Source: a virus
Length of the DNA stretch: 64,000 nt
Direction: 5' to 3' (one strand)
Virus record (IMG/VR): IMGVR_UViG_3300032093_000060
Span: 1 to 64,000 of that record
Positions within the stretch are counted from its first letter, which is position 1; every line of letters starts with the position of its first letter. The translations under genes and the position numbers were made by a program. The notes beneath the pieces are model-generated. The model was not told the DNA's origin. It worked only from the letters and a program-made list of their open reading frames with translations, and searched no databases. This document shows positions 1 through 64,000 of the stretch, piece after piece.

Positions 1-1
1 A

Positions 2-691
2 CTGAACAAGAGAAAGCAAGCTCAGCTATTAGGTATCTTGTTTGCAGAGTATCAGATTCTTACTACAGAGCAGGCTAGTATTGTAAGACAACAGATGGAC
101 AGACCTAGTCATGTCTATGTAGATAGCAACAGCTTGTGGGCATTCTACAACTTTGTTACTATAGCTTTACAGCATTCACATCCTAAAACTTGGATGGAAG
201 ATCAACGTGTCTTGCATTATTTCATTTCTACAGTAAATAACTTCCAACAGTGCACACCATCTGCACAGATAGTTGCACCTGTTCCTGTTGTTGTTGAAGC
301 TGAGGTATCTTCAGCTGATCCTAATCAGGTAGATCTGGAAGATCTTATTGCTATTGCAGAAGCAGAAGAAGCTCAGTCAGAAACAGTAGTAACTTATACT
401 GATCCTGTGGGAAATACTTTTGAAGCTATAGATTTTCATAACGAGGTGGTTAGTGATACTACCCAATTGGAAGATCCAGAAGATGAAGAAGATCTAAATG
501 ATTGGGTAAGTCTTCCATTAGAGGAATTAGCTAAGGTGGAAGATTTTCCTGGATATGAGCCTGCAGAAGATCAAGAATATACAGGAGAGAATGCTTCACA
601 CATGAAGGGTTCAGATTTTGATATTGATAAAGATGATTTTATATTTAATATCGGGGATACTGAAGAAAATACAGACCCTGACTTTTTCTAA
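2..691 (+). CDS. DUF932/DUF3871-like phage protein with acidic C-terminal tail (5' truncated by window edge)
   Basis: Frame is open from base 2 (LNKRKQAQLLGILFAE...), so the TTG at 38 is probably not the start. SLWAFYNFVTIAL..HP..W resembles the DUF932-type C-terminus. The last ~110 aa are D/E-rich. Confidence 0.55.
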   Translation: MNKRKQAQLLGILFAEYQILTTEQASIVRQQMDRPSHVYVDSNSLWAFYNFVTIALQHSHPKTWMEDQRVLHYFISTVNNFQQCTPSAQIVAPVPVVVEAEVSSADPNQVDLEDLIAIAEAEEAQSETVVTYTDPVGNTFEAIDFHNEVVSDTTQLEDPEDEEDLNDWVSLPLEELAKVEDFPGYEPAEDQEYTGENASHMKGSDFDIDKDDFIFNIGDTEENTDPDFF

Positions 692-724
692 TACTATGTA
701 GCCATAGTTTTTTGATTTATCACC

Positions 725-760
725 AAGGGGGATGGCTTCGGCTGTCCCCCTTTTTTTTTT
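725..760 (+). terminator. Rho-independent terminator
   Basis: GGGGGATGGC-TTCG-GCTGTCCCCC stem with a cUUCGg tetraloop, followed by T10. Confidence 0.92.
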
Positions 761-771
761 AACTTTACAAC

Positions 772-1167
772 ATGAAAGAACAATTAAAAGCAGTGGCAGA
801 GTTCCACAAAGCATTCAAACAAAAAGATGGCAAGTGGCCACAACCATTAGAGCATGGAGAAGCTATTTTAAGACATAACTTAATGGCTGAAGAAAATGAT
901 GAATACCTAGAAGCATGTGAGAATAACTCACTTGTAGAGATAGCTGATGCACTAGGTGATCAGTTATATATCTTATGCGGAACCATTCTAAAACATGGTA
1001 TGCAAGATATAATAGAAGATGTGTTCAGAGAAATACAAGCAAGCAATATGAGCAAGCTTGGTGAAGACGGCAAAGCCGTAATGAGAGAGGACGGTAAAAT
1101 TTTAAAAGGACCTGGTTATTTTAAACCAAACCTTTCTAAATTTATAAAACCCAATCAAAAGAAATAG
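772..1167 (+). CDS. MazG-like NTP pyrophosphohydrolase (PRA-PH/DR2231-like)
   Basis: VAEFHKAF, EENDEY, EIADALGDQLYI, SNMSKL, REDGKILKGPGYFKP are typical of this all-alpha NTP-PPase family. Confidence 0.9.
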   Translation: MKEQLKAVAEFHKAFKQKDGKWPQPLEHGEAILRHNLMAEENDEYLEACENNSLVEIADALGDQLYILCGTILKHGMQDIIEDVFREIQASNMSKLGEDGKAVMREDGKILKGPGYFKPNLSKFIKPNQKK

Positions 1168-1294
1168 TAATTAGACCTAAAGACAGGGAAAATGTGTAGT
1201 GATCATACTCTTTACTAGGAGTATACAGTTCCCAACCAACTAGAAATCTTTCATGTGGTAGAACAAAGACAATGCTTAAATTCCACCAACTCAT
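1142..1294 (-). CDS. Small hypothetical protein, 50 aa (not in ORF track)
   Basis: MSWWNLSIVFVLPHERFLVGWELYTPSKEYDHYTFSLSLGLITISFDWVL*. Its ATG overlaps the upstream stop (ATGA coupling at 1291-1294). Confidence 0.7.
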   Translation of the reverse strand: MSWWNLSIVFVLPHERFLVGWELYTPSKEYDHYTFSLSLGLITISFDWVL

Positions 1295-1431
1295 TTTCCT
1301 TGTCTTTTATAGGTCTTTTTGTAATTCTTTGAGCTTTTTAACTTACTAGTTTTAGTTTTAGCATGTACCCCTGGACGTGATACTTTAACTTTTGTATAAG
1401 TTTTAACTGCTGCTGATGTTGCTTTTGCCAT
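1291..1431 (-). CDS. Small basic protein, 46 aa (not in ORF track)
   Basis: MAKATSAAVKTYTKVKVSRPGVHAKTKTSKLKSSKNYKKTYKRQGK*. Starts 7 nt after the 2546-aa stop, with an A-rich leader. Confidence 0.75.
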   Translation of the reverse strand: MAKATSAAVKTYTKVKVSRPGVHAKTKTSKLKSSKNYKKTYKRQGK

Positions 1432-1438
1432 TTTATTA

Positions 1439-4400
1439 TTATTTTAATCTACCTGCATTTTCTAAGCCTTCTAAGGCTATATCTACTTGACCTGTATTAC
1501 CATTAATACCTACGGTTTTTAATAAGTGACCAATAACTTTTGGAGACCCTTCTTTTTGCCATAGATATTCTCCTTGGTCAGTTTGATAATAAGCTTTTTC
1601 ATTAAATGTTATAACTTTAAATATATCTTCAAAGATTTTTACATATAAACCTATAGTGTTTCCAAATGCTGAAGTTGTTGTAGTTGCCATCTTCATATAA
1701 TCATCTGCTCCAAAGTTTACACCAAACATTGTAGGTAGTGGAACAAAAGCTGATGTTTCAGCCTGTGCACCTAATAACAATAACAATGCATGATTTTGTA
1801 TAAAGCCCCAAGTTTTAAACTCATCAGTACCAAAAGCACCTGATCTTTCTCTTATTTTTTTAAACCTGTCTGGATCATCTGGATCATATCCCCACAACAT
1901 TGAAGCTAATAGAGCCATTGTTATAATAAATAATGATTCAGTCAAGGTTCTCATTAAGTCTGCTTTTTGATCAGCAGGCATATATGACCAATACTTTCCT
2001 TTACTTTTGATTAATTCTTTCATGCCTAAAAAAGCATTTATGTAAAAACCAATAGTTGTTTTGGTAGTCATCCAATCATATCTCTTATTAAACTTAGGCT
2101 TGTACCATTTACCATCTTGAATTTCTACTGATGCTCCAAATCTATTTGTAAACATTGGAATAAACCATTTTCTCATGAAGGTAAACATTCTATATGGTAA
2201 ATATAAATTACCTTCTGATTGAGCAAATTTATCATATGAACCATATAGTCTATGTGATACTCCTTGAAATTTATTTCTAAAAAGTTTAAACTTTTCAGAT
2301 TTAGCAATTATAATCTCTTGACCATCTTCAAATTCAATAGCATCAACTACTTTATTTCTTTGTTGTAGTTCTTCTACAATAACACCATACATCTTAGCAA
2401 TATCTTCAAGAGTTTGACCTTTTACATAGTCATGATATATGGTTTTATTACTCCAAGCAGGATCTACACCTGGCTTTAATTCAGCTATACCAGTATCTTT
2501 ATTTATCTGCCAAGCATCCTTGTAGTTAAGCATTATAGTCTTACCATTTGATAATTTTTGCTCTACTTTTTGAGCATTTAAGAATGCACCAAACAATTGC
2601 AAAGATGCTTCCATCTCAAGGTTTTTACGGATGTTATACATCCATTCACCATTCATCATATCTTTTGCAAAGTTTCTAGATACTGATCTACCAAAATCAT
2701 CCTCAATTTTAAATGCTGAATCAAACATCTCTATTAACTGAGATGATAATGCAGGTGTACCTTTACTATACACACTCTTTGCAGACCATTCTAACATAGT
2801 AGTTGCTGCCCAAAGTCTGGCTTTAGCTAAATCTTTTACAGTAATAAATTCTCCACCAGCAGACTCAATCATATTTTGTACAATCTGTCCGTATCTGTTT
2901 TTTAAATCTGAAGGAATATTAATTGCAAGAGATGCTCTAGCAGAAAGCTTTTGCATTTGACCAATAAACTTATCTAAATAAACTGAGCTTCCTTCACCAC
3001 TGTATTGTTTACCATAGTATTCTCTTTCAATTAAAGATCTTACTTGACCAGCTCTATTATTTGAAGCTCCCGGTTTAGTTGTATGAACTAATTTACCTTT
3101 TATTCTATTTAGTGTTTTACTATAAGTATTAGGACTTTTAGGAGCATTAGCAGGATCTTCTAATGTATCTAGTATAGATTGAACAAGAGGAAGAGTTTGT
3201 AATAACTGACTCTGTTGCTCTAAAGACAATAAATACTTAAACATACCACGAACCACATCAGGATCAGTATTATCTACATCAATGTTATATAATCCAGAAA
3301 CAGGTATATAAGATATCTCCTCAGAATTAAGATCAGTGTTTACTAATCTATATTCTTCAAGGTTATTATCTCTCTCATAGTTGTGTTCTCTTTCACCTTC
3401 ATCTACTGATTTACCCCATGAATCTCTTAGATATTGGCCAACACCTTTTTTGATTTGATTATATCTTTCAGAAATTTCTCCAGATTGTATTCTAGTTAAT
3501 GAATCTCTTAGAATATATCTTGGCATATCTAAGTATAGCTTAGACTTATTAGATTTATCTTCTTGGAATTCTAAATGTGCATCCTTCATCAATTTTAATA
3601 ATTGAAATCTAGCACTAGTAGTCTGCTCTTTTAGACGCATGTAATCTTTATTGATATACTTGTCATCTTTGGCTGAATTAGAATCATTTACATTAGTAAA
3701 CAACCTAGGTAGGTACTGACCTTTATTGTCAATATGTACACCAACTTCTAATTCTACTTCTCCGGTTTTTGAATTATAGCCTGTTCTATACTTATCTTTT
3801 ACTCTATACTGTGAGTGTCTTGCATTTGGTAAGCCGTTAAATGTTTCCTCTTCACCAGTTAACTCATTAAGAAGCGTTGTTTTTTCATAATACTTCTCAT
3901 TCTTAGGAATAGAGATTGAATTAGCCATTGTTCTTTCATATCTAAGTTCTAGCTTTCGAGTTTTATTATTTTTTACTTTTCTGCTAACATGGTTATCTCT
4001 AAACCAATCAACTAACTTACCATCAGTACTTAATAAGTTACGCATTTCTTGACCATTAATAAATGCATCTACTTCATCTTCAGTAACTGTTGCTACTTCT
4101 AGTCTTTGTAGATGTTCATTTAATGAATCAATATAATATTCAGTAGGTGTTTTTCTTGTAAGAGATGATAACTCTGCATAGATATTCTGCATCAATGCTA
4201 CTTCTCCAATAGATAATCCAGACTTGGCTTGTTTTTCAAGTAATTGTCTATATCTTAACTTTTGTTCATCATTTAATTTATCAGATCCTTTTTTAGTTAA
4301 TGCAATATATAAATCAAGTTCCTCAGCTTCATCTCTTGACAAACCAGTTTTTGTATCAAACTTAGCTTTATAGTCAATAATTTCTTGATTAAGTTTTTTA

Positions 4401-7400
4401 ATCATCTTCATTTTCTCAGCACCTAATAACTCTGGTACTGGTTGTCCTTGCTCATCTTTATAAGCATACATGAGGTTATATATTTGATCAAAAGCATTGC
4501 TCATGTCAAATTCTTCACCCATTACTTTTACAATTTTTGATTGAAGCTCTCTTAACTTTGTAGTTAAATCTTTTCTTGAATCATAAAATTCTTGTGTATA
4601 TGCAACCCTTAAGTTTTGTTTAAGCCAGTCTTGTTTTGCTTTTTCTAATTCATCAGCAGTAAGATCTTCTTGATCTTTTAAACTTAAAAATTCATTATAA
4701 GCAGTTTGTAATGAACCAGCTCTAGGTATAAACTCATAATAATCTCCTGATGCAGCTCTATGTTCTAAAAGTATTCTTGTGATTGATAAATCATAAACAT
4801 CATTAGCTGGATCATCAACTTTTTCAGTACCATCTGGATATGTTAATGAGTAAAGATTTCTATAATCTCTCCATAGTTCTTGAAGAGTAGAATACTTTTG
4901 AAATCTTTCAAGCTCATCACTTAATTCATTTGATTCATTATTGTATGCGTCAAGTGCCATTTTTCTAGTAAGCCAAGCTCTCTTACCTAGATCTCCATAC
5001 TTATCAAATATATTATCTTTCTCATAAACTTCAGGAATAAACTCATCATGCATGTAGTCTCTCTTGAACTGTCTTAATGCATTTGTTGCTTCCTTAATTT
5101 TTTCTTGATCTTCTGTAGACCATGCTTCATCAACCTGATACTCTAAAAGATCTTGTGCATATCTCCAACCATTACCAAATTCATTTAAGAAAGTAAATAC
5201 TTCTTTCTCAACAGGTTTTTTTGTTTTTGGATCAATGAATAAGATCTTATCCTTAAACATTAATAAATCTGTAAGCTGTCTTGTTTTTAAAGTATTATAT
5301 CCAACTCGTTCTAATAATGGTTCAAGTTGTTTCCTAAATTTATATGATTTTTCAAGGGCCCTGTTATTAGCTTCTGTTCTTTGATCATTAATAAAAATAG
5401 CTAATCCACCTACTATAGGATCATTACTAGATGTATAGCTCTCAAAGAATCTATTGAACCAACTTACATCTTTTAATTTACCTGACAAACCATCAGTAAT
5501 TTTATCTTGGTTCATCAAGAAGGTATTATAGTCATCTATAAACTTCTTAATGTATTCAGGCTTAACTCCTTTCTTTTCATACTTGGCATATAGCTCTTCA
5601 TAATCTTCTGGAGTCAATGTTTGTGTAACCGCACCATTATATAGCTCTTCTATCTCTGTGGGAGTAAGTTTCCCAGTTAATGCATTTTTTAAATTCTTAC
5701 CAAGTTCTTCTTTTAAGAAGTCATTCATGTGACCTGTTATCTCAACATAGAAGTTAACTGCATTTTCTTTATAGATGTCACGGATTTTTTTATCAGCCCG
5801 CATCAAGTTGTTTTTAGTTTCATTAACTAAGTCAACAAGATCATTTGGTTGTGTAACATCAAAACCTTCAACTTCCATTAAGAGCTCATCAAATGTATTG
5901 AACATATCATTATATGATCTAACTGAGCTTCTGTATAAAAATAAAAGTGCCATTGCATCTCGGGAAGAATCAAACTGCCCACTCTTCTGCATCTTAACAA
6001 GATCATTAAAGATGTTCTGAGAAATATTATTTACAACAGTAACACTGTTTACAAAACTTCTTGCTCTGTTAGTTAAGTCCGTAGTTCTTGCTTTTTCTGC
6101 TTCAACAGTGTTTTTTATAATTTCATCAATTGATAGATCTTGAGTATTAGTTATGGTTTGATATCCACTAAGACTCTTTTTTACTCTTGGTGTTAACTCT
6201 TTAGTACCTTTAATAAATAAGGCTTCTCTTAACATTTTTTGGTAAAGCGGAGATCTTGTTCTAAAGTTCTTAGCTTTATCATATACTAATTGATTAGTTG
6301 CATATAAATCATTAAGAGAGTTCTGTATTTGATCAGCCTTTAAATTTTTAGTTAAAGAATCTGCCATAGCTTTTATTTCTCTGGCATATGCAAAGACATC
6401 ATCATTAGTAACATTAGGAGTTTCATACTTAAATGATTTTTCCAAAAGCATATCAGCTAATTCATCAATGCTTGTATCAACATCTATTTTTGCTACACTA
6501 ACTTTAAAGATTCTTTTTAATAGATTTCTTAAACTATCAAGCATCTTTCTTATAAAAGATTCAAATCCTTCAGATTCAATTTGTTCAGTTACTTTATTAG
6601 CAGCTCTAGTCTGTAATGCATATGCTAATGCTTCCTCTTTAAATAAGAAATTATTCTCATCTAATTCTGGATAGTTCATTTCCACATGCTCTTTAATTCT
6701 TTTACCTTCTAATGTTGCCATTAGAGAATCATAAAGATTATTAAATAAAGTAGGATTCTCTCTATAAATAGCTCTAAGTAAAGGGTGAGACATCTCGTGA
6801 AGTACTGTATCAAAGTTTACATTATCCCCAACAATGTATACGGTTCCTCCAAAGTAAAAAGCTGGTTCACCATTATATTTTTTCTTACTTGATTCATGTA
6901 TTTGTCTAGCTTGTTCTGCTGTAATGTTCATGTATCTTACACCCAGTCCTTCAGCAAGTCTATTACCTAATGCATCTGCTGCTTCTCTAGCTCTTGCATT
7001 TTTAATTGTTGCTTCATCAATCTTTGAATCAGCTGGATCTGACATGCTTGTAAATTTATCATTTGCAAAAGTAAAATATCTAAATCCTTTATTGGTAAAC
7101 TTATATCTATCTTCAAAGAAAGGGTCGAAATAAATAAGGTCAGTTAAGTCTTTACCTCTACCCATATTTATTTTTGCTTCAAAGATCTGTTTCCAATCTA
7201 AGTAGTAATTATCAAATACTAATGGATATTTACCCTCATCAGTTCTTAAAAAGAAATCAAGAACATATCTTTTAGGCAGTACTTTACCATTATCGGAAGC
7301 TTTAAAAAAGTTAGCTGCCCCACTACCATCTGCACCTTCTACAAGTACTGTTTCAGTTGGATGTTCAACATATCCAGAAATAGTTATTGATTCACCTTTC

Positions 7401-9079
7401 TTATGATCTTTACCAATAAAAGCAACTTCAAAATTCCAAGTTGGAAACAACTCCTTTAAGTTTTTATACCAAGATTGCTCTTCAAGAAATGGCATCATTT
7501 CTCTAACAAACTTTTCACTGTTTCTTTTACTTCTTTTTTTACTTAAAGGTAATCCTGTCTCTTGAATCCACTTTAAAAATTCCTCAGAATTTTTTTCACT
7601 TCTAAATTGTTCAAGAGTTATAATACCATCTATATCATGTAATTCTTCACTAATTGATCTTAGAACTCTACCATACTTTCTAAGTACTAATGAACCACTT
7701 AATTTATAGTCAAAAGGTGAGTCAAATAAAGTGTCAACTATATACTTTGCATAATCATCTCTTTGAAGACTTGTTTTATAAAATTTTTGCTCATATTCTT
7801 TACCCTTGTTATCAAAGAAATTTCCAGATTCATCTTGATAATAGTTTCTAATAAATTTTTGATATTGCTTTTTATATACATCATCTACAATGTCAAGAAC
7901 AGTATTTCTAAGTTCTTCTTCTTTATATATAGTAATGGCTTTATTGTTAAGAATATTAGCCTGCCACCAGTTATAAAACCTATTCCACATTTTTAAAAAC
8001 CAATTCTCAGCATACTTATCTTTATAACCTAAGCTTTCAAAGTATTCTTTACTGATATCAGGATTTTGTTTTTTATTCCCAAAATAATTGTTATCAACAC
8101 CAACAACAATCATTTCTGCTACAAATTCTAGTATAGCTTGTTTATGAGCATATGGATTAAATCTTGTTGGATCATACTCATATACTTTATCAATTAAATC
8201 TTTAGCTTGTCTATCTTCAAGATAAGGTGTATCTACATATACATCATCTTCTTCTTCAGCTAGATAATCAATTTCTTCTTTTGATGTTTCTTCCGTAGTA
8301 TTTTTACGTTTGTTATACTTTTCATAGACCTCTTTATATTTGGGCCAACTATCAATTCCTTTCCAAAGTTCAATACCAAGTTTAGACTTTTTACCTAAGA
8401 AACTAACAATAACATTAGCTGTTTGCATAGCCATGTCTTTGTCAGATATATTTTCTTTAATTGCTAAGAACTTTTGTAATAAATCAAAAGCTGCTAATGG
8501 ATCCTCTTTAACTATAGTATTACCATTAGCATCAGTATAAGTTCTTCTTTTAATAGGGACCAATACTGCATCAGCATCAATTTCATCTACTTTGATATTT
8601 AATCCTTTCATAAATGAAAGCATTGCTGCTCTCATTTTTTTAGAATACTCTCTATTTAAACTTTCTGTTGAGAAAGTTTTTCTCATGTACATTGGATCTA
8701 ATGACTCATCTGGTGGAAAGTATGCTTCTGGTTCTTTTAAAATATCAAAATCATTCTCAGCTATTTTTACTTCCTCTTCAAATCTCAATTTATCTAATGA
8801 ATCAAACAATGCATCATTAGGTTGTACAAAAAGTCTTACACTGTATGTATCTCTATAGTATGCAGAAGATCTAGTAAGTTTTGTTTTTACTTCATAAGGA
8901 TCATCAAAAAAATATTCACCTTGAGGAATTTTTATATCTGGATATTTAAGCTCTATAAATCTTGTGAACTCTTTATTAAAAGTATCAAATGCATTTTTAT
9001 CTAAAATATCATTATACTCACCAAGTATACCCTTTTGTTTTAAATCTTCTAAAACTGTTGACTTAGATTCACAATACAT
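1439..9079 (-). CDS. Giant polyvalent virion cargo/ejection protein (nucleotidyltransferase, zincin HExxH, LysM, C-terminal hydrophobic region)
   Basis: 2546 aa. SGS...HDIDG near 7620-7705, HEMSH at 6785-6799, LysM-like VKGQTLEDIAKMYGV..EELQQRN at ~2307-2434, C-terminal FMRKWFIPMF and a TM-like helix. Lies next to the virion RNAP as in crAss-like phages. Confidence 0.75.
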   Translation of the reverse strand: MYCESKSTVLEDLKQKGILGEYNDILDKNAFDTFNKEFTRFIELKYPDIKIPQGEYFFDDPYEVKTKLTRSSAYYRDTYSVRLFVQPNDALFDSLDKLRFEEEVKIAENDFDILKEPEAYFPPDESLDPMYMRKTFSTESLNREYSKKMRAAMLSFMKGLNIKVDEIDADAVLVPIKRRTYTDANGNTIVKEDPLAAFDLLQKFLAIKENISDKDMAMQTANVIVSFLGKKSKLGIELWKGIDSWPKYKEVYEKYNKRKNTTEETSKEEIDYLAEEEDDVYVDTPYLEDRQAKDLIDKVYEYDPTRFNPYAHKQAILEFVAEMIVVGVDNNYFGNKKQNPDISKEYFESLGYKDKYAENWFLKMWNRFYNWWQANILNNKAITIYKEEELRNTVLDIVDDVYKKQYQKFIRNYYQDESGNFFDNKGKEYEQKFYKTSLQRDDYAKYIVDTLFDSPFDYKLSGSLVLRKYGRVLRSISEELHDIDGIITLEQFRSEKNSEEFLKWIQETGLPLSKKRSKRNSEKFVREMMPFLEEQSWYKNLKELFPTWNFEVAFIGKDHKKGESITISGYVEHPTETVLVEGADGSGAANFFKASDNGKVLPKRYVLDFFLRTDEGKYPLVFDNYYLDWKQIFEAKINMGRGKDLTDLIYFDPFFEDRYKFTNKGFRYFTFANDKFTSMSDPADSKIDEATIKNARAREAADALGNRLAEGLGVRYMNITAEQARQIHESSKKKYNGEPAFYFGGTVYIVGDNVNFDTVLHEMSHPLLRAIYRENPTLFNNLYDSLMATLEGKRIKEHVEMNYPELDENNFLFKEEALAYALQTRAANKVTEQIESEGFESFIRKMLDSLRNLLKRIFKVSVAKIDVDTSIDELADMLLEKSFKYETPNVTNDDVFAYAREIKAMADSLTKNLKADQIQNSLNDLYATNQLVYDKAKNFRTRSPLYQKMLREALFIKGTKELTPRVKKSLSGYQTITNTQDLSIDEIIKNTVEAEKARTTDLTNRARSFVNSVTVVNNISQNIFNDLVKMQKSGQFDSSRDAMALLFLYRSSVRSYNDMFNTFDELLMEVEGFDVTQPNDLVDLVNETKNNLMRADKKIRDIYKENAVNFYVEITGHMNDFLKEELGKNLKNALTGKLTPTEIEELYNGAVTQTLTPEDYEELYAKYEKKGVKPEYIKKFIDDYNTFLMNQDKITDGLSGKLKDVSWFNRFFESYTSSNDPIVGGLAIFINDQRTEANNRALEKSYKFRKQLEPLLERVGYNTLKTRQLTDLLMFKDKILFIDPKTKKPVEKEVFTFLNEFGNGWRYAQDLLEYQVDEAWSTEDQEKIKEATNALRQFKRDYMHDEFIPEVYEKDNIFDKYGDLGKRAWLTRKMALDAYNNESNELSDELERFQKYSTLQELWRDYRNLYSLTYPDGTEKVDDPANDVYDLSITRILLEHRAASGDYYEFIPRAGSLQTAYNEFLSLKDQEDLTADELEKAKQDWLKQNLRVAYTQEFYDSRKDLTTKLRELQSKIVKVMGEEFDMSNAFDQIYNLMYAYKDEQGQPVPELLGAEKMKMIKKLNQEIIDYKAKFDTKTGLSRDEAEELDLYIALTKKGSDKLNDEQKLRYRQLLEKQAKSGLSIGEVALMQNIYAELSSLTRKTPTEYYIDSLNEHLQRLEVATVTEDEVDAFINGQEMRNLLSTDGKLVDWFRDNHVSRKVKNNKTRKLELRYERTMANSISIPKNEKYYEKTTLLNELTGEEETFNGLPNARHSQYRVKDKYRTGYNSKTGEVELEVGVHIDNKGQYLPRLFTNVNDSNSAKDDKYINKDYMRLKEQTTSARFQLLKLMKDAHLEFQEDKSNKSKLYLDMPRYILRDSLTRIQSGEISERYNQIKKGVGQYLRDSWGKSVDEGEREHNYERDNNLEEYRLVNTDLNSEEISYIPVSGLYNIDVDNTDPDVVRGMFKYLLSLEQQSQLLQTLPLVQSILDTLEDPANAPKSPNTYSKTLNRIKGKLVHTTKPGASNNRAGQVRSLIEREYYGKQYSGEGSSVYLDKFIGQMQKLSARASLAINIPSDLKNRYGQIVQNMIESAGGEFITVKDLAKARLWAATTMLEWSAKSVYSKGTPALSSQLIEMFDSAFKIEDDFGRSVSRNFAKDMMNGEWMYNIRKNLEMEASLQLFGAFLNAQKVEQKLSNGKTIMLNYKDAWQINKDTGIAELKPGVDPAWSNKTIYHDYVKGQTLEDIAKMYGVIVEELQQRNKVVDAIEFEDGQEIIIAKSEKFKLFRNKFQGVSHRLYGSYDKFAQSEGNLYLPYRMFTFMRKWFIPMFTNRFGASVEIQDGKWYKPKFNKRYDWMTTKTTIGFYINAFLGMKELIKSKGKYWSYMPADQKADLMRTLTESLFIITMALLASMLWGYDPDDPDRFKKIRERSGAFGTDEFKTWGFIQNHALLLLLGAQAETSAFVPLPTMFGVNFGADDYMKMATTTTSAFGNTIGLYVKIFEDIFKVITFNEKAYYQTDQGEYLWQKEGSPKVIGHLLKTVGINGNTGQVDIALEGLENAGRLK

Positions 9080-9082
9080 TAC

Positions 9083-12000
9083 TTAACATTTTAATGGGTT
9101 ATTTTCACCTTCAAATTTAGCTAATATTTCCGCATCTGTAATTGGTTGTAAATTAGCTATTTGATCACTTACCTCATTTGCAAATTCAGAACCTGGGTTT
9201 AAGTACTGGAATTCCTCAAATAATCTTCTACTTAAATATACGAATAATTCTTGAGGCATCAAAGCAGGATCACCATAACCATTAATTGAGAAAGCAACTT
9301 TACCTCCATCATTAATTACATCATTAATCTGAGCAATTGAGTCTTCAATAATGTTTTTAATACCGTCATAGTATTTAGCATCTAGTTTAGAAAAAGCATC
9401 AGATAAACTATTTTGTCCTGCTATTAAACCTATAGAAGAGCTATTTGCAAATCTTTTCAATAACACCTGACCGGATATTTTTTTCTTAGCAAACTCAGCT
9501 GGAGACATCTGCTCATATGCTTGTTTCTGACCAAGGCTGAATTGATATACAAAAGTAATATCTGGATTATTTTCAACTATATACTTATATGCATCTGCTG
9601 TTTCTGATAGATCATTATAAACAAAAACATTAGGATTAACAGTTGAAATTAGATTTACTCTTTTTACAATTGTTTCTGGTATCTCTGTATCTTCTTCAGA
9701 TATCTGATCTTCAAAAGACATTTCTGGGTTATTCCCCCAATAATTATATCCTTGAGATGTTTGACCCGTGGGTTCACCAATAGCTTCTTGCACTAATGCC
9801 TCACCACTTTTATTCCAAGATCTATTTGCATCTTCTGTGGAATCCATAATTACAGTACCACCGGCTTCAAGAATTTCTCTAGCATTTTCAATAGTTTCAT
9901 ATATAGCTTCTTTAGTTGCTTTATTGTTACCATTAACACTAACAAATGCTACAGTAAATTCACTTATTCTTCCTTCATAATTTATACTAATGCCACTCTT
10001 TGCTGCATCAATAGCATACTGATATGTGCTTGTACCAGGAGCTCCATATCCAACAAAATGATTTGCTAGATTAGCTTTACCTTGGTCTTTACCTTTTTTA
10101 TCAATAGATAATTTAAATCCAAATATAGACTTTGAGCTTATAGCTTTGCTTGATTTTTTAGGATTACTTAAAACATTTTCAACATCATAACCTGTCAAAT
10201 AGTTTTTAAAACGCATCTTGTTTTTATTATCAAGACCATTAGCTTTTACAAATCTATTTTTAAAATTGATTAGCATTTGATATTTCTGATCAGAACTTAA
10301 GTTTAAGAACTTAGATGTTTCATCATTCATAATATCTATAAACTGCTCAAAGTTTGTCAAGTTTAAGAAGTTGTATTTGTTTTTATTAGTACCAGCTTGC
10401 ATCATAGCAATAAATGTAATCTTTGCAAAGAAGTCACTTATTCTGTTATTCTCTTCTCTGTCAGTTACTTTTTGCACTGTTCTATCTGCAAGATCTCTAA
10501 GATTTTTTGTATAAAGATTAGACTTGAAGCTATTCATATCTTTATCATCCACAAACAAGTTAAACATTGTTTTATCAAAACTTGTGTCTACAACCATTCT
10601 AGAAAGAACAGGATAGTCTTTTACAAAATCAGTTCTATATTCAGTTTTAATTCTGTCTAGTCTTACACCATATGCAGTATCAGGATTATTAAATAGATGG
10701 TATGGATTCAATACATTATCAAGTGCTCTTGAAGCTAGAATTTTTTCATAAGCATATCTTCTTAAAAAAGTGTCATTTGCTTCAACTCTACTCTTCTTAA
10801 CATTCTCTAGTTCTTTTGCAAACTCTTTAGTTTTAACAACATCTGTTATAGGCATAAGATGTCTTAAGTACTCTCTTTCAATTACAAATCTGGTATACTC
10901 TTGTAAATTTGAATCTGTATTTTTAAATGTCCCTACAGGAAGCGGGTATAAACCACGTTTCATATAGCTATTTCTAGAATCTGAATCTTCTAAGAAGTCT
11001 TTATGGAAAAATTCTCTTTCAATTTGTACATTATCATATACCATTGTTGGTCCTTCTGGAGTTTCAACAACTTGCGCACCAAAGGTTAATCCAGCAGCTT
11101 GTGTAAGTTTAATTGAATCACTCAATGCATATGAACTATACTGATCATTAAGCTGATATTTTCTCATAGCATTTTGGAAAAGATAACTTAATAAGTCATT
11201 TCTAAATACCACTGGGAAGATATCTCTGTACTTTGCACCAAATGCTGCTTTTAGATATGCATTATTTTTAAAGTCAGATTGTATAGCATCTATATACATT
11301 TGAATATCTTCATCATATCTAAACTTAAATAATGGTTTAGATAAGCCTCTTACAAGCTTAGTATTAAAGAATGAACTAATAATTGAGTCATTAATCATAC
11401 TCATTCTGAGATCCTGATCAATCTTAGATTCTGTAGCTAACTCTTCTAGTTTTGTTTCAGCTTGTATTGCTTGACCTACATCCGTCATTGTTGATGTATC
11501 TGGATTAGATGCCATCTTTAAAGCAGTGAGACCTTGTATCTGTTGCTCAATAGTTAGAAAGTGTAAGAACATTGTGCGAGAAAGATTACTTCTAGCTGCT
11601 TTAGGATTATCCTTTGAATCCTCTATCAGTTTAAGCATTTCTTCTTCTGTAAAGAAGTTTCTACCAGCTTTAGTAAAATACTTATCTAACATATCTGCTC
11701 CTACCTCATATCTAGAAACATTATCTGCTAAATATTTTTCAAAGTTTCTAGCAATTACATTTCCAGCAGCTTTAAATGCTGGACCTTGTGTACCTGGTAA
11801 TTTTCTTAATGGTTCAGCAAATGTACTTTCTGCAAGTCTTTTTTCTTTTACATACTCTCTTACAAGAGGTTGTGATACAAAGTATACTGCTTCTTTAAAA
11901 GGAACTCCGGCTTTAAGTAAATATAATAGAATTGGAGCCACCTCATAGTTACCTTGTACAAAGAATACCCATGCATCTTTCTCAACATCCACCCAACCGT

Positions 12001-15000
12001 TCATTAACTGATTGATGATGTCAGCCACTTTATTTATACCATCAACATCATATTGTTTAGATATAGATATTACATCTTCTCCATTTTTTCTAACCTTATG
12101 GTGTCTTAATCCTAAAGTTGAGATTCTTTCATTTTCCTCAGTGCCATGTGTATACACAGCCGGCATTGTTGCACCTAATGAATTGAATATAACATTAAAG
12201 GTGTTTTCAATTGCTCCAAGACCGAGAGTCTTTTTACCTACAACATTTGACTCATGTTTATATAAGTTATATCCAACTTCAAATATTCTTGTTGGGCTGA
12301 TCACTTCTTTTTGTTTTCCACGTTTATCTGGAGCAGAAAGATTTACTGTATCAGATGACATGTTTTCTAATGGATTATAGTCCATAACAAACTGAGCTAA
12401 TTTATCTGCTGTAGGTTTAACAAGATATGTTCCGTTTGGTGTTGTTAAAGAAACAAAGTTCTCTGGCAATTCAAGTATACTTCTAATATTATTTAAGAGT
12501 AAGTTTTCAAGACCAGCTTTTTGCATAGCAAACATTTCTTCCTTAGTCAAATTATATTCAGAAGGATTTTTAAGTGCATTGTAGAACTCCTCAGCATTAT
12601 CAAACAAGGTTTGCATAACATTTCCATCAGCATCAATGTTATTCATGAATATAGATAACTTATCAATGTCAAAGTCAGCTCCTGATTTAGCTACAATTTC
12701 TGCTGGAGGTATAATTATATTACCTGCTTCTGGAGGTAAGAAATGATATATCTCCATAAATTCCATAGAGTTAAGACCCTGCACCGGAATCCTAACACCC
12801 ACCATAGTTATTGCTTTTCTGTTAGCTCCATCATTAGCATCTAACCATTCATCATCTTTAATAGCTTCATTAAGTCTATCAATTGTAGAAATAGGTTCAC
12901 CTTTATATTCTAGGTTTAATAAACTTTCGTAGTCTCCTTGTAGTGAAATAGCAACCTTCATTGCAGTTGTCAATCCATTTTTTCCAACATGATATGTAGG
13001 TAAAAAGTTAGAGCCCATGTATTTTTTAACTGCTTCAGCCCTAGCAGTTTTATTCATCTTATCTAGATCTATTGGTAATTCAAATAGACCATCATAGAAT
13101 GCAGATGATTTTTGTACAAGAGGTTCTCCTTTTACTTTTTGCTTGATTATTCTTTTGTTGATTAGAGACAATAAAAGTTTTTCAATCTTTACTGCTTCTG
13201 GATGTAGAGATAGGTCAAATCTTAAATCTCCAGCATCTGTAACATCAATAATATCAATTAAATCATCACTATATACATCATCAGCTGTAAGTGTGTCACG
13301 GATCATTTTTGCAAGCTTAGCTACACTATCTTTATCTTTAGGTACAAACTCACCGTCTTCAGTTTCTTCAAAACCAATTTCATTAATTAATTGATTTTTA
13401 AGTAGTTCAGTATATTCACCAACTCTATTAATATAATTTTGAGCAAGTTGTTTTACTCTTGGATCTTTAGAAACTATATCTCCATCTTCATATAATCCTT
13501 CAAGTACCATTTTTCTTAACTGAGTTGAGAAGATTGATACATTTTTATATTTAGAGTTTACTTCTGTTTGGTTCTTAAGATACTCTGCAAAAATTACATT
13601 TTTTGTAAATTGCACAGAACTATCAATATTACCGTTAGCATCTGTAATAACATCACCATTACCTATGTGACCAACCTTTTCTCCTGTTTCCATCAAAACA
13701 TAATCAACATTTTGAGATAACATCATATCATGAATTTGGCCCAACTTAGTTAACTCTGTGTGAACAGAAGGAATCAAAGGAGCTAATGAAAATTTGTGAA
13801 AAGATGTTAAAGGCAGTCCAGTTGTCTTAATGTTGCCATAGTACTGTAATTTATATGGAGGAAAATATTCTTTAATCTCCGCAGCAGTAATAGGTTCATT
13901 ATTTACAATTCTTTTATAAAGATTTTCTTGTTCAGGAGACCATTTATCTTCAAGAACTTTTAACATTCTATATGCTTCAAAATTAATCCATCCCTGACCA
14001 TCAGCAACTTTCATGTTATTATAGTCTTGTAATACAGTTGCTGCTAATTCTTTTGCTTTTTCTTTTGCCTCTGTTTTAGAAAAGCCTGCTTTTATAAATC
14101 TTTCAGTATATTGTTTTTCATGAAGCTTATTGTATTCATCATAGTATGGAGATTTTTCAATAACCTCTTCTCTAATTATGGCAGATGTCAACGTTCCGTT
14201 ATATGCATTTAAAGTATAACCTTCTCTTTCAGCATAGAGTCTTTGAAACATAGGACTATTTATATATGCTCTAGCTCTAAAGTCTGCACGGAACCCTCTA
14301 CCACCAGAACCTAAACCAGCATTTCTTTTATGAAACTCTTCTTTATCGTGATTGTATTGTACAGCATCACCATAAGCTAGTATTGTTGTTTCATAGTTAT
14401 GAATAAAATAGTTGTAAGTATATGCTTTGACAAACATTTTTTCTATTTGATCATTAGATAGATCTTGTTTACCAATCATTTCATAAAGACTCTGATCTAC
14501 ATATTTAGCACCTTGTAGTCTATTATAATTTTGCTGTGCCTGCTTGTTAAAGTAATTGATTATATCTTGTTTAACTTCTCTTCTTAAATCTACATTTTCA
14601 TTGATAATATCTTTAAGATTAAAGTCTTGAACATTATAATAACCACTTGCTGACATTTCTGCAGTAGCTTCTTCTATATTCTGATCTATTATTGCATACA
14701 GTTTTTCTTGTGTTTCTGAAGTCAACATGTCATCAAAAGCTGTAAATGCCTCTCCTGCTTTTACTACTTGACCATTATCTTTTCTTATTACATCTCTGTT
14801 ATAAGAAGAGAATTTTTCAAAATATGGCTTGTTTGATTTAAACCTATATATTCTTCCACCTTCTGCTGCAATATAACCAAGTATAATATTAAATGCTTCT
14901 AGTTCACCCTGATTGTTTCCAGCAACAGTATTATTTGGTGAGAAAGCTAAAGTATCTACGTATAAGTTATTTTGTTCTTTACCAGAATAAGTATTTACTT

Positions 15001-18000
15001 TTTTTGCTCTAAGATTCATTGCTGTTTGCTTAGAGGCATGTCTCATAAACTCTACCACACCGGATTGTAACATTGTATGTAGCTCTTGTAAAAATTTACT
15101 AGTAACATCTGTAGTAGCTGTTAAAGCTCCAGTAGATTCATTAGTATCTCTATTTACAATTTGAGTACCTCCAATGTTTTCTAATAAGAGCTGAGCTCCT
15201 GGAAACTTATTTCCATAATTATCTGATAATGGATTTAAGTCAAATATTGAATTTAATACTACAGAGAATTCTGAAGCAGGGTTATTTGCTTCATTCAGCC
15301 ATCTCATATGCTGAAATCTACCGTTAGGATCTGCTTTACTCATGGTTAATTGTTGCCATGTCTCAGCTCTATTTATGGAAGTTACAATTCTAGTGATAGT
15401 GTTATCTAAGAATTGTTCCCATACTCTATTCTTTTCAGGAGTTAAAACACTAAAGTTAGAATAGCCATCTGAGTATCTGTTTTGTAACTCTGCTAAACCT
15501 GTTATTTTTGTTCTAACATCCCTTGCTTTTCCACCTGCAGCTTTTTCTATTGCTTCCGGTAATCCATTTAGTAAATAATACATTGGATTAAGCTTGAAAT
15601 TTTCAGCAGCTGCATTTAATGCAATATCATCAGCTTTTGCTGATAGATGAACTAATCTTAAGTTGTCAAAAATAAAGTCAACATTGTATCTTCCTGCAAA
15701 AGATTTCTTTGGATTTCTAACAACTGTTCTAATATCAGCACTTGTCATATCCATAACAATACCAAGAGACTTTAAAAGATCATTTGCTTTAGACTGATCT
15801 AAGACTTTACCTTTATTGTCAACACTAAAATCCTTTATGATTTGTGCAACATTCAGATAATTAACACTTGAGTTATTGGGTCTTATTATATATGGGTTTG
15901 TTGCAGGATCTGCAATGTTAAAATTGGTTGTCCAATCATTTATAATTCTATATATATCAAGGTTGGCTGCAGATAATCTTGATTCATATCTAGCTTTTTC
16001 TGGTATAAATTTACCATCAACTTTTTTAGCTTTTTCTAAAACACTCTTATTAATTGTAAGTTGTATGTATGGAATAACTGGTTTTTTAAAGTCTTGCCAA
16101 AAACTTGTCTCAGATCTAAACTCACTACTATTATTATATGCAGCTGGGCCCATTTGATATGGATTAGGAAGTGCTTCAAGAACTTGAATAAATTCAGGAT
16201 TGTTATCTGTACCTTCTCTAAGTCTCTCATACATTTCTTCAAAATCCAATGAACCCTGTAGAGTTCTGGCAGTTCTATTCCACATATCATTTAGTGGTTC
16301 TAAAACTGGAAGACCAAACTCATCAGTTTCTATACTGTATGCCTTTACACCATTCTCATCTGTTTCAAAAATATAATCCTCATTTTCATCTCTTTGCAGT
16401 TTGTATATTCCTGATAACATCATTAATGTATCGTCTGTAGCTAATTCTTTTGCTGAAAAAGTATTGCCCTCAGTAGATTTGAATACAGCAACTGTTGCAT
16501 CTTCTGCATCATCAACATATTCATCTTTAAGAATACTAAATCTAGATCTTCTCATATGAAAAGATACTACACCCTTGTTAGTTTTCTTAGATAGAGATAG
16601 TGCAATGTCTCCAAAATTTGCAACTGCTTTAAATAAAGTATCAAGTTTATTTTGCTCTGCTAATTCAGTTATATAATCAGGATTTTCAGAAGTTGCATTT
16701 TTGAGAGTCAAGCCTTTTACAATGTCCACCTGCCTTTCATACAAAGCTGTTAACTGCTTCTCTACAGAAGCATACATCCTTTGTCTGTTATTTACATCTC
16801 CTAATAATCTTGTAGCACCACTTGTTGTATTATATCTTGTATTATATAGTCTAAAGTTTCTAGCAAATAAAGAATCTATAATATCAACAATTTTATTTGA
16901 TTCTGTATCTGAAATTTCTACAAATGCTTCAGCTTCATTTTTTAAAGGTTGAATAAGATTTTTAGAGCTATTCAATCTTTGGAAACCTGGCATTATATTG
17001 CTCTCTGCATTCTGAGTATCAATTGTAAAATTACCGGTGTACAGTTTTTCAAAATATTCTTTAACTACAGGAATATCATAAAGCTTTGATACATCTTTTT
17101 TACTTGTTTTTCCAAAGAAGTAATCAATTAACTTTTTAATTTTATCAAATATAGTTTGAATAAATCCTTTTTGTTTTGTACCGTTAACAGCATATTCAAT
17201 AAAGTCTTCAGCTAAGTCTTCTTCAATTTCTATATATTCTTTAGTTGCCCACTTATCATAGGTTCTAATAGTATCATATAGTTTAGTTTTTTCTTCTCTT
17301 GTAAGTACAAGCTGAGAAAAAGCATGCCATGCCTCATGGTATAATGTAATTGGTGTTGCATCTCCATAAAGATCTATTCTTGCTGCAAAACCTTCTTGTC
17401 TAAGTTTATTTGTTGCATCAGATAAAAGAGAGCCAGCAGAAAGAAATTTTCCATATGCAGTAGAGTTAAACACAAGAGCAAGTCTTTGCCTTTCTACTTT
17501 TGCTAGAAATTTTAAAGGAGTTGTATCCCACCATTTTTCTACTTCATCCCAAGTTTTAGCATTTCCATAAAGTTGATTCATCATTGATGATGCCACTTTC
17601 TTTCTCTCTATTCCTCCTTCAGGTATGTATTCAAAACCTTCAAGAAAGTCTAATGAAGGTATACTATTTATTTTTTTGTCATTTAGCTTTTGTTGTTCTA
17701 CTGTTTTTGTTGGTACAGGTTCTTTTTCTGGAACAGTAGTAGACTCATCAACTGGTAAAGCAACTTTTGCTGCAGCTTTTTTATAAGTTTTAGAGGACTT
17801 AGAAACAAATCTTTTTACAAAATTTTCTTTACTGTTTTTCTTTATTATAAATCCACCTTTTGTTCTTGCAGGATATCTTAATGCAAAACCTTTAAAGGCT
17901 CTTACTTTAACGGGAATACCTAATTTTTTTGCAGCTTTGATTGATGCTTCCGCTATACCGGTTTGACCATTGCTTACAATTTTAGTTATAGGATATTGTT

Positions 18001-20326
18001 TAACTACTTCACTAAGAATATTGTATACATACTCATCAACATCCTTTTGAGTATAACCATCCTTAGATAATAAAGCCATGTCAGTTCCAACAATGTTTAC
18101 TACACCATTAGATATCTTGGACAATCCCTGAACAATATTATTAACTGTATTTTCTGCCAGTTTAAAATTCTTTGGGGCATCCTTTTTAGAACCAATTTTT
18201 AGAGCATAGTATTTATCACTTTTTGAAATATTATTTGCTACTCCAGTGGCCATAAAAGATGTACCTAATCCAAAAACAACATCAGATTCTTTAGCATTAG
18301 CAAGCATTACTCCCTCATTATCTAAGGTACTTTGAAAAACTTCAATAGAAAATTTCTTTCCTGTTTCCTCATCTTCTTCAGTTATAGCTTTTGAAGGAAG
18401 TGAAACATTTGTACCATTATCAATATCATCTGATGTTAAATCATCATTGATTGGTGAGTCAATATCAATCTGCTCACTCAGTGGAGTTGTTAAATCTGCA
18501 GGTACAGTAAATGATAGATATGCATTTATTCCAACAAAGTAGTTTGCATCACCCTCTGTATAATCAACTTTCATGAATGGTTTAATAAAATCAAAGTAAT
18601 CTTTCTTTACTTCTCTTATTATATCAACTCCATCTTTGTTTTTTGTTATTTGATAATCAGAAAACTGCACCCCTTTTTGGATTGCACCATCAACTGCAAA
18701 GTCCTCCATGTAACTCATACTTGCTGGATATGAGACTTGAGTACCATCATTTTTATTAATGATTTTTGTTTTCATTAGATGCTTACTAATTATATCAGCA
18801 GCATCATCTTTATCTAAGTCAACATTAGTTTTTTCTTTGGTAGCAGGATCTTCTAATACAACAGAAAGCTTTTGCTCATTCAGTACTTCTTTTATCTCTA
18901 CATTAATTCTATTGTTAGTTGTAGTATTTGCTAAGAAGGTAGAGTAGTATTTAAGTTTAGCTTGTGGAGTCATAGGTTCTCCATTTAGTAAACCTTTTGT
19001 TGTTAAAACAGCTGCAATATTATCAGCAATCTCTTTTGTAATGTCCATTCTTTGTAAATAGATTTGGCCATTAACCGATACTCCAGCACTTACTTTATTA
19101 GTAAGGAAATAACTATATCCTTCAAGACCTGCTGCATGGATATAGATCATCTCAACATCATTAGCAAAATCTGTTTTAGAAAGTAACTGTGATTTATGTT
19201 CAATTATCCCGTAGCTTCCATCATTTATGGGTAGCATGACAAACTGTTGATCACTTGGTAAATTAGCAAGCTTTTCATTTAGTCTTGCTAAGTCATTCAT
19301 TTTTTGTTTTTGCTTACTTCTAATATCTGATATTAATGATTGTCTTTCTTTATCTCCATACAAAATACCATTATTAGTTTCATCAGTTATTTGTTTTTGT
19401 GCAAGTTCCTCTGCTGAAATTAAATTATATATATAACCAGAGCGATTTCCTAGATATAACTTACCTTGTCTATTTACTACAGGTCTAATATATTGATAAA
19501 CTATTCTTCCACCTTGTTTAACTACATTACCATTTTCATCAAATCTAATAGGATTACCTATTGTATCAGATATGATGGCAACATTGATATCATATGTTTT
19601 ATTCTTAGCTAAGAATGTTTTATCATCATTAGTAAGATCATCCGGTGCAAGGGATCTAATAGGTTGAGCTCTTAATGCAACTGCAGTATCACCCAACATT
19701 ACTTGATCATTTACATTCCTTTTCTTTGCACTCCATACAGTAGCTTTAATTACGTCATAGAAAAGTTTCTTTTGAGGATCTTTTTGATTTCTTTCAGCCT
19801 CACTCATTGTTTCAGGATTCTTTGCAATTGCAATATTTCCAGTTAACTTATCTGGATAATCTACTTTTGCTTTTTCCTGCACCGCAGACCAAATTCCTTT
19901 TTCATTGTTATTATTATCTTGACCAATATTTTTAGAGTTCTTATTGCTTGATTTAATACTACTCTTTATAGACTTAGAAGATGGCTTACTAACCGGACGA
20001 GTAACAAATTTTACTACATTATCTAAATTTTCAAAATCCAAAGATAAATCTTGTACATAGTCAAAACTTAAACCTGCATCTTTTCTTAAATATGTTTTAA
20101 TTTCAAGATCATTCTTAACAATGTCTAACATATCTGGAATAGCTTGTACATAAAGAAGACCATTAGGTTCATCTTTATATTCTTCGTACACCTCCTTAAT
20201 AAATTTATCAAGAGCTTTATTGTCAAATTTACCAAGTTTTGGATCATTGATTCTATCCATGATCTCTCCATGTACTATTGTGTATAAAGCACTTATATCA
20301 TTTTCAGTATAGAGTTGACAAGCCAT
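9083..20326 (-). CDS. Virion-packaged single-chain RNA polymerase (crAss-like/phi14:2 gp66 type) with accessory domains
   Basis: 3747 aa. Catalytic loop GADFDIDK (DFDID at 12662-12676) preceded by RIPVQGLNSM. ADGQGWI and STQLRK motifs, zincin HEAWH at 17324-17338, SLOG-like KIVSNGQTG near 17950. Confidence 0.88.
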   Translation of the reverse strand: MACQLYTENDISALYTIVHGEIMDRINDPKLGKFDNKALDKFIKEVYEEYKDEPNGLLYVQAIPDMLDIVKNDLEIKTYLRKDAGLSFDYVQDLSLDFENLDNVVKFVTRPVSKPSSKSIKSSIKSSNKNSKNIGQDNNNNEKGIWSAVQEKAKVDYPDKLTGNIAIAKNPETMSEAERNQKDPQKKLFYDVIKATVWSAKKRNVNDQVMLGDTAVALRAQPIRSLAPDDLTNDDKTFLAKNKTYDINVAIISDTIGNPIRFDENGNVVKQGGRIVYQYIRPVVNRQGKLYLGNRSGYIYNLISAEELAQKQITDETNNGILYGDKERQSLISDIRSKQKQKMNDLARLNEKLANLPSDQQFVMLPINDGSYGIIEHKSQLLSKTDFANDVEMIYIHAAGLEGYSYFLTNKVSAGVSVNGQIYLQRMDITKEIADNIAAVLTTKGLLNGEPMTPQAKLKYYSTFLANTTTNNRINVEIKEVLNEQKLSVVLEDPATKEKTNVDLDKDDAADIISKHLMKTKIINKNDGTQVSYPASMSYMEDFAVDGAIQKGVQFSDYQITKNKDGVDIIREVKKDYFDFIKPFMKVDYTEGDANYFVGINAYLSFTVPADLTTPLSEQIDIDSPINDDLTSDDIDNGTNVSLPSKAITEEDEETGKKFSIEVFQSTLDNEGVMLANAKESDVVFGLGTSFMATGVANNISKSDKYYALKIGSKKDAPKNFKLAENTVNNIVQGLSKISNGVVNIVGTDMALLSKDGYTQKDVDEYVYNILSEVVKQYPITKIVSNGQTGIAEASIKAAKKLGIPVKVRAFKGFALRYPARTKGGFIIKKNSKENFVKRFVSKSSKTYKKAAAKVALPVDESTTVPEKEPVPTKTVEQQKLNDKKINSIPSLDFLEGFEYIPEGGIERKKVASSMMNQLYGNAKTWDEVEKWWDTTPLKFLAKVERQRLALVFNSTAYGKFLSAGSLLSDATNKLRQEGFAARIDLYGDATPITLYHEAWHAFSQLVLTREEKTKLYDTIRTYDKWATKEYIEIEEDLAEDFIEYAVNGTKQKGFIQTIFDKIKKLIDYFFGKTSKKDVSKLYDIPVVKEYFEKLYTGNFTIDTQNAESNIMPGFQRLNSSKNLIQPLKNEAEAFVEISDTESNKIVDIIDSLFARNFRLYNTRYNTTSGATRLLGDVNNRQRMYASVEKQLTALYERQVDIVKGLTLKNATSENPDYITELAEQNKLDTLFKAVANFGDIALSLSKKTNKGVVSFHMRRSRFSILKDEYVDDAEDATVAVFKSTEGNTFSAKELATDDTLMMLSGIYKLQRDENEDYIFETDENGVKAYSIETDEFGLPVLEPLNDMWNRTARTLQGSLDFEEMYERLREGTDNNPEFIQVLEALPNPYQMGPAAYNNSSEFRSETSFWQDFKKPVIPYIQLTINKSVLEKAKKVDGKFIPEKARYESRLSAANLDIYRIINDWTTNFNIADPATNPYIIRPNNSSVNYLNVAQIIKDFSVDNKGKVLDQSKANDLLKSLGIVMDMTSADIRTVVRNPKKSFAGRYNVDFIFDNLRLVHLSAKADDIALNAAAENFKLNPMYYLLNGLPEAIEKAAGGKARDVRTKITGLAELQNRYSDGYSNFSVLTPEKNRVWEQFLDNTITRIVTSINRAETWQQLTMSKADPNGRFQHMRWLNEANNPASEFSVVLNSIFDLNPLSDNYGNKFPGAQLLLENIGGTQIVNRDTNESTGALTATTDVTSKFLQELHTMLQSGVVEFMRHASKQTAMNLRAKKVNTYSGKEQNNLYVDTLAFSPNNTVAGNNQGELEAFNIILGYIAAEGGRIYRFKSNKPYFEKFSSYNRDVIRKDNGQVVKAGEAFTAFDDMLTSETQEKLYAIIDQNIEEATAEMSASGYYNVQDFNLKDIINENVDLRREVKQDIINYFNKQAQQNYNRLQGAKYVDQSLYEMIGKQDLSNDQIEKMFVKAYTYNYFIHNYETTILAYGDAVQYNHDKEEFHKRNAGLGSGGRGFRADFRARAYINSPMFQRLYAEREGYTLNAYNGTLTSAIIREEVIEKSPYYDEYNKLHEKQYTERFIKAGFSKTEAKEKAKELAATVLQDYNNMKVADGQGWINFEAYRMLKVLEDKWSPEQENLYKRIVNNEPITAAEIKEYFPPYKLQYYGNIKTTGLPLTSFHKFSLAPLIPSVHTELTKLGQIHDMMLSQNVDYVLMETGEKVGHIGNGDVITDANGNIDSSVQFTKNVIFAEYLKNQTEVNSKYKNVSIFSTQLRKMVLEGLYEDGDIVSKDPRVKQLAQNYINRVGEYTELLKNQLINEIGFEETEDGEFVPKDKDSVAKLAKMIRDTLTADDVYSDDLIDIIDVTDAGDLRFDLSLHPEAVKIEKLLLSLINKRIIKQKVKGEPLVQKSSAFYDGLFELPIDLDKMNKTARAEAVKKYMGSNFLPTYHVGKNGLTTAMKVAISLQGDYESLLNLEYKGEPISTIDRLNEAIKDDEWLDANDGANRKAITMVGVRIPVQGLNSMEFMEIYHFLPPEAGNIIIPPAEIVAKSGADFDIDKLSIFMNNIDADGNVMQTLFDNAEEFYNALKNPSEYNLTKEEMFAMQKAGLENLLLNNIRSILELPENFVSLTTPNGTYLVKPTADKLAQFVMDYNPLENMSSDTVNLSAPDKRGKQKEVISPTRIFEVGYNLYKHESNVVGKKTLGLGAIENTFNVIFNSLGATMPAVYTHGTEENERISTLGLRHHKVRKNGEDVISISKQYDVDGINKVADIINQLMNGWVDVEKDAWVFFVQGNYEVAPILLYLLKAGVPFKEAVYFVSQPLVREYVKEKRLAESTFAEPLRKLPGTQGPAFKAAGNVIARNFEKYLADNVSRYEVGADMLDKYFTKAGRNFFTEEEMLKLIEDSKDNPKAARSNLSRTMFLHFLTIEQQIQGLTALKMASNPDTSTMTDVGQAIQAETKLEELATESKIDQDLRMSMINDSIISSFFNTKLVRGLSKPLFKFRYDEDIQMYIDAIQSDFKNNAYLKAAFGAKYRDIFPVVFRNDLLSYLFQNAMRKYQLNDQYSSYALSDSIKLTQAAGLTFGAQVVETPEGPTMVYDNVQIEREFFHKDFLEDSDSRNSYMKRGLYPLPVGTFKNTDSNLQEYTRFVIEREYLRHLMPITDVVKTKEFAKELENVKKSRVEANDTFLRRYAYEKILASRALDNVLNPYHLFNNPDTAYGVRLDRIKTEYRTDFVKDYPVLSRMVVDTSFDKTMFNLFVDDKDMNSFKSNLYTKNLRDLADRTVQKVTDREENNRISDFFAKITFIAMMQAGTNKNKYNFLNLTNFEQFIDIMNDETSKFLNLSSDQKYQMLINFKNRFVKANGLDNKNKMRFKNYLTGYDVENVLSNPKKSSKAISSKSIFGFKLSIDKKGKDQGKANLANHFVGYGAPGTSTYQYAIDAAKSGISINYEGRISEFTVAFVSVNGNNKATKEAIYETIENAREILEAGGTVIMDSTEDANRSWNKSGEALVQEAIGEPTGQTSQGYNYWGNNPEMSFEDQISEEDTEIPETIVKRVNLISTVNPNVFVYNDLSETADAYKYIVENNPDITFVYQFSLGQKQAYEQMSPAEFAKKKISGQVLLKRFANSSSIGLIAGQNSLSDAFSKLDAKYYDGIKNIIEDSIAQINDVINDGGKVAFSINGYGDPALMPQELFVYLSRRLFEEFQYLNPGSEFANEVSDQIANLQPITDAEILAKFEGENNPLKC

Positions 20327-20328
20327 TC

Positions 20329-23300
20329 CTATTTTGGTTTACATTTATTAATATTATCTTCTTTACTCTTATTTTTCAATGCTGCTAATCTATCTTTTTT
20401 AGACATTGTAGATGCATTTTGTTTTGCTTGATTGATTAACTCAGGATTGTCTGCAAAATCTTTAATACTGCTTTTTGAAATTGTTGAATTTTCTTTTTCT
20501 TCTAGTGTGGGTTCCATAACTTCTTCTTCTACTTTTAATGCTTCTTCTGTAGTTTTAGTAAAGCTAGATTTTATCTGTGCATCAGTAAAAGTTTTCTGTC
20601 TTGGTTTACCATTTTGAATATTCTGAACTTGGTTAACAGTTACTTTACCATCTGCTTTTTTCTTAACTACTACTATTTCATTTTCAGTGATACCAAAGAT
20701 AGGATTTTTGCTAATAAGATAATCACCTACATTAATATTTTCCTCTGATGTATCAATATTTAATGCTTTCTTTCTCATGAAATATACATTCTCAATCATA
20801 TCTGTTGCCTCTATACTTGTTTCTGCAGATATTGCAAAAATTGCATCAGTATATGCTTTTTCTAATTCTGCTAAATCCTTAGCAGATTTAATAGCATCAA
20901 TTAGTTTTACAAACTCTTCTACTGAGATTGATTCAATATCAAATGTAATACCTGACTTACCAGCAAGCAATGCTTTTCTTTCTTCTTCACTAAGTTCATC
21001 CTCCTCATTTACATTAGTTTCGGTAGTTTCTAAAGCAGATAATTTTGTTTCAAGTGTTTTCTTTCTAGCCATGATCTTTTCATATTCAGGAGAATATGTT
21101 ACCATGCTACCGACAGTTATAACTCCACCATTTGGAAGTGCCGCTAACTTTTTATCTTGATCAGCAATTTGTTTTTTTAACTTTTTAATTTCAGCTTGTT
21201 TTTGAGCTTCAGTTAATACAGGTATAGATGGTGTCTCATCTATATTTTCTGGTTTTAAATTTTCTGGAAGAGCAGGAGCTTTCATAATTACACCATTCTC
21301 TGCTAAGACATTATCATCAATAGGAGTAAGTGGCATTGTTGTAGCCTTTTCTAAGTTCTTAACTCTTTTTTCTAATGCTTCAATCTCCTCAGTGTTTGGC
21401 GCAGTTGCTTTTTTAAGTGCAAGTATTTTATTATTTAGTTCTCTAATAACAGGAAGATTTAATTTCTTAGCTGCTGATTCAGCACTTAATATATTACCAT
21501 CCATATCAGTTGTTAATTCAACCGGTAGAATTGATATATTATTGGCTAATTGTCCAGTCATATTAAATATTAATGCTCTATACAAAGAGAGTTGTAATCT
21601 ATATGCAAACTTTTTACTGTAAGGATTATTCTCATCATTAAAAGATGCCCAGTTTTCAGGCTTACCTGTTTTAATATCTATGATTTTAAGATTGCCCTTT
21701 TTATCAATAGCAATTAAGTCCATAGCACCAACTAGTCCTGACTCAAGTAAAGTAGGATCATATAGGATAACATCTTGTGAAATAATATCAAACTCACCAT
21801 CTATAGCTGCATCTTGTAGCTCAGTCACTATTCCTCTATCACCAAATAGATTATCATAGGCTTGTTGACTCATTTTAGCTGGCTTCTCAGGTCTCATAAA
21901 CTTACCATTCTTATCCAAAGTAAATGCAACACGTGTCATTGCATCCACTGTATTACCAGCAATGGTAGATTCATCATGAGCAATATCTTTAACAACAGCA
22001 ACTAATGTATCTTCTGTAAATCTATTATCTAATGCTTTTTTGATTTTATTAATCTTTCTCTGACTTTTTAGTTGTTTTAACTTATTATTTTTTAACTCAC
22101 TTTCAAGAGCTTGAATAAATAAATTAACTCTTTCTGCATCAGAGGCAATAGCATCATCTTCTTTAATAGCTCTAAAGATAGAAATCAATTGACCTTGAGG
22201 TTTTCCTGTTTTAGCATCAACCCCTGGTTCTTTAATAGCAGCATATAGGTAAGCTTCTTTCTGATTGATTTTATTATCTATCTCTTCTGTAAGTTTTGTT
22301 ACCCGCATTGGTCTACCGTCTACTCCTGGAAACTCATAACCAATTGTATTTCCTTCTGCATCTAAAACTCTTGTAACTCCACCTTGTTTGTTAACTACCA
22401 TCTCTTCAAAAATTCTGAAGACTTGTTGATATTTACTTTTTGGTTTAGTATTTAATCTCAAGTAGTTTAGATATTTTCCTAACTCCTTTATATCATTTTT
22501 TATATTTCTTGATTGTTCTGCAGTTAGAGGTTTATCATTATAGTTATTTTTTCTAAGAATATTTTCTAACTCATCTCTCATCAATCGAATTCTAGTTAAA
22601 CCATATTCAGTAATTGGTTTCTTTAAAGGCAAAAATTTAATGTTTGGTAAAGCTGATTCAAGATCCATAGGTCTTTCATTGTAAGCTTTAATCATTTGTT
22701 TTTGTTCTGGTTTTTCAAGCCAGTTATTCCTTAAAAGATTATATTGTTCAGGATTTACTCTTTCTAAATCTTTTGGTTTACCTAAACCTTGTGGAGCAGG
22801 TGAAGTTAAATACTCATCAAAAGCTATTTGTAACTCTGCTCTAAGATCATCAGGAAGTTCATTCCATGGTGCATTAAGATCTACCTCATCTGAAGTTGTT
22901 TTTTTAGATGGTGCTTGTGGTCTTGGTGGAGTATCTTCTGTAGATTCAGTAATTTGATCTTTTAATTTTTTTACAAGAGCATCATACCTTCTATTGGTTG
23001 TCTCAATTTGTTTTTGATAATCTTTCCAGGCATCAGTTGTTTCAATTGGTCTAACTGTTTCAGATTCTTCAACAGGCTCAATGGTATTTAATTCAGCAAT
23101 TTTATCATTGAATATTTGATTAAGACCAAATTTCATTTCAACTGCTCTAAGTCTTTCTTCATCAGAGTAGTCTTCTTTACTTAATGTCTTAAGAAATTTT
23201 TTAGCTTCTTTAGTGTTATCAGCAATAGCTTTATCTTTTATCTCAGCCCAATTTTCAGGAATAAGATTCTGTTCAGCTAAAGCTTCATATAGTTCATTTA

Positions 23301-26300
23301 ATTCTTCAGGTGTTTTAGCAAGTTCAACTTGTTTTTGCAATCCTATTAAATCATCTATCTCAGCTTTTATTTCCTCTGCTGTTTTACCTTCAGTAGTAGA
23401 AGGTTCCATTTCCTCCCATTCTTCTACTGTTTGCCCAGTAGTTGCTACTAAATTTTCTTCAAACTGAGATTTTAATTTTTCTAGTTGTTTATCTCTTCTC
23501 TCAATCAGTTGAGCAATTCTGATTTGAAGTTCAGCATTTTTTGCTTCTTCTCTCATCATGCCCTCAAACTCTTTTAGGTCTTGGTATTTATCAAGAACTG
23601 CCATATACCGGTCATAAGCTAAACTTCCTTCTGGTATAACTAATTGTCTTTTTTCATCATAGAATTCTGCAGGAGGGACACCCTCATCTCTAAACCTAAT
23701 AAAATCACTTGATGACATGAAGATACCTTGGTTAGCTAAATAATTTAGTAAACCATTGTCTTCTATATTTGATAACTCTTCTTTAACTATATCTCTATAG
23801 TAATCTCCTCTTTTAAGCCAGAGGTCTGTCATCCATTTTTCATTTCTATAATAAACATCTAGAAAGCCTTGAGGGTCATTCATTACATTTATTACATCCA
23901 CCATTGCTCTTGACTCATCATTGAGTTTATAAAAGTCAAGTACAAGTTCAAAAGAGTCTTCTACTTGATTGTTAAAGAGTGGATCATTAGATTTTGAGGC
24001 AAAAGTTTTTAATAAATTTTTATATTCAGATTCTAAATTATTTAATATTCTTGCTTCTATCTGCTCATTTTTTGGACCGAATCTATCTTCTATAAATTCA
24101 TTTACTTCTTCTTCAGTTACAGTTTCACCTTCAGCTTTTTGTGACTGAAGCATTGCTTTAATTTGCGGGTAAGATCTATCCCTACTATAGTAGTCACTAA
24201 ATTCTTGATATGCAATATAATATTTTTCAAAAGCTGCAGCTTGATTTAATTTTTCCTTTGCCATTTTTTTAGACTCAGGATCACCCACGGCTAATAAATT
24301 GTTAGCTTCATTTTTTAATAAGCCAACTTCATTATACATTTCTTCCGGTCTAAGTATAACATCAGACTCTCTTTTAGTCATATTTTTTAATGGTCTTTGC
24401 TCATAATGTTTATCCATTACACCAACCATTCTTTCTCTTACATCATCAAATACTTCATTATAGAATACTGCAGATTTAACTCCCCAGTTCCAAGCATGAT
24501 GCATAATGTAAGCTTCTTCATAATCATCATCATCTTTATTATACTTAGTTAGATCAATTGGATTAGGATATACTTTATCATAGAATTGTAGTTTTTCACT
24601 TATGCCTTTAGCTTTTTTAACAACAGTATCAATTCTACCCTTATATTTTGATACATCTTCATCAGCAATTTGAGGAAAAGCTTCTTTAAATTCAGCATTA
24701 GTCATATCTTTATAACTATCAACTGCATCCAAATAAAGATCTAAGACACCATAGTCATGTAACATCATCATGTGTTGTGACAATGCTTCTGTCTCAGCAT
24801 CCATTGTTTCTTTTTTATTACCACTTTGTTGTACCTTACTTAATATGTCTTGCACACCTCCATTAAATAAACGGCTATTAACCAGTTCTTCAACTCCAAA
24901 GGCATTCATATTATCTACAAGTTCCTTTACTATTTTATTTTTTCCTAACTTATATTCTTCATATCCTTTTGGATCAAATATCTGATTTGCTTTTTCATAT
25001 AGAAATGACATAGTTTTATTAAGTCCACCAGCTACACTACCCATTGCAAAACCAGACAAGAATACTGATGCTCCCTCTTTAGAGAACTGATTTGCTAAAC
25101 CTTCTCCATAGTAACTAGTTGGAGTACTTCCCTCACCAAATAATTTCCCAAAGAAAGATGCCTTTGAAATTAAATTTTTTCTAACCGGTGTTGTATAAAA
25201 TGTATCTTTATAATACTTTTCATTAGCAAATGAAATAGTTTCTTGTACTGATTCTTGTAAACCTTCAGCAAAATTAGCTTTTAAATATCCAACAGTTCCC
25301 CATACAGATTTATGAAAGGGATCTGTTTTCCATTTGTTCCACCAAGATTTAAAACCTTTTTCTGCAAATTTCCATTCATTCTTAGCAACATCAAATACAA
25401 CATCACCAAGCTCACCAAACCTTCCTCCACCAATTGTTTTCCAGTCTACAAGTCTTTGCTTTAAAAATCCTTGTGAACCAACTCTTGGATTTAATATATT
25501 ATCAAAAGAAATTTTATTTGTAAAATAAATCAATCCAGCATTTACTGCTGATGTTTCAAAACCACCCTGTTTTGCTTGAGCAATAATATCTTTTAACTCA
25601 TCATCATTTGGATTTCTTCCGTTTTTAATTTGATGTTCTGAATATAAATCATCAAATATTTTATTATAAACAAACCCTGCTTCAAGTCGTGCTTCTGATA
25701 ATGCTAGATTCATATTTCTAAAATCTCTATATGCTGCCCCAGCTGTATTAACTAATTGTCTTCCTGATTGCATATAACCAGTAAAGTCATCTGTTGCATT
25801 CATTAAAGAGTAATAGTTATCTGTTAAGTTACTTAAGGGATTAAGAACTTTACCAACAGGAGATGTAATAGTTTTTTGAAATTTACTTATACCATTTGTA
25901 GCTTCCCATTCTTTTCTAACTGCATTTATGTCTTTTAAATCTTTTAGTTTTTGAGCATAAGTTCCAATTCCATCAAATGCTTTTCCTGCTTGATATTCTT
26001 TGAACAATAAATTTGCAGCTTTTGTTGTAACAGCTTTAGCACCAGTTAGAGCATTTATTCCAGCACCAACCCAGTTTTCCAAAAGAGCTGTTGCCATTAT
26101 ACCAAATGTATAACTGGCATTTATAACAAGGTTGTTAAAGAAAGAACCAAGATTATCTTTAGAGGAATAGTTCTTTGCATTTATTCTAGCATAATCCCTT
26201 GCTAGTGCAGCATCCTCCCCAAAAAAATCACCCTCATTAAATATTTTACTCATACTAGCATAGGAACTTTTAAATCCATTCCATGCCATTGGTAAAACTG

Positions 26301-26742
26301 CTTGAGTTATTGTTCTATATGTGTCACCTAAAAAATTTGTATTTCTGTTAAGCATAGTTTCATTATCCCTTAATGGGTGAAACTCTCTTTTTCCATACTC
26401 TTGAAGATCAGCATATCTATCATAAAATGTTCCATTTGGGCCCGCATCATATGAATATACTTTTGACCACTCATTATTATCTTGAAACCCTTGATTAAAA
26501 CTTCTTAAGTACTCTCTCTTAGCAGCTACATCATCTTGATGGTTATAACTACCTGGATTTGGAGGTGGTACTTGAGAAGGTAATAATCCAGGGGATTTAC
26601 CAGTTACTCTTTTCTGAACTTGTATTGGATCAGGTAATGGATCTGTAATATTAAGACTTGAGACAATAGGTTTTACATCAGGCTTTTGATAAAGACTATT
26701 TACACTATTTTCAAAACTGTTTTCAAAACTATTTTCCCCCAT
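20329..26742 (-). CDS. Giant virion cargo protein with PD-(D/E)xK nuclease domain
   Basis: 2137 aa. N-terminal Gly/Ala-rich helices with EGLQESVQ, coiled coils, then GAMDLIAID..KIIDIKTG...QLSLY at ~21580-21735. Confidence 0.72.
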   Translation of the reverse strand: MGENSFENSFENSVNSLYQKPDVKPIVSSLNITDPLPDPIQVQKRVTGKSPGLLPSQVPPPNPGSYNHQDDVAAKREYLRSFNQGFQDNNEWSKVYSYDAGPNGTFYDRYADLQEYGKREFHPLRDNETMLNRNTNFLGDTYRTITQAVLPMAWNGFKSSYASMSKIFNEGDFFGEDAALARDYARINAKNYSSKDNLGSFFNNLVINASYTFGIMATALLENWVGAGINALTGAKAVTTKAANLLFKEYQAGKAFDGIGTYAQKLKDLKDINAVRKEWEATNGISKFQKTITSPVGKVLNPLSNLTDNYYSLMNATDDFTGYMQSGRQLVNTAGAAYRDFRNMNLALSEARLEAGFVYNKIFDDLYSEHQIKNGRNPNDDELKDIIAQAKQGGFETSAVNAGLIYFTNKISFDNILNPRVGSQGFLKQRLVDWKTIGGGRFGELGDVVFDVAKNEWKFAEKGFKSWWNKWKTDPFHKSVWGTVGYLKANFAEGLQESVQETISFANEKYYKDTFYTTPVRKNLISKASFFGKLFGEGSTPTSYYGEGLANQFSKEGASVFLSGFAMGSVAGGLNKTMSFLYEKANQIFDPKGYEEYKLGKNKIVKELVDNMNAFGVEELVNSRLFNGGVQDILSKVQQSGNKKETMDAETEALSQHMMMLHDYGVLDLYLDAVDSYKDMTNAEFKEAFPQIADEDVSKYKGRIDTVVKKAKGISEKLQFYDKVYPNPIDLTKYNKDDDDYEEAYIMHHAWNWGVKSAVFYNEVFDDVRERMVGVMDKHYEQRPLKNMTKRESDVILRPEEMYNEVGLLKNEANNLLAVGDPESKKMAKEKLNQAAAFEKYYIAYQEFSDYYSRDRSYPQIKAMLQSQKAEGETVTEEEVNEFIEDRFGPKNEQIEARILNNLESEYKNLLKTFASKSNDPLFNNQVEDSFELVLDFYKLNDESRAMVDVINVMNDPQGFLDVYYRNEKWMTDLWLKRGDYYRDIVKEELSNIEDNGLLNYLANQGIFMSSSDFIRFRDEGVPPAEFYDEKRQLVIPEGSLAYDRYMAVLDKYQDLKEFEGMMREEAKNAELQIRIAQLIERRDKQLEKLKSQFEENLVATTGQTVEEWEEMEPSTTEGKTAEEIKAEIDDLIGLQKQVELAKTPEELNELYEALAEQNLIPENWAEIKDKAIADNTKEAKKFLKTLSKEDYSDEERLRAVEMKFGLNQIFNDKIAELNTIEPVEESETVRPIETTDAWKDYQKQIETTNRRYDALVKKLKDQITESTEDTPPRPQAPSKKTTSDEVDLNAPWNELPDDLRAELQIAFDEYLTSPAPQGLGKPKDLERVNPEQYNLLRNNWLEKPEQKQMIKAYNERPMDLESALPNIKFLPLKKPITEYGLTRIRLMRDELENILRKNNYNDKPLTAEQSRNIKNDIKELGKYLNYLRLNTKPKSKYQQVFRIFEEMVVNKQGGVTRVLDAEGNTIGYEFPGVDGRPMRVTKLTEEIDNKINQKEAYLYAAIKEPGVDAKTGKPQGQLISIFRAIKEDDAIASDAERVNLFIQALESELKNNKLKQLKSQRKINKIKKALDNRFTEDTLVAVVKDIAHDESTIAGNTVDAMTRVAFTLDKNGKFMRPEKPAKMSQQAYDNLFGDRGIVTELQDAAIDGEFDIISQDVILYDPTLLESGLVGAMDLIAIDKKGNLKIIDIKTGKPENWASFNDENNPYSKKFAYRLQLSLYRALIFNMTGQLANNISILPVELTTDMDGNILSAESAAKKLNLPVIRELNNKILALKKATAPNTEEIEALEKRVKNLEKATTMPLTPIDDNVLAENGVIMKAPALPENLKPENIDETPSIPVLTEAQKQAEIKKLKKQIADQDKKLAALPNGGVITVGSMVTYSPEYEKIMARKKTLETKLSALETTETNVNEEDELSEEERKALLAGKSGITFDIESISVEEFVKLIDAIKSAKDLAELEKAYTDAIFAISAETSIEATDMIENVYFMRKKALNIDTSEENINVGDYLISKNPIFGITENEIVVVKKKADGKVTVNQVQNIQNGKPRQKTFTDAQIKSSFTKTTEEALKVEEEVMEPTLEEKENSTISKSSIKDFADNPELINQAKQNASTMSKKDRLAALKNKSKEDNINKCKPK

Positions 26743-29700
26743 ATTGTCTTCTTGTTTGATTTACAGAAATTTGATTTTGCATAGCAAAATTATTAAAATA
26801 AGCATCTCTATGTGCTCTAAGATTAACTCCCATGTTTGATAAATTGTCTATATCTTTATCAAAGACAACCTTTCCTTTATTAGGATCATATGAAGCAAAA
26901 ACTGATTCTACAACAATATTTCCTCCATTACCCATTTTATAATTAACTGAATAACCAGGAAGTCTAGGATCAGTATAAGTTACACCTTCACCACCAGCTC
27001 TTTCAATGTTTATCATTTCACGTGACTTGAAAGAGTTTTTAAACATTGTAAGATTTGATAAATTATTTGCATCTGTAATAATTGTAATACCATTTTTAAG
27101 TACATCATTATATACATCTTTATTCATTAATCCTACTCCTTTTTCATCTTGTTTAAATTTCTTTAAATATTCTTCTGGTAGTCTAAATTGAATTGCAGCT
27201 TTACCCATATCTTGTCCAGCTATAGGAGATGTAACAACTTGAAATGATTTTAATACGTCATTTTTCTTATTCGTTCTTTGTTTTAAATCTGCCCATATTC
27301 CATTCCATATTTCATTATTTTCTTTAGGATCTTCAATACCTTTATCTTTACCCATTGGAAGAAAAGATTTATTTACACCCTCAAAAGAAATATAAGTACT
27401 ACCGTCATCTCTTCCAGTATCTAAGTTTCTAAGGGTTTTTGCAACTTCTAAGTAATGCTGATATGTAGGTGAAAAAACTCCTGGTTGAATAGTAATTCCA
27501 GCACCATTAGCAGTATATAAACCTGTCCCTTGTTTTTCAAATCCAAGAAACTGACCAACAGCACTATTTTTAAATTGGCCATATAAACCAATTGATGATT
27601 CACCAACTGGATTATTTAATACAGCTAGTGGACTTTTTAGTCTACTATCCTCTACCATACTTTCATAGTCATCTTGCATTGCTTGATATTCTTCTGCAAC
27701 ATTTCTGTGATGTCCTGTCCAAGAATATGAAGCTCTATCAAGTTCAACATCATCACTATCTCCAAACAAACTATTATAACCCAATTCTAAAAGTCCAGTC
27801 CCTACATATGATCCAGCAGCTATAAGACCACCTGCTGCAGCACCAACGGGAATAGTTATTTCAGCAAATGGACCTCCAAGTACTCCAGTAGCAGCACCAG
27901 CTGTACCACCACCAAGAATTGCATTTACAAGACCACCCCATGACATACCATCCTGTGTACTCACTTCATCCGGATGTTCCATGGCTACTTTTGCTTTGAA
28001 TTCTTCTTTTGAACGAGGATTATAATCTTCATCAAAAAGATACTCTGCATACTGAAAACCATCTGCTTTCATATTAGCAATTACTTCTTTAGCATGATTT
28101 TTTTTATCTTGCTTATATGCTTTTAAGTAACCACTATAGTCATTCAAATCATGACCTAAAGAAATCATTTTTGCTACTGTTCCACTGTTTCTAATGTTAG
28201 GATTATCTTTTTTCTTAGCAATTATGTTATTCATTCTTTGAGTAAGAGAAATAATTTGCTCTGGTTTTAAAGAACTAAAGTCTCCTTTTTTAAGTTGAGC
28301 TTGAATCTTTTTTCTTTCATCACCCTGTATTTTAGTATTTGCATCTTTAAGAGTTTTAGCAATGGTTGGATCCTGAACTAATATCTTTGAAAAAGCACCT
28401 TTACCTATACCTAACATTTCTTCAACAGGTTTAGCTTTCCCCTTTATACTGTTATCTCCAAATATATAATTCATATCTTCTTTACTTAGAACTCCTTCTT
28501 TTTCAAATTCATCTAGTAAAGCTGTGATTGTTGTTGAAGCCGCAGCTGCATCTTTTTCAAACATCTTATTGACCGCACCTGCTAATTTTTTAGGATCTGT
28601 TTGACCAGTTACTGCCATCATATCGGCTACTGCTTGAACATCAGCAAGTTCTTCTTTTATTACTATTTCACCATTATCTTTTTTTGTATACAGTCCAGAA
28701 TCTAATTTAGCTTTAGTTCCGATTTTGTCTAGTTCAAGAAGGTATTTATAATAAGCTACATCTTTTTGAGCATTTGCTCTTTGCGCTATTAAAGAAGAAT
28801 CATATTGGAATTTTTGTCTTTGTACGGCAAATGGATTTGCATCATATGTTTTTTCATAGTTCATAAATGCAAAATCATTAGCTGCATTATCAAGATCTTC
28901 TTGTAGTAATGAACCAGCTTTTACTGCATCAACTCTACCTCTTAACTCTGTTAAGTCAGCTTTTGATAAATCACTACCCCCTTGACTATTTAGAGTTTTG
29001 TTCATATCACCATCTAACAGTTTCATGTCTTCTTCAGCTTTTTGTAGCAAAGTTCCAATTTGCTCATTAGCTTGTTTATATTTTTCTAATGAAGATGCAG
29101 TAGTTTCTATATCTGTACCATCTTCAATAGACTTCTCCATCTTCTCAATCATTTTATCATTTACATTTTTTTGATTAAGAAGGTAATCTCTATTCTGAAC
29201 AGTTTGATTTTTTAGTATTTTAAGATTTTCATTAATATAATCTCTCTCAGCAGCCATTGCATTTCCACCATATTTTGGTAAATCCTTGTCAGAGGCAATG
29301 GTATCTTTTCTTTTTATATATGCCAATGTTGAATAAAACTCTTTTACACGCGGATCATTCCCTAACTCAGCATAGAACACAGATTTTAATGGGGCTATTA
29401 TTTGTTCTCCATTTTGTTCAGTAACAAGCCAATCTCCTTGAGGAGTTGTGGTCTTTACTTTATACTTCATTTTTTCAGCCATCTCTCTGGCCATCTTTTC
29501 TACATTAACATATGGGGTATATTTTACATCACCGAATGAAGTAAGTTGCTCATATGGAGTATTTTTAAATTCTTCAATTCTATAATCTATGGCTCTTATT
29601 CCATCTCCCCAATACCCATTATATATATCTTCATCAGTAGAATATCTCTTGCCTTCTCCGAGTGACCTTTCAAAAGTTGCATTTTTTGTAAAGGCCATAT

Positions 29701-30022
29701 CTTTCATAAGACTACTATCTTCATAGAAAGGTCTGAATAACTGAGTAGCTTGTTGAACATTCTGGTCTAATGATAAATCTAATCCAGTAATTCTTTTCAG
29801 ATCAAAGTCCATTCTTTTAAAAGTATTATCTCTCTTCTTAATACTTTCACTATGTGTTAAAGGAGCATTTAAAAGTTGTCCATACATACTGTTAAGTCTG
29901 CTCCAGTTTTGATCATACTGAGTTTGCTTTAGCTGTAATACATTAGCTAAAAGATTTAAGTCTGGTTGAGATGCTTGGTAATCAGGTATATAATCTGTAA
30001 CTCCCTGTGGATATTGTGCCAT
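26729..30022 (-). CDS. Virion cargo/ejection protein with glycine-zipper hydrophobic hairpin
   Basis: 1097 aa. N-terminus PDLNLLANVLQLKQTQYD, hairpin GGLVNAILGGGTAGAATGVLGGPF...GAAAGGLIAAG. Overlaps the next gene by 14 nt. Confidence 0.62.
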   Translation of the reverse strand: MAQYPQGVTDYIPDYQASQPDLNLLANVLQLKQTQYDQNWSRLNSMYGQLLNAPLTHSESIKKRDNTFKRMDFDLKRITGLDLSLDQNVQQATQLFRPFYEDSSLMKDMAFTKNATFERSLGEGKRYSTDEDIYNGYWGDGIRAIDYRIEEFKNTPYEQLTSFGDVKYTPYVNVEKMAREMAEKMKYKVKTTTPQGDWLVTEQNGEQIIAPLKSVFYAELGNDPRVKEFYSTLAYIKRKDTIASDKDLPKYGGNAMAAERDYINENLKILKNQTVQNRDYLLNQKNVNDKMIEKMEKSIEDGTDIETTASSLEKYKQANEQIGTLLQKAEEDMKLLDGDMNKTLNSQGGSDLSKADLTELRGRVDAVKAGSLLQEDLDNAANDFAFMNYEKTYDANPFAVQRQKFQYDSSLIAQRANAQKDVAYYKYLLELDKIGTKAKLDSGLYTKKDNGEIVIKEELADVQAVADMMAVTGQTDPKKLAGAVNKMFEKDAAAASTTITALLDEFEKEGVLSKEDMNYIFGDNSIKGKAKPVEEMLGIGKGAFSKILVQDPTIAKTLKDANTKIQGDERKKIQAQLKKGDFSSLKPEQIISLTQRMNNIIAKKKDNPNIRNSGTVAKMISLGHDLNDYSGYLKAYKQDKKNHAKEVIANMKADGFQYAEYLFDEDYNPRSKEEFKAKVAMEHPDEVSTQDGMSWGGLVNAILGGGTAGAATGVLGGPFAEITIPVGAAAGGLIAAGSYVGTGLLELGYNSLFGDSDDVELDRASYSWTGHHRNVAEEYQAMQDDYESMVEDSRLKSPLAVLNNPVGESSIGLYGQFKNSAVGQFLGFEKQGTGLYTANGAGITIQPGVFSPTYQHYLEVAKTLRNLDTGRDDGSTYISFEGVNKSFLPMGKDKGIEDPKENNEIWNGIWADLKQRTNKKNDVLKSFQVVTSPIAGQDMGKAAIQFRLPEEYLKKFKQDEKGVGLMNKDVYNDVLKNGITIITDANNLSNLTMFKNSFKSREMINIERAGGEGVTYTDPRLPGYSVNYKMGNGGNIVVESVFASYDPNKGKVVFDKDIDNLSNMGVNLRAHRDAYFNNFAMQNQISVNQTRRQYGGK

Positions 30023-30038
30023 AATATTTTTATATTAT

Positions 30039-30082
30039 AAAACTATCAAAATTTTTTAAGTTTAATAAACTTAATAAGTTTA
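30039..30082 (-). promoter_or_regulatory. Putative promoter (TTTA-N20-TAGTTTT) with overlapping 17-bp palindrome
   Basis: TAAACTTAATAAGTTTA at 30066-30082 (8-bp arms). Same geometry as 36539-36582. Confidence 0.55.
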
Positions 30083-32686
30083 TCATAATAAAAATGGATA
30101 TATATTACTAGCTAAAACATAGCCACCATTTGCCATTCTTTGTCCTCCATACATACCTTTATTTAATCTAGCTTCTTTATAAGCCATATCAAATGCTTTG
30201 TCATAGTCACCAGTTTTTCCAGCATAGTATGTAATTCTATCTTCTAAAGATGAACCACCTGCACCAGTGAAAGGTTTTTCCATTCCTGTGTTATAAACAA
30301 ATTCATTTTCATAATCTCCTGCAAATTGTGGTGTTCTTGTATTTATCTGTTGTATTGCAGCCATTCTATCAATACCAGCAATATCAGCACCCATTGTGTT
30401 ATAGAGCCATTTATTTTCATTTGCAATCTCTCTTGCTCTATCATCTTTTTGCCCTGCCAATGCTGTATTCATAATGTTTGTATTGGCAAGCATATTAGAA
30501 TTATCTATTGTAGCTTTTTGTACATTGGTTTCTCTTTGTCTATCAACATTTCTAGACTGAACACCAGCTACAGCATCCATAGAAGCTCTAAGTCCTTTAC
30601 CAAGTAGATCTTTCATCTGAGCTTGTTTAGCACCAGTAGCTCCAGCCATACCGGTCATTACTGCATTTTGTAATGCATTAACTGCAGCCTGAGCTGTATC
30701 AACTTTAGTTTGATATTCTTCATAAGCTCCTTCTACCTGTGCTCTTGGTGTAAGTACTACATTTGAACGAGGAACTTTTGTTTTCATTAATGCATTCCTA
30801 GCAATATCCAATCTTGATCTTTTACTTAAATGTGGTCTGTCCATACCACCACCTGATACTTCTCCTCTAGCCCCACCTTCACATACACACTCTTCTTCTT
30901 TTTCAATTGGAAATTCTTTTACTTCTCCAGTATTAGGGTCAACACATCTGCAATATAAATCATCTGGAGTATCAGGACAATCTGAACATTTTCCAGTAAC
31001 TGGATCTTTAGTTCTTACAATAGGTTTACCAGTTGCATCAACCATTGCTTTACCTGTATTAGGATCTATACAAGGTTCACAATCTTGAGTAGGATCTTCA
31101 TCATCCTTAAACACTGCCTCTTTTTTCTCAAATTTTTTATTTGCTGCTTCAATACAATTTTTATATCGTGGATTAGCAGAAAGTTTAGCTACACCTGCTT
31201 CAAGAGCTTCTTCATAACCCTCATCACCTGGTCTTTTACCTTTTAAATAAGCCGGAAAAACTTCTAGTACTGCTTGTTTTACGTCACCAGATTGTTGTAT
31301 TTTTTTACAGACACCTTGAGCCACACTCTCTTCTGTTCCACCACCGCTACCAGTATAATATTTTACTGCTTGTCCTTTACCTCTTGTTGTTCTATACCAA
31401 CCTTGCGCATTCTTACCAGTAGTTCCTACAGGAGTTCCTGATACCCAACCAGCATCAGTAGGTGCTGCTGTAGTTCTTGTTGCTGGAATATTATTTACAG
31501 TAACAGTAGTTCCAGTACCTGTTCCATTACCATTACCTGTTCCATTACCATTACCTGTTCCATTACCATTACCTGTTCCATTACCATTACCTGTTCCATT
31601 ACCATTACCTGTTCCATTACCATTAACTTGACTATTGTCAGTACCTGCAAACTTAGGAACACCTCCATAAGCCATTTGATCAGGATAATATGGAAAATCA
31701 TATCCACCCATCTGCATACCATACATAGCATATGGCATACCACCATACTGCATCATACCTTCTTGTGGAGGCATCATACCTTGCTCAGGCATCATATCAG
31801 GAGGAGGCATAGAACCTTGCATTTGTGCTGTATCAGTAGGTCTAGCTATAGCTTCTCCACTTGGCATTTGCTCAGGATATGCTGGAGCTTCTTGTGGTTG
31901 TTGAAGCATTTGTTGTTGAGCCATCATTGCTTGCTCAGGATTTGCTTGTTGCATTTCTTGAGCCATCATTGGATTTTGTTCTTGTGGCATTTGTTGACCA
32001 CCCGGTGTTTGTCCTTGAGCTAATGCAGTTTCTAAAGCTTCTGCTTGTTCTTTTAGTTCAGGTATTAAATCCTCTTCATTAATTTGATTAGCTTCCATAT
32101 AAGGTTTAGCCATAGCGGGAACACCTTGAGGAAATCCTTTCATAGATTCTTGTACAAGAGCAAGAGCACCCAACTTCATGATATAGTTCTTAATCATAAT
32201 AGTTGCAGTATTTCTTTCTAACTTACCACTATCTGGATCAAGAAGTATTGATTTGTATTTACTTATATCATAAGGTTTAGCTAATTCAGCTGGAGTATAT
32301 CCTCCTTTCTTTGGTGTTTTATTAAACATTGCTAATACAGCAGGATCATTTATTCTTAATGATGCTGTATCACTAAAGATAAATGTATCATCCGGGAGGT
32401 TCAAAGGAGTTCCCCCTTCAAAATGTCTTTTACCTTTTATCTTTAAATGATCTGGAATTGTTTGACCTGTGATAGGACCAAAGGCTGTTTCTCCACGTTC
32501 TGCCTCTAGATTTGCTTCATCTCTTGAAACCTCATCCACTGTACTTTTTACTCCTTTGTAAGCTTTGCTATCCATAGCTTTATAATCAGCACCTCCAAAG
32601 GCACCAGGTTGTAATGATAATGAACCATCAACCTGCTTACCATAAGCAGCTTTACCCAAAGGCATTTTTGTAATTTGAACTCTCAT
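30083..32686 (-). CDS. Virion structural/cargo protein with low-complexity Q/M/P and GN-repeat regions
   Basis: 867 aa. N-terminal ANLEAERGETAF...GKRHFEGGTPL domain resembles crAss-like cargo proteins. Several xxGG motifs and a small Cys cluster. Confidence 0.6.
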   Translation of the reverse strand: MRVQITKMPLGKAAYGKQVDGSLSLQPGAFGGADYKAMDSKAYKGVKSTVDEVSRDEANLEAERGETAFGPITGQTIPDHLKIKGKRHFEGGTPLNLPDDTFIFSDTASLRINDPAVLAMFNKTPKKGGYTPAELAKPYDISKYKSILLDPDSGKLERNTATIMIKNYIMKLGALALVQESMKGFPQGVPAMAKPYMEANQINEEDLIPELKEQAEALETALAQGQTPGGQQMPQEQNPMMAQEMQQANPEQAMMAQQQMLQQPQEAPAYPEQMPSGEAIARPTDTAQMQGSMPPPDMMPEQGMMPPQEGMMQYGGMPYAMYGMQMGGYDFPYYPDQMAYGGVPKFAGTDNSQVNGNGTGNGNGTGNGNGTGNGNGTGNGNGTGNGNGTGTGTTVTVNNIPATRTTAAPTDAGWVSGTPVGTTGKNAQGWYRTTRGKGQAVKYYTGSGGGTEESVAQGVCKKIQQSGDVKQAVLEVFPAYLKGKRPGDEGYEEALEAGVAKLSANPRYKNCIEAANKKFEKKEAVFKDDEDPTQDCEPCIDPNTGKAMVDATGKPIVRTKDPVTGKCSDCPDTPDDLYCRCVDPNTGEVKEFPIEKEEECVCEGGARGEVSGGGMDRPHLSKRSRLDIARNALMKTKVPRSNVVLTPRAQVEGAYEEYQTKVDTAQAAVNALQNAVMTGMAGATGAKQAQMKDLLGKGLRASMDAVAGVQSRNVDRQRETNVQKATIDNSNMLANTNIMNTALAGQKDDRAREIANENKWLYNTMGADIAGIDRMAAIQQINTRTPQFAGDYENEFVYNTGMEKPFTGAGGSSLEDRITYYAGKTGDYDKAFDMAYKEARLNKGMYGGQRMANGGYVLASNIYPFLL
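31517..31624. repeat. Perfect 18-bp tandem repeat x6 (encodes NGNGTG)
   Basis: ACCTGTTCCATTACCATT repeated six times without mismatch. Confidence 0.95.
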
Positions 32687-32693
32687 GTGTTAG

Positions 32694-35600
32694 TTATAAA
32701 AATTTTATTTGTCCACCAGCAGCTAATATTTTTCCTATCTCTTCTTGAGTAAGATCATATACTCCACCTTTTTTATATTTTAATTCACCACCTTCTTTAG
32801 TAAATGCATCAGTACCAACAACTCTATTAAAGCCAGTGCTTCCACGTCCTTGACCCTTAGAACCAATTCTTTGATCAAGACCACTATAACCTCCACGAGT
32901 AGGAGTATAAGTTATTACATCTCTATTATCTGATCCAGTAAGTTCATTTAAATAATTCTCATCATAGATATTCTCCATTGTTTGTCCAATACCTTGAGCA
33001 GCATAACCAGCAGCTGCACCTAAATTAGCAACACCCGTGAGATTTAATGTTCTTGCTTTATTGATATCATACTCAGCTGTAAAGTCTTGTGGAGTATTTG
33101 AATCTACATAAGCTTCATTATAACAAGGATCTCCAGGTTTTGCATTCTTTACAGCTTCTTCTGTACAAGGACCTACACCACCTGTAGCAATACTTGTATT
33201 GTTAGGATCAAAAGGACCTACACCACTAAACTGTCCACCTGGATCGAATGTTGGCATATAACCACCAAATTGTTTTTTCTCTTGCGTGTTATAATATCCT
33301 TCAACTTCTGACGGAGATTTTTGACCTGGTATCATTTTACTTTGTCTATCATACCAATTATTATCATTATCCCTTACTGTTTTTACTTGACCTTGATTTT
33401 GATAATCTTCAGAAGCAGTATAACCAGCACCTAAGAATTGAGCATCTTCTTTAGAAACAGGATTTATTGCATTATAGAAATCCTGTGGATTTGTATAATT
33501 AGTAATACTTCCTTCCATAGGTACATACTCTTCTTCATTTCTTGCTGCTCTTCTATCCCATCTCTCTATTCTTCTATCCAATCTTGCGTCTCTTCTAGAA
33601 TCTTTATCATTTGATCTAGTATCAGAATCTGACTTAGGTTCATTTAATGCATTTGCTTGCATTGGTTGTTCCTTGTATGGTTCATTAGAAAGGAAAGGAG
33701 CTCCTGTATATTGTTTGTTTGATCCATAACCATATGTGCTTGGATTATTTGGATCTATATAATTACCTTTAATAGTCATCTTATGACTAAATGGTTTATC
33801 AACTCTCTCATAGTCATAATAGTATCCTGCTTGATTTGGTTGACCTTTACCAGATGAACCAAAATTTTCCATAATTGCACCTTTGCCATCACTTATCTGA
33901 ACTCCATTTCTCCAAACTGATCCATCTGCTCTTACTTCATCACCTACTTGAAATCCTCCAGAAGTATTTGGTTGACCTTGTCCTTGAGGTGCACCTGTTC
34001 CGGTTCCTTGTCCTTGTGGTTGGAACATCTGACCTTGAGCATTCATAATAGGACCTCTTTGACTCATCCATTCAAAGTCATAGTTTCTTCCTGTTTGAGG
34101 ATTTCTTTTAAAAATACCAAAGGTATCTCTGATTTCTTCAAGTAACCCTTTTGGTTGAACAGGATATTGATAACCACCACGATAACCACCACCAGAAGGT
34201 CTTGTAGTTACATTAGGTTTATAGCCACCTTGGTTTTGACCTGTTGCATAGATTTTTGTATTATCATATGTAGCATTTGGATCTAAAGTACCCGATGATT
34301 TTAAATATTCAAAGGCAGCTTTATTCTGTTGCTCTGATAAATTTGGATTAAATCTTTGAAAAGCAGGACTTTGGTATTGTGGATTTGTGTTACCTTTTAC
34401 ATCACCAGTAACTGTCCATCCATCAGCAGCTTTAACTAAACCTCCTCTTCTGTAATATGGATCTGTAGTATCTTTAGTACTAATATCATTATTATCATAG
34501 TATACTATAGGAGATATATTCATTTCATTACCATTTCCTCCAGAAACAAACTTTTGTAGATTACCAAATTGATCTGGTTGAACTCCTGTAGCTGCTCCAC
34601 CAAACTGTTGTTTTTTTAGTTTTGCAAATTGTTCTGGATAGTTAGTTCTAAAATATTCATCACCACCTATATTTTGGTATGACTCTCTATTTTTATCGTA
34701 CTCATATTGTAACCAATCATCTGGACTATACCAGCCTTGAACTTCTGCATCCGCTTCCCAAACATCTGAACCAGGTTTTTGATATCCTTCTCCAAATACT
34801 TTATCAGGATGTTTAAGTCTAGCAGCTACTTCAGCATCTACTTGAGTTGGTTGCCAATTTTCATCTCCCATACTTAGTATAGGATATTCAGATTGTGTTT
34901 GATAGTACTGACCCGTTTTAGGATCTTTAAAATAAAACATTCCTGACTGGTAATTTTCAGGATCTTGTAAAATATTAAAATCATATTGAGTACCATAAGC
35001 TTTATTTTCAGGATCTAAAATATTTTCTCTAAATGATGGAACATATTCATCTGTACTTGTATCCGTTGTGACATTAACATCTGTACCTTGAGGGTTTGGA
35101 TTTTCTAAATAATCCGCAATACCATTACCATTACTATCTGCATTAAAACCTTCATAACCAGGACCATAAGATCCTGTTGTTGGATTATTTTTTAATCCTG
35201 GTGAAGTTTTTCCAGGATCAGCAACAGCATTAACATTAGATGCTTTTCTTCTTACTATTTCTCCAGGGTATGTACTGTGTGTACTCCAAGAAGATCCATA
35301 ACTAGAGCCATATGCTGCTGGCATATAACCATATCCCGGCATCACACCTCTTCCTCTTCCTGCCCCCATCATTCCTGATAACATAGCAGCAGGAATTCCT
35401 TTAGCTGACCATTCTCTTTTTCCTGACCACCATGGACCTTTTTTATATTGTACATCTATAAATGGACCTTGAGGAGCTTGACCACTTCCTTGTTGTCCTT
35501 GTGGTGCTTGTACTATCTGAGGTGAAATAAATTGCAAGTAATCTGGTAAACCAGAAACACCAGAATATCCAGCAGCCATATCTCCAAACATTCTGTTCCA

Positions 35601-36521
35601 ATCCTTACCCATTTTACGTTGCTGTCTTCTTTCTTGTCTTTGCTCACGTCCTCTTCTAGCTTCAGGCATTTGTTCATAGCCTGCACCATGTATTTGATTC
35701 ATAGGTGTATTAAATATATTTGACACAGATCCTGTATATGCTTGTAAATGATGCATAGGATTTTCTACATCCTGTTGTTGCATCTCCATTCCATCTTGAG
35801 CCATGGGCATAGATGGTAATGATTTTACTTCTTCTTGTAATTTTTTAGTGTGGTCATAAATTTCCTTTGCATAAAACTCATTCCCAAGATTTTTAATTCC
35901 TCTTTTAAAACTACCTATAAAATTTTCTCTACCATTTACAGGTGTATCTAATATTGATGGATTGGCATTTCTTTGCTCTTGCTCCATCCCCTCGGCAGCT
36001 TTCTTTAATCCATTCACAATATTTTTTACAAACTTCTTTTTATTCACGGCTCCTCCTTTTTTTTCAATTGATAAGGCTGCGTCATCTTCAGCAGCTAAAT
36101 CATCTGACTCTTCATCAAAATCATCCCAGCCTGAGTCATCATCTGAAACCCACTGATCTGTTAAACTATAGAGTTTTTCTTTTTTAATTACTTCTTCTTC
36201 TGATTCTGAGTCAGGAATCATCTCTTCTGTTTCCTCTCTTTTTTCTTCAGCATCTTTTAATAGTTCTTTTACATCTTCTATTTCTGCTTCAGCCTCAACA
36301 TAAGATAAACCAAATGTACTTTGTAAATGATCAATTACATCTTCTTCACTGTTTGTTAATGTAAATTGATCTAAGATTTCATTTTTAATTGCTTGGGAAT
36401 CTTGTTGCATTCCTACCCTAGCTTTTTTAGTTCCTCCATAAAGGAATGCGGCAGTTTTATTAATAAACTTACCTTCACCACCATTTGGGTTTTTAGAAAT
36501 CCGGACTTTAATTTTTTTCAT
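32694..36521 (-). CDS. Largely disordered virion cargo protein with multiple xxGG motifs
   Basis: 1275 aa, G/Q/N/Y-rich. Ends in the module YKKGGVYDLTQEEIGKILAAGGQIKFL. Confidence 0.55.
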   Translation of the reverse strand: MKKIKVRISKNPNGGEGKFINKTAAFLYGGTKKARVGMQQDSQAIKNEILDQFTLTNSEEDVIDHLQSTFGLSYVEAEAEIEDVKELLKDAEEKREETEEMIPDSESEEEVIKKEKLYSLTDQWVSDDDSGWDDFDEESDDLAAEDDAALSIEKKGGAVNKKKFVKNIVNGLKKAAEGMEQEQRNANPSILDTPVNGRENFIGSFKRGIKNLGNEFYAKEIYDHTKKLQEEVKSLPSMPMAQDGMEMQQQDVENPMHHLQAYTGSVSNIFNTPMNQIHGAGYEQMPEARRGREQRQERRQQRKMGKDWNRMFGDMAAGYSGVSGLPDYLQFISPQIVQAPQGQQGSGQAPQGPFIDVQYKKGPWWSGKREWSAKGIPAAMLSGMMGAGRGRGVMPGYGYMPAAYGSSYGSSWSTHSTYPGEIVRRKASNVNAVADPGKTSPGLKNNPTTGSYGPGYEGFNADSNGNGIADYLENPNPQGTDVNVTTDTSTDEYVPSFRENILDPENKAYGTQYDFNILQDPENYQSGMFYFKDPKTGQYYQTQSEYPILSMGDENWQPTQVDAEVAARLKHPDKVFGEGYQKPGSDVWEADAEVQGWYSPDDWLQYEYDKNRESYQNIGGDEYFRTNYPEQFAKLKKQQFGGAATGVQPDQFGNLQKFVSGGNGNEMNISPIVYYDNNDISTKDTTDPYYRRGGLVKAADGWTVTGDVKGNTNPQYQSPAFQRFNPNLSEQQNKAAFEYLKSSGTLDPNATYDNTKIYATGQNQGGYKPNVTTRPSGGGYRGGYQYPVQPKGLLEEIRDTFGIFKRNPQTGRNYDFEWMSQRGPIMNAQGQMFQPQGQGTGTGAPQGQGQPNTSGGFQVGDEVRADGSVWRNGVQISDGKGAIMENFGSSGKGQPNQAGYYYDYERVDKPFSHKMTIKGNYIDPNNPSTYGYGSNKQYTGAPFLSNEPYKEQPMQANALNEPKSDSDTRSNDKDSRRDARLDRRIERWDRRAARNEEEYVPMEGSITNYTNPQDFYNAINPVSKEDAQFLGAGYTASEDYQNQGQVKTVRDNDNNWYDRQSKMIPGQKSPSEVEGYYNTQEKKQFGGYMPTFDPGGQFSGVGPFDPNNTSIATGGVGPCTEEAVKNAKPGDPCYNEAYVDSNTPQDFTAEYDINKARTLNLTGVANLGAAAGYAAQGIGQTMENIYDENYLNELTGSDNRDVITYTPTRGGYSGLDQRIGSKGQGRGSTGFNRVVGTDAFTKEGGELKYKKGGVYDLTQEEIGKILAAGGQIKFL

Positions 36522-36538
36522 AATACTCCGCTATATAT

Positions 36539-36582
36539 TAATATAATAAAATTTAGTTTAACAAATAAACATAATAAGTTTA
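36539..36582 (-). promoter_or_regulatory. Putative promoter (TTTA-N20-TATATTA) with overlapping 17-bp near-palindrome
   Basis: TAAACATAATAAGTTTA at 36566-36582, 16/17 identical to 30066-30082. TATATTA at 36539-36545. Confidence 0.6.
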
Positions 36583-39500
36583 CTTTTCATAAACTAAATA
36601 TCCTCTAGATACATAATCTTTTATTTCCTCTGGAGTTAATTCTAAATCCATTGAGGCCTCTCCTCCAAATTTTTTTTCATTGTCATTACCAATAGCATCA
36701 TCAAAAGATAATATCCACTCATAACGGTCATTACTTATTTTTTTAATTTTTTTTGGTGGTTCAATATACCCGTCTTTTGTAATTACGTAAGGTTCTCCAG
36801 TTGGCCACGTGTCTCTCCACATATCAGAAAGTAACCACTCTTGTGCTATATCAGGTAATTTTTGTAGAAAATTATTTTTTAATACTACATTTTTTTCTGC
36901 TTTATAATAATCTTTAAATGATTTTTCTCGTGACAGTTTGAGTTTTCTTTTTTGTCTTTCTCTTTCTCTATCTTGTAGTCTACCTTTTTCACCTAATTTT
37001 TCCAATCCTAAATAACCAAGACCAATAGCTGCAGCAGCAGCGCCACCTGTTATAAGAATATTATACATTTTATCTAACCGTGCCATTCTGCCTATAAATT
37101 CTGGCAGATCTTTAAAATTAAGATTATAAAGTCTATCTTGTAACTTAGTAATTTCTGCATTTAATTGCTCTAATTCAACATCATCTGAATTTTTTAGTCT
37201 TGCAATAAGTTCATCTCTATAGTTATTTGCTGCTTCAATTTGTGCTTTTGTTTGATTTATTCTACTTTCTAATGTATTTCTTCCACCATCCAAAATAGAA
37301 TATAGTCTTTGAAAATCTTCTTTTGTTTTTAAAGAATAACTACTACCAGATGTTCTTTTATTTTTTACTTCTTTTAATGCATTTTTTCTTTCATTAAGTG
37401 TTTTAGGAGAAGCATGATATTCTTTTAATGAATACATCATAGCATCCATTGCTTCATCAAATTTTCCTAAAACTGATGCATATGCAGCATTTGCCCTACC
37501 ATAACCTCCTGTTGTTACTTCTTCTTTTCTAATTGCTCTAATACCTGTTTTTTCTGAAAGTTCATTTAGAAAATTTTTAGGAGCATCACTATTTAAATTA
37601 CGTGGATACCAGTCTAGGATCTTTCTTGATGTGAAATCTTGACCTATACTTGACTTAACATCTGGTAAATATTTTTCTGCTAACTCCTCAACAATTTTTA
37701 ATTCTTCTGGAGTAAACACATAATTTCCACTAGTTCCTTTTATAACTGATTCAACATATGCAACTGGATCTGAAGTATTTAAGTTTAATCCTAATTGTCT
37801 GTGACCAATTACTGGATTTTCATTAGAAGGTATATGTGTTGGATTTCCTTTCTGTACAGTATTTAATCCAATACCGTTAACAGAACCTCCCTTACCTGGA
37901 AACCATTCTGTTAAAGCTGTTTTAACTATATCTTCTGTATATTTTTGACCGGGTAATGAAGCTGCACTTATCTCTCTAGAAAATACTGTATTGTTTATAT
38001 AATAATCATTTAATGCTAATTGCATTCTTTTAGGATCTTGAGCAGTTTGAAGTATATCTCCATTAAAATCCATTTTTAAAAGTGCGTCAACATTTTTGTT
38101 AACATCACTTAATTCTTCTGGTTTAAATTGATGGCCTAGATTTCCTTTAGGACCAACAATAGATTTAATATAAGCTTCTTGTCCTTTAGCTACAACTTCA
38201 GGATTACCATAAGCAATTAAAACATCAGGTCTTAAGATATGTTTTTCTTTATTAGGATTATAATTACCCCATTTACTAAACGGAGAAGTTTCATATGAAT
38301 CAATTACAGTTTTTACTTCTGGATTAATACCAGCCATAAAATCTTTTGAAGTCATATTTATTTCAATTGGTTTTCCAGAAACCATTGCTTTTGTTGCTGC
38401 TTCTTGAAATTTTTCAGGATAAAATTGTCTAAACAATTCTATTTCTGTTGGAGTTTTATCAGGAGTAGCTGGATTATAAAATGGTTTAACCATTCCATTT
38501 GCATCTTCATGTATTATATTAAAATCTAAAATTCCTTCTTCTCCATATTGTGGATAAACAGTATGTTGTTTTGCTGGTCCATAATCTTGTACAAATTTAA
38601 AATTGTCTTTTACATTTTTATTATAGTCTGATTGAGTAATAATAACATCTATATCACCAGTAATATGTGGCATACCTGCTTCAGTAACTAAAACACTTGA
38701 TCCAAAAACCTTAGCTCCAGAAATCTTTGCTTCTACATCAGCTCTGGAATTCTTTAATGCAGTTATATAATCCCCAGAAATAATTGGTTGTTGCTCTATA
38801 ACACTTGTGTTTACAATTTCTCCATTTACAAGTTTATATTCTTCACGTGCACCAGGAAGTCTTACCTCTGCATTTACAACTTGTCCAGTACTTAAATCTG
38901 TAACAGGTTTAACACCAGTTGTTGTTACTCCTTCAAAAAGACCACGAGAAGTTTTTTCAAGTCCTTCAGGTGTAATATTAAAGATTTGTCCCACTTTATC
39001 CATGAAATCTAATCTAGTCTCTTGTGCATTTAAAAACTGTTCAGGAGTTGTTTTTAATTGATATTGATCATTTAATTCTTGAATTATCTCACGCGGTAAT
39101 TTACCTTCTGCTGCCACATCTCTCATTTTTAAGAAACTTTTAAACTTCTGTTTACGTGTTTCTGTTTTTCCAATAAGTTCAGTTTGTTTTTGAGTTAATC
39201 CCTTGGGACTATTATATCCTATCCCTAATTCATCCCATATATCTGTTTTTTCTTTTTCTAAATTTTGAATTTGTTTTGTTAAGTATCTTTTATCTAGCAT
39301 TTTTAATTCTTTTAATGCTACATTCCCATACTTATTAAAGTTATTTACTAAACCTTGCAATCTTTTAGAAGTTTTAATTGCATTTGGATTTCTACTTATG
39401 AATGCCAAAAATAATCCTAAACCAGCCTCACTTACATTTGAATCTTTATCATCATTTGTTAATTCATTTACGGCAAGTCCTCCACCAATTATCATTGGTA

Positions 39501-42500
39501 ATTTATTAAGCACCTTACTCATTATATCAAAATTCTTTGGCTTATCTTTTATGATGTCATATATTCTTAGTGGATATTTTTCACCTTTCATTCCTTTATA
39601 TTGATCATAATGTTTTTTAAGTAAGTCTGGTGTAATTGGATCATATTCATGTTTAATCAATCCTTTATCAAGCATATCTTGTCTCACCTCTGCTAGGAAA
39701 GGAACTCTCTCTGTACCTTTAGAACCTTTATCAAAATATTTAAGTGTTTCACTTACATAGTTAGGTCTTGCATTTCCAAATAGATCATGTGCTTTTGATT
39801 CTTCAGCTACATCTAATCCAGGTATTTCTAATTGTTTAGACTCTGGTTTTACAAGATCAAGTTCTTTTAATGTTTCATCCAAATATGTTGTACCAGATTT
39901 TCTTCCTGCATAAGATCCAAGAAAATGTCCAAGTTCATGTGCTGTTACTTTTGGTAATTCTCCTTTTGAAAACAAACCAGGTGTTATAGCAATTTCATTT
40001 TTTCCACCTCCATAAAATGCACTTTGATTAATATCTTGGCTTAATTCAGAAATATTATTATCTATTATACCTAATTTCTCATCCAAGTCAACTTGAATAT
40101 TAAAATAATCCGATTTTGATATTTGACCATTTTCATACATTTTATCATACATGCTCATCTCATTAAGCAATTCATTTCTCTGAGCTAATTGTGTTGAATA
40201 ATGATTATTAATATTATTCATAGATGCCATACCTTCTATTAAAGTATCAGGAGTCTGACCTTGTAATGATGGGGTATTGTCTATCATTTCTTGAAGTCTT
40301 TTCTGTCCTTCTTCTGTTTGCCATAATTCTATTTTATTTGCTCTCATGTCATTAATAACATTTGTAGCAATTTCATTATCTGACAGGGCTTCAATATTTT
40401 TTGTTTTCTGAGTATTTAACTTTTCATCTACAGTATTTAATTTATTAGTTAACTCATCATTTGTTTTTACATATTCATCAAATTCAATAACACCGTCTTC
40501 AAACTTTTTTTGTAATTCTAGTTGATCAGTTAATAAAAGTTCTTTTTCAGCATTTAAATCTCTAAGTGGAGCAGATATACCAAGATTATCAGGTGAAGCT
40601 ATACCCTGCATATTTGGATCACCAGTATATTTTTGTAATACAGTTTGATTATCTAAAGGTGTTACACTTGCACTACCTTGAGTAGGAATTCTAAAATTTC
40701 CAACTAACTTATCAATATTAAAGTCACTTGTTTTTAACTCTAATAAACTTGGAGCAAGAGCAGGAGTTGTAGTCTTTACTGTTTGTCCTACAGTTGCCAT
40801 ATCACCAAGAGTCATACCTTCTGCAACAGTACTTGCATAACCATATGATGTTGGAGTTTGTTTCATTATTTTAAATTCACCTAAGCCCAATCCTCCAAAT
40901 GAAGTACCTGCTGCTCTAGAGAATTTATTAAAGGCTTCAGTAACTCCAGTTAAAACTTGTTCTGATCCATTTAAGTTTGGATTACCAACTAGTAAACCAC
41001 CCTCTGCTGGTGATTTATATAAAAAAGAATAATTACCTGATTTAGGTAATACTTGAATTGATCCTGGAGTTTTTAGTTGCTTTAAAATTTGTGCTCCCTG
41101 AACAGTAGGTTTTACAAATGGTAATAAACCTAATGCTCCCCACCCAGCTTCTACAGCTCCTTCTCTTATATTACCTTCTGAAAAAGCATCTACAGATTTT
41201 GAAATATTTCCACCTGGTCTAATAGCTTCATATCCAAAATATGCATTAAGAGCATTACCAGCTGTTAACCATGGAGCAGAAGCAATTGGTGCATAACTTA
41301 AAACAGAGGATACAGCACCCATTATAGGTTTAGCAGATAAACCACCAGCCACACCCATAATCCATTCTTTATCTAACATATCAACAGCTCCGGATGCAGC
41401 ATTTTTTCTATTAGTGCCGGCAGACCATTTAGGACCTTCAGCTGTTATATTAAAATCACTTTTAAGTTGATTCTGACCTGGTAATCCCGAAGCTTGAATA
41501 TATCCTGTAGTTGAACCTTCTGGAGCGTATACCCAGTTAACATAACTTTCATATATTTTTTGAAATTCTTTTGGATCTTCTAAAAATTTTTTTCTTTGCT
41601 CATTAGTAAGATTTTTTTCTAAAAGTATAGCTTTAGCAGCTTGAGCCTGTAGTGCTGTAGTTCTATTAAAGTTATCTATAGCCTGCTGATGAAGAAACTC
41701 TTGTGATTGAGCTTCTTCAGCTGCTGTATTATTATTAGGTGCAACCCACTGTTTTTTACCTGTTGCAGGATCTGTAGTCCATGCACCTACCTTATTTCTT
41801 ATAGCTGTACTTTCAGAAGGTAATATAGAATTTGGATGTATAGCATATGGACTTAAAATTTTTGAACCATCTTCTAATACAATATAATCTTTACCTGTTT
41901 GTTTATCACGTTCTTCTTGAACCCATGCATCAATATTTAAAAGATTTTGTTTTTGATAATTAGTTAAATTATTTGGATTAGTTGCACCAGCTGCTAGTAA
42001 TTTTTTTGCTTCTGCTTGACGTGCTTTATATGTTTTTTCTGTATAGTCACCGTAAAGTTTTGTTAATCCAGATTTTGTACCCTCACCCTCCTCTACAAGT
42101 TGATCAATTGCTTGAGTTTTTGTAAGACCAGTTTTAATTAGATTATCAATTTTTTCTTTATTCCTTTTAGCATGAATCATTGATGCATTTTGATATATAG
42201 GATCAAAATATGTTTTTAATTCTGTTGCATCACCTAAATCTAATTCAGTAGATAATTCATTTGGATTAAGTCCTTTTGTATAAATTAAATCTGCTACATC
42301 TTTACTTGAAAAAATTTCATAATCACCTTCTGGAGTTTTTTTAGGATAATAACCACTATTTTTTAATTCTGTAAGTAGCTCATCTGTCATATCTTCTCCA
42401 GGAACAAAAGAACCTTTTGGTCTTGATAGATCTTTATATGTTAATTCTTTTGGTGCATATGCATTTATTTTTTCTAGTTTTCTATCTTGTGCTTCTTTTC

Positions 42501-43731
42501 TTATACGATAATCATCTATTTGTTCAGGTGTATAATCAGGTAATTTTATTTCTGCCACAGGAGTAGGAGATACTGTGGGAAGAGAAAAGGGATCTTGACC
42601 CGGAGTAATTATCTCAGGAGTAACCCCACTCCAAACCGTATTATTCATAGGTTCTTGTGGTTCTCTTCTTTTTTTTCTTTTTTCCCCACCTTCATCCATT
42701 CTAGTTAATGAAGGTACAGAGATGTCTTCTACTACATACCCTCCCTTTACATATTTGTCTATATCTGCTTCATCTATTTCTATTTCTATTGCTCCTCCAA
42801 ATTGTAGATATGGTATGTCTTCTGTTTGCCCTGGGACAGAGACCATATCATTTGATAAATTTACTATAGCTTTAGTTCCCTTAGTAACTCCCCTTAAATC
42901 TTCTATATCTGGATCTAATGCTTCTCCAGCTTCTTTTTTTCTTTTAAAACAATCTTCAATATCTTTTACTGTAACAACTTGATCAGGTTTAAATCCACAT
43001 TCATTTCTAAGTGTCATTACTCTTTGTTGTAACTCATTTGCATTAGTTATCTCATCAAAGTTCTTTTTTAAATTTTTATCCCATTCAGGATTTCCAGTCT
43101 TTATTTCTTTAGGTTCTATAATGTTTTGTTCTACAAGATATTGATGAGGTTTTTCTAAAACATCAGAAAACTTATCTCCTGCTTGTATATGATGTCCAAA
43201 CTCATGATGTTTTGTAGCTTCTATTTGAGCTTCTGGTAAATCTTTATTTAAGATTATTTGTTGAGTTTCTGGATCATAATATCCAGCTTCATTAGACTTT
43301 AATTCTTCAGAATAAATATAAGGCACATTTTGAGATGCTCTTTCTAAAGCTTCAGGACGTATTTTTTCTAAAAGCTTTTGTCCTTCTGGAGTAGGCATTA
43401 CTCTATTTTTATACCAATATTTATAGAATTCTTCTGGTGGTCCACCTGGATTGTTTTCTATTATACCACCATTGTCAAAAGCCATTCCGTATGGATCATA
43501 AATTTTATTTTTATAATTAGGCTTTTTATATAATGGATTTTTCTTTGGCTTTTTATATAAAGCATTCTTAGTGTAAAGTACATTCTTTGCACCAAGGTTA
43601 CTTGAAAATTTTTTAACCCCTCCTTTTTTTAATTTTCCAAGAGGACTTTCTTCAATATCTTTTTTCTTAACCGGCGCTTTAGTTTGGTTAAGATTTTTTA
43701 ACGCAGTAAGTAAAAGCTTTTTATTATACAT
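36580..43731 (-). CDS. Giant polyvalent protein: two zincin domains plus nucleotidyltransferase
   Basis: 2383 aa. HEFGH at 43192-43206, HELGH at 39925-39939, FGSSVL...GDIDVII at ~38635-38715, several hydrophobic Gly/Ala helices. Confidence 0.7.
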   Translation of the reverse strand: MYNKKLLLTALKNLNQTKAPVKKKDIEESPLGKLKKGGVKKFSSNLGAKNVLYTKNALYKKPKKNPLYKKPNYKNKIYDPYGMAFDNGGIIENNPGGPPEEFYKYWYKNRVMPTPEGQKLLEKIRPEALERASQNVPYIYSEELKSNEAGYYDPETQQIILNKDLPEAQIEATKHHEFGHHIQAGDKFSDVLEKPHQYLVEQNIIEPKEIKTGNPEWDKNLKKNFDEITNANELQQRVMTLRNECGFKPDQVVTVKDIEDCFKRKKEAGEALDPDIEDLRGVTKGTKAIVNLSNDMVSVPGQTEDIPYLQFGGAIEIEIDEADIDKYVKGGYVVEDISVPSLTRMDEGGEKRKKRREPQEPMNNTVWSGVTPEIITPGQDPFSLPTVSPTPVAEIKLPDYTPEQIDDYRIRKEAQDRKLEKINAYAPKELTYKDLSRPKGSFVPGEDMTDELLTELKNSGYYPKKTPEGDYEIFSSKDVADLIYTKGLNPNELSTELDLGDATELKTYFDPIYQNASMIHAKRNKEKIDNLIKTGLTKTQAIDQLVEEGEGTKSGLTKLYGDYTEKTYKARQAEAKKLLAAGATNPNNLTNYQKQNLLNIDAWVQEERDKQTGKDYIVLEDGSKILSPYAIHPNSILPSESTAIRNKVGAWTTDPATGKKQWVAPNNNTAAEEAQSQEFLHQQAIDNFNRTTALQAQAAKAILLEKNLTNEQRKKFLEDPKEFQKIYESYVNWVYAPEGSTTGYIQASGLPGQNQLKSDFNITAEGPKWSAGTNRKNAASGAVDMLDKEWIMGVAGGLSAKPIMGAVSSVLSYAPIASAPWLTAGNALNAYFGYEAIRPGGNISKSVDAFSEGNIREGAVEAGWGALGLLPFVKPTVQGAQILKQLKTPGSIQVLPKSGNYSFLYKSPAEGGLLVGNPNLNGSEQVLTGVTEAFNKFSRAAGTSFGGLGLGEFKIMKQTPTSYGYASTVAEGMTLGDMATVGQTVKTTTPALAPSLLELKTSDFNIDKLVGNFRIPTQGSASVTPLDNQTVLQKYTGDPNMQGIASPDNLGISAPLRDLNAEKELLLTDQLELQKKFEDGVIEFDEYVKTNDELTNKLNTVDEKLNTQKTKNIEALSDNEIATNVINDMRANKIELWQTEEGQKRLQEMIDNTPSLQGQTPDTLIEGMASMNNINNHYSTQLAQRNELLNEMSMYDKMYENGQISKSDYFNIQVDLDEKLGIIDNNISELSQDINQSAFYGGGKNEIAITPGLFSKGELPKVTAHELGHFLGSYAGRKSGTTYLDETLKELDLVKPESKQLEIPGLDVAEESKAHDLFGNARPNYVSETLKYFDKGSKGTERVPFLAEVRQDMLDKGLIKHEYDPITPDLLKKHYDQYKGMKGEKYPLRIYDIIKDKPKNFDIMSKVLNKLPMIIGGGLAVNELTNDDKDSNVSEAGLGLFLAFISRNPNAIKTSKRLQGLVNNFNKYGNVALKELKMLDKRYLTKQIQNLEKEKTDIWDELGIGYNSPKGLTQKQTELIGKTETRKQKFKSFLKMRDVAAEGKLPREIIQELNDQYQLKTTPEQFLNAQETRLDFMDKVGQIFNITPEGLEKTSRGLFEGVTTTGVKPVTDLSTGQVVNAEVRLPGAREEYKLVNGEIVNTSVIEQQPIISGDYITALKNSRADVEAKISGAKVFGSSVLVTEAGMPHITGDIDVIITQSDYNKNVKDNFKFVQDYGPAKQHTVYPQYGEEGILDFNIIHEDANGMVKPFYNPATPDKTPTEIELFRQFYPEKFQEAATKAMVSGKPIEINMTSKDFMAGINPEVKTVIDSYETSPFSKWGNYNPNKEKHILRPDVLIAYGNPEVVAKGQEAYIKSIVGPKGNLGHQFKPEELSDVNKNVDALLKMDFNGDILQTAQDPKRMQLALNDYYINNTVFSREISAASLPGQKYTEDIVKTALTEWFPGKGGSVNGIGLNTVQKGNPTHIPSNENPVIGHRQLGLNLNTSDPVAYVESVIKGTSGNYVFTPEELKIVEELAEKYLPDVKSSIGQDFTSRKILDWYPRNLNSDAPKNFLNELSEKTGIRAIRKEEVTTGGYGRANAAYASVLGKFDEAMDAMMYSLKEYHASPKTLNERKNALKEVKNKRTSGSSYSLKTKEDFQRLYSILDGGRNTLESRINQTKAQIEAANNYRDELIARLKNSDDVELEQLNAEITKLQDRLYNLNFKDLPEFIGRMARLDKMYNILITGGAAAAAIGLGYLGLEKLGEKGRLQDRERERQKRKLKLSREKSFKDYYKAEKNVVLKNNFLQKLPDIAQEWLLSDMWRDTWPTGEPYVITKDGYIEPPKKIKKISNDRYEWILSFDDAIGNDNEKKFGGEASMDLELTPEEIKDYVSRGYLVYEK

Positions 43732-46700
43732 TATCTTGGAGAAAAAGTAGTTTTAGTATTTACTATTTTTAAAATCATGTTTGTATCTCTTGAATTACTT
43801 TTAGAAAGTTTTATAAAGTTAATATAATGTCTAAATTTCTTTCTTTGTAATTCAGGTTTTGTATAATCTAGATTTAAATTATTTAAATCTTTTACATACC
43901 CATTAGGTGATGTTACCCAAATATTTCTTTCATCATAATTACCAAGTAATACTGTAGAATCTGGACTCGGGAAATATGGACCTTGTCCTGGAGGATAAGG
44001 TGAACCTATAGGAAACTCTCCTCTGTTTTTAGTAATATCCCAAAACTGATTTATTCTATACTTATGTTCTTCTTTAGAATAAAGTATATCATAACCATTC
44101 TGATTAGAATTCAATTTAGGAAACTGTAATGATAATGGGATATCATTTTTAGGATATAGATTTAAATTAAGATATCCGGAAACTTGTTCTGAGTTATGTA
44201 TAATTGCCTGATCAAAATTATAATCAAGAACATGAAACTGATCAACACATAAAGCTCTATCTCTTTTATAACACTCTAAATAGTATTCAATACTCTTTAC
44301 AGTATTAGTCATTTGTGCAGTAGGTACAGGTAGTTCAACTTCAAATGGATATTGCACCCCATAGAAATTACAATAGTCATTACAGAATGCACTATGTTTC
44401 CATATACCATTTCCTTTTGTAGTAAGAAATGTTCCTTTACTGGGTACATAAAAATTAGGATGCCAGTCATGATAACTTATCCAGAACTCAAGTTTTGGAT
44501 CATAACTTACAGTCCATGAAGCATCTTCAAAATATCTTGAATCTCCAATTTTTGCTTTCATAGAAATACCTTGACCATTTGGTAAAACAGCCCCTGGTAC
44601 AATAAATGAATCTATGTCAGCATTATAAGTTACAAGACCTTTGTATTGTTCTTTTAATCTGTAATCTTTTTTAGAAAAATACAAAACACTATTGTCATTA
44701 TCATAACTTGCCATACATGCAATACCAGCAACTGGATTATCTGTATGTGGATAGTCAGGAAAGTCTTCTAATAATTTAAATGGTAAGAATTCACTAAACC
44801 ACCATTTCATTCCTGATTGAGATATCTCTTGAAGACCTTGTCTATAAGAAAAAACTTTTCCTTGATTTTGTGAAATATAAAATAAACCAGCAGGAGTTGA
44901 AACAACTCCGTATTTATTTTGTGATGAACCATACTCATATGGTTTTTCTGCTACTACAATATTTTGAGGTGCTTGATTAAATAATCCTCCGTCACCTACA
45001 GTAACTTTAGTACCACTATCATCAAGTTGTATAGTATCTACACCTTGATAAATTAAAGGGCTGTCATTTTCAAAAGTGATAAACATACCAGTCTTAGCAA
45101 AGTTTCTTACAGAACTAAGTTTACTTTTAAAGTCTACTTTATTGAGAGGTAAGAATGTTAGCCAAGCATCTATCTCAGAATTTTCTTGTTGTGGTAAGGA
45201 GTATGTTATTCTATTTGGATAACTTACATAACAGAGTTCAGCAACATTGGGATCATAAGAATAACCTTGTAAATATCCTGCTGTAAAATACTGATTAAAT
45301 AAAAATCTTGATGCACTTAATGTATAGTCATATGCATAAAAGTTTCCTTTTGTTAAGACTTGCGGATCAGAATCAAATAAAGATTCTAAATCTGTAAACC
45401 TATATTTATTATATGAATTTTGCCAAGGGAAGTTTCCTCTATCTCTAAAATCTACAATTACATCTGACTCAACAAAAAAGTCTCTAATCCCATTTGCTGA
45501 AGTATAGAAGTAAGAATTTTTAACTCCAAATAATCCGGGATATGCTAATGAGGTATTAAATTGCTTTGAATAAAATGGACTATCTAAATCATAATAACTT
45601 GATGGCAATATACCTTGACCATAGTCTGGATTATTTGTAAAAGCTTGCAATATATTTGACAAACTAAAATCACTTATATCCCAAGGTTGACTATTAACTT
45701 GAAACTTAGGTTCTGGGATCATTTGATTTAAAAAATAATTCCATTCAATATTATCAGGAACATCATACAACCAATCATAGAAAAAGTGCATAATGTTTTT
45801 TTCTGTAAATCTTGTTATATATGTATCACCTCCAAAAAAAGTTGGTGTATACAATTTTGATTGAGAAAAATTATTAATATTACATACTGTGCCAAAAAAG
45901 CTTGTAGCTACAGAGTTAGCTCCTGTTGTGGCATTAAAGTCAATCTTCTGTTCACAAGGGGTTGCTACAACTTGTTGTATTGTATCTATCTGACCATATT
46001 GGTTTTCTATTCTATATTTAATACCAACATAGTGACTAGCAATTTTATTTATAAAATTTTTAGATTTACCTTGTTCGGTCCAGTTAACTTTATTTTTTAC
46101 AAAGTTTAAATATTGAGCTCCAATAAGATATGTAGCTGGGTTTCCTGCTAATGGATTAAATGTATCAATTGCATAACCTAATGTCATTAATGATTGATCT
46201 ATACTATAACCATTTGAATCAAGAATATAATGAGGACCATCTGTCTGACCATTACCTCTTGTTGTTCTTAATACAACTAATTTAGGTCGTTTAATATTAT
46301 TAATTCTATACTGAACTAAATTGTTGGAACTATTATAATATTCAGGAAGTGCTTGTAACTGATCATTAATATAGATGCCCTCATTCATTATAAATCTTCT
46401 GTCTTGTGAATAGTCTGGATTTACAAAGGCATTATAATCCCCATGTCCTACAAGTTCCAATGCATATTGTCTTTTTCTTATGATAGCATAGATTGTATCA
46501 ATTGCTAAATTCATTCCTTCTACAAAGTAGAATAATAACTGACCTCCTGATGTTGCAGCACTTAAAAAACCACTAATTGCAGGACCAAGCATTTGATAAC
46601 CGGTATATGTTTTATCATAGGTTGGTGTAGTTATATATTTACCATCTTGTGCTACCTGCTCATATGTACTTGAGAAAATAGATTCAAGTGATGTACCACT

Positions 46701-49277
46701 TCCAAATGTTTCAAAGTATGCACCACCAGTAGTCATATAAGTATTTAATTGACCCTTAAAGTTTCCAGGACCAGAAAATAAAGTATTGTATACATCATTA
46801 TAGTAAGTTTGACCACCAACATTATTTAAGAATATTGGATCACCTTGACCTTGTTGATCATAGTTATCACCATCAATTTTAGTATTAATGTTACTTATTA
46901 CTGTTGTAAATCCACCACTATTACCATTAGGTCCATTTATTGTGTTAGTTGCAGCACCACCATCAATTTTTAATTTAGCTTCAAATTGTGGATCAAAGTT
47001 ACCAGCAGGATAATTAATCTTAACTTCTCCAAGTCCTTTTAGTATAGCATTAATTACTCCTGTTGCAATTGCAAATGGAAGAATCTTATTAGATATTAAT
47101 TTGAACTGTGGATGTTTGCTTGGTTCAATAAAATATTGATATGCATCTCCTCTCAAACTTCCATAAATTTTAAGTTCAGTAGTAGATAGATATGGATTAA
47201 TAAAACTAGTATCCGGAGAGTGAAATGAAATTATATCTCTTGGAATAAACTGGTTTTCTTTGTCGTTATTGTTATCTCTTACTGTTATATAAGGATCATT
47301 AAATACATAATTATAATTACCTGGATTAGTTAAATCATTTAGTTTAGGAACAATACAATTAAATGGATAGTTAGCATAAAGACCATCTACTCCAGCATCT
47401 TGCGCACTTCCTCTAGGATTATAATTTCTAAAATTATTAATCATACCTTTTGCAAGAACACTCTTATTACCGTGTCTTGAACCTCTTAATATTTCATAAC
47501 CAACAATTCCCGGTATATCATTACCATCATTATCTTTTGGAAATATAATATTTTTAAATTCTACCCCCATTAATCTAATTACAAATTCACCATTTTGTTT
47601 TCTTGCAAAATGATAAGCTTGTCCAAACAAATCATTATCAGGAAATCTGTGGTGTCTAATATATTTTCCACAAAGATCATAATCAGGATTTGTAGTTTGT
47701 GTCCAACAGTGTGAAGATGAATTCCATATAAATGGTTTAGTATCGGGATATTTTTCAGTTGACTGCCAATAACCCATTTTACCTTTTGCAACTACAAGAC
47801 CTCCATCTGGAAGTGTAGATTGAACTGCTGAAGTTACAGAAGCTGTATTTATACTTTGAAACAACATTGTATCTCCAGGTAAAGTAACTCCTGTTGTATT
47901 AGAAAAACCATCTGTCTCAAGTGGATAGTTTACTCCAGCATACGTATAACTTCCAGGAGGTCTTCCTGGAATATGATATGAAGCTGATTTATCTCCAGTA
48001 TCATAGACCCATCTAATAAAGAATGAGTAAACCTCATCTCTTAAATAAGATGTATGTTTCCCACCATTATTATAATAAGTTTCTGGATATTCAACAGCTA
48101 CCCACTCTGCCTCTATTAAGTTAGCTAAGGGTTGATAGTTAAAATCAAATTTACCTGTTGGCCCTATTCTTAATAAATAACTATTTACTTCAGACATCTG
48201 AGCAGATTTTTCAAAAACAGGATTTTGTAATATTAAATCTTCTACAGGTACAGTAACTGTTGTTTCACGTATTTGATCTAAAAGAATTGTTTTTGTTCTA
48301 GTAGAATAATATCCAATTCTTTTTGCACTTAAGTTCTGATCTATAAATCTTACAACAACAAGTTCAAACTCTTCAAAATGTTCTGAGTCAGCATCAACTG
48401 TAATTTCAAATGATCCTCTAAAGTTTACTTCATTCCAAACAGGTTGAATATAACTTGCTGAGAAATAGTTAGTTACTCTGTTTCTATTAATAACATATGC
48501 TGCGGTAATAGCATATGAGCCATTTTCTAAAACTCCTTGTTGATCAGAAATATTAATATCAAAGCATGGAGTCTTTACTAATGATGCTAATCTTATTGCA
48601 TCACAGTTTAAAGTATTTGTTGGATTACATATTTTACATGGAGTGGGCCCTACTCCAGGTTGCGTAACACATTTTTCATCCCATGCAACATTTGGCCAAA
48701 GTATTAAATTACCAGATTGATCTGAGTAATAGTTTATATTTGGTCCAGGACCTACCCAAACATAATTATGTGAAGGCCATGACTTTGGATCTCCTATATT
48801 TAATACTCTATCTGGATTTAAATTATCTGCCCAATAAACTTGCCATGTACAGTCATCTTTTAATTTTGATGCTCCTGTTATTAAATGTAATTTGCTAAAG
48901 TTTAAACAGTTATCCTGAACTATTGGTCTATAACTACACAGATCAGATTCAAACAATCCAATTTCAGAATTTAAAGCTTTTGAATTTTGTACATCATAAG
49001 CAACAGAATAAACAACCCACTTATCACTAAATAAATGTATAGCACCTATGATATAGGTAAACTGAGAATTCATTGTTGTTCCAACTAGAGCACACAATGC
49101 ATTAGATTCTTCATTAGATAATGTACCAAGATCTCCTTCTGCTGTATTATTTACAGCATTCCGGGCATGTGTCCACATACCCTCTTGTACAAATAAAGGA
49201 TCAGCATCTTTATTTAATCCCTTTATAAATGAATTACTTTGCGTAGAAGAAGCATCAGCTTGTTGTTTTTTAGCCAT
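43731..49277 (-). CDS. Tail stabilisation/muzzle protein (crAss Tstab-like)
   Basis: 1848 aa, beta-rich. N-terminal KGLNKD....MWTHARNA, C-terminal WTVSYDP..WISYHDW.P. Follows IHF-like and ring genes as in crAss-like phages. Confidence 0.75.
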   Translation of the reverse strand: MAKKQQADASSTQSNSFIKGLNKDADPLFVQEGMWTHARNAVNNTAEGDLGTLSNEESNALCALVGTTMNSQFTYIIGAIHLFSDKWVVYSVAYDVQNSKALNSEIGLFESDLCSYRPIVQDNCLNFSKLHLITGASKLKDDCTWQVYWADNLNPDRVLNIGDPKSWPSHNYVWVGPGPNINYYSDQSGNLILWPNVAWDEKCVTQPGVGPTPCKICNPTNTLNCDAIRLASLVKTPCFDINISDQQGVLENGSYAITAAYVINRNRVTNYFSASYIQPVWNEVNFRGSFEITVDADSEHFEEFELVVVRFIDQNLSAKRIGYYSTRTKTILLDQIRETTVTVPVEDLILQNPVFEKSAQMSEVNSYLLRIGPTGKFDFNYQPLANLIEAEWVAVEYPETYYNNGGKHTSYLRDEVYSFFIRWVYDTGDKSASYHIPGRPPGSYTYAGVNYPLETDGFSNTTGVTLPGDTMLFQSINTASVTSAVQSTLPDGGLVVAKGKMGYWQSTEKYPDTKPFIWNSSSHCWTQTTNPDYDLCGKYIRHHRFPDNDLFGQAYHFARKQNGEFVIRLMGVEFKNIIFPKDNDGNDIPGIVGYEILRGSRHGNKSVLAKGMINNFRNYNPRGSAQDAGVDGLYANYPFNCIVPKLNDLTNPGNYNYVFNDPYITVRDNNNDKENQFIPRDIISFHSPDTSFINPYLSTTELKIYGSLRGDAYQYFIEPSKHPQFKLISNKILPFAIATGVINAILKGLGEVKINYPAGNFDPQFEAKLKIDGGAATNTINGPNGNSGGFTTVISNINTKIDGDNYDQQGQGDPIFLNNVGGQTYYNDVYNTLFSGPGNFKGQLNTYMTTGGAYFETFGSGTSLESIFSSTYEQVAQDGKYITTPTYDKTYTGYQMLGPAISGFLSAATSGGQLLFYFVEGMNLAIDTIYAIIRKRQYALELVGHGDYNAFVNPDYSQDRRFIMNEGIYINDQLQALPEYYNSSNNLVQYRINNIKRPKLVVLRTTRGNGQTDGPHYILDSNGYSIDQSLMTLGYAIDTFNPLAGNPATYLIGAQYLNFVKNKVNWTEQGKSKNFINKIASHYVGIKYRIENQYGQIDTIQQVVATPCEQKIDFNATTGANSVATSFFGTVCNINNFSQSKLYTPTFFGGDTYITRFTEKNIMHFFYDWLYDVPDNIEWNYFLNQMIPEPKFQVNSQPWDISDFSLSNILQAFTNNPDYGQGILPSSYYDLDSPFYSKQFNTSLAYPGLFGVKNSYFYTSANGIRDFFVESDVIVDFRDRGNFPWQNSYNKYRFTDLESLFDSDPQVLTKGNFYAYDYTLSASRFLFNQYFTAGYLQGYSYDPNVAELCYVSYPNRITYSLPQQENSEIDAWLTFLPLNKVDFKSKLSSVRNFAKTGMFITFENDSPLIYQGVDTIQLDDSGTKVTVGDGGLFNQAPQNIVVAEKPYEYGSSQNKYGVVSTPAGLFYISQNQGKVFSYRQGLQEISQSGMKWWFSEFLPFKLLEDFPDYPHTDNPVAGIACMASYDNDNSVLYFSKKDYRLKEQYKGLVTYNADIDSFIVPGAVLPNGQGISMKAKIGDSRYFEDASWTVSYDPKLEFWISYHDWHPNFYVPSKGTFLTTKGNGIWKHSAFCNDYCNFYGVQYPFEVELPVPTAQMTNTVKSIEYYLECYKRDRALCVDQFHVLDYNFDQAIIHNSEQVSGYLNLNLYPKNDIPLSLQFPKLNSNQNGYDILYSKEEHKYRINQFWDITKNRGEFPIGSPYPPGQGPYFPSPDSTVLLGNYDERNIWVTSPNGYVKDLNNLNLDYTKPELQRKKFRHYINFIKLSKSNSRDTNMILKIVNTKTTFSPR

Positions 49278-49278
49278 A

Positions 49279-50292
49279 TCACAATACTCTTAACCTGTTA
49301 TAGTTTCTATAGTAATCATTATTAGGAGAATGACTCTTAAACATATCATAGTATTTACCGTACATGGCTTTTCTATTTGATTCCCAAAGTTTCTCAAGTT
49401 CTCTAAAGTTTGGAGTATTAACTAAACTCAATGCATTATTTCTTGCCATTTTTAGTTTAGGTACAATCAATTGTAATCTTTGAGCAACATCTTCTCCATT
49501 CATAAATAGATTTTCAAGTATCCTTTCTTTTAAGGCATACTCATAATATTCATTAAGAAGTTCATGATCAGGAACTAATAAATTACCATTATCATCTTCT
49601 AACTGACCTTGATAATTTAAATATACGGTACCTTCTTTAAATGTAGTATATAAGAATCCAAACTTAATCCAACCTTCATTAGTAGTATTATGATATAAAT
49701 TTGGACAGTCACATTCTATTTCTTGACTTGGTTTCATCCTTAATGGTGAAGTATATTTGTAAACCCTAGTTTGAGTAGGATTTACAACTTGTACTAATTC
49801 ATATGCATCACCTTTACAATTAACAAATACTCTTGGTTTTACCATTCTTGGTGGAGTACATGTGTCACCATATGGTTGTTCAGGATTGTGTGTAACACAA
49901 ACTCCTTCCTTACCATTGTAACAACATGGTTGATGTGCCGGAGCCTCACAACAGTTTAATGTTGTTTTAGAAGGAAACTCTTGATATGGTATTTCTTCAA
50001 TATGTGTACCACCTGTTGGATAACTTGAATAATGAACATACTCACCACAAACCAATGCATAATTAAAAGTATAGAAATCATCTGGCAACTTTACTTTACC
50101 ATGATGCACATCTAAAAGAATTTCTCTTTGTTGATTTATTCTTAAACCCAATTCATAATTAAGCTTTCTAACTAATTTAATTAGTTGTTGTGGCTCAATC
50201 ATATTTTCAAGAGCAAATGTATTAAGATCTACACTAACTTCTTCTAGAAGCTGATCAAAGGTTCTATATTTGAGAGTATAATTAAAATCCAT
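49279..50292 (-). CDS. Tail tubular/ring protein (crAss Ttub-like)
   Basis: 337 aa. KVKLPDDF, GTVYLNYQG..DDNGNLLVPD, YYEYALK. Directly upstream of the stabilisation gene. Confidence 0.65.
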   Translation of the reverse strand: MDFNYTLKYRTFDQLLEEVSVDLNTFALENMIEPQQLIKLVRKLNYELGLRINQQREILLDVHHGKVKLPDDFYTFNYALVCGEYVHYSSYPTGGTHIEEIPYQEFPSKTTLNCCEAPAHQPCCYNGKEGVCVTHNPEQPYGDTCTPPRMVKPRVFVNCKGDAYELVQVVNPTQTRVYKYTSPLRMKPSQEIECDCPNLYHNTTNEGWIKFGFLYTTFKEGTVYLNYQGQLEDDNGNLLVPDHELLNEYYEYALKERILENLFMNGEDVAQRLQLIVPKLKMARNNALSLVNTPNFRELEKLWESNRKAMYGKYYDMFKSHSPNNDYYRNYNRLRVL

Positions 50293-50954
50293 TATCTTAA
50301 AATATTTTGACCGTCATCTGCACCATCTACAGGTATTTGAGCAATCATTGTTAATTCTTTTAATGCAAATTGCTCTACTTCAGAAAATAAATATTCTGGT
50401 ACATTTAATGGTTGATCTTGAATAAGTTGGCACTCATCACTATCACATGTAGGAACATCATTTTCAAATATAGCTTCAATTCTAATTGCATCCCAATCTA
50501 CATTTGGAACATATATATAACCATTAAGATACCAGAAGTATGGTCTCTTATTATATTTGAATGTTGTTGTTTTAGTCATAGAAACCCAAGTACCTGGATC
50601 TGTTCTAAACATTTCTATACTACCATCTATTGAAGATGTAGTGCGTATAATAGGACCAAACATACCATCTAGTATGCTAGGAAGTTTATCCTTAGATCTT
50701 TTAAAGTAACAACCTGAATAAACTCCAATACAACCAGCTTCTACTTTGTCTACATCAATAAGTTCAACATAAGGAAGCACTTTGAATATAGAACTAATTT
50801 TCATTAATCTAAATTGATTGTCTTCTCTTTTAAGCAATGTTTTAGAATACTTTGTAAGTACAAAATATATTTGCCTATCAGTTAAGAAAGGATCCTCCTT
50901 AACAGCTTTTAGTGCATTTCTAACTCTTGATATAGCTTCTCCAATTGTGGTCAT
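50292..50954 (-). CDS. Tail ring/connector protein
   Basis: 220 aa. MTTIGEAISRVR...LTDRQIY, YFWYLNGYIY, IEAIFE. Synteny with tail genes. Confidence 0.6.
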   Translation of the reverse strand: MTTIGEAISRVRNALKAVKEDPFLTDRQIYFVLTKYSKTLLKREDNQFRLMKISSIFKVLPYVELIDVDKVEAGCIGVYSGCYFKRSKDKLPSILDGMFGPIIRTTSSIDGSIEMFRTDPGTWVSMTKTTTFKYNKRPYFWYLNGYIYVPNVDWDAIRIEAIFENDVPTCDSDECQLIQDQPLNVPEYLFSEVEQFALKELTMIAQIPVDGADDGQNILR

Positions 50955-51532
50955 AAATCAAACTCATTATAAGTTTTTAAAGCTTCTTTTTCTTTTTCAG
51001 CGGCTATGTTTCTATACACAGCCTTTTGATATATTTCTCTTAGTTTTGTTGCAGCATCTACCACAACATACATGTTCCAATTCTCAGGATAATTTTTAGA
51101 AACTGCTCTTTTAAATTCCCTACATGCTACAAAACTCCAAAACTCTTTATTCTTCATCTTATGTTTTGGTGCATGGCTTGTAAAAAATATTTTAGCAAGT
51201 TTACCGTCAGTGTCAAAGTTTTTGTTTGTAACAGTAACACCATACTTATGGGACTTGGCATAATCAACATTTGTCTTTTTACTTCTCTGACATGTTCCGA
51301 TAAATAACCAACCAATTGTTTCTGGTAACTGTACCCCATCTCTTTTTTCAATAACAGTATTAAAAACTAATTTATTAAATGACTTAATTATATTTCTCAA
51401 GTCTTCATTTGTATAGTCTTTATACTTACTATGCTTCTTTCTAAAATTATCAAAGAACGTTTTATCTAACACACTGTACACCTCTGGTCTATACCTTGGT
51501 GCTTTTAAATCTGGTTTCTTAAATTCCTTCAT
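50951..51532 (-). CDS. IHF/HU-like DNA-binding protein (crAss IHF-like)
   Basis: 193 aa, basic. IIKSFNKLVFNTVIE..DGVQLP..IGWLFI resembles the HU/IHF helix-strand core. Sits before the tail genes. Confidence 0.55.
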   Translation of the reverse strand: MKEFKKPDLKAPRYRPEVYSVLDKTFFDNFRKKHSKYKDYTNEDLRNIIKSFNKLVFNTVIEKRDGVQLPETIGWLFIGTCQRSKKTNVDYAKSHKYGVTVTNKNFDTDGKLAKIFFTSHAPKHKMKNKEFWSFVACREFKRAVSKNYPENWNMYVVVDAATKLREIYQKAVYRNIAAEKEKEALKTYNEFDL

Positions 51533-51534
51533 AT

Positions 51535-51565
51535 TAATATACTAAAAATAAATGACTTTAGCAAA
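51535..51565 (-). promoter_or_regulatory. Putative promoter TTTG-N20-TATATTA
   Basis: On the + strand, CAAA at 51562-51565 and TAATATA at 51535-51541. Only 2 nt to the ATG. Confidence 0.6.
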
Positions 51566-51573
51566 TATAGGTA

Positions 51574-51607
51574 TAAAAACAAAACCCCCACGAGTGTAGG
51601 GGTCTTG
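51574..51607 (-). terminator. Rho-independent terminator after the 390-aa fibre gene
   Basis: - strand CAAGACCCCTAC-ACTC-GTGGGGGTTTTG followed by TTTTT. Confidence 0.8.
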
Positions 51608-51641
51608 CCTGCTTGTTACAGAAACCAACAAACCTGCAACG

Positions 51642-52814
51642 TTATCCTATGACAGTAACTCTAATTGCACCACCACCAAATGCTGCATCATTAACATCTA
51701 TTGTGTTTGAACTTGTAATAGTGTAAGTGTAGTCAACACCAGGAACTAAACCATTTAAAGGTGGAAGACCATCTCCAGAAACAGCAACAACAACATCTAG
51801 TGTACCTAAGTTATGTGTAATAGTAACACTACCTGCTCCTGGAAGAACGGTTGGTGTTGAATATTTATTCAAAGTAGTTCGAATAGTAATATCTGTACTT
51901 GTTGAACCTAATAAAATTCCAGTACCTGCTTTTAATCCTTTAGTAGCTAAAGCAGGACCAGTTCCATCATTTACTAATGACTCATGAGTAGTAGTACCTG
52001 CATCTGCTAAAGTAACAGCTGAACCAGTATCAGTATTGGTAATAGTAAAATTAGGGTAAGTACCTGAAGTAGAAATACCTGCTCCAGCTGTAAGTACTAC
52101 TGGTACATTTGGTGCTGAGTTAGTAATAGTTACATCAGTAGCTGTGCTTGAAAGAGTAATTCCTGTACCAGCAGTTAAACCTTTAGTTGCTAATGCTGGA
52201 CCTACACCATCATTAACAAGGGATTCAGTTCCACCAGCAGAAGTCAAAGATGCTTCAATAATACTTGCTGGAACAACAGATGCACCAGTAACATGTCCAA
52301 AAGTATCAAATGTAAAGAATACATCTTGAATAAAAGTATTACCTGAATTATTACTATTTATATCGGCTACAGATGATGTATCAGCATGAGATATAGTAAC
52401 TGTTCCTGTAAATGGATTTGGAGATACTAAAATACCTGGTCCTGCAAGAATTGATGCTAAAATATCATTCTGAAATACGGTATCAAAATATGCTTGAAGT
52501 GCTGGAATATCTACAGATACCGTATATGTAGTTACATTTCCAACAGTATTAGGAACTACATCAATATATGTTGATCCTACAACCACGGTTACAGGAGCAT
52601 TTGTATTACAGATGAAGTTTACTAGTTTAGTAATTACAGTATCTAAGTAATCATATCTGCTAATAACAGTTGTTTGATTACATACTACGTCTGTACCGGT
52701 ATAAACAATGCATTGTGCATTAAACACTTCCGGACAAGAAGGTGGGCATGGAGTAGTTACTACATAAGTATCTGTGCACCCACAAGTGTTACAATTTGAA
52801 TTTGAAGTTGCCAT
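51642..52814 (-). CDS. Fibre/spike-like structural protein with Cys-rich N-terminus and internal duplication
   Basis: 390 aa, T/G/V-rich. AG.GI repeats, ESLVNDG.GPALATKGL.AGTGI twice, C-terminal VTITHNLGT.DV.V. Confidence 0.65.
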   Translation of the reverse strand: MATSNSNCNTCGCTDTYVVTTPCPPSCPEVFNAQCIVYTGTDVVCNQTTVISRYDYLDTVITKLVNFICNTNAPVTVVVGSTYIDVVPNTVGNVTTYTVSVDIPALQAYFDTVFQNDILASILAGPGILVSPNPFTGTVTISHADTSSVADINSNNSGNTFIQDVFFTFDTFGHVTGASVVPASIIEASLTSAGGTESLVNDGVGPALATKGLTAGTGITLSSTATDVTITNSAPNVPVVLTAGAGISTSGTYPNFTITNTDTGSAVTLADAGTTTHESLVNDGTGPALATKGLKAGTGILLGSTSTDITIRTTLNKYSTPTVLPGAGSVTITHNLGTLDVVVAVSGDGLPPLNGLVPGVDYTYTITSSNTIDVNDAAFGGGAIRVTVIG

Positions 52815-52846
52815 TTTTTTTATTTTTATTAAACATATATATACAA

Positions 52847-54571
52847 TTAACTACATGGGTTAGGTGTAGGAATAACTGGATCACAAGGAGCAACAAAAGC
52901 TCTCATACCATCTATTCTTATTATAAACCCTCCCAGTTGATCTGCATGACCAGCATTTTGACTAAATTTCCATTCATCATCTACTTGAAATATTTCAGCA
53001 TTATAAGGATTTGATTGCGGTGCTGGCGGTATAGCAGGAGTAGGTGCATTATAACTTGATGGTGCAGCAGGTATAAATGTTGGTATTTTTTCTCCAGCAA
53101 TTGGATTACTTATCATGCTTCTACCAATTCCACTATACTCCCAACCAGAAGTGGCTGAAGCATATGTCTCATCATATAAAGGACCTCCCCAAAACAATAC
53201 ACCAGTGCTTGAAATTGAAAGACTTCCTAATGAATGTAAGGCAGCATTTTTACCACCAGTAGTTCTTACAGTTCTAAAAATAATAGTTCTTGTTCCACCT
53301 CCTAATGCATATGATCCATCTAAGTTTTGTCCAGGTGAAAGTATACCAGCAGGTATTACAGAATTACCACGATTAAAACTTAATCCAATACCATCATTTC
53401 CTGAAGCCCATGCAGCATTAGCATATGTAACTATTAAACATGAGTCAGGTGCATTTCCTGATTGTACTGTGTTAAATGTATTACCATAATCTAATAAAAT
53501 ATAATCATCAGCATCTGTAGAAACTTGTATATTTCCTCCACCACCAGAATTTCCAGTACCCATTGGTACCACAATATATCCTCTAAAATGTACTTCATTT
53601 CCAATTCTTCTACATTGTGGTCTACCTGGATTAGATGACATAAATGCAAAACCATTTAAATTAATCCATCCTGTATCCTGTACTTGAGCTGTTAAAGTTC
53701 CTGATGTATAAGTTAAGTTAACCGTAGTTGTATCTTGAACAGCAAATGATATATTTTGAACTGCATTATAAACATCACATAATGCTACCCAGATATTATT
53801 TATTGCATCTGCTACAGTATTGTATGAAGCAGACTCAATCCAATTTGGATTATCTGAAAATGGAGTTCCAGTTGTTAATTGTAAATCAGCATCTAAAATA
53901 CAAATAGCATTTACAGCTGATAATAAATCACTTGTGCTTCCTGTAGCTGCATAGTAACCACACCAAACATTATTGATAAACTGCTCTAGTGTTACATTAA
54001 TTGCTTGAGTTGAACCAGTAGGTAATGACCCTATTGTACATCCTAAAGTAAAAGATGGGATTACAAATGTTGGTGCCGGTGTATTTTCTAAAATAGTTAC
54101 TCTAATATCTAAAGCATCAATCTGATCTTGTAAATCAGCAATTGATGCAATAAGATCACAGATCTTATTAGCAAGCATTTGCACATAATCAAGTAACTGC
54201 ATTGTTGCAGGAAGACTTTGATCTGTTTCTCTTAAACAAGATGCAACAGATACTAAACAATCAGGACAAGCAGAAGTATCTTTAATATCTGCTGGAACAC
54301 CTTGAAGTTCACAAATCTTATTAATAAGTAATTGAATAAGAGCTTGAAAATCTTTTGGACCGCATGCTGTAATACCTAAACAAGTAAGATCATAGTTAGT
54401 CACATTTGTTTGATCAAGCAAAGTACAAAGTTCAGTAGCAAGAGCAGCAACAACATCTGATACAGTATCCCCTTTACATATATTGATACATGAGATGTCT
54501 GGTCCTTGCCAAATAACACAGTTACTTGAAATTGGACTACATGGTTTATTATCTAAGTTTAATGGCTTCAT
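52847..54571 (-). CDS. Tail fibre/receptor-binding-like protein
   Basis: 574 aa. Cys-rich N-domain (CSPISSNCVIWQGPDISC), coiled coil, then QDTGWINL...CRRIGNEVHFRG typical of fibre head domains. Confidence 0.62.
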   Translation of the reverse strand: MKPLNLDNKPCSPISSNCVIWQGPDISCINICKGDTVSDVVAALATELCTLLDQTNVTNYDLTCLGITACGPKDFQALIQLLINKICELQGVPADIKDTSACPDCLVSVASCLRETDQSLPATMQLLDYVQMLANKICDLIASIADLQDQIDALDIRVTILENTPAPTFVIPSFTLGCTIGSLPTGSTQAINVTLEQFINNVWCGYYAATGSTSDLLSAVNAICILDADLQLTTGTPFSDNPNWIESASYNTVADAINNIWVALCDVYNAVQNISFAVQDTTTVNLTYTSGTLTAQVQDTGWINLNGFAFMSSNPGRPQCRRIGNEVHFRGYIVVPMGTGNSGGGGNIQVSTDADDYILLDYGNTFNTVQSGNAPDSCLIVTYANAAWASGNDGIGLSFNRGNSVIPAGILSPGQNLDGSYALGGGTRTIIFRTVRTTGGKNAALHSLGSLSISSTGVLFWGGPLYDETYASATSGWEYSGIGRSMISNPIAGEKIPTFIPAAPSSYNAPTPAIPPAPQSNPYNAEIFQVDDEWKFSQNAGHADQLGGFIIRIDGMRAFVAPCDPVIPTPNPCS

Positions 54572-54586
54572 AGTGATATCTATTTA

Positions 54587-54617
54587 TAATATACAAATTA
54601 ATTTCCACAATTGCAAG
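54587..54617 (-). promoter_or_regulatory. Putative promoter CTTG-N20-TATATTA
   Basis: On the + strand, CAAG at 54614-54617 (inside the upstream gene end) and TAATATA at 54587-54593. Confidence 0.5.
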
Positions 54618-56652
54618 TAGAATATGTTTTTCCTGAACTGCATGAACAAGGACACTCAGGACACTTATAATTAGGATCCTTGAGAGCTTGTAAATCTATC
54701 AATTCTTTTAAGAGTAACCACTTCTCATCTTCATCTGGACAACAGTTTGTAATCCCATATCTTTTTTCTAAAACAATCTTGTACATAATATCTGCAAAAC
54801 GACATGTGATCTCATCATATCTATCAGAGTTACAGTTAGGTGTATTATATCCTGGACGTACTGTTCTATTATTTACAAAGACCGGATGAGGACAAACACC
54901 ATTTTGACATGTACCAAATGTTTCTACATATAGAAATTGACCTTCTGGTAAGTCTGGAAGTATCCACCTCTTAGCACAAATTTTATCAGAAGTTTCATTT
55001 ACTAATAATGTAATTTCTACTTCATTATTTTCACAATCAATATAACTTACTGTTTTTGTTGACGCTGTAAGATTTGTGATTTTATTGCAAAGACATGGTG
55101 CATCTACAAAACAATCTTCACATGTTTCAAAATTAGATACTACAACTACATCTGTAGTTTGTGTAAACACTCTTGTTTCTGTTACTTGCCAACAGTTATC
55201 ACAATTTTCAATTTTGATTACTTCACCAACATGTGTACTTAAGTTTGTTGTAGTGTACAGTATATTGGTTTGATCAAAGCAATCTACTAATTTATAGTAT
55301 GTTTTTTTACATGCTGTACAATTCTCAAAAATAAAATCTACAACAACCGGTGTGTCTGTTGGAGGAGCAATTTTTATTTGTTCAACCAAATAACATCCAC
55401 AGTCTATTTCAATAGTTTGACCAATATATTGAGACAAATCTGTTGTAGTATAGAAATGCACTTGATCTGTGTCACAATCAATTAATTTATATGCAATTAC
55501 TGGAATACATGTTTCACAAGAACTATAAAATTGTGTAACTATTACTTCCTGTGCACAATCACAGTCATCAGTGATTTCAATTTCCCAACACCCTTCTTGA
55601 CCTACAATTACAACTACTTGGTTATTTAAATAATATTGATTTAAATTTGATTGAGTAGTAATTGTTTCACCAGTTTGACAATTAGTAAGTAAATAACATA
55701 CTTCAGGACATTCTCCATCTATACAAGGAAAACCTTGAACTACTTGATACTCACCAGGAGTTCCTGTTACCCATGGATATACTCTTGAACAAAACTCATT
55801 TGCTGTTGGATCTTTTACAACTTGATTGTCACAGTTAATGTATTGCAATTGCCTTACAGTTCCTGTAATATTATAACATAAACAAGGACATGGGGCAATG
55901 GCTACTGCATTAAATATGACATCTACTGCATTTGAACATGGAGTATCTTTTAAAATTACAAACCAAGTTCCAGCAATTGGACCTGCTTGATTTGATATTG
56001 TTATATACTGACCTATATAAGCTGATAGATCAGTATTAGTATCAAAGAATAAGCCTTCACAGTTTACTAATGTATAACATGGAGGAGGTGGACACTCTGG
56101 ACATTCCCCTGCATAGTCATCACATTCAGCATCAAAGCTTGCTCCATATACAATAAAATTAGCAGGAGGAGGTGGTGCAGGTAGGTTAATGAATTCATTA
56201 AAATCTATTTCAATAACTTCTACTGAATAACATGAATTTATAAATCCCGGAGGTAATGCAAACAATGGACTTGGTGCAATTACACCACCATATTGTAAAT
56301 AGTCATTTCCTTGAAATTCAAAAAAGTTGTTTTTATCACAACAACTTGAGAATATCATTTTTAAATATGGTGCTGGAATATCACATGGTATACAGTCTGC
56401 ACTTAAACATCCAAAATCTGTTACTGTAAAATCAGCAACATCAGGTGCATTTGGATATAAGTTAAATACAGCACCCTGATAAGTAATGGTGTAACAATAT
56501 CCGGTTTGGAAATTTACACCACCTGAAATTGTTGGTAGCCCAGTATAGACAAAAGTTCCATTAAGTGGTAATGTTGCATTTGGAATATTAAAAAGACCAT
56601 CCTGATCTCCATCACAACAAGCAATTATTCTATAATAGGGTACTCCAGACAT
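54598..56652 (-). CDS. Cysteine-rich repeat structural protein
   Basis: 684 aa. Four ~63-aa Y.L.(D/N)C...(D/N)L..(Y/H)...C..C repeats and two CLC..IT...Y..C repeats. Confidence 0.65.
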   Translation of the reverse strand: MSGVPYYRIIACCDGDQDGLFNIPNATLPLNGTFVYTGLPTISGGVNFQTGYCYTITYQGAVFNLYPNAPDVADFTVTDFGCLSADCIPCDIPAPYLKMIFSSCCDKNNFFEFQGNDYLQYGGVIAPSPLFALPPGFINSCYSVEVIEIDFNEFINLPAPPPPANFIVYGASFDAECDDYAGECPECPPPPCYTLVNCEGLFFDTNTDLSAYIGQYITISNQAGPIAGTWFVILKDTPCSNAVDVIFNAVAIAPCPCLCYNITGTVRQLQYINCDNQVVKDPTANEFCSRVYPWVTGTPGEYQVVQGFPCIDGECPEVCYLLTNCQTGETITTQSNLNQYYLNNQVVVIVGQEGCWEIEITDDCDCAQEVIVTQFYSSCETCIPVIAYKLIDCDTDQVHFYTTTDLSQYIGQTIEIDCGCYLVEQIKIAPPTDTPVVVDFIFENCTACKKTYYKLVDCFDQTNILYTTTNLSTHVGEVIKIENCDNCWQVTETRVFTQTTDVVVVSNFETCEDCFVDAPCLCNKITNLTASTKTVSYIDCENNEVEITLLVNETSDKICAKRWILPDLPEGQFLYVETFGTCQNGVCPHPVFVNNRTVRPGYNTPNCNSDRYDEITCRFADIMYKIVLEKRYGITNCCPDEDEKWLLLKELIDLQALKDPNYKCPECPCSCSSGKTYSTCNCGN

Positions 56653-56846
56653 TATTGAGTATATTTTTTTAGTTCATCCACTTTGTTTGGTTCTTTTGTA
56701 TAATCAATTTGAACCGGTTGTATTTTTGTTTTAAGAGATGCTTCATAAGATAATAAGCAAGTAGAACAAACTGCTTTTCCATCACTTGCGGTTCTTCTTT
56801 GACATCCACAAGAAAGAGCACTTTTACAATTTATACATGTTGACAT
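56652..56846 (-). CDS. Small Cys-rich (possibly Zn-binding) protein
   Basis: 64 aa, CxxC-x4-SCGC-x11-CxxC. Coupled to the next gene. Confidence 0.65.
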   Translation of the reverse strand: MSTCINCKSALSCGCQRRTASDGKAVCSTCLLSYEASLKTKIQPVQIDYTKEPNKVDELKKYTQ

Positions 56847-56865
56847 AGTTGTTGGTTTTTATAGT

Positions 56866-57405
56866 TTAACAATTTTTACATTCAAATTTATTTAAAAGTT
56901 TTACTGCATAGTTAAATAAAGTCATACCTTCTTGACTTAAATGGCATGTTTCTATTTTAGCTTTTGCGGCATCCAAATACATTCTAATTAATCTTAGCTC
57001 TCTCAGCTTCTCTTTAATCTTTGCAGGAGGATCACAATTTGCAGCATCTATATTACAAAGAATTTTCTCATATTTATTTAATGCACATGTAATTCTTAAG
57101 TGATTATATTCTACATACACTTTACACTCTGGATCTACTGCATATTTTACTATATATAAACCATCAGGTAAGTTTACGTAAGAAGTACCACAACTTTCTG
57201 TTTGTAATTCTAAATCACATGCTGTAAGAGTTGGAGTTGAATTTGGAACAAAATGTAATTCAACAGCACTGAATCCAGGAACCGTTACAAATAATCTAGG
57301 TCTGAATATTCCTACTAATGGTGAATATACACTTGTGTCAAATATCTTAAACACACATGAATTTGAAACAGTAGGTATTTCTAAACTTAATACATGATTT
57401 GCCAT
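56866..57405 (-). CDS. Structural protein (beta-sandwich N-terminus, helical C-terminus)
   Basis: 179 aa, LPDGLYIVKYAV motif. Located in the structural operon. Confidence 0.55.
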   Translation of the reverse strand: MANHVLSLEIPTVSNSCVFKIFDTSVYSPLVGIFRPRLFVTVPGFSAVELHFVPNSTPTLTACDLELQTESCGTSYVNLPDGLYIVKYAVDPECKVYVEYNHLRITCALNKYEKILCNIDAANCDPPAKIKEKLRELRLIRMYLDAAKAKIETCHLSQEGMTLFNYAVKLLNKFECKNC

Positions 57406-57415
57406 ATTCTTTATA

Positions 57416-57455
57416 ATAAAAAAGGAGAGGAGAGATTATACTCTCACTCTCCTTT
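57416..57455 (-). terminator. Rho-independent terminator after the 470-aa gene
   Basis: - strand AAAGGAGAGTGAGAG-TATAAT-CTCTCCTCTCCTTT followed by TTT. Confidence 0.82.
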
Positions 57456-57476
57456 ATGAGTTTATATCTACTAAAA

Positions 57477-58889
57477 TTAGATTACCGGACTAGTTACAGC
57501 AGGTAGTGGCACATTAGGTGTAGATGCTGCACAAGCTACTCCAAGAGGAATGCTGTCAACAATACAACTAGATTCACAACTTGTTAACCAAGCAACTAAC
57601 TGATTGTAGATGGTAGTACCAATTGCACCCAAAGTTCCATTAAGAGCTGGGTTAGCTGGAGTAATGATCTCAATTAAATACTGATCATTATCAAACGTTC
57701 CAGTTGGATTGTAAAGTCTAGGAACATTATGCTGAATGAAAATTCTATCATAGTAAGCATTTCTAGACAAACCAGCAGCTTGATACAAGTCATATCCTTG
57801 AGTAATTTCTCGGATACGTAGATCAGTTGCAAGATGGTTTTGTCTGTATGCTTCAGAAAGAACTACATCTCTTACTACAGTTTCTCCAATACCATTTGAT
57901 TGGCGACCATAACATTGTACACCAACACAAAGTGATTGGAATTCACAAGGTGAACCTGTGTAATCTACTTCAGAAGCATAGATTCTTACTGGCTCTAATT
58001 CATAGAAATCAGAAACTTGGAACGTACAGTTACCAAATTTAGTTTCTACATAAGCTCCATTAAGAACTAAACCAGCACACTCACCAGCTTGATATCCAAG
58101 ATCTGGATCTGCAGGAGTACCGAAAGTACTATAGTGTAAATAACTTACACCAGGAATTACAGGTAAAGAAGTTAATACAACTTCTTCTGGATAGTAATAT
58201 TTCCAGTTTAAACCATTATCGTTAGTAAATGTAACAATAGGATACGCAAATTGATTTAATAATACATTTTGTCTTAATTGTTGAGCCCATGCAATAAATA
58301 CTCTACGTGGATCTACTGGAGTTGGAGTAGCAAGTGGAGTTACAGGACAACATCCAGTGTAAGCTTCAAGAGTCTCATATCCATTGTGGTTCAAAGTTCT
58401 AAGAACTGGAGAACCTTTAACATCAATGCGTAAGTAATAAGTCTCACCACATAAGAATTGCTTACAACAAGTACCAGCAGTTTCTCCTGGTTCAGAAGAA
58501 GAAGGTGGGTTAAGTAAGTTCCATGGAGTTACACCAACGTTCAAAATATAGTTTTGTGGAGCATTTGCAGGAACTGCATACATTCTACTAGCATATCTAG
58601 ATTTGATAGTCTTACTTTTGTTAGACTCTAAGTATCCTCCAGCGAAAGGACCAATTTTGTCATTTGCCATTAAAGATCCAGTTGCAATAATTACTTCACA
58701 ACAAGAAGGATCTAATGGAGATGGACTGTTAAGAACAGGTCTTACTGTAAATGTATTAGGGTCAATCCAAGTAAGTTGCCCTGCAGTAAGCATGTTTGCT
58801 GTAGATGTACCTAACTGTACACCACTAAGCGGAGAAATACCCTGGGTTGCCACCATGGTCTTTCTATAAGCGTGATTAAAATAAGCCAT
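57477..58889 (-). CDS. Abundant structural protein (possibly auxiliary capsid/decoration)
   Basis: 470 aa, with its own promoter-like element and terminator. CGETYYLRIDVKG and PTGTFDNDQY motifs. Confidence 0.55.
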   Translation of the reverse strand: MAYFNHAYRKTMVATQGISPLSGVQLGTSTANMLTAGQLTWIDPNTFTVRPVLNSPSPLDPSCCEVIIATGSLMANDKIGPFAGGYLESNKSKTIKSRYASRMYAVPANAPQNYILNVGVTPWNLLNPPSSSEPGETAGTCCKQFLCGETYYLRIDVKGSPVLRTLNHNGYETLEAYTGCCPVTPLATPTPVDPRRVFIAWAQQLRQNVLLNQFAYPIVTFTNDNGLNWKYYYPEEVVLTSLPVIPGVSYLHYSTFGTPADPDLGYQAGECAGLVLNGAYVETKFGNCTFQVSDFYELEPVRIYASEVDYTGSPCEFQSLCVGVQCYGRQSNGIGETVVRDVVLSEAYRQNHLATDLRIREITQGYDLYQAAGLSRNAYYDRIFIQHNVPRLYNPTGTFDNDQYLIEIITPANPALNGTLGAIGTTIYNQLVAWLTSCESSCIVDSIPLGVACAASTPNVPLPAVTSPVI

Positions 58890-58919
58890 TTGTTTTTGTT
58901 TTAGTTAATAAATATACTA

Positions 58920-58950
58920 TAATATAGTAAAAAGTTTTTTAATCTCCAAA
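58920..58950 (-). promoter_or_regulatory. Putative promoter TTTG-N20-TATATTA
   Basis: On the + strand, CAAA at 58947-58950 and TAATATA at 58920-58926. Confidence 0.65.
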
Positions 58951-59469
58951 TTATTTTAAGAAAAGTAATTTATACTTAGCTGAGTTAAGCGCATCCTTTA
59001 CCAAGTCTAAGTTATTTACTATTTCTGAGTAAGGCAACATGCCTTGTAACTTGTTAATCATTCCATAAATATCTCTGATGTAACCAACTGCATCAGCTGT
59101 TGTATCTAGAGTTCTTGGTGGTACCTCTTTATATGAAAGTAATTTCTCAGCAGCTCCCTGATATCCTTCTATAAGAGTATCTGCAAAATCTGGTATTGCA
59201 TCATAAAGATTATTCAAAGCTTTATGTGCAGCATATGATCCTTCACCTTTTACCTTTAAGTGCAGTTTATGAAAGCTTGTTCTTGCATTCATTAATTCAC
59301 TAGCACATGCAGCAACCATTGTATCTAATGAACTACCACCTACACCAGTATCTGGAGTTGGTTGTGGTTTTGCAGGTTCACTTTTTGGTTGAGTTACTGT
59401 TACCTGTGGTCTACTAATTGTTTTAGTAGGTTCAGGATTTCTTTTTAAAAGTCTTGATTTTGCTTCCAT
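58951..59469 (-). CDS. Ferritin/Dps-like four-helix protein (DUF5856-like)
   Basis: 172 aa. HKLHLKVKG..SYAAHKAL..LYD....AD.LIEGYQG, C-terminal KYKL.FL. Confidence 0.78.
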   Translation of the reverse strand: MEAKSRLLKRNPEPTKTISRPQVTVTQPKSEPAKPQPTPDTGVGGSSLDTMVAACASELMNARTSFHKLHLKVKGEGSYAAHKALNNLYDAIPDFADTLIEGYQGAAEKLLSYKEVPPRTLDTTADAVGYIRDIYGMINKLQGMLPYSEIVNNLDLVKDALNSAKYKLLFLK

Positions 59470-59471
59470 TA

Positions 59472-60170
59472 TTAGTTATTTCTTTCTGCACCTTCTGTAC
59501 CTCTAGAGAATTGATTACCTGATTCAATATCTCCGGCAAGTATACTAGCTGCCTCATCTATTATTAATTCAATTATATCATCTTTAAATTCTGACTCAAC
59601 ATTGGTTGTAGAAGCTATGTTAGTATAAGGATCTACACAACCGTCAATTTGAATTTTAATTGGTTGTCTATAATATATAAGATCAACCTCTTCAATATCA
59701 AATTCATTATTTGTATAGACATTTACATTACCACTCTTTAATGTTGCAAAAGTTTCACTCCATTCAAAATTTGGTTGTTTTGATTTGTCTCTTAAAAGTT
59801 CTCTTAAGTTACCTTCTTCTGCAAGGTATACCATCATTGATCTTTTATCACAACAGTCTTTTCTAGCTAGTACATCAACTCTTTTCCATTGAAGATAGTC
59901 TTCAGGTAAAGCACCAGTATAATAGTATTCTTTATCTGCAATAGTGACGTCATAAGTTTGAAGAAGAACTTGTAAATCATCTTTTCTTCTTGTTGAACCT
60001 TCATCACCTTCTTTAGTAAGATTAATACCATGAAGTTGTCTCCGGGCCCATTCAACCTGAGCCTTATTAAAGGCCTCAACAATTTGCCAGCAAGTTATGT
60101 TATCATAGTCCTGACTGTCTAGCTTATTGAGCCTTTGTTTAATCTTTATGGTAAGAGTACTATTAAGCAT
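59472..60170 (-). CDS. Head-tail connector/ring protein (crAss-like)
   Basis: 232 aa. RLNKLDSQ...AFNKAQ, RRKDDLQVL, LPEDYL, YYRQP, ELIIDEAA. Confidence 0.65.
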   Translation of the reverse strand: MLNSTLTIKIKQRLNKLDSQDYDNITCWQIVEAFNKAQVEWARRQLHGINLTKEGDEGSTRRKDDLQVLLQTYDVTIADKEYYYTGALPEDYLQWKRVDVLARKDCCDKRSMMVYLAEEGNLRELLRDKSKQPNFEWSETFATLKSGNVNVYTNNEFDIEEVDLIYYRQPIKIQIDGCVDPYTNIASTTNVESEFKDDIIELIIDEAASILAGDIESGNQFSRGTEGAERNN

Positions 60171-60173
60171 GTC

Positions 60174-60740
60174 TTATTTTTTTCTTTTTACAGGACCACC
60201 TTTTTTACTCTTGGTCTTTTGAACATTCATATATTCTTCATATGCTCCTTGTATGGGTGGATAAACAATTGGTGCATTAGCTCTACTCTTTAGTAGTTTT
60301 TTTACGTCCATGTTACGTTCTTCACTAGGTGCATACATTCTTGGACCTCTACCATTAGACATTGGGTCATTATTTAATGCTGCAGCATTAGCAAAAATAG
60401 ATTGTGCTTCAGTCATAGGTCCCATTTGTATACCATTGTCAGCTCTTTTTAATGACTTTTTAAACATATCCATTTCCCCACCAGCTTGCTTAATAGCTTT
60501 TTCTTTATTATCATTAAAGAATTTAAGTGGATTTACTTTTGTATCTCTAGACATTCTAGAAACTACATCTCCCTTTTTATTAGTTCTAGTTTTCTCAATG
60601 TGTTTTCCACCACTTGGCATTTTAAAAACCTCCTTGGACATTTTACTGCCAAATAAACCGGCTCTTTCAATAAGTTTTCCTTGAACTTCTTTACCATCAA
60701 ATTCTCTAGATATTGATGAAACTTTTCTACCCTTTCCCAT
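60174..60740 (-). CDS. Small basic hypothetical protein
   Basis: 188 aa, K/M-rich, ends SKKGGPVKRKK. Operon spacing of a few nt. Confidence 0.7.
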   Translation of the reverse strand: MGKGRKVSSISREFDGKEVQGKLIERAGLFGSKMSKEVFKMPSGGKHIEKTRTNKKGDVVSRMSRDTKVNPLKFFNDNKEKAIKQAGGEMDMFKKSLKRADNGIQMGPMTEAQSIFANAAALNNDPMSNGRGPRMYAPSEERNMDVKKLLKSRANAPIVYPPIQGAYEEYMNVQKTKSKKGGPVKRKK

Positions 60741-60745
60741 AATTA

Positions 60746-61126
60746 TTATTTTTTACGCATTTTACTTAATGTAATAGCAAGTCTTGCTCTTTGCCCAAGC
60801 TTACCACCCTTCTTTGCCGCAGCTTGTAGTTTGGCTTTAGGAATTTTCTCACCTTTTTTAACACCAAGAGATTCTCTTAATGCCCCAGGTTTTTTAATAG
60901 CTCCTTTTATCCAACCACCTTTTTTAGCACTAAAAAGTTTAGGCTCTGGTTTTTCAGGTTCCATATTTATCGTAGGTTTATTAGCACCTCTTAAAACTCC
61001 TTTAAGTGTTCTTGTTTCTTTAACACTTTCAGGTTCACCATATCTTTTTTTAACTACTGTTTTGTAGTTACCATCTGGAGAGTAAAACTTTTGTTTTGCT
61101 TCTCTTGGATTTTTTTTATTAGGCAT
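60746..61126 (-). CDS. Small basic phage protein
   Basis: 126 aa. C-domain WIKGAIKKPGALRESLGVKKGEKIP...RARLA.TL, preceded by AKKGG. Confidence 0.75.
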   Translation of the reverse strand: MPNKKNPREAKQKFYSPDGNYKTVVKKRYGEPESVKETRTLKGVLRGANKPTINMEPEKPEPKLFSAKKGGWIKGAIKKPGALRESLGVKKGEKIPKAKLQAAAKKGGKLGQRARLAITLSKMRKK

Positions 61127-61130
61127 GACT

Positions 61131-61169
61131 TTACTTTTTTACTTTACCTTTATTTCTACAACTACACAT
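61131..61169 (-). CDS. 12-aa micro-ORF MCSCRNKGKVKK (not in ORF track)
   Basis: ATG is 2 nt after the upstream stop and TAA is 4 nt before the downstream ATG, so it fills the gap. Confidence 0.55.
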   Translation of the reverse strand: MCSCRNKGKVKK

Positions 61170-61171
61170 AA

Positions 61172-61354
61172 CTATTTCTTTTTACCTGCTCTTTTTTTAG
61201 CTCCAGCTATTCTATCAGCAGCAGTTGGTTTAGGATTATTATCAATACCAGCTATTACTGAAAGTAAACCAAATTTACTTTTAGCACCACCTTCTTTGTA
61301 TTTACCTTGGATCATTGCTTTAGGCATTGCCTTTTTAGTCATCATCTTTTTCAT
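61172..61354 (-). CDS. Small basic protein (60 aa; start revised to MKKMMTKK)
   Basis: The track start at 61399 overlaps the upstream gene. The ATG at 61354 lies 14 nt after the upstream stop. Confidence 0.7.
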   Translation of the reverse strand: MKKMMTKKAMPKAMIQGKYKEGGAKSKFGLLSVIAGIDNNPKPTAADRIAGAKKRAGKKK

Positions 61355-61368
61355 ATCTATTGATTTAA

Positions 61369-61617
61369 TTATCCTCCATATAATGGTCTTGTACCGCAAC
61401 CCCCACTAGCTAATCTAACTAGCCCTGGAGCACAACTGTGTTTAACTTTATCAACCATACCACCAGCTTTCATAACCATTGGATTAGTTGTAGCATTATA
61501 TCCAGGCATAGTTTTAGTCATATAAGCTTGACCACCCGCAGCCATTTTTATTTTTTTTACAGGACCACCAGCTTTCATTTTGCCGCATCCCATTTTACAA
61601 GTCTTCATAGTTTTCAT
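61369..61617 (-). CDS. Small basic protein with three MxAGG motifs, ending in GG
   Basis: 82 aa: MKAGG, MAAGG, MKAGG, ...LYGG*. Confidence 0.75.
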   Translation of the reverse strand: MKTMKTCKMGCGKMKAGGPVKKIKMAAGGQAYMTKTMPGYNATTNPMVMKAGGMVDKVKHSCAPGLVRLASGGCGTRPLYGG

Positions 61618-61633
61618 AATAATATATAATAAT

Positions 61634-61915
61634 TTAACAATTCCATTTTCTCAAGGACTTGTTAATCCTTGAATCAGGATCATTAGCTGTCTTTGAGCTT
61701 GTTAGTTTTTTCTTCATACCAGACATTCTTGCACAGAAAGACTTTCTTCTATTAGCATCTTTACTTCCAGCTTTTAGTTTAGATGGTTTAGTAGTCACAG
61801 CTGTCTTAAGTTTACTACCAGGATTAGCTGCTCTATAACTAGCTACTCCTTTAGCATTAAGACCTCCTTCTGGATTCTTACCCTCTTTTCTTTGCCATGC
61901 TGGTGACTTTGCCAT
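61634..61915 (-). CDS. Small basic phage protein (DUF6321-like)
   Basis: AWQRKEGKNPEGGLNAKG...RRKSFCARM...SRINKSLRKWNC. Confidence 0.75.
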   Translation of the reverse strand: MAKSPAWQRKEGKNPEGGLNAKGVASYRAANPGSKLKTAVTTKPSKLKAGSKDANRRKSFCARMSGMKKKLTSSKTANDPDSRINKSLRKWNC

Positions 61916-62334
61916 TATTTTTTCTTTGTCTTTAATGTACCACCTTTTTTATAAGTACCAAAAGACGGTCCGGAAAGAGGTTGAAAATTTTTCTTTTCTC
62001 TTCTTGCACTCTTTCTTAATAATCTTTTTTCCTCTCTTATATCTGCTTTTGCATTAGCTTTTTCAGTTGTTTTTTCACTATTTGCAATTTTAGCTGCTAC
62101 ACCAATTGCAGTTCCACCAGCAATTGCCCCTAGAATATTTTTCAATGGGGATGTTGGTTTAGCATAATTAGTTGTATTACATGGATAACAATTAGGTATT
62201 GTACCACATTGACCTGCAGGACAATCTGTTTTAACTGATGTTCCTGTCTTAGCTTTTTTTAAAGCTTTAGGTTTTTTACCAGCTTTCTTCATTGAGATAG
62301 CTATTGCTGCTTGTTGTGCTTTACTTCCTGCCAT
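61915..62334 (-). CDS. Small basic hypothetical protein
   Basis: 139 aa. QQAAIAISMKKAGKKPK, a four-Cys cluster, a hydrophobic helix, YKKGG. Confidence 0.7.
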   Translation of the reverse strand: MAGSKAQQAAIAISMKKAGKKPKALKKAKTGTSVKTDCPAGQCGTIPNCYPCNTTNYAKPTSPLKNILGAIAGGTAIGVAAKIANSEKTTEKANAKADIREEKRLLRKSARREKKNFQPLSGPSFGTYKKGGTLKTKKK

Positions 62335-62560
62335 TTTTTTTCTTTTTAGGATAAGGATTTTCCTTGTGCCATTTTTTAGTTGCTGCTATACCTTGTTTAA
62401 TAGTTTTTGCTCCTGCTTTCTGTGTTAAGTTAATTGTGTCCCATTTACCTTTATCTTTTGTGGGATGATTAACCATTATATCACCAGGTTTACCTTTTCC
62501 TATTTTATTAGTTTTTTTGTAAATCCTATGTTTTTCACCATCAGCAGTAACTCTTGCCAT
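62321..62560 (-). CDS. Small basic hypothetical protein
   Basis: 79 aa, K-rich. Overlaps the next start. Confidence 0.7.
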   Translation of the reverse strand: MARVTADGEKHRIYKKTNKIGKGKPGDIMVNHPTKDKGKWDTINLTQKAGAKTIKQGIAATKKWHKENPYPKKKKNGRK

Positions 62561-62562
62561 GA

Positions 62563-62802
62563 TTAAATCTTTTTGCCAGCAGCAATGCTATTAAACTCTT
62601 TAGCTTTTTCTGCTGCCATCTTTTTTACATCTGCCATTAACTTTGCATTCTTCTGAATCTCAGAAGCTCTCTGTAATGTAGACATAGCAGATTCAATTTC
62701 CCATTTTCTCATGTCTGCTTTGCTACCACCTAAAATAGAAATACCAAGTGAAGAGGATTTCTTAGCTGGTGTTGATTTTGTTGTTGTTTTCTTAATTGCC
62801 AT
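62563..62802 (-). CDS. Small basic hypothetical protein
   Basis: 79 aa, KWEIESAMSTLQRA helix. 2-nt gaps on both sides. Confidence 0.7.
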   Translation of the reverse strand: MAIKKTTTKSTPAKKSSSLGISILGGSKADMRKWEIESAMSTLQRASEIQKNAKLMADVKKMAAEKAKEFNSIAAGKKI

Positions 62803-62804
62803 AA

Positions 62805-63143
62805 CTATACTTTTTTAACTCTATTTCCCATTCCTACTCTTGACTTCTCAGCTTTCTTAGCAGCTAGTTTAGAAGGAGTTAGTTCATACTTTGTTTTTGG
62901 AGTCTTACTAGAGACTCTTTTTGTAGGCCGGCAGTATTCATTTTTACCACCGGCACCACAAGCTTTTCCTGATTTAGTATCTTGCCATTTCTCTGCTTGC
63001 CATCTTTTTAACTCTGCACCCTTTTCAGTCTTTCTTACTTGCCCTTTACCTTTGCGGCATTTGGCAATAGCTTGAGAAGCTCTTGCTGAAGGGAACACGG
63101 CATACCGTGCTTTTACACTATGATAGCATGCATCCTTTGCCAT
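62805..63143 (-). CDS. Small basic phage protein (DUF5872-like)
   Basis: KDACYHSVKARY.VFPSA.AS...KCR, LKRW..EKW.D, YCRPTKRVSSKTPKT. Confidence 0.72.
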   Translation of the reverse strand: MAKDACYHSVKARYAVFPSARASQAIAKCRKGKGQVRKTEKGAELKRWQAEKWQDTKSGKACGAGGKNEYCRPTKRVSSKTPKTKYELTPSKLAAKKAEKSRVGMGNRVKKV

Positions 63144-63145
63144 GA

Positions 63146-63481
63146 TTATGGGTTTGCTTTTTTAGGAGCTTTGGATTTACCACCAACTCTACCTTTAGCT
63201 TTTTTAGATGCAGAAATTTTTGCGTTAGTTCCAGACTTAACACCTTTAGAACCAGGAGTATTGTCTACAATAGCTTTAGCATTAGAGTTTACTACTCCAC
63301 CAGTTTTCATCATAGAAGCTTTCATAACTTTTCCATACATGGCTTTAGGTTTAGCTCCACCTTTCATAAAAGTACTATTAGTTCTACCTTCTACAGCAGC
63401 TGAAGATTTTTGATAAGATTTATTATCCATTAATGCTTTTTCTGCATTACTCATTTTAGGGTTTTTAGGTCTATTCATCAT
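63146..63481 (-). CDS. Small basic hypothetical protein
   Basis: 111 aa, K/M/G-rich. MKGG and MKTGG. Confidence 0.7.
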   Translation of the reverse strand: MMNRPKNPKMSNAEKALMDNKSYQKSSAAVEGRTNSTFMKGGAKPKAMYGKVMKASMMKTGGVVNSNAKAIVDNTPGSKGVKSGTNAKISASKKAKGRVGGKSKAPKKANP

Positions 63482-63501
63482 TTTATTTAATTTTATATAA
63501 A

Positions 63502-63999
63502 TTATTTTTTTCTTTTAATAGTAGAATCTTTACGCATTTTTCTAACTGAACCTCCTCTTCTCATTGCTGGAACTGGTTCATCAAACTTTATTTTTCCTGA
63601 TAACTCATCTTGAACATTTTGTTCCATTTCTTTTCTAAATAGTTCATTATCAGTTGCAGCTTTATTTGATTTAACAGTATTTCTATTGACAGAACCAGAC
63701 TTTAACTTTTTCATCAAAGCAATATTAGAACTTGCTGTACCATCAGTTAATCCTTGCTTTTTAGCTTCAGACCAACTAGTTCCAGTTTTTTCTTGCCACA
63801 ACTGTGATAGAGTTGGTTCAGAATTTTTTCTTGGAGTTACAACAACTTCAGGCTTAATTGTTTCTTTTCTAATCTCTGGTCTTTTTAAAGATTCAATTTT
63901 AGATTTTACTTTTTTAGGTTCTTCTTTTTTAGAATCTCCAATTTTTTTAACTAAAGTTTTAAAATCAGGATTTGCTTCAAGTTTACCAGTCTTAGTGTT
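63502..63999 (-). CDS. Basic hypothetical protein (5' truncated by window edge)
   Basis: Frame is open to the window end (NTKTGKLEANPDF...TLSQLWQEKTG...). MRRGG near the C-terminus. Confidence 0.65.
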   Translation of the reverse strand, partial: NTKTGKLEANPDFKTLVKKIGDSKKEEPKKVKSKIESLKRPEIRKETIKPEVVVTPRKNSEPTLSQLWQEKTGTSWSEAKKQGLTDGTASSNIALMKKLKSGSVNRNTVKSNKAATDNELFRKEMEQNVQDELSGKIKFDEPVPAMRRGGSVRKMRKDSTIKRKK

Positions 64000-64000
64000 T

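Follow-up and report, generated by a model that had tools for sequence, protein, structure and literature searches.

All genes of the 64,000-nt stretch analysed here (‘the window’, part of the 89.8-kb IMG/VR record of an uncultured phage) lie on the minus strand. Three of them encode giant proteins in immediate succession: gene A (20329..26742; 2137 aa, a homologue of crAss001 gp47), gene B (9083..20326; 3747 aa, a predicted virion RNA polymerase homologous to crAss001 gp50 and to phi14:2 GenBank gp077) and gene C (1439..9079; 2546 aa, a homologue of crAss001 gp49 and phi14:2 GenBank gp076), with stop-to-ATG gaps of 2 and 3 nt at the two junctions. Together A, B and C have a computed mass of 963.6 kDa, yet their 8430 residues include just four cysteines, every one of them at the two gene junctions and each encoded by TGT. 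The sole Cys of A is residue 2134, fourth from the C-terminus (tail ...NKCKPK*; codon 20341..20343); those of B are residue 3 (start MAC...; 20318..20320) and its last residue, 3747 (...NNPLKC*; 9086..9088); that of C is residue 3 (start MYC...; 9071..9073). The outer ends—the N-terminus of A and the C-terminus of C—have no Cys. A 1097-aa protein encoded directly upstream of A (26729..30022, minus strand), probably a further cargo protein but lying outside the chain of Cys-bearing termini, has none either.

Tail ring proteins 1 and 2 are encoded at 49279..50954 (minus strand), where the CrAss_Ring_1 and CrAss_Ring_2 families were matched (PF24228 at 5e-8 and PF25702 at 1e-21), marking the window as Crassvirales-like. 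Its gene order is that of crAss001: ring proteins, giant tail/muzzle proteins, Cys-free cargo and then the triad at the end of the module. By BLASTP, A matches crAss001 gp47 (1e-10), B matches crAss001 gp50 (5e-16) and phi14:2 gp077 (4e-12), and C matches crAss001 gp49 (7e-8) and phi14:2 gp076 (6e-5). The catalytic DFDID motif of two-barrel RNA polymerases is found in B (residues 2551–2555; 12662..12676, minus strand), with D2551, F2552, D2553, I2554 and D2555 all invariant in an alignment of 29 sequences; M1, A2 and C3 of B are invariant in alignment A1. The phi14:2 gp077 of GenBank is the 2180-residue RNA polymerase named gp66 in Drobysheva 2020/2021, where, in the available portions of the bioRxiv version, the motif is given as 1361-DFDID-1365. 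Homology, order and motif identify A, B and C as the RNA-polymerase-associated cargo triad of a crAss-like phage. Packaging has been shown for the triad counterparts of crAss001 and phi14:2 only, according to the available parts of PMC10172136 and of the bioRxiv version of Drobysheva. Beyond this relationship, Pfam/PHROGs searches gave a PD-(D/E)XK match in A (residues 1651–1797), a weak LysM match in C (2220–2245) and, for B, one PHROG of unknown function, with no other matches for the three; C also carries an HEMSH motif at 761–765. A phmmer comparison of A, B and C with PDB sequences, and a tblastn search of a phage collection with C, each returned no match.

How unusual this distribution is can be seen from the rest of the window, where the 16 remaining ORFs that reach 150 aa or more total 11,109 aa with 163 Cys (1.47%), against 0.047% in A, B and C together. 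At the former frequency, the probability of four or fewer Cys in 8430 aa is 8e-48, and it is still 7e-14 at a frequency of 0.5%; four Cys placed at random would all land within four residues of the four facing ends with a probability of 1.2e-12. Codons lying one substitution away from a Cys codon number 1519 in A, B and C. The four-Cys pattern cannot be put down to chance (P about 1e-12 or less). The sequence-only reading with which this locus was first singled out, namely four Cys at facing termini in 8430 aa and none at the outer ends or in the 1097-aa protein, is borne out in full by the computed count and the codon positions. Its companion statement, that the outer virion proteins are very Cys-rich, stands for the genes at 43731..58889 (a 684-aa protein encoded at 54598..56652 has 55 Cys) but fails for the neighbouring 1275-aa and 2383-aa proteins, which have just two Cys each.

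The terminal Cys are retained across a metagenomic set of 348 homologues (120 of B, 108 of A and 120 of C). B homologues start with MAC in 115 of 120 cases (the others being P0037, P0038, P0041, P0109 and P0118) and all 120 have a Cys among their last three residues, within the motif [ND]P[LF]xC; just four contain one internal Cys. For A, a Cys lies within the last 10 residues of 107/108 homologues, at identities down to 21%, and the terminal Cys is the sole one in 105/108. C homologues show an N-terminal M-x-C in 116/120 (absent from P0262, P0264, P0323 and P0324), with extra Cys in just five; residue 2 is variable (F, V, A, T, S, I, Q, L, D, Y) and Cys3 constant. A further 143 representatives of B, clustered at 50%, have both terminal Cys in 120 cases; their 497,956 aa include 43 internal Cys. 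The remaining 23 lack one or both, many of them being short; we assume the homologues without an expected terminal Cys to be truncated, many being shorter than their relatives. Among relatives, the N-terminal Cys is found anywhere between residues 3 and 6, and the C-terminal one anywhere between -1 and -11.

Fourteen named phages follow the same rule (crAss001, phi14:2 and p-crAssphage are among them), which holds for the cultured phages crAss001, phi14:2 and DAC15. In crAss001, the only Cys of gp47 is at -3 and that of gp49 at 5, gp50 has three (5, 1334 and -9), while gp46, the positional counterpart of the 1097-aa protein, has none; in phi14:2, the only Cys of gp078 is its last residue, gp077 has Cys at 3 and -2, and gp076 only at 3. 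These proteins share BLAST homology, gene order and the DFDID motif with those of the window, although the window proteins are larger and just 22–25% identical to them in conserved cores. The positions of the four Cys are thus, to judge from hundreds of relatives, under strong selection.

We also surveyed 196 junctions between giant ORFs in 78 IMG/VR viral contigs. Cys occurs on both sides at 135 junctions, on neither at 58 and on one side at three, the latter tracing to a miscalled start or to frameshifts, with an N-terminus of the type MACNS.../MVNCS... found in another frame. The 614,945 aa of these 78 loci contain 276 terminal Cys (257 encoded by TGT, 19 by TGC) versus 30 internal ones. 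The ORF upstream of A is free of Cys in every surveyed locus that contains it, save for one with two internal Cys (L091). In one locus (L053) A is spread over two overlapping frames that show no Cys pair, a split that is probably a frameshift. In p-crAssphage gp47 and crAss002 gp30 the C-terminal Cys stands alone, with no Cys facing it. Taken together, the survey supports the view that the four window Cys behave as two pairs, each spanning a gene junction.

Natural gene fusions and fissions point the same way. Five A+B fusions and two B+C fusions were mapped (cr10_1 and cr271_1 were left out), the junctions being located by BLAST offsets alone and therefore approximate; on this basis the junction pair is gone in four of the five A+B fusions and in both B+C fusions. 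Fpv1, cr50_1, cr1_1, cr109_1, p-crAssphage and crAss002 show no pair where the junction is inferred; cr7_1 has two Cys (2570 and 2625) close to its inferred A/B fusion point. The 4401-aa A+B fusion of Flavobacterium phage Fpv1 has one Cys, at -2; A+B fusions of the Suoliviridae keep the C-terminal Cys and lack the N-terminal one, and B+C fusions of the Intestiviridae (e.g. p-crAssphage gp44) keep an initial MSC and lack the C-terminal Cys. Conversely, one locus (L090) encodes C as two proteins, a 655-aa MAC...SIC* and MLSC..., and the junction between them has gained a Cys pair. Module content and order are unchanged in the fused forms relative to the window, with a peptide bond in place of the Cys pair and hence a joint that is not reducible. 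Conservation in orthologues and loss on fusion were the two comparative checks proposed along with the sequence-only reading, and both came out in its favour.

That reading had also held the mechanism to be without any description, which is wrong on two counts, as both a terminal disulfide between ejection proteins and Cys suppression in ejected proteins have been published (PMC12002296 and PMC11445570, in the parts available). In the cyanopodophage A4 (Anabaena phage A-4L), cryo-EM of the virion revealed a disulfide joining Cys1715 and Cys5 of the pre-ejectosome proteins gp27 and gp26, respectively (PNAS 2025, PMC12002296, available sections). From the sequences, gp27 (1717 aa) and gp26 (1114 aa) have these as their sole Cys; as in the window, they are products of consecutive ejection genes, the upstream one with its only Cys near the C-terminus and the downstream one near the N-terminus. 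A4 is classed in the Saffermanviridae, which are not related to the crAss-like phages, and BLASTP of gp26–gp29 against the crAss set gave no significant similarity (best E 0.34, sequence only), making the A4 precedent one of analogy. In the Schitoviridae, the giant ejected proteins, including the virion RNA polymerase, are nearly Cys-free, compared with about 0.9% Cys in the proteome as a whole; such suppression is described for N4 gp50 and DEV gp71/gp72/gp73, with DEV gp71 and N4 gp50 having no Cys at all, and passage through the periplasm has been offered as the idea behind it (PMC11445570, available portions). T7 gp15 and gp16 likewise have none, and gp14 only Cys2. The Schitoviridae and T7 proteins share Cys depletion with the window, but terminal Cys pairs are absent there; in N4, moreover, the three parts form one polypeptide, whereas the window has three genes. 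For Crassvirales, our full-text literature search found no description of terminal cysteines or covalent links in cargo proteins, nor did the available portions of Bayfield 2023 (PMC10172136) and of the bioRxiv Drobysheva text mention cargo cysteines or a covalent link; according to the former, crAss001 virions were analysed by mass spectrometry, both reduced and non-reduced.

Our favoured interpretation, to which we assign a probability of roughly 0.7, is that in the virion A, B and C are disulfide-tethered head-to-tail as one unbranched thread of ~964 kDa. The three proteins would be packed in the head and expelled via the tail into the host, with bonds, most likely disulfides, linking Cys2134 of A to Cys3 of B and Cys3747 of B to Cys3 of C; three gene products would in this way become a ‘polyprotein’ made after translation. 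Every other Cys would be selected against, which would keep the thread free of side links and loops: stray links might pair wrongly with the tethers, or keep the proteins from unfolding in part, as the narrow tail channel requires. With the tethers only a few residues from the chain ends, the joint would be barely thicker than a single chain. Such a link would see the three proteins packed and expelled together, in fixed stoichiometry and threading order, and the bonds may open in the reducing host cytoplasm, there perhaps releasing the RNA polymerase. The sequences show where the Cys lie, that they are conserved and that they track gene fusion and fission; that a bond forms, of what kind it is and what it does during packaging, ejection and release are what we infer. 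That the A4 cryo-EM disulfide joins sole terminal Cys makes disulfide chemistry likely for crassviruses. Saying this, the ‘release’ step is weakened by fused forms that function without a reducible joint, and natural A+B and B+C fusions indicate that lasting linkage is acceptable, provided that no protease cleaves them. A search for the thioredoxin family (PF00085) gave no match in the window’s record, which is about 75% complete. The partnerless C-terminal Cys of p-crAssphage gp47 and crAss002 gp30, the two Cys close to the cr7_1 fusion point, the L053 split and the 23 B representatives short of a terminal Cys also weigh against the interpretation.

The gut habitat of crassviruses is anoxic and reducing, as is the host cytoplasm reducing, and we count both against a disulfide. 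The same termini might instead pair through a metal ion or a thioether/persulfide, or the Cys might merely strengthen a non-covalent interface: the comparative data reveal pairing and are silent on chemistry, reducing conditions prevail where gut phages assemble and persist, and acidic C-terminal tails seen in relatives (e.g. DLLDDLDC, EEDPFKC) could favour metal binding. However, each terminus offers a single Cys, with neither a further Cys nor a conserved His close by, which makes a stable metal site unlikely, and the spread of Cys positions noted above is more in keeping with a flexible tether than with a structured site; the equivalent pair in A4 was modelled as a disulfide (PMC12002296), and disulfides do occur in the tail proteins of purified crAss001 virions (PMC10172136), each as reported in the sections available. 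Overall we regard paired termini of another chemistry as improbable. We think it equally doubtful that the terminal Cys bind other partners, whether copies of the same protein (A-A, C-C, B-B or a ring of B) or the Cys-rich portal/inner capsid, serving as a cargo anchor. The neighbouring structural proteins are Cys-rich, lone C-terminal Cys do exist (p-crAssphage gp47, crAss002 gp30), and the copy number in crAss001 is merely an estimate, with about six each as an example; yet Cys on both sides or neither is the near-universal state of the 196 junctions, the three one-sided cases having been explained, the pair is jointly gone from most mapped fusions, the extra junction in L090 has both Cys, an A+B fusion would need the simultaneous loss of two separate anchors, and the available A4 account (PMC12002296) displays a hetero pair.

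Still less likely is that Cys depletion alone is functional, avoiding oxidation or jamming in the periplasm as in N4, with terminal Cys that are unrelated (processing, modification) or simply tolerated. Suppression without terminal Cys is documented, in the available text of PMC11445570, for DEV gp71 and N4 gp50, and T7 gp15, gp16 and gp14 can be read likewise, but tolerance cannot explain near-invariant terminal Cys down to 21% identity, and both the junction pairing and its coupling to fusion and fission are left unexplained. As for chance, or a nucleotide-level translational-coupling signal at gene ends that happens to encode Cys, the tight junctions of the window and its four TGT codons might suggest it. 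The P value given above, the use of TGC, the variable distance of the Cys from the C-terminus, the fixed Cys3 of C beside a variable residue 2, and the layout of crAss001, where gp47 retains its C-terminal Cys although encoded on the strand opposite to gp50 and gp49, together refute it; the opposite strand, use of both codons and variable end distance speak against any DNA-level effect, and we give this possibility next to no weight. Separately, a split intein or trans-splicing was rejected, there being no intein/Hint Pfam match in A, B or C and the Cys lying at the very chain ends rather than ~100 residues inside A/B or ~35 inside B/C; an N-terminal ATCUN-type metal motif was ruled out by Cys positions varying from 3 to 6.

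Crassviruses are the most abundant human gut viruses, and the disulfide-tethered thread would speak to a problem they face, that of packing an RNA polymerase and its helpers (roughly 0.7–1 MDa) and expelling them through a narrow tail. An end-to-end covalent tether, if true, would account for the triad being packaged together in a set ratio and passing through the tail in order, for near-zero Cys in about 8400 residues, and for the free evolutionary fusion and splitting of the cargo genes; its occurrence in crassviruses would turn the single A4 bond into a general principle of protein ejection. More speculatively, and with the odds in our view somewhat against it, crassviruses and, independently, podophages such as A4 might each run an ‘ejection train’ of separately translated cargo proteins, coupled by terminal disulfides, acting like a polyprotein while being packaged and threaded through the tail, and kept unbranched by exclusion of all other Cys, with cytoplasmic reduction uncoupling the ‘cars’ and maybe helping to switch on a self-inhibited vRNAP, and with gene fusion and fission swapping peptide bond for disulfide. 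In the portions of the A4 paper available (PMC12002296), the bond is presented as a stabiliser of a pentameric ring, with no general rule, Cys exclusion or fusion/fission; A4 has one pair and no RNA polymerase involved, compared with a chain of two or three joints in the crAss phages.

Working down the structural module of this distant crAss-like phage, which lies entirely on the minus strand and includes crAss tail ring proteins 1 and 2 (Pfam; 49279..50954, minus strand), we see that its last three genes encode giant proteins, here termed A (20329..26742, minus strand; 2137 aa), B (9083..20326, minus strand; 3747 aa) and C (1439..9079, minus strand; 2546 aa), with a summed mass of 963.6 kDa; the source record is an 89.8-kb IMG/VR contig with an estimated completeness of 75%. 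BLASTP pairs A with crAss001 gp47 and C with crAss001 gp49 and phi14:2 gp076; B matches crAss001 gp50 as well as phi14:2 GenBank gp077, the 2180-residue virion RNA polymerase. Residues 2551–2555 of B read DFDID, the same motif that the Drobysheva et al. preprint reports for the polymerase of phi14:2. The crAss001 proteins gp47, gp50 and gp49 have been detected in virions and are viewed as cargo that must partially unfold to leave through the tail (PMC10172136). Their masses are listed there as 262.5, 276.9 and 154.5 kDa, which add up to about 694 kDa. B and C each contain a zincin-type HExxH motif (HEAWH, residues 997–1001 of B, window 17324–17338; HEMSH, residues 761–765 of C, window 6785–6799), and both may be metallopeptidases, since the H, E and H do not vary among the aligned homologues (29 and 30 sequences, respectively). 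There is also a PD-(D/E)XK nuclease match in A (21352..21792) and a weak LysM match in C.

The three proteins hold four cysteines between them: one in A (residue 2134 of 2137), two in B (residues 3 and 3747) and one in C (residue 3); the computed count reproduces exactly the codon positions listed by an earlier, sequence-only reading, and likewise returns zero Cys for the adjacent 1097-aa protein encoded just upstream of A (26729..30022, minus strand), in which that reading had found none. The remaining 16 ORFs contain 163 Cys in 11,109 aa, 55 of them in one 684-aa protein; at this background, 8430 aa would have no more than four Cys with a probability of 8e-48. Four randomly placed Cys would all fall no more than four residues from the four facing ends with a probability of 1.2e-12; 1519 codons in A, B and C stand one step from Cys. 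The opposite of the cargo genes is found at window 51642–58889 (minus strand), a series of virion-module proteins that are very rich in Cys and have no Pfam or PHROG match: the 684-aa protein (54598..56652), followed in Cys content by proteins of 574 aa (20 Cys), 470 aa (15), 179 aa (10) and 390 aa (8). Two other giants are Cys-poor with one close Cys couple each, the 2383-aa protein (window 36580–43731; residues 245/261) and the 1275-aa protein (window 32694–36521; 1119/1133); similar couples occur among the named-phage loci L001, L003, L007 and L008, in crAss001 gp45 (390/398), phi14:2 gp080 (369/378), the bajarodcaudo virus 1 ‘tail lysozyme’ (351/359) and DAC15 gp080 (211/219 and 273/281), and may form short intramolecular loops.

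Conservation of the terminal Cys across orthologs, the check proposed by the sequence-only reading, held in homologues of all three proteins. Among the best 120 homologues of B (39–100% identity), 115 start with MAC and all 120 have a Cys within the last three residues, in the context [ND]P[LF]xC, with an internal Cys in only four; the other five begin differently, and three of them are much shorter. Among 108 homologues of A, with identities as low as 21%, a Cys lies in the last 10 residues of 107, and is the sole Cys in 105; the exception is a 1303-aa fragment. Cys3 is present in 112 of 120 homologues of C; in four more the start was called too far upstream and M-x-C follows shortly after it, and the last four, without M-x-C, are all shorter; five of the 120 have one additional Cys, and residue 2 varies freely. 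When 1.84 billion cluster representatives were searched by HMMER with the core of B, 2727 matched at E <= 0.001. The best 150 of these included 143 new proteins, most of which again follow the rule: both terminal Cys are present in 120, the C-terminal one alone in 18, the N-terminal one alone in 4 and neither in 1 (many of these 23 exceptions being short proteins); in their 497,956 aa, 43 Cys are internal. At the examined locus L087 (9741–25115), a B homologue of 6381 aa has a Cys at residue 5, a second as its last residue, and no others.

The cysteines also come in pairs. In 78 IMG/VR loci, with all plus-strand ORFs of at least 500 aa called from the first ATG, we scored 196 junctions between consecutive giant ORFs for Cys within 12 residues of the facing ends: 135 have Cys on both sides, 58 on neither (mostly the junction of a Cys-free, 1097-like protein with A) and just three on one side only. 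These three are artefacts; at L022 the true start is downstream of the first ATG, and at L055 and L078 the N-terminus (MACNS..., MVNCS...) follows directly after the upstream stop, cut off by a frameshift. Overall, across the 614,945 aa of the 78 loci, 276 Cys are terminal and 30 are internal; 257 TGT and 19 TGC serve as Cys codons. A counter-case to pairing is L053, where A occupies two overlapping frames with no Cys at the break, which we read as a frameshift. Frameshifts thus break giant cargo genes at three of the IMG/VR loci (L053 7623–7629, L055 20830–21165, L078 7604–7727), and may be assembly errors or real. Taken as a rule of sequence, the Cys pattern is well supported.

The triad was read in 14 named phages. 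Where the genes are separate (crAss001, phi14:2, DAC15, cr116_1 and bajarodcaudo virus 1), Cys is found at −1 to −4 in A (counted from the C-terminus), at 3–5 and −1 to −9 in B, and at 3–6 in C; for bajarodcaudo virus 1, C is annotated from a start that overlaps B, and counted from there its Cys are at 16 and 23. In crAss001, gp47 is encoded on the strand opposite gp50 and gp49, which rules out a DNA signal at the gene junction as the source of the Cys. A and B are fused in Fpv1, cr50_1, cr1_1, cr7_1, cr109_1 and cr10_1; these fusions lack the N-terminal Cys and keep one at −1 to −11 (the only Cys in the 4401-aa Fpv1 protein), and C starts with Cys 3–5. B and C are fused in p-crAssphage gp44, crAss002 gp33 and cr271_1; here A has its Cys at −2, and the fusion opens with MSC (at internal Met33 in crAss002 gp33) and lacks a C-terminal Cys. 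With junctions placed by BLAST offsets, no Cys is seen at the inferred A/B junction of cr50_1, cr1_1 and cr109_1, and no Cys pair at the inferred B/C junction of the two mapped B+C fusions; the expectation that fusion loses the pair thus holds for most mapped fusions and fails for cr7_1, whose fusion (13 Cys) retains two near the inferred junction. The converse, fission, is found at locus L090, where two ORFs replace C, a 655-aa MAC...SIC* protein and a second starting MLSC, giving a new Cys pair at the new junction and a chain of four members. In cr116_1 (L006 21732–22379) and bajarodcaudo virus 1 (L007 22630–23361) an intron-like insertion, encoding an endonuclease-like protein with 3–6 Cys, splits the polymerase gene, so the annotated polymerase pieces are not separate cargo proteins. 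Single Cys close to the C-terminus are also present in two Intestiviridae proteins of the cargo region, p-crAssphage gp47 (L002 5588–8161; 857 aa, −2) and crAss002 gp30 (L005 6393–8066; 557 aa, −8), the next gene product having no N-terminal Cys in either case.

Of the arrangements considered, head-to-tail joining best fits the pairing pattern: each protein would be joined through its C-terminal Cys to the N-terminal Cys of its successor and, with Cys otherwise totally excluded and one provided per joint, the product would be a linear, threadable chain. If A were instead linked to C, with B closed on itself, or if the proteins formed homodimers or were anchored to a third protein, fusion would leave a Cys unpaired, or else need two independent losses. 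For the putative head-to-tail bond, a disulfide would be the simplest chemistry. Hosts and gut habitat are both reducing. Given the redox state of bacterial cells, release of the cargo upon reduction in the cytoplasm is a plausible but unsupported step; since natural fused forms exist, a permanent joint works too, unless a protease cuts it. Cleavage of polyproteins by a protease is suggested in the Drobysheva et al. preprint. In the consulted sections of the crAss001 study, disulfides are reported only for the tail, in purified virions (PMC10172136).

A direct structural precedent for the disulfide is provided by cyanopodophage A4, whose cryo-EM model has a disulfide between Cys1715 of gp27 and Cys5 of gp26 (PMC12002296); according to the GenBank record, these are the only Cys in gp27 (1717 aa) and gp26 (1114 aa). 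Sequence similarity between the A4 proteins and the crAss set is not detectable, the precedent therefore being one of analogy and the likeness perhaps one of convergence. For Schitoviridae ejection proteins, cysteine suppression has been described in the DEV paper, which cites the view that transit of the periplasm would select for it (PMC11445570). The statement of the sequence-only reading that it knew of no description of the mechanism was thus too strong, the A4 bond having been described in 2025 and cysteine suppression in 2024. Full-text literature searches, and searches of passages in the crAss001 atlas, the phi14:2 preprint and a 2026 N4 paper, returned nothing on terminal Cys or covalent chaining of crassvirus cargo. 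The crAss triad differs from the Schitoviridae and T7 parallels in combining total exclusion with one Cys at each joint; T7 gp15 and gp16 have 0 Cys. T7 gp14 (gene 14; locus L092, 3729–4319) has a single Cys, at position 2.

Follow-up and report, generated by a model that had tools for sequence, protein, structure and literature searches.

A short linear motif of the form [M/Y/F/L]-[K/Q/A]-x-G-G-[S/A/T/V] is a genuine feature of crAss-like phages that recurs across the family, and it sits at the termini and internal boundaries of proteins probably packaged in the virus particle. We analyzed a stretch of 64,000 nucleotides (the window) from a lake-water crAss-like phage (IMG/VR record IMGVR_UViG_3300032093_000060). 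Within it, the carriers are three cargo proteins whose genes follow the muzzle gene (A, B and the C1-like protein, here C1) and a cassette of small lysine-rich proteins. An earlier note on this DNA had reported recurrent x-x-x-G-G strings in these proteins and proposed a packaging or cleavage code. Every string listed, including those of the small proteins, was found in the window, in ORFs of the minus strand, on which all features described below lie. As written, the pattern is any GG and shows no excess; an excess emerged once it was refined to [M/Y/F/L]-x-x-G-G. No description of the motif was found in the literature by paper searches.

For GG and its refined contexts in the window, expected counts were derived from 1000 shuffles in blocks of 20 residues, which keep local composition. 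Bare GG occurred 53 times in A, B and C1 together versus 51.4 expected, and none of the four cargo proteins taken singly had an excess. In its refined context, [MYFL]..GG exceeded these shuffles both in A, B and C1 (18 versus 8.07 expected; reached by one of 1000 shuffles) and in the 11 small basic proteins (10 versus 1.61; reached by none). [KR][KR]GG was present five times in each set (0.50 and 0.67 expected, respectively), and [QKA][FY]GG seven times in A, B and C1 (0.87 expected). The off-register patterns M.GG and M...GG were not enriched, which shows that the register matters. The refined patterns were picked after inspection of the data, yet they hold in independent relatives, where z-scores reach 29-41 for the small proteins and 7-23 for the cargo proteins. 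In a set of 80 loci that encode 316 small basic proteins, M-x-x-GG occurred 189 times versus 17.8 expected, and orthologues of A (group -2) had 90 [MYFL]..GG sites versus 37.8 (z 9.3).

The same division into carriers (A, B, C1 and the small basic proteins) and non-carriers was seen in a 100%-complete relative. The giant proteins associated with RNA polymerase had no excess of [M/Y/F/L]-x-x-G-G, and the remark that tail and ring proteins do not obviously carry the motif proved correct (7 versus 5.17 expected in 12 proteins, a count that 260 of 1000 shuffles equalled or exceeded). In orthologues of a co-packaged 2137-aa protein the motif was scarce (16 versus 36.8, z -3.5). The A-x-x-G-(M/K/R) variants listed earlier (AQDGM, AAEGM and AAYGK) do occur, but are not enriched (9 versus 5.3-5.7 in cargo proteins; 2 versus 3.2 in small ones).

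Position -3 is hydrophobic (M in 30%), position -2 is K in 44%, and position +1 is S, A, T or V in 66% of 312 sites versus 28% in the background. K at +1 is depleted 7-fold (2.6% versus 19.4%), and P at +1 is at half of background (8/312, p 0.08). The glycines are encoded by a mixture of GGT and GGA, indicating that selection acts on the protein. Motif sites are kept in proteins that are otherwise ~19% identical, and 26 of 169 intervals between sites measure 8-9 residues. The data support a specific recognition element, with selection for a hydrophobic residue at -3, for K at -2/-1 and for a small residue at +1. To this extent the earlier proposal of a protease site or docking motif stands; its adenovirus/ASFV analogy does not.

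The muzzle gene is followed by the gene for cargo protein A (2383 aa; 36580..43731), which contains all of the strings reported for it (LKKGG, FDNGG, LQFGG, MDEGG and KKFGG). LKKGG (aa 34-38; 43618..43632) closes a 38-residue N-terminal leader; LQFGG, YVKGG and MDEGG lie at aa 309-349; and KKFGG (aa 2353-2357; nt 36661-36675) is part of a C-terminal end module (36583..36702). This GG-bounded module of ~30 aa is common to the C-termini of A and B and runs from GG through a short strand and an acidic LT-x-EEI-type helix to G-G/Y and a final strand. When an internal copy in A (42685..42822) was aligned with the C-terminal ends of A and B from five relatives, the GG columns were at least 90% conserved. 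In orthologues of A, the first GG is at residue 15-26 in 12 of 25, and the last GG is 6-7 or 23-29 residues before the end in 25 of 27. A also contains a DUF6782 zincin-type metallopeptidase match (aa 125-188; 43168..43359; HEFGH at aa 176) with a Pfam score of 36.9 bits (cut-off 27), together with a phrog_87 match and a second HExxH at aa 1265. The zincin was detected in none of five related records, three of them at least 96% complete, in a search run with a positive control.

Cargo protein B (1275 aa; 32694..36521) begins with the basic leader MKKIKVRISK, followed by FLYGG, EKKGG, QQFGG, YRRGG, KQFGG, TKEGG, YKKGG and LAAGG; the six strings from EKKGG to YKKGG are those listed previously. 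Among 20 orthologues, EKKGG is kept in 17, QQFGG in 12, YRRGG in 11, KQFGG in 18, TKEGG in 19 and LAAGG in all 20, while GGs lacking the context are kept in 1-2. The C-terminal end module of B (32697..32816) comprises TKEGG, YKKGG, a helix, LAAGG and the last five residues, and in 22 of 27 orthologues the last GG is 5-7 residues before the end. The AF2 model of a B orthologue was poor (mean pLDDT 49.7), with the protein's own ends unpaired and eight of nine GG sites in blocks with pLDDT of 58 or less.

The leader of C1 (867 aa; 30083..32686) ends with GAFGG (aa 28-32; 32591..32605), directly before a folded domain (~aa 45-220; 32027..32554; AF2 pLDDT ~75-94). Leader residues 1-40, including GAFGG, have a pLDDT of ~41, and all of 25 orthologues share G31, while conservation of G32 is 90% or higher. 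In VIA-align the top row for the modeled domain was 7qog_M (Z 5.0, rmsd 3.8 A, 97 residues); by this best structural match, the domain appears to resemble the portal-bound domain of the crAss001 cargo protein C1, a link for which sequence methods gave nothing significant. As had been listed, MQYGG, MQMGG and MAYGG are present, in a Met/Gln/Pro-rich linker, and GMYGG and MANGG near the end. The first GG is at residue 14-37 in 26 of 26 orthologues and the last is 12-18 residues before the end in 28 of 28. Given such set distances from the cargo ends and the low-pLDDT segments, the description of the sites as often disordered or near termini is supported; some GGs differ, such as that of HFEGG in C1, which is within a confidently folded domain. 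The 1097-aa protein at the C2 position (26729..30022) ends with RQYGGK (nt 26735-26749), as had been noted, but shows no motif excess (2 versus 1.8 expected). Among its orthologues the motif z-score is -0.1, two of 26 C-termini have a GG end, and one protein has no GG across 1019 aa. It is not counted as a motif carrier.

The cassette of 11 small lysine-rich ORFs (60174..64000), the last of which extends to 64392, past the window, lies in the head module, and from this gene position we infer that its products are in the virion. They have 60-296 aa and a net charge of +0.11 to +0.22 per residue, and nine contain GG; motif carriers among small proteins are 15-25% lysine. Pfam families in the cassette were limited to DUF6321 and DUF5872, and the number of ORFs differs among relatives. 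The 82-aa protein (61369..61617), with homologues in relatives, contains MKAGG, MAAGG, MKAGG and LASGG and ends with PLYGG-stop; its Cys pairs suggest a zinc ribbon. GG is the very end in four of 316 small basic proteins, all of this kind. In the 60-aa protein (61172..61354), YKEGG directly precedes a conserved FG-LLS-AG-DNNP module, which in relatives is preceded by hydrophobic-K-x-GG. The 139-aa protein (61915..62334) ends with YKKGG and seven basic residues, and in the small-protein family sites peak six residues from the C-terminus (13 versus ~3 expected per offset). FMKGG, MKTGG and GRVGG occur in the 111-aa protein (63146..63481). Of 221 junction contexts in fused relatives, 76 have a GG that ends -2 to +5 residues from the point where the standalone protein would start, compared with 12.6% of random internal control positions; DUF6321, DUF5872 and 'TKEH' modules are clear examples.

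We tentatively prefer a docking or connector element to a protease site. Enriched, conserved, placed at fixed positions and confined to these proteins, the motif would act by binding and would stay uncut. In this reading, a Gly-Gly turn after a short strand of basic or hydrophobic character would separate partner-binding pieces from floppy spacers. At cargo N-termini the turn would bound a basic leader of the KVRIYK or KVRIKK type, and at C-termini an acidic mini-module ending with G-G, hydrophobic, I/V, E. Leaders and end modules may pair between neighboring cargo proteins, or with portal or scaffold, which could impose an order on cargo loading and on its later exit by threading. For the small lysine-rich proteins, the motif could be a shared handle drawing unrelated modules into the cargo/DNA mass. 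The preference is based on the absence of the A zincin from five of five relatives, on the recurrence of sites 8-9 residues apart, which fits multivalent binding better than cutting, and on natural B-C1 fusions (L096/L097, L104), which have lost both facing end pieces, namely the end module of B and the leader strand of C1, but retain GG linkers. Facing ends are also complementary across the family, where mean charges are -2.2 for the last seven residues of A and +3.9 for the first ten of B, and -0.7 for the B tail and +3.6 for the C1 start. The match is weak in the window (A tail 0, B leader +5, B tail +1, C1 leader +2), and a basic B tail in one locus (L110) is contrary to charge pairing. 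K in the B tail goes with Q in the C1 leader (three loci and the window), and E with R/K (17 loci), although this paired change and the B-C1 fusion each represent about one evolutionary event.

The analysis yielded no binding partner for the motif, which weighs against docking. Three observations also count against the uncut element, since a cut after GG would be expected to produce them: the 76 of 221 junctions, the small-residue preference at +1 (with K depleted), and the family in which GG is the exact C-terminal end. A phage or host protease that cuts after G-G, removing N-terminal leaders and freeing polyprotein modules, is a possible but doubtful alternative. T4 internal proteins and adenovirus core proteins are precedents for cutting. 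Leaders of 9-38 residues close with GG in A, B and C1, and motif scarcity in the 2137-aa orthologues could be avoidance of cutting sites. For polyvalent proteins of this kind, Iyer et al. 2017 (PMC5512222) proposed self-processing by a zincin, a domain that A has. However, Pfam scans of 45 of 71 ORFs gave no protease family of the cysteine, serine or prohead type, and the zincin, the only peptidase-like domain, is missing from relatives in which the motif persists. Cutting at sites spaced by 8-9 residues would yield tiny peptides, and a B-C1 fusion cut at its junction would give two proteins without the end pieces kept by all unfused relatives. The suggestion that HExxH domains of the giants are proteases is weakened for A by this loss and by the many A, B and C1 orthologues that keep the motif without HExxH; the HExxH of two RNA-polymerase-associated giants recurs in a complete relative, which leaves these as possible candidate proteases.

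The motif is unlikely to be a passive hinge or low-complexity 'sticker' providing flexible joints or weak self-association with no dedicated partner. Cargo would then be beads on a string that unfolds, packs densely and threads through the tail, consistent with the many sites in low-pLDDT Met/Gln/Pro/Gly-rich linkers, with the beads on a string described for the N4 virion polymerase as aiding ejection (PMC13434306), and with the partial unfolding of cargo proposed by Bayfield et al. Yet a hinge needs neither the exact -3, -2/-1 and +1 residues nor set distances from termini, it does not explain conservation by column while other GGs drift, and the RNA-polymerase giants, which must also thread out, lack the motif. 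Still less likely is a DNA-contact element, in which a small basic hairpin or hydrophobic wedge would bind or bend packed DNA in a protamine-like manner with cargo sitting in the DNA. The lysine-rich composition and head-module location of the carriers, the strand formers (S/T/V) favored after GG and the T4 internal proteins, reported to be embedded in DNA with lysine contacts (PMC3012670), would agree with it, but the cargo versions Q-F-G-G and A-Y-G-G are not basic, some have acidic surroundings, and no DNA-binding family was matched in the small proteins by Pfam. Least likely of all, Gly-rich and Lys-rich proteins might yield such strings by accident. Chance would agree with the counts of bare GG (in the 1097-aa protein and in A, B and C1 combined) and of the A-x-x-G-(M/K/R) variants, all at expectation, and with an original definition that fits any GG; the shuffles, the independent relatives and the column-by-column conservation already contradict it.

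Among known systems, the adenovirus and ASFV proteases had been offered as analogies, and these fail: the phage hydrophobic residue is one position further from GG than in the adenovirus-type (M/L/I)-x-G-G, and [MLI].GG is not enriched. Another comparison is with the crAss001 C1 protein, gp45, whose two ordered parts are reported in different compartments, an arrangement that cut fragments would explain as well as one threaded chain. In the published text, AYGG (206-209) precedes the tail-barrel helix (214-245), and AFGG (424-427) and AYGG (559-562) surround the portal-bound segment (425-552); these numbers are from the text, and the deposited chain has 126 modeled residues rather than 128, so that the start is uncertain by about two. 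Within that limit, the reported density starts at F425 and includes F-G-G, which speaks against a cut after G-G, whereas the peptides quoted there (79-101, 181-190, 275-300 and 307-320) span no GG and are neutral on cutting. The flanked segments are described as bound to portal and tail rings, not to DNA, which argues against DNA contact. In crAss001 C1 the motif thus stands ahead of each ordered segment and again behind the second one, a placement in line with a boundary element.

The genes on which this report centers all lie on the minus strand of a phage contig of 89.8 kb, whose bases 1-64000 make up the window. A match to PF25731 (E 5e-33) identifies the 1848-aa protein as a crassvirus muzzle protein; two crass ring proteins are encoded before it, and after it come, in order, the cargo proteins A (2383 aa), B (1275 aa) and C1-like (867 aa), a protein of 1097 aa in the C2 position, and three giants of 2137, 3747 and 2546 aa. 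In the head module, 11 small Lys-rich ORFs (60-296 aa, 15-25% Lys) are flanked by a conserved gene for 337 aa and one for 232 aa, and this position suggests that the small basic proteins are part of the particle. The cassette adjoins a gene of the virion module for a 172-aa protein (58951-59469, minus strand) that has a DUF5856 match and a PHROG match to 'starvation-inducible transcriptional regulator'. A neighboring 470-aa Cys-rich protein (57477-58889, minus strand) has neither a Pfam nor a PHROG match; tblastn against 50,697 annotated phage records was also negative, and 261 relatives were found in IMG/VR contigs. This protein was ruled out as the major capsid protein, as the crass capsid protein (PF23898) is a 538-aa ORF just outside the window (genome 65511-67127). 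Elsewhere, a PD-(D/E)XK nuclease match was seen in the 2137-aa giant (window 20329-26742, minus strand; aa 1651-1797; PF12705, 25.7 bits, cut-off 22) and another in a 278-aa protein (genome 73997-74833). A probable fiber of 803 aa with collagen triple-helix repeats and a CBM5/12 carbohydrate-binding module is encoded beyond the window (genome 79623-82034, minus strand; L088:16224-18635).

The earlier note described an x-x-x-G-G motif shared by cargo and small basic proteins. Every string that it listed is found in the window (YKEGG in a 60-aa ORF), and the motif as defined amounts to any GG, which occurs 53 times in A, B and C1-like together versus 51.4 expected from local-composition shuffles. 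What is enriched is a register with a hydrophobic residue three places before the first Gly. Thus, [MYFL]..GG occurs 18 times in the three cargo proteins (8.07 expected; reached in 1 of 1000 shuffles) and 10 times in the 11 small proteins (1.61 expected; 0 of 1000). [KR][KR]GG was counted 5 times in each set (0.50 and 0.67 expected, respectively), and [QKA][FY]GG 7 times in the cargo (0.87 expected) and 0 times in the small proteins (0.12 expected). One short peptide is therefore common to A, B, C1-like and the 11 small basic proteins, i.e., to otherwise unrelated, presumed internal proteins. There is no excess of [MYFL]..GG in the 1097-aa protein (2 vs 1.8 expected) or the three giants (5 vs 4.6), and, as the note had remarked, the motif is not obvious in tail and ring proteins (7 vs 5.2 in 12 tail, ring and outer proteins).

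The register is specific in this genome, since M.GG and M...GG are at expectation. Two further suggestions of the note did not hold: its A-x-x-G-(M/K/R) variant is not enriched, and the adenovirus-type register [MLI].GG is found 8 times in the cargo versus 6.8-7.4 expected (p 0.36-0.47) and 4 times in the small proteins versus 1.4 (p ~0.05), these register and variant tests using 10 small proteins and the context counts 11. A DNA-level signal (Shine-Dalgarno-like AAGGAGG within K-K-G-G) was considered and rejected, as the motif codons (GGT 20, GGA 12, GGG 2) match whole-genome usage. BLASTP among the virion proteins of the window, used to look for internal repeats, yielded one weak low-complexity match only (E 0.011); the end module of A and B described below emerged from direct alignment alone. 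Because the patterns were picked after looking at the data of this genome, the real test of the motif lies in its relatives.

A search with the 470-aa neighbor located 261 related places, and the best 80 loci (40-70% identity) were used. The small basic cassette recurs at the same place in relatives, with gene number and mix varying, and provided 466 small basic proteins, or 316 after crude de-duplication (>50% shared 5-mers); z values calculated on this set overstate the evidence, because its related sequences are not independent. In the 316 proteins, GG was found 647 times (327 expected), M..GG 189 times (17.8 expected), KKGG 111 times (12.1 expected) and M.GG merely 28 times (17.5 expected), the family counts including 'x-K-C-G-G' sites that are the second Cys of C-x-x-C pairs (zinc knuckles). 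The logo of 607 sites reads K-[M 30%/K/Y]-K(44%)-K(30%)-G-G-[S/A/T]-[K/V/T]-K. At 312 strict sites, the residue after GG is S/A/T/V in 66%, Lys falls to 2.6% from a background of 19.4%, and Pro is at half its background. Unrelated small modules have only the hydrophobic-K-K-G-G peptide in common, and 82 of the 316 proteins are without any GG. Up to 10 sites occur per protein, internally and near C-termini too; in the small proteins they peak 6 residues from the C-terminus (13 vs ~3 per offset), and 26 of 169 spacings between sites are 8-9 residues. The possibility that internal M-x-x-G-G sites are relic start codons of fused genes was dismissed, as the motif is at the N-terminus in 0 of 316 proteins.

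Two members of the cassette deserve separate description. The 82-aa protein (61369-61617, minus strand) and its relatives have one Cys pair close to the N-terminus (C-x-x-C, here C-x3-C) and another close to the C-terminus, resembling a small zinc ribbon, and always end in P-L-Y-G-G or R-F-G-G; an exact GG C-terminus occurs in 4 of 316 small proteins, all of this family, versus 1 of 548 others. In the ESM Atlas, the 82-aa protein matched unnamed viral clusters only. The basic ORFs for 79 and 139 aa share 14 nt (window 62321-62334, minus strand) and are joined in one ORF, without GG at the joint, in two related loci (L029 and L053). Fusion and splitting of cassette genes are thus frequent and not always at GG.

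The cargo proteins of relatives carry the same signal. The 867-aa protein, used in a profile search, located 44 loci, and three of these (L096, L097 and L104, with B-C1 fusions) are absent from the orthologue groups, as the C1 pattern missed them. Relative to local-composition shuffles, [MYFL]..GG was found 90 times in A orthologues (37.8 expected), 166 times in B orthologues (57.2 expected) and 86 times in C1 orthologues (39.8 expected), the last also having [KQA][FYKM]GG 72 times (8.9 expected); the corresponding z values overstate independence because the sequences within sets are related. Orthologues of the 1097-aa protein show no excess (18 vs 18.4 expected), and one of them has no GG at all in 1019 aa. 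In orthologues of the 2137-aa giant (L082-L127), hydrophobic-x-x-GG is depleted (16 vs 36.8 expected, z -3.5), with GG itself at expectation.

Position is conserved as well. The first GG of C1 orthologues is at residue 14-37 in all 26 distinct N-termini (at 28-31 in 21 of them) and the last is 12-18 residues before the end in 28 of 28. The last GG lies 5-7 residues before the end in 22 of 27 B orthologues, and 6-7 or 23-29 residues before it in 25 of 27 A orthologues. There is no such positional rule in 1097-aa orthologues, where a GG end of the RQYGGK kind occurs in 2 of 26. When 20 B sequences are aligned (mean column identity 19%), GG is kept in the same column in 17 sequences for EKKGG, 12 for QQFGG, 11 for YRRGG, 18 for KQFGG, 19 for TKEGG and all 20 for LAAGG (a site missing from the list in the note), and context-free GGs are kept in 1-2 of 20. 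The listed GGs are not all the same kind of site, because HFEGG of the 867-aa protein is within the fold and invariant and PKKGG, in a fold loop, is not kept as GG in distant orthologues. Taken together, the motif is real, specific, conserved and confined to presumed internal proteins.

In Bacteroides phage crAss001, the cargo protein C1 (gp45) provides a structural reference. For residues 1-240 of the 867-aa protein, AF2 modeled a confident domain at ~45-220 and a low-confidence leader (1-40) that holds GAFGG. The best structural match of the folded domain is the portal-bound part of gp45 (7QOG chain M), the top of 281 chains in VIA-align, with Z 5.0, below the safe level of the tool (next row, Z 4.1); 97 of 126 residues align with an rmsd of 3.8 A and 20% identity, model residues 38-188 lying on chain residues 431-548. 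Foldseek returned nothing for this domain at E 0.001 or better (gp45 chain, E 2.2, rank 6), and direct comparisons of the 867-aa protein with gp45 were not significant (BLASTP E 0.88; hhalign E 0.031, probability 1.6%). A six-orthologue profile did not find gp45 in the PDB, and no Pfam family matched the 867-aa protein at E 0.01 or better. Synteny and fold make kinship of the two proteins plausible rather than demonstrated. Like the C1-like gene, that of gp45 is downstream of the muzzle gene and upstream of the C2 position and polymerase giants; in crAss001 it directly follows the muzzle gene (gp44-gp45-gp46-gp47), whereas two extra cargo genes, A and B, intervene here. A hydrophobic-G-G directly precedes both the portal-bound domain of gp45 and its putative counterpart in the present protein (GAFGG at aa 28-32, domain from ~aa 38-45), but the domain is central in gp45 and N-terminal in the 867-aa protein. 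Also, crAss001 does not have a small basic cassette between its portal and capsid genes.

According to Bayfield et al. 2023 (PMC10172136; PDB 7QOG and four further entries), the gp45 segments seen in the virion comprise residues 214-245 and 425-552. The Gly-Gly sites of gp45 fall close to these limits: A-Y-G-G 206-209 is just ahead of the helix 214-245 seen on tail rings, A-F-G-G 424-427 starts the portal-bound segment and A-Y-G-G 559-562 is just past it. In addition, F-D-T-G-G follows a basic 20-residue leader, and a further GG is near the gp45 end. This crAss001 virion structure, as described in the article, placed fragments of one cargo protein only, and the two gp45 segments were read as one chain spanning 420 A through the portal (PMC10172136). 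The article text mentions neither a motif nor cleavage ('cleav' and 'proteas', 0 occurrences each), and the gp45 peptides that it quotes span no GG (PMC10172136).

The ends of neighboring cargo proteins show further regularities. A and B share a C-terminal end module of ~30 aa that consists of a GG, a short strand, an acidic L-T-x-E-E-I helix, G-G/Y and a last strand; its GG columns are at least 90% conserved (direct alignment, 12 sequences), and A also has an internal copy. In B, C1 and some A proteins, the N-terminus is a basic K-V-R-I-Y/K-K strand leading up to the first GG. Family mean net charges are -2.2 for A tails versus +3.9 for B leaders, and -0.7 for B tails versus +3.6 for C1 leaders. 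A Lys at the third place of the B tail is accompanied by Gln in the C1 leader in this window and three close relatives, and a Glu by Arg or Lys in 17 loci, sister lineage included, a paired change that corresponds to about one event by descent. Finally, B and C1 are naturally fused in one ORF in two related lineages (L096:7934-13522, 1862 aa; L104:267-5405, 1712 aa; also L097), and these fusions lack precisely the end module of B and the leader strand of C1, with a GG-x-GG linker remaining. A non-covalent link of B to C1 predicts the loss of both facing end pieces upon covalent joining, as seen here, and cutting at the junction does not explain it.

These features suggest a speculative arrangement, which we regard as doubtful, in which the cargo proteins line up as a head-to-tail train that follows gene order. 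In it, the acidic strand behind the final Gly-Gly of A, and then of B, would pair with the basic strand that leads into the first Gly-Gly of the protein that follows (B, then C1), and C1 would be anchored on the portal. The small Lys-rich proteins might join this train via the same basic-strand-plus-Gly-Gly handle. In that case the entire payload would make up a single ordered thread, with the order of ejection encoded in the protein ends. Weak points of the pairing idea are that there is one fusion event, that the B tail of one related locus (L110) is basic, and that the charges in the window hardly match. An AF2 model of a B orthologue with its own N- and C-terminal pieces had no pairing, its mean pLDDT of 49.7 being too poor to inform.

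Judging from sequence comparisons, we tentatively favor a docking or connector peptide that would stay uncut. The rather unlikely alternative of a protease site, raised in the note, could account for the strong preference at the residue after GG, for leaders that end in GG and for the exact GG ends of the 82-aa family. It could also explain why, when fused and standalone forms are compared, the GG of the fused form ends -2 to +5 residues from the point where the standalone protein has its first residue in 76 of 221 junction contexts (many of which stem from one shared module) versus 12.6% of random internal positions. On the other hand, the hydrophobic residue is out of the adenovirus register, spacings of 8-9 residues would give tiny products, and in crAss001 gp45 density is reported from F425, ahead of the G-G (PMC10172136). 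Except for a zincin in A, no protease family was detected by Pfam in 45 of 71 ORFs (the rest being < ~100 aa) or by PHROGs in 15 ORFs, and no clan CE cysteine protease (Ulp1/adenain type) was found in the same 45 ORFs.

The zincin of A (DUF6782, 36.9 bits, cut-off 27; A has HExxH at aa 176 and 1265) is the only peptidase-like domain found in these scans, but it is absent from five of five related records, three of them at least 96% complete, in a search that does find DUF6782 in this genome. In a 100%-complete relative, HExxH is present only in two giants and a 436-aa protein; A, B and C1 of that relative are without it, yet have 4, 5 and 3 motif sites, respectively, versus ~1 expected each. 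These comparisons are indirect evidence against a general self-processing role for the zincin. Among the other readings, a passive hinge or sticker, in which Gly-Gly would serve no specific partner, is improbable, a DNA-contact role is still less probable, and chance recurrence of the peptide, to be set against the excess in both protein groups of the relatives, is very improbable.

For the study of how crassviruses select, load and subsequently eject cargo protein amounting to several megadaltons, a short, conserved, portable peptide confined to the presumed internal proteins is a direct experimental handle. Pairing between the ends of neighboring cargo proteins would explain ordered ejection, as well as the presence of one cargo protein on either side of the portal. 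Cutting at the sites would instead mean that core proteins of crass-like phages undergo an adenovirus-like maturation with an unknown protease. Cut or uncut, the result would help annotate the many small basic genes that are unnamed in genomes of aquatic phages. The motif is apparently undescribed in the literature searched, in which no paper tied Crassvirales cargo to a Gly-Gly motif or proteolytic processing.

Several known systems resemble parts of this picture. In T4, the gp21 prohead protease removes the capsid targeting sequence of internal proteins by cleavage at Leu/Ile-x-Glu. As described in PMC3012670, T4 has a diverse, fast-changing set of small Lys-rich internal proteins together with larger cargo, and one short peptide directs them into the scaffolding core. 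Otherwise unrelated, presumed internal proteins here also have one short peptide in common, but the T4 signal is a single N-terminal leader, whereas the present peptide ends in Gly-Gly and occurs up to 10 times per protein, at internal and C-terminal positions too. In addition, no prohead protease was found in the 45 of 71 ORFs scanned.

Adenovirus protease recognizes (M/L/I)-x-G-G and x-G-x-G, and the pS273R protease of ASFV recognizes G-G-x. The site in vaccinia core proteins is A-G-x, as given in PMC4837287. The likeness to these viruses lies in a Gly-Gly with an upstream hydrophobic residue, which occurs both in small basic core proteins associated with DNA and in larger precursors of internal proteins. 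Relative to the adenovirus consensus, the hydrophobic residue is here shifted away from GG by one position. For polyvalent phage proteins with a zincin-like MPTase, Iyer et al. 2017 proposed that they process themselves prior to packaging, within the head or once injected, and noted that the N4 polymerase is packaged unprocessed; the article text names no cutting motif ('glycine', 0 occurrences) (PMC5512222). Protein A is likewise a giant multi-domain protein of the virion module with a zincin match, but in the present family the zincin is missing from relatives that keep the motif.

Cargo-loading peptides of encapsulins and the C-terminal coat-binding helix-turn-helix of the P22 scaffolding protein dock cargo or scaffold inside an HK97-fold shell. 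Their sequences are unrelated to the present motif, which differs also in being internal and repeated. By analogy, however, the conserved mini-module of ~30 aa in which A and B end may be a short terminal piece of the same kind.
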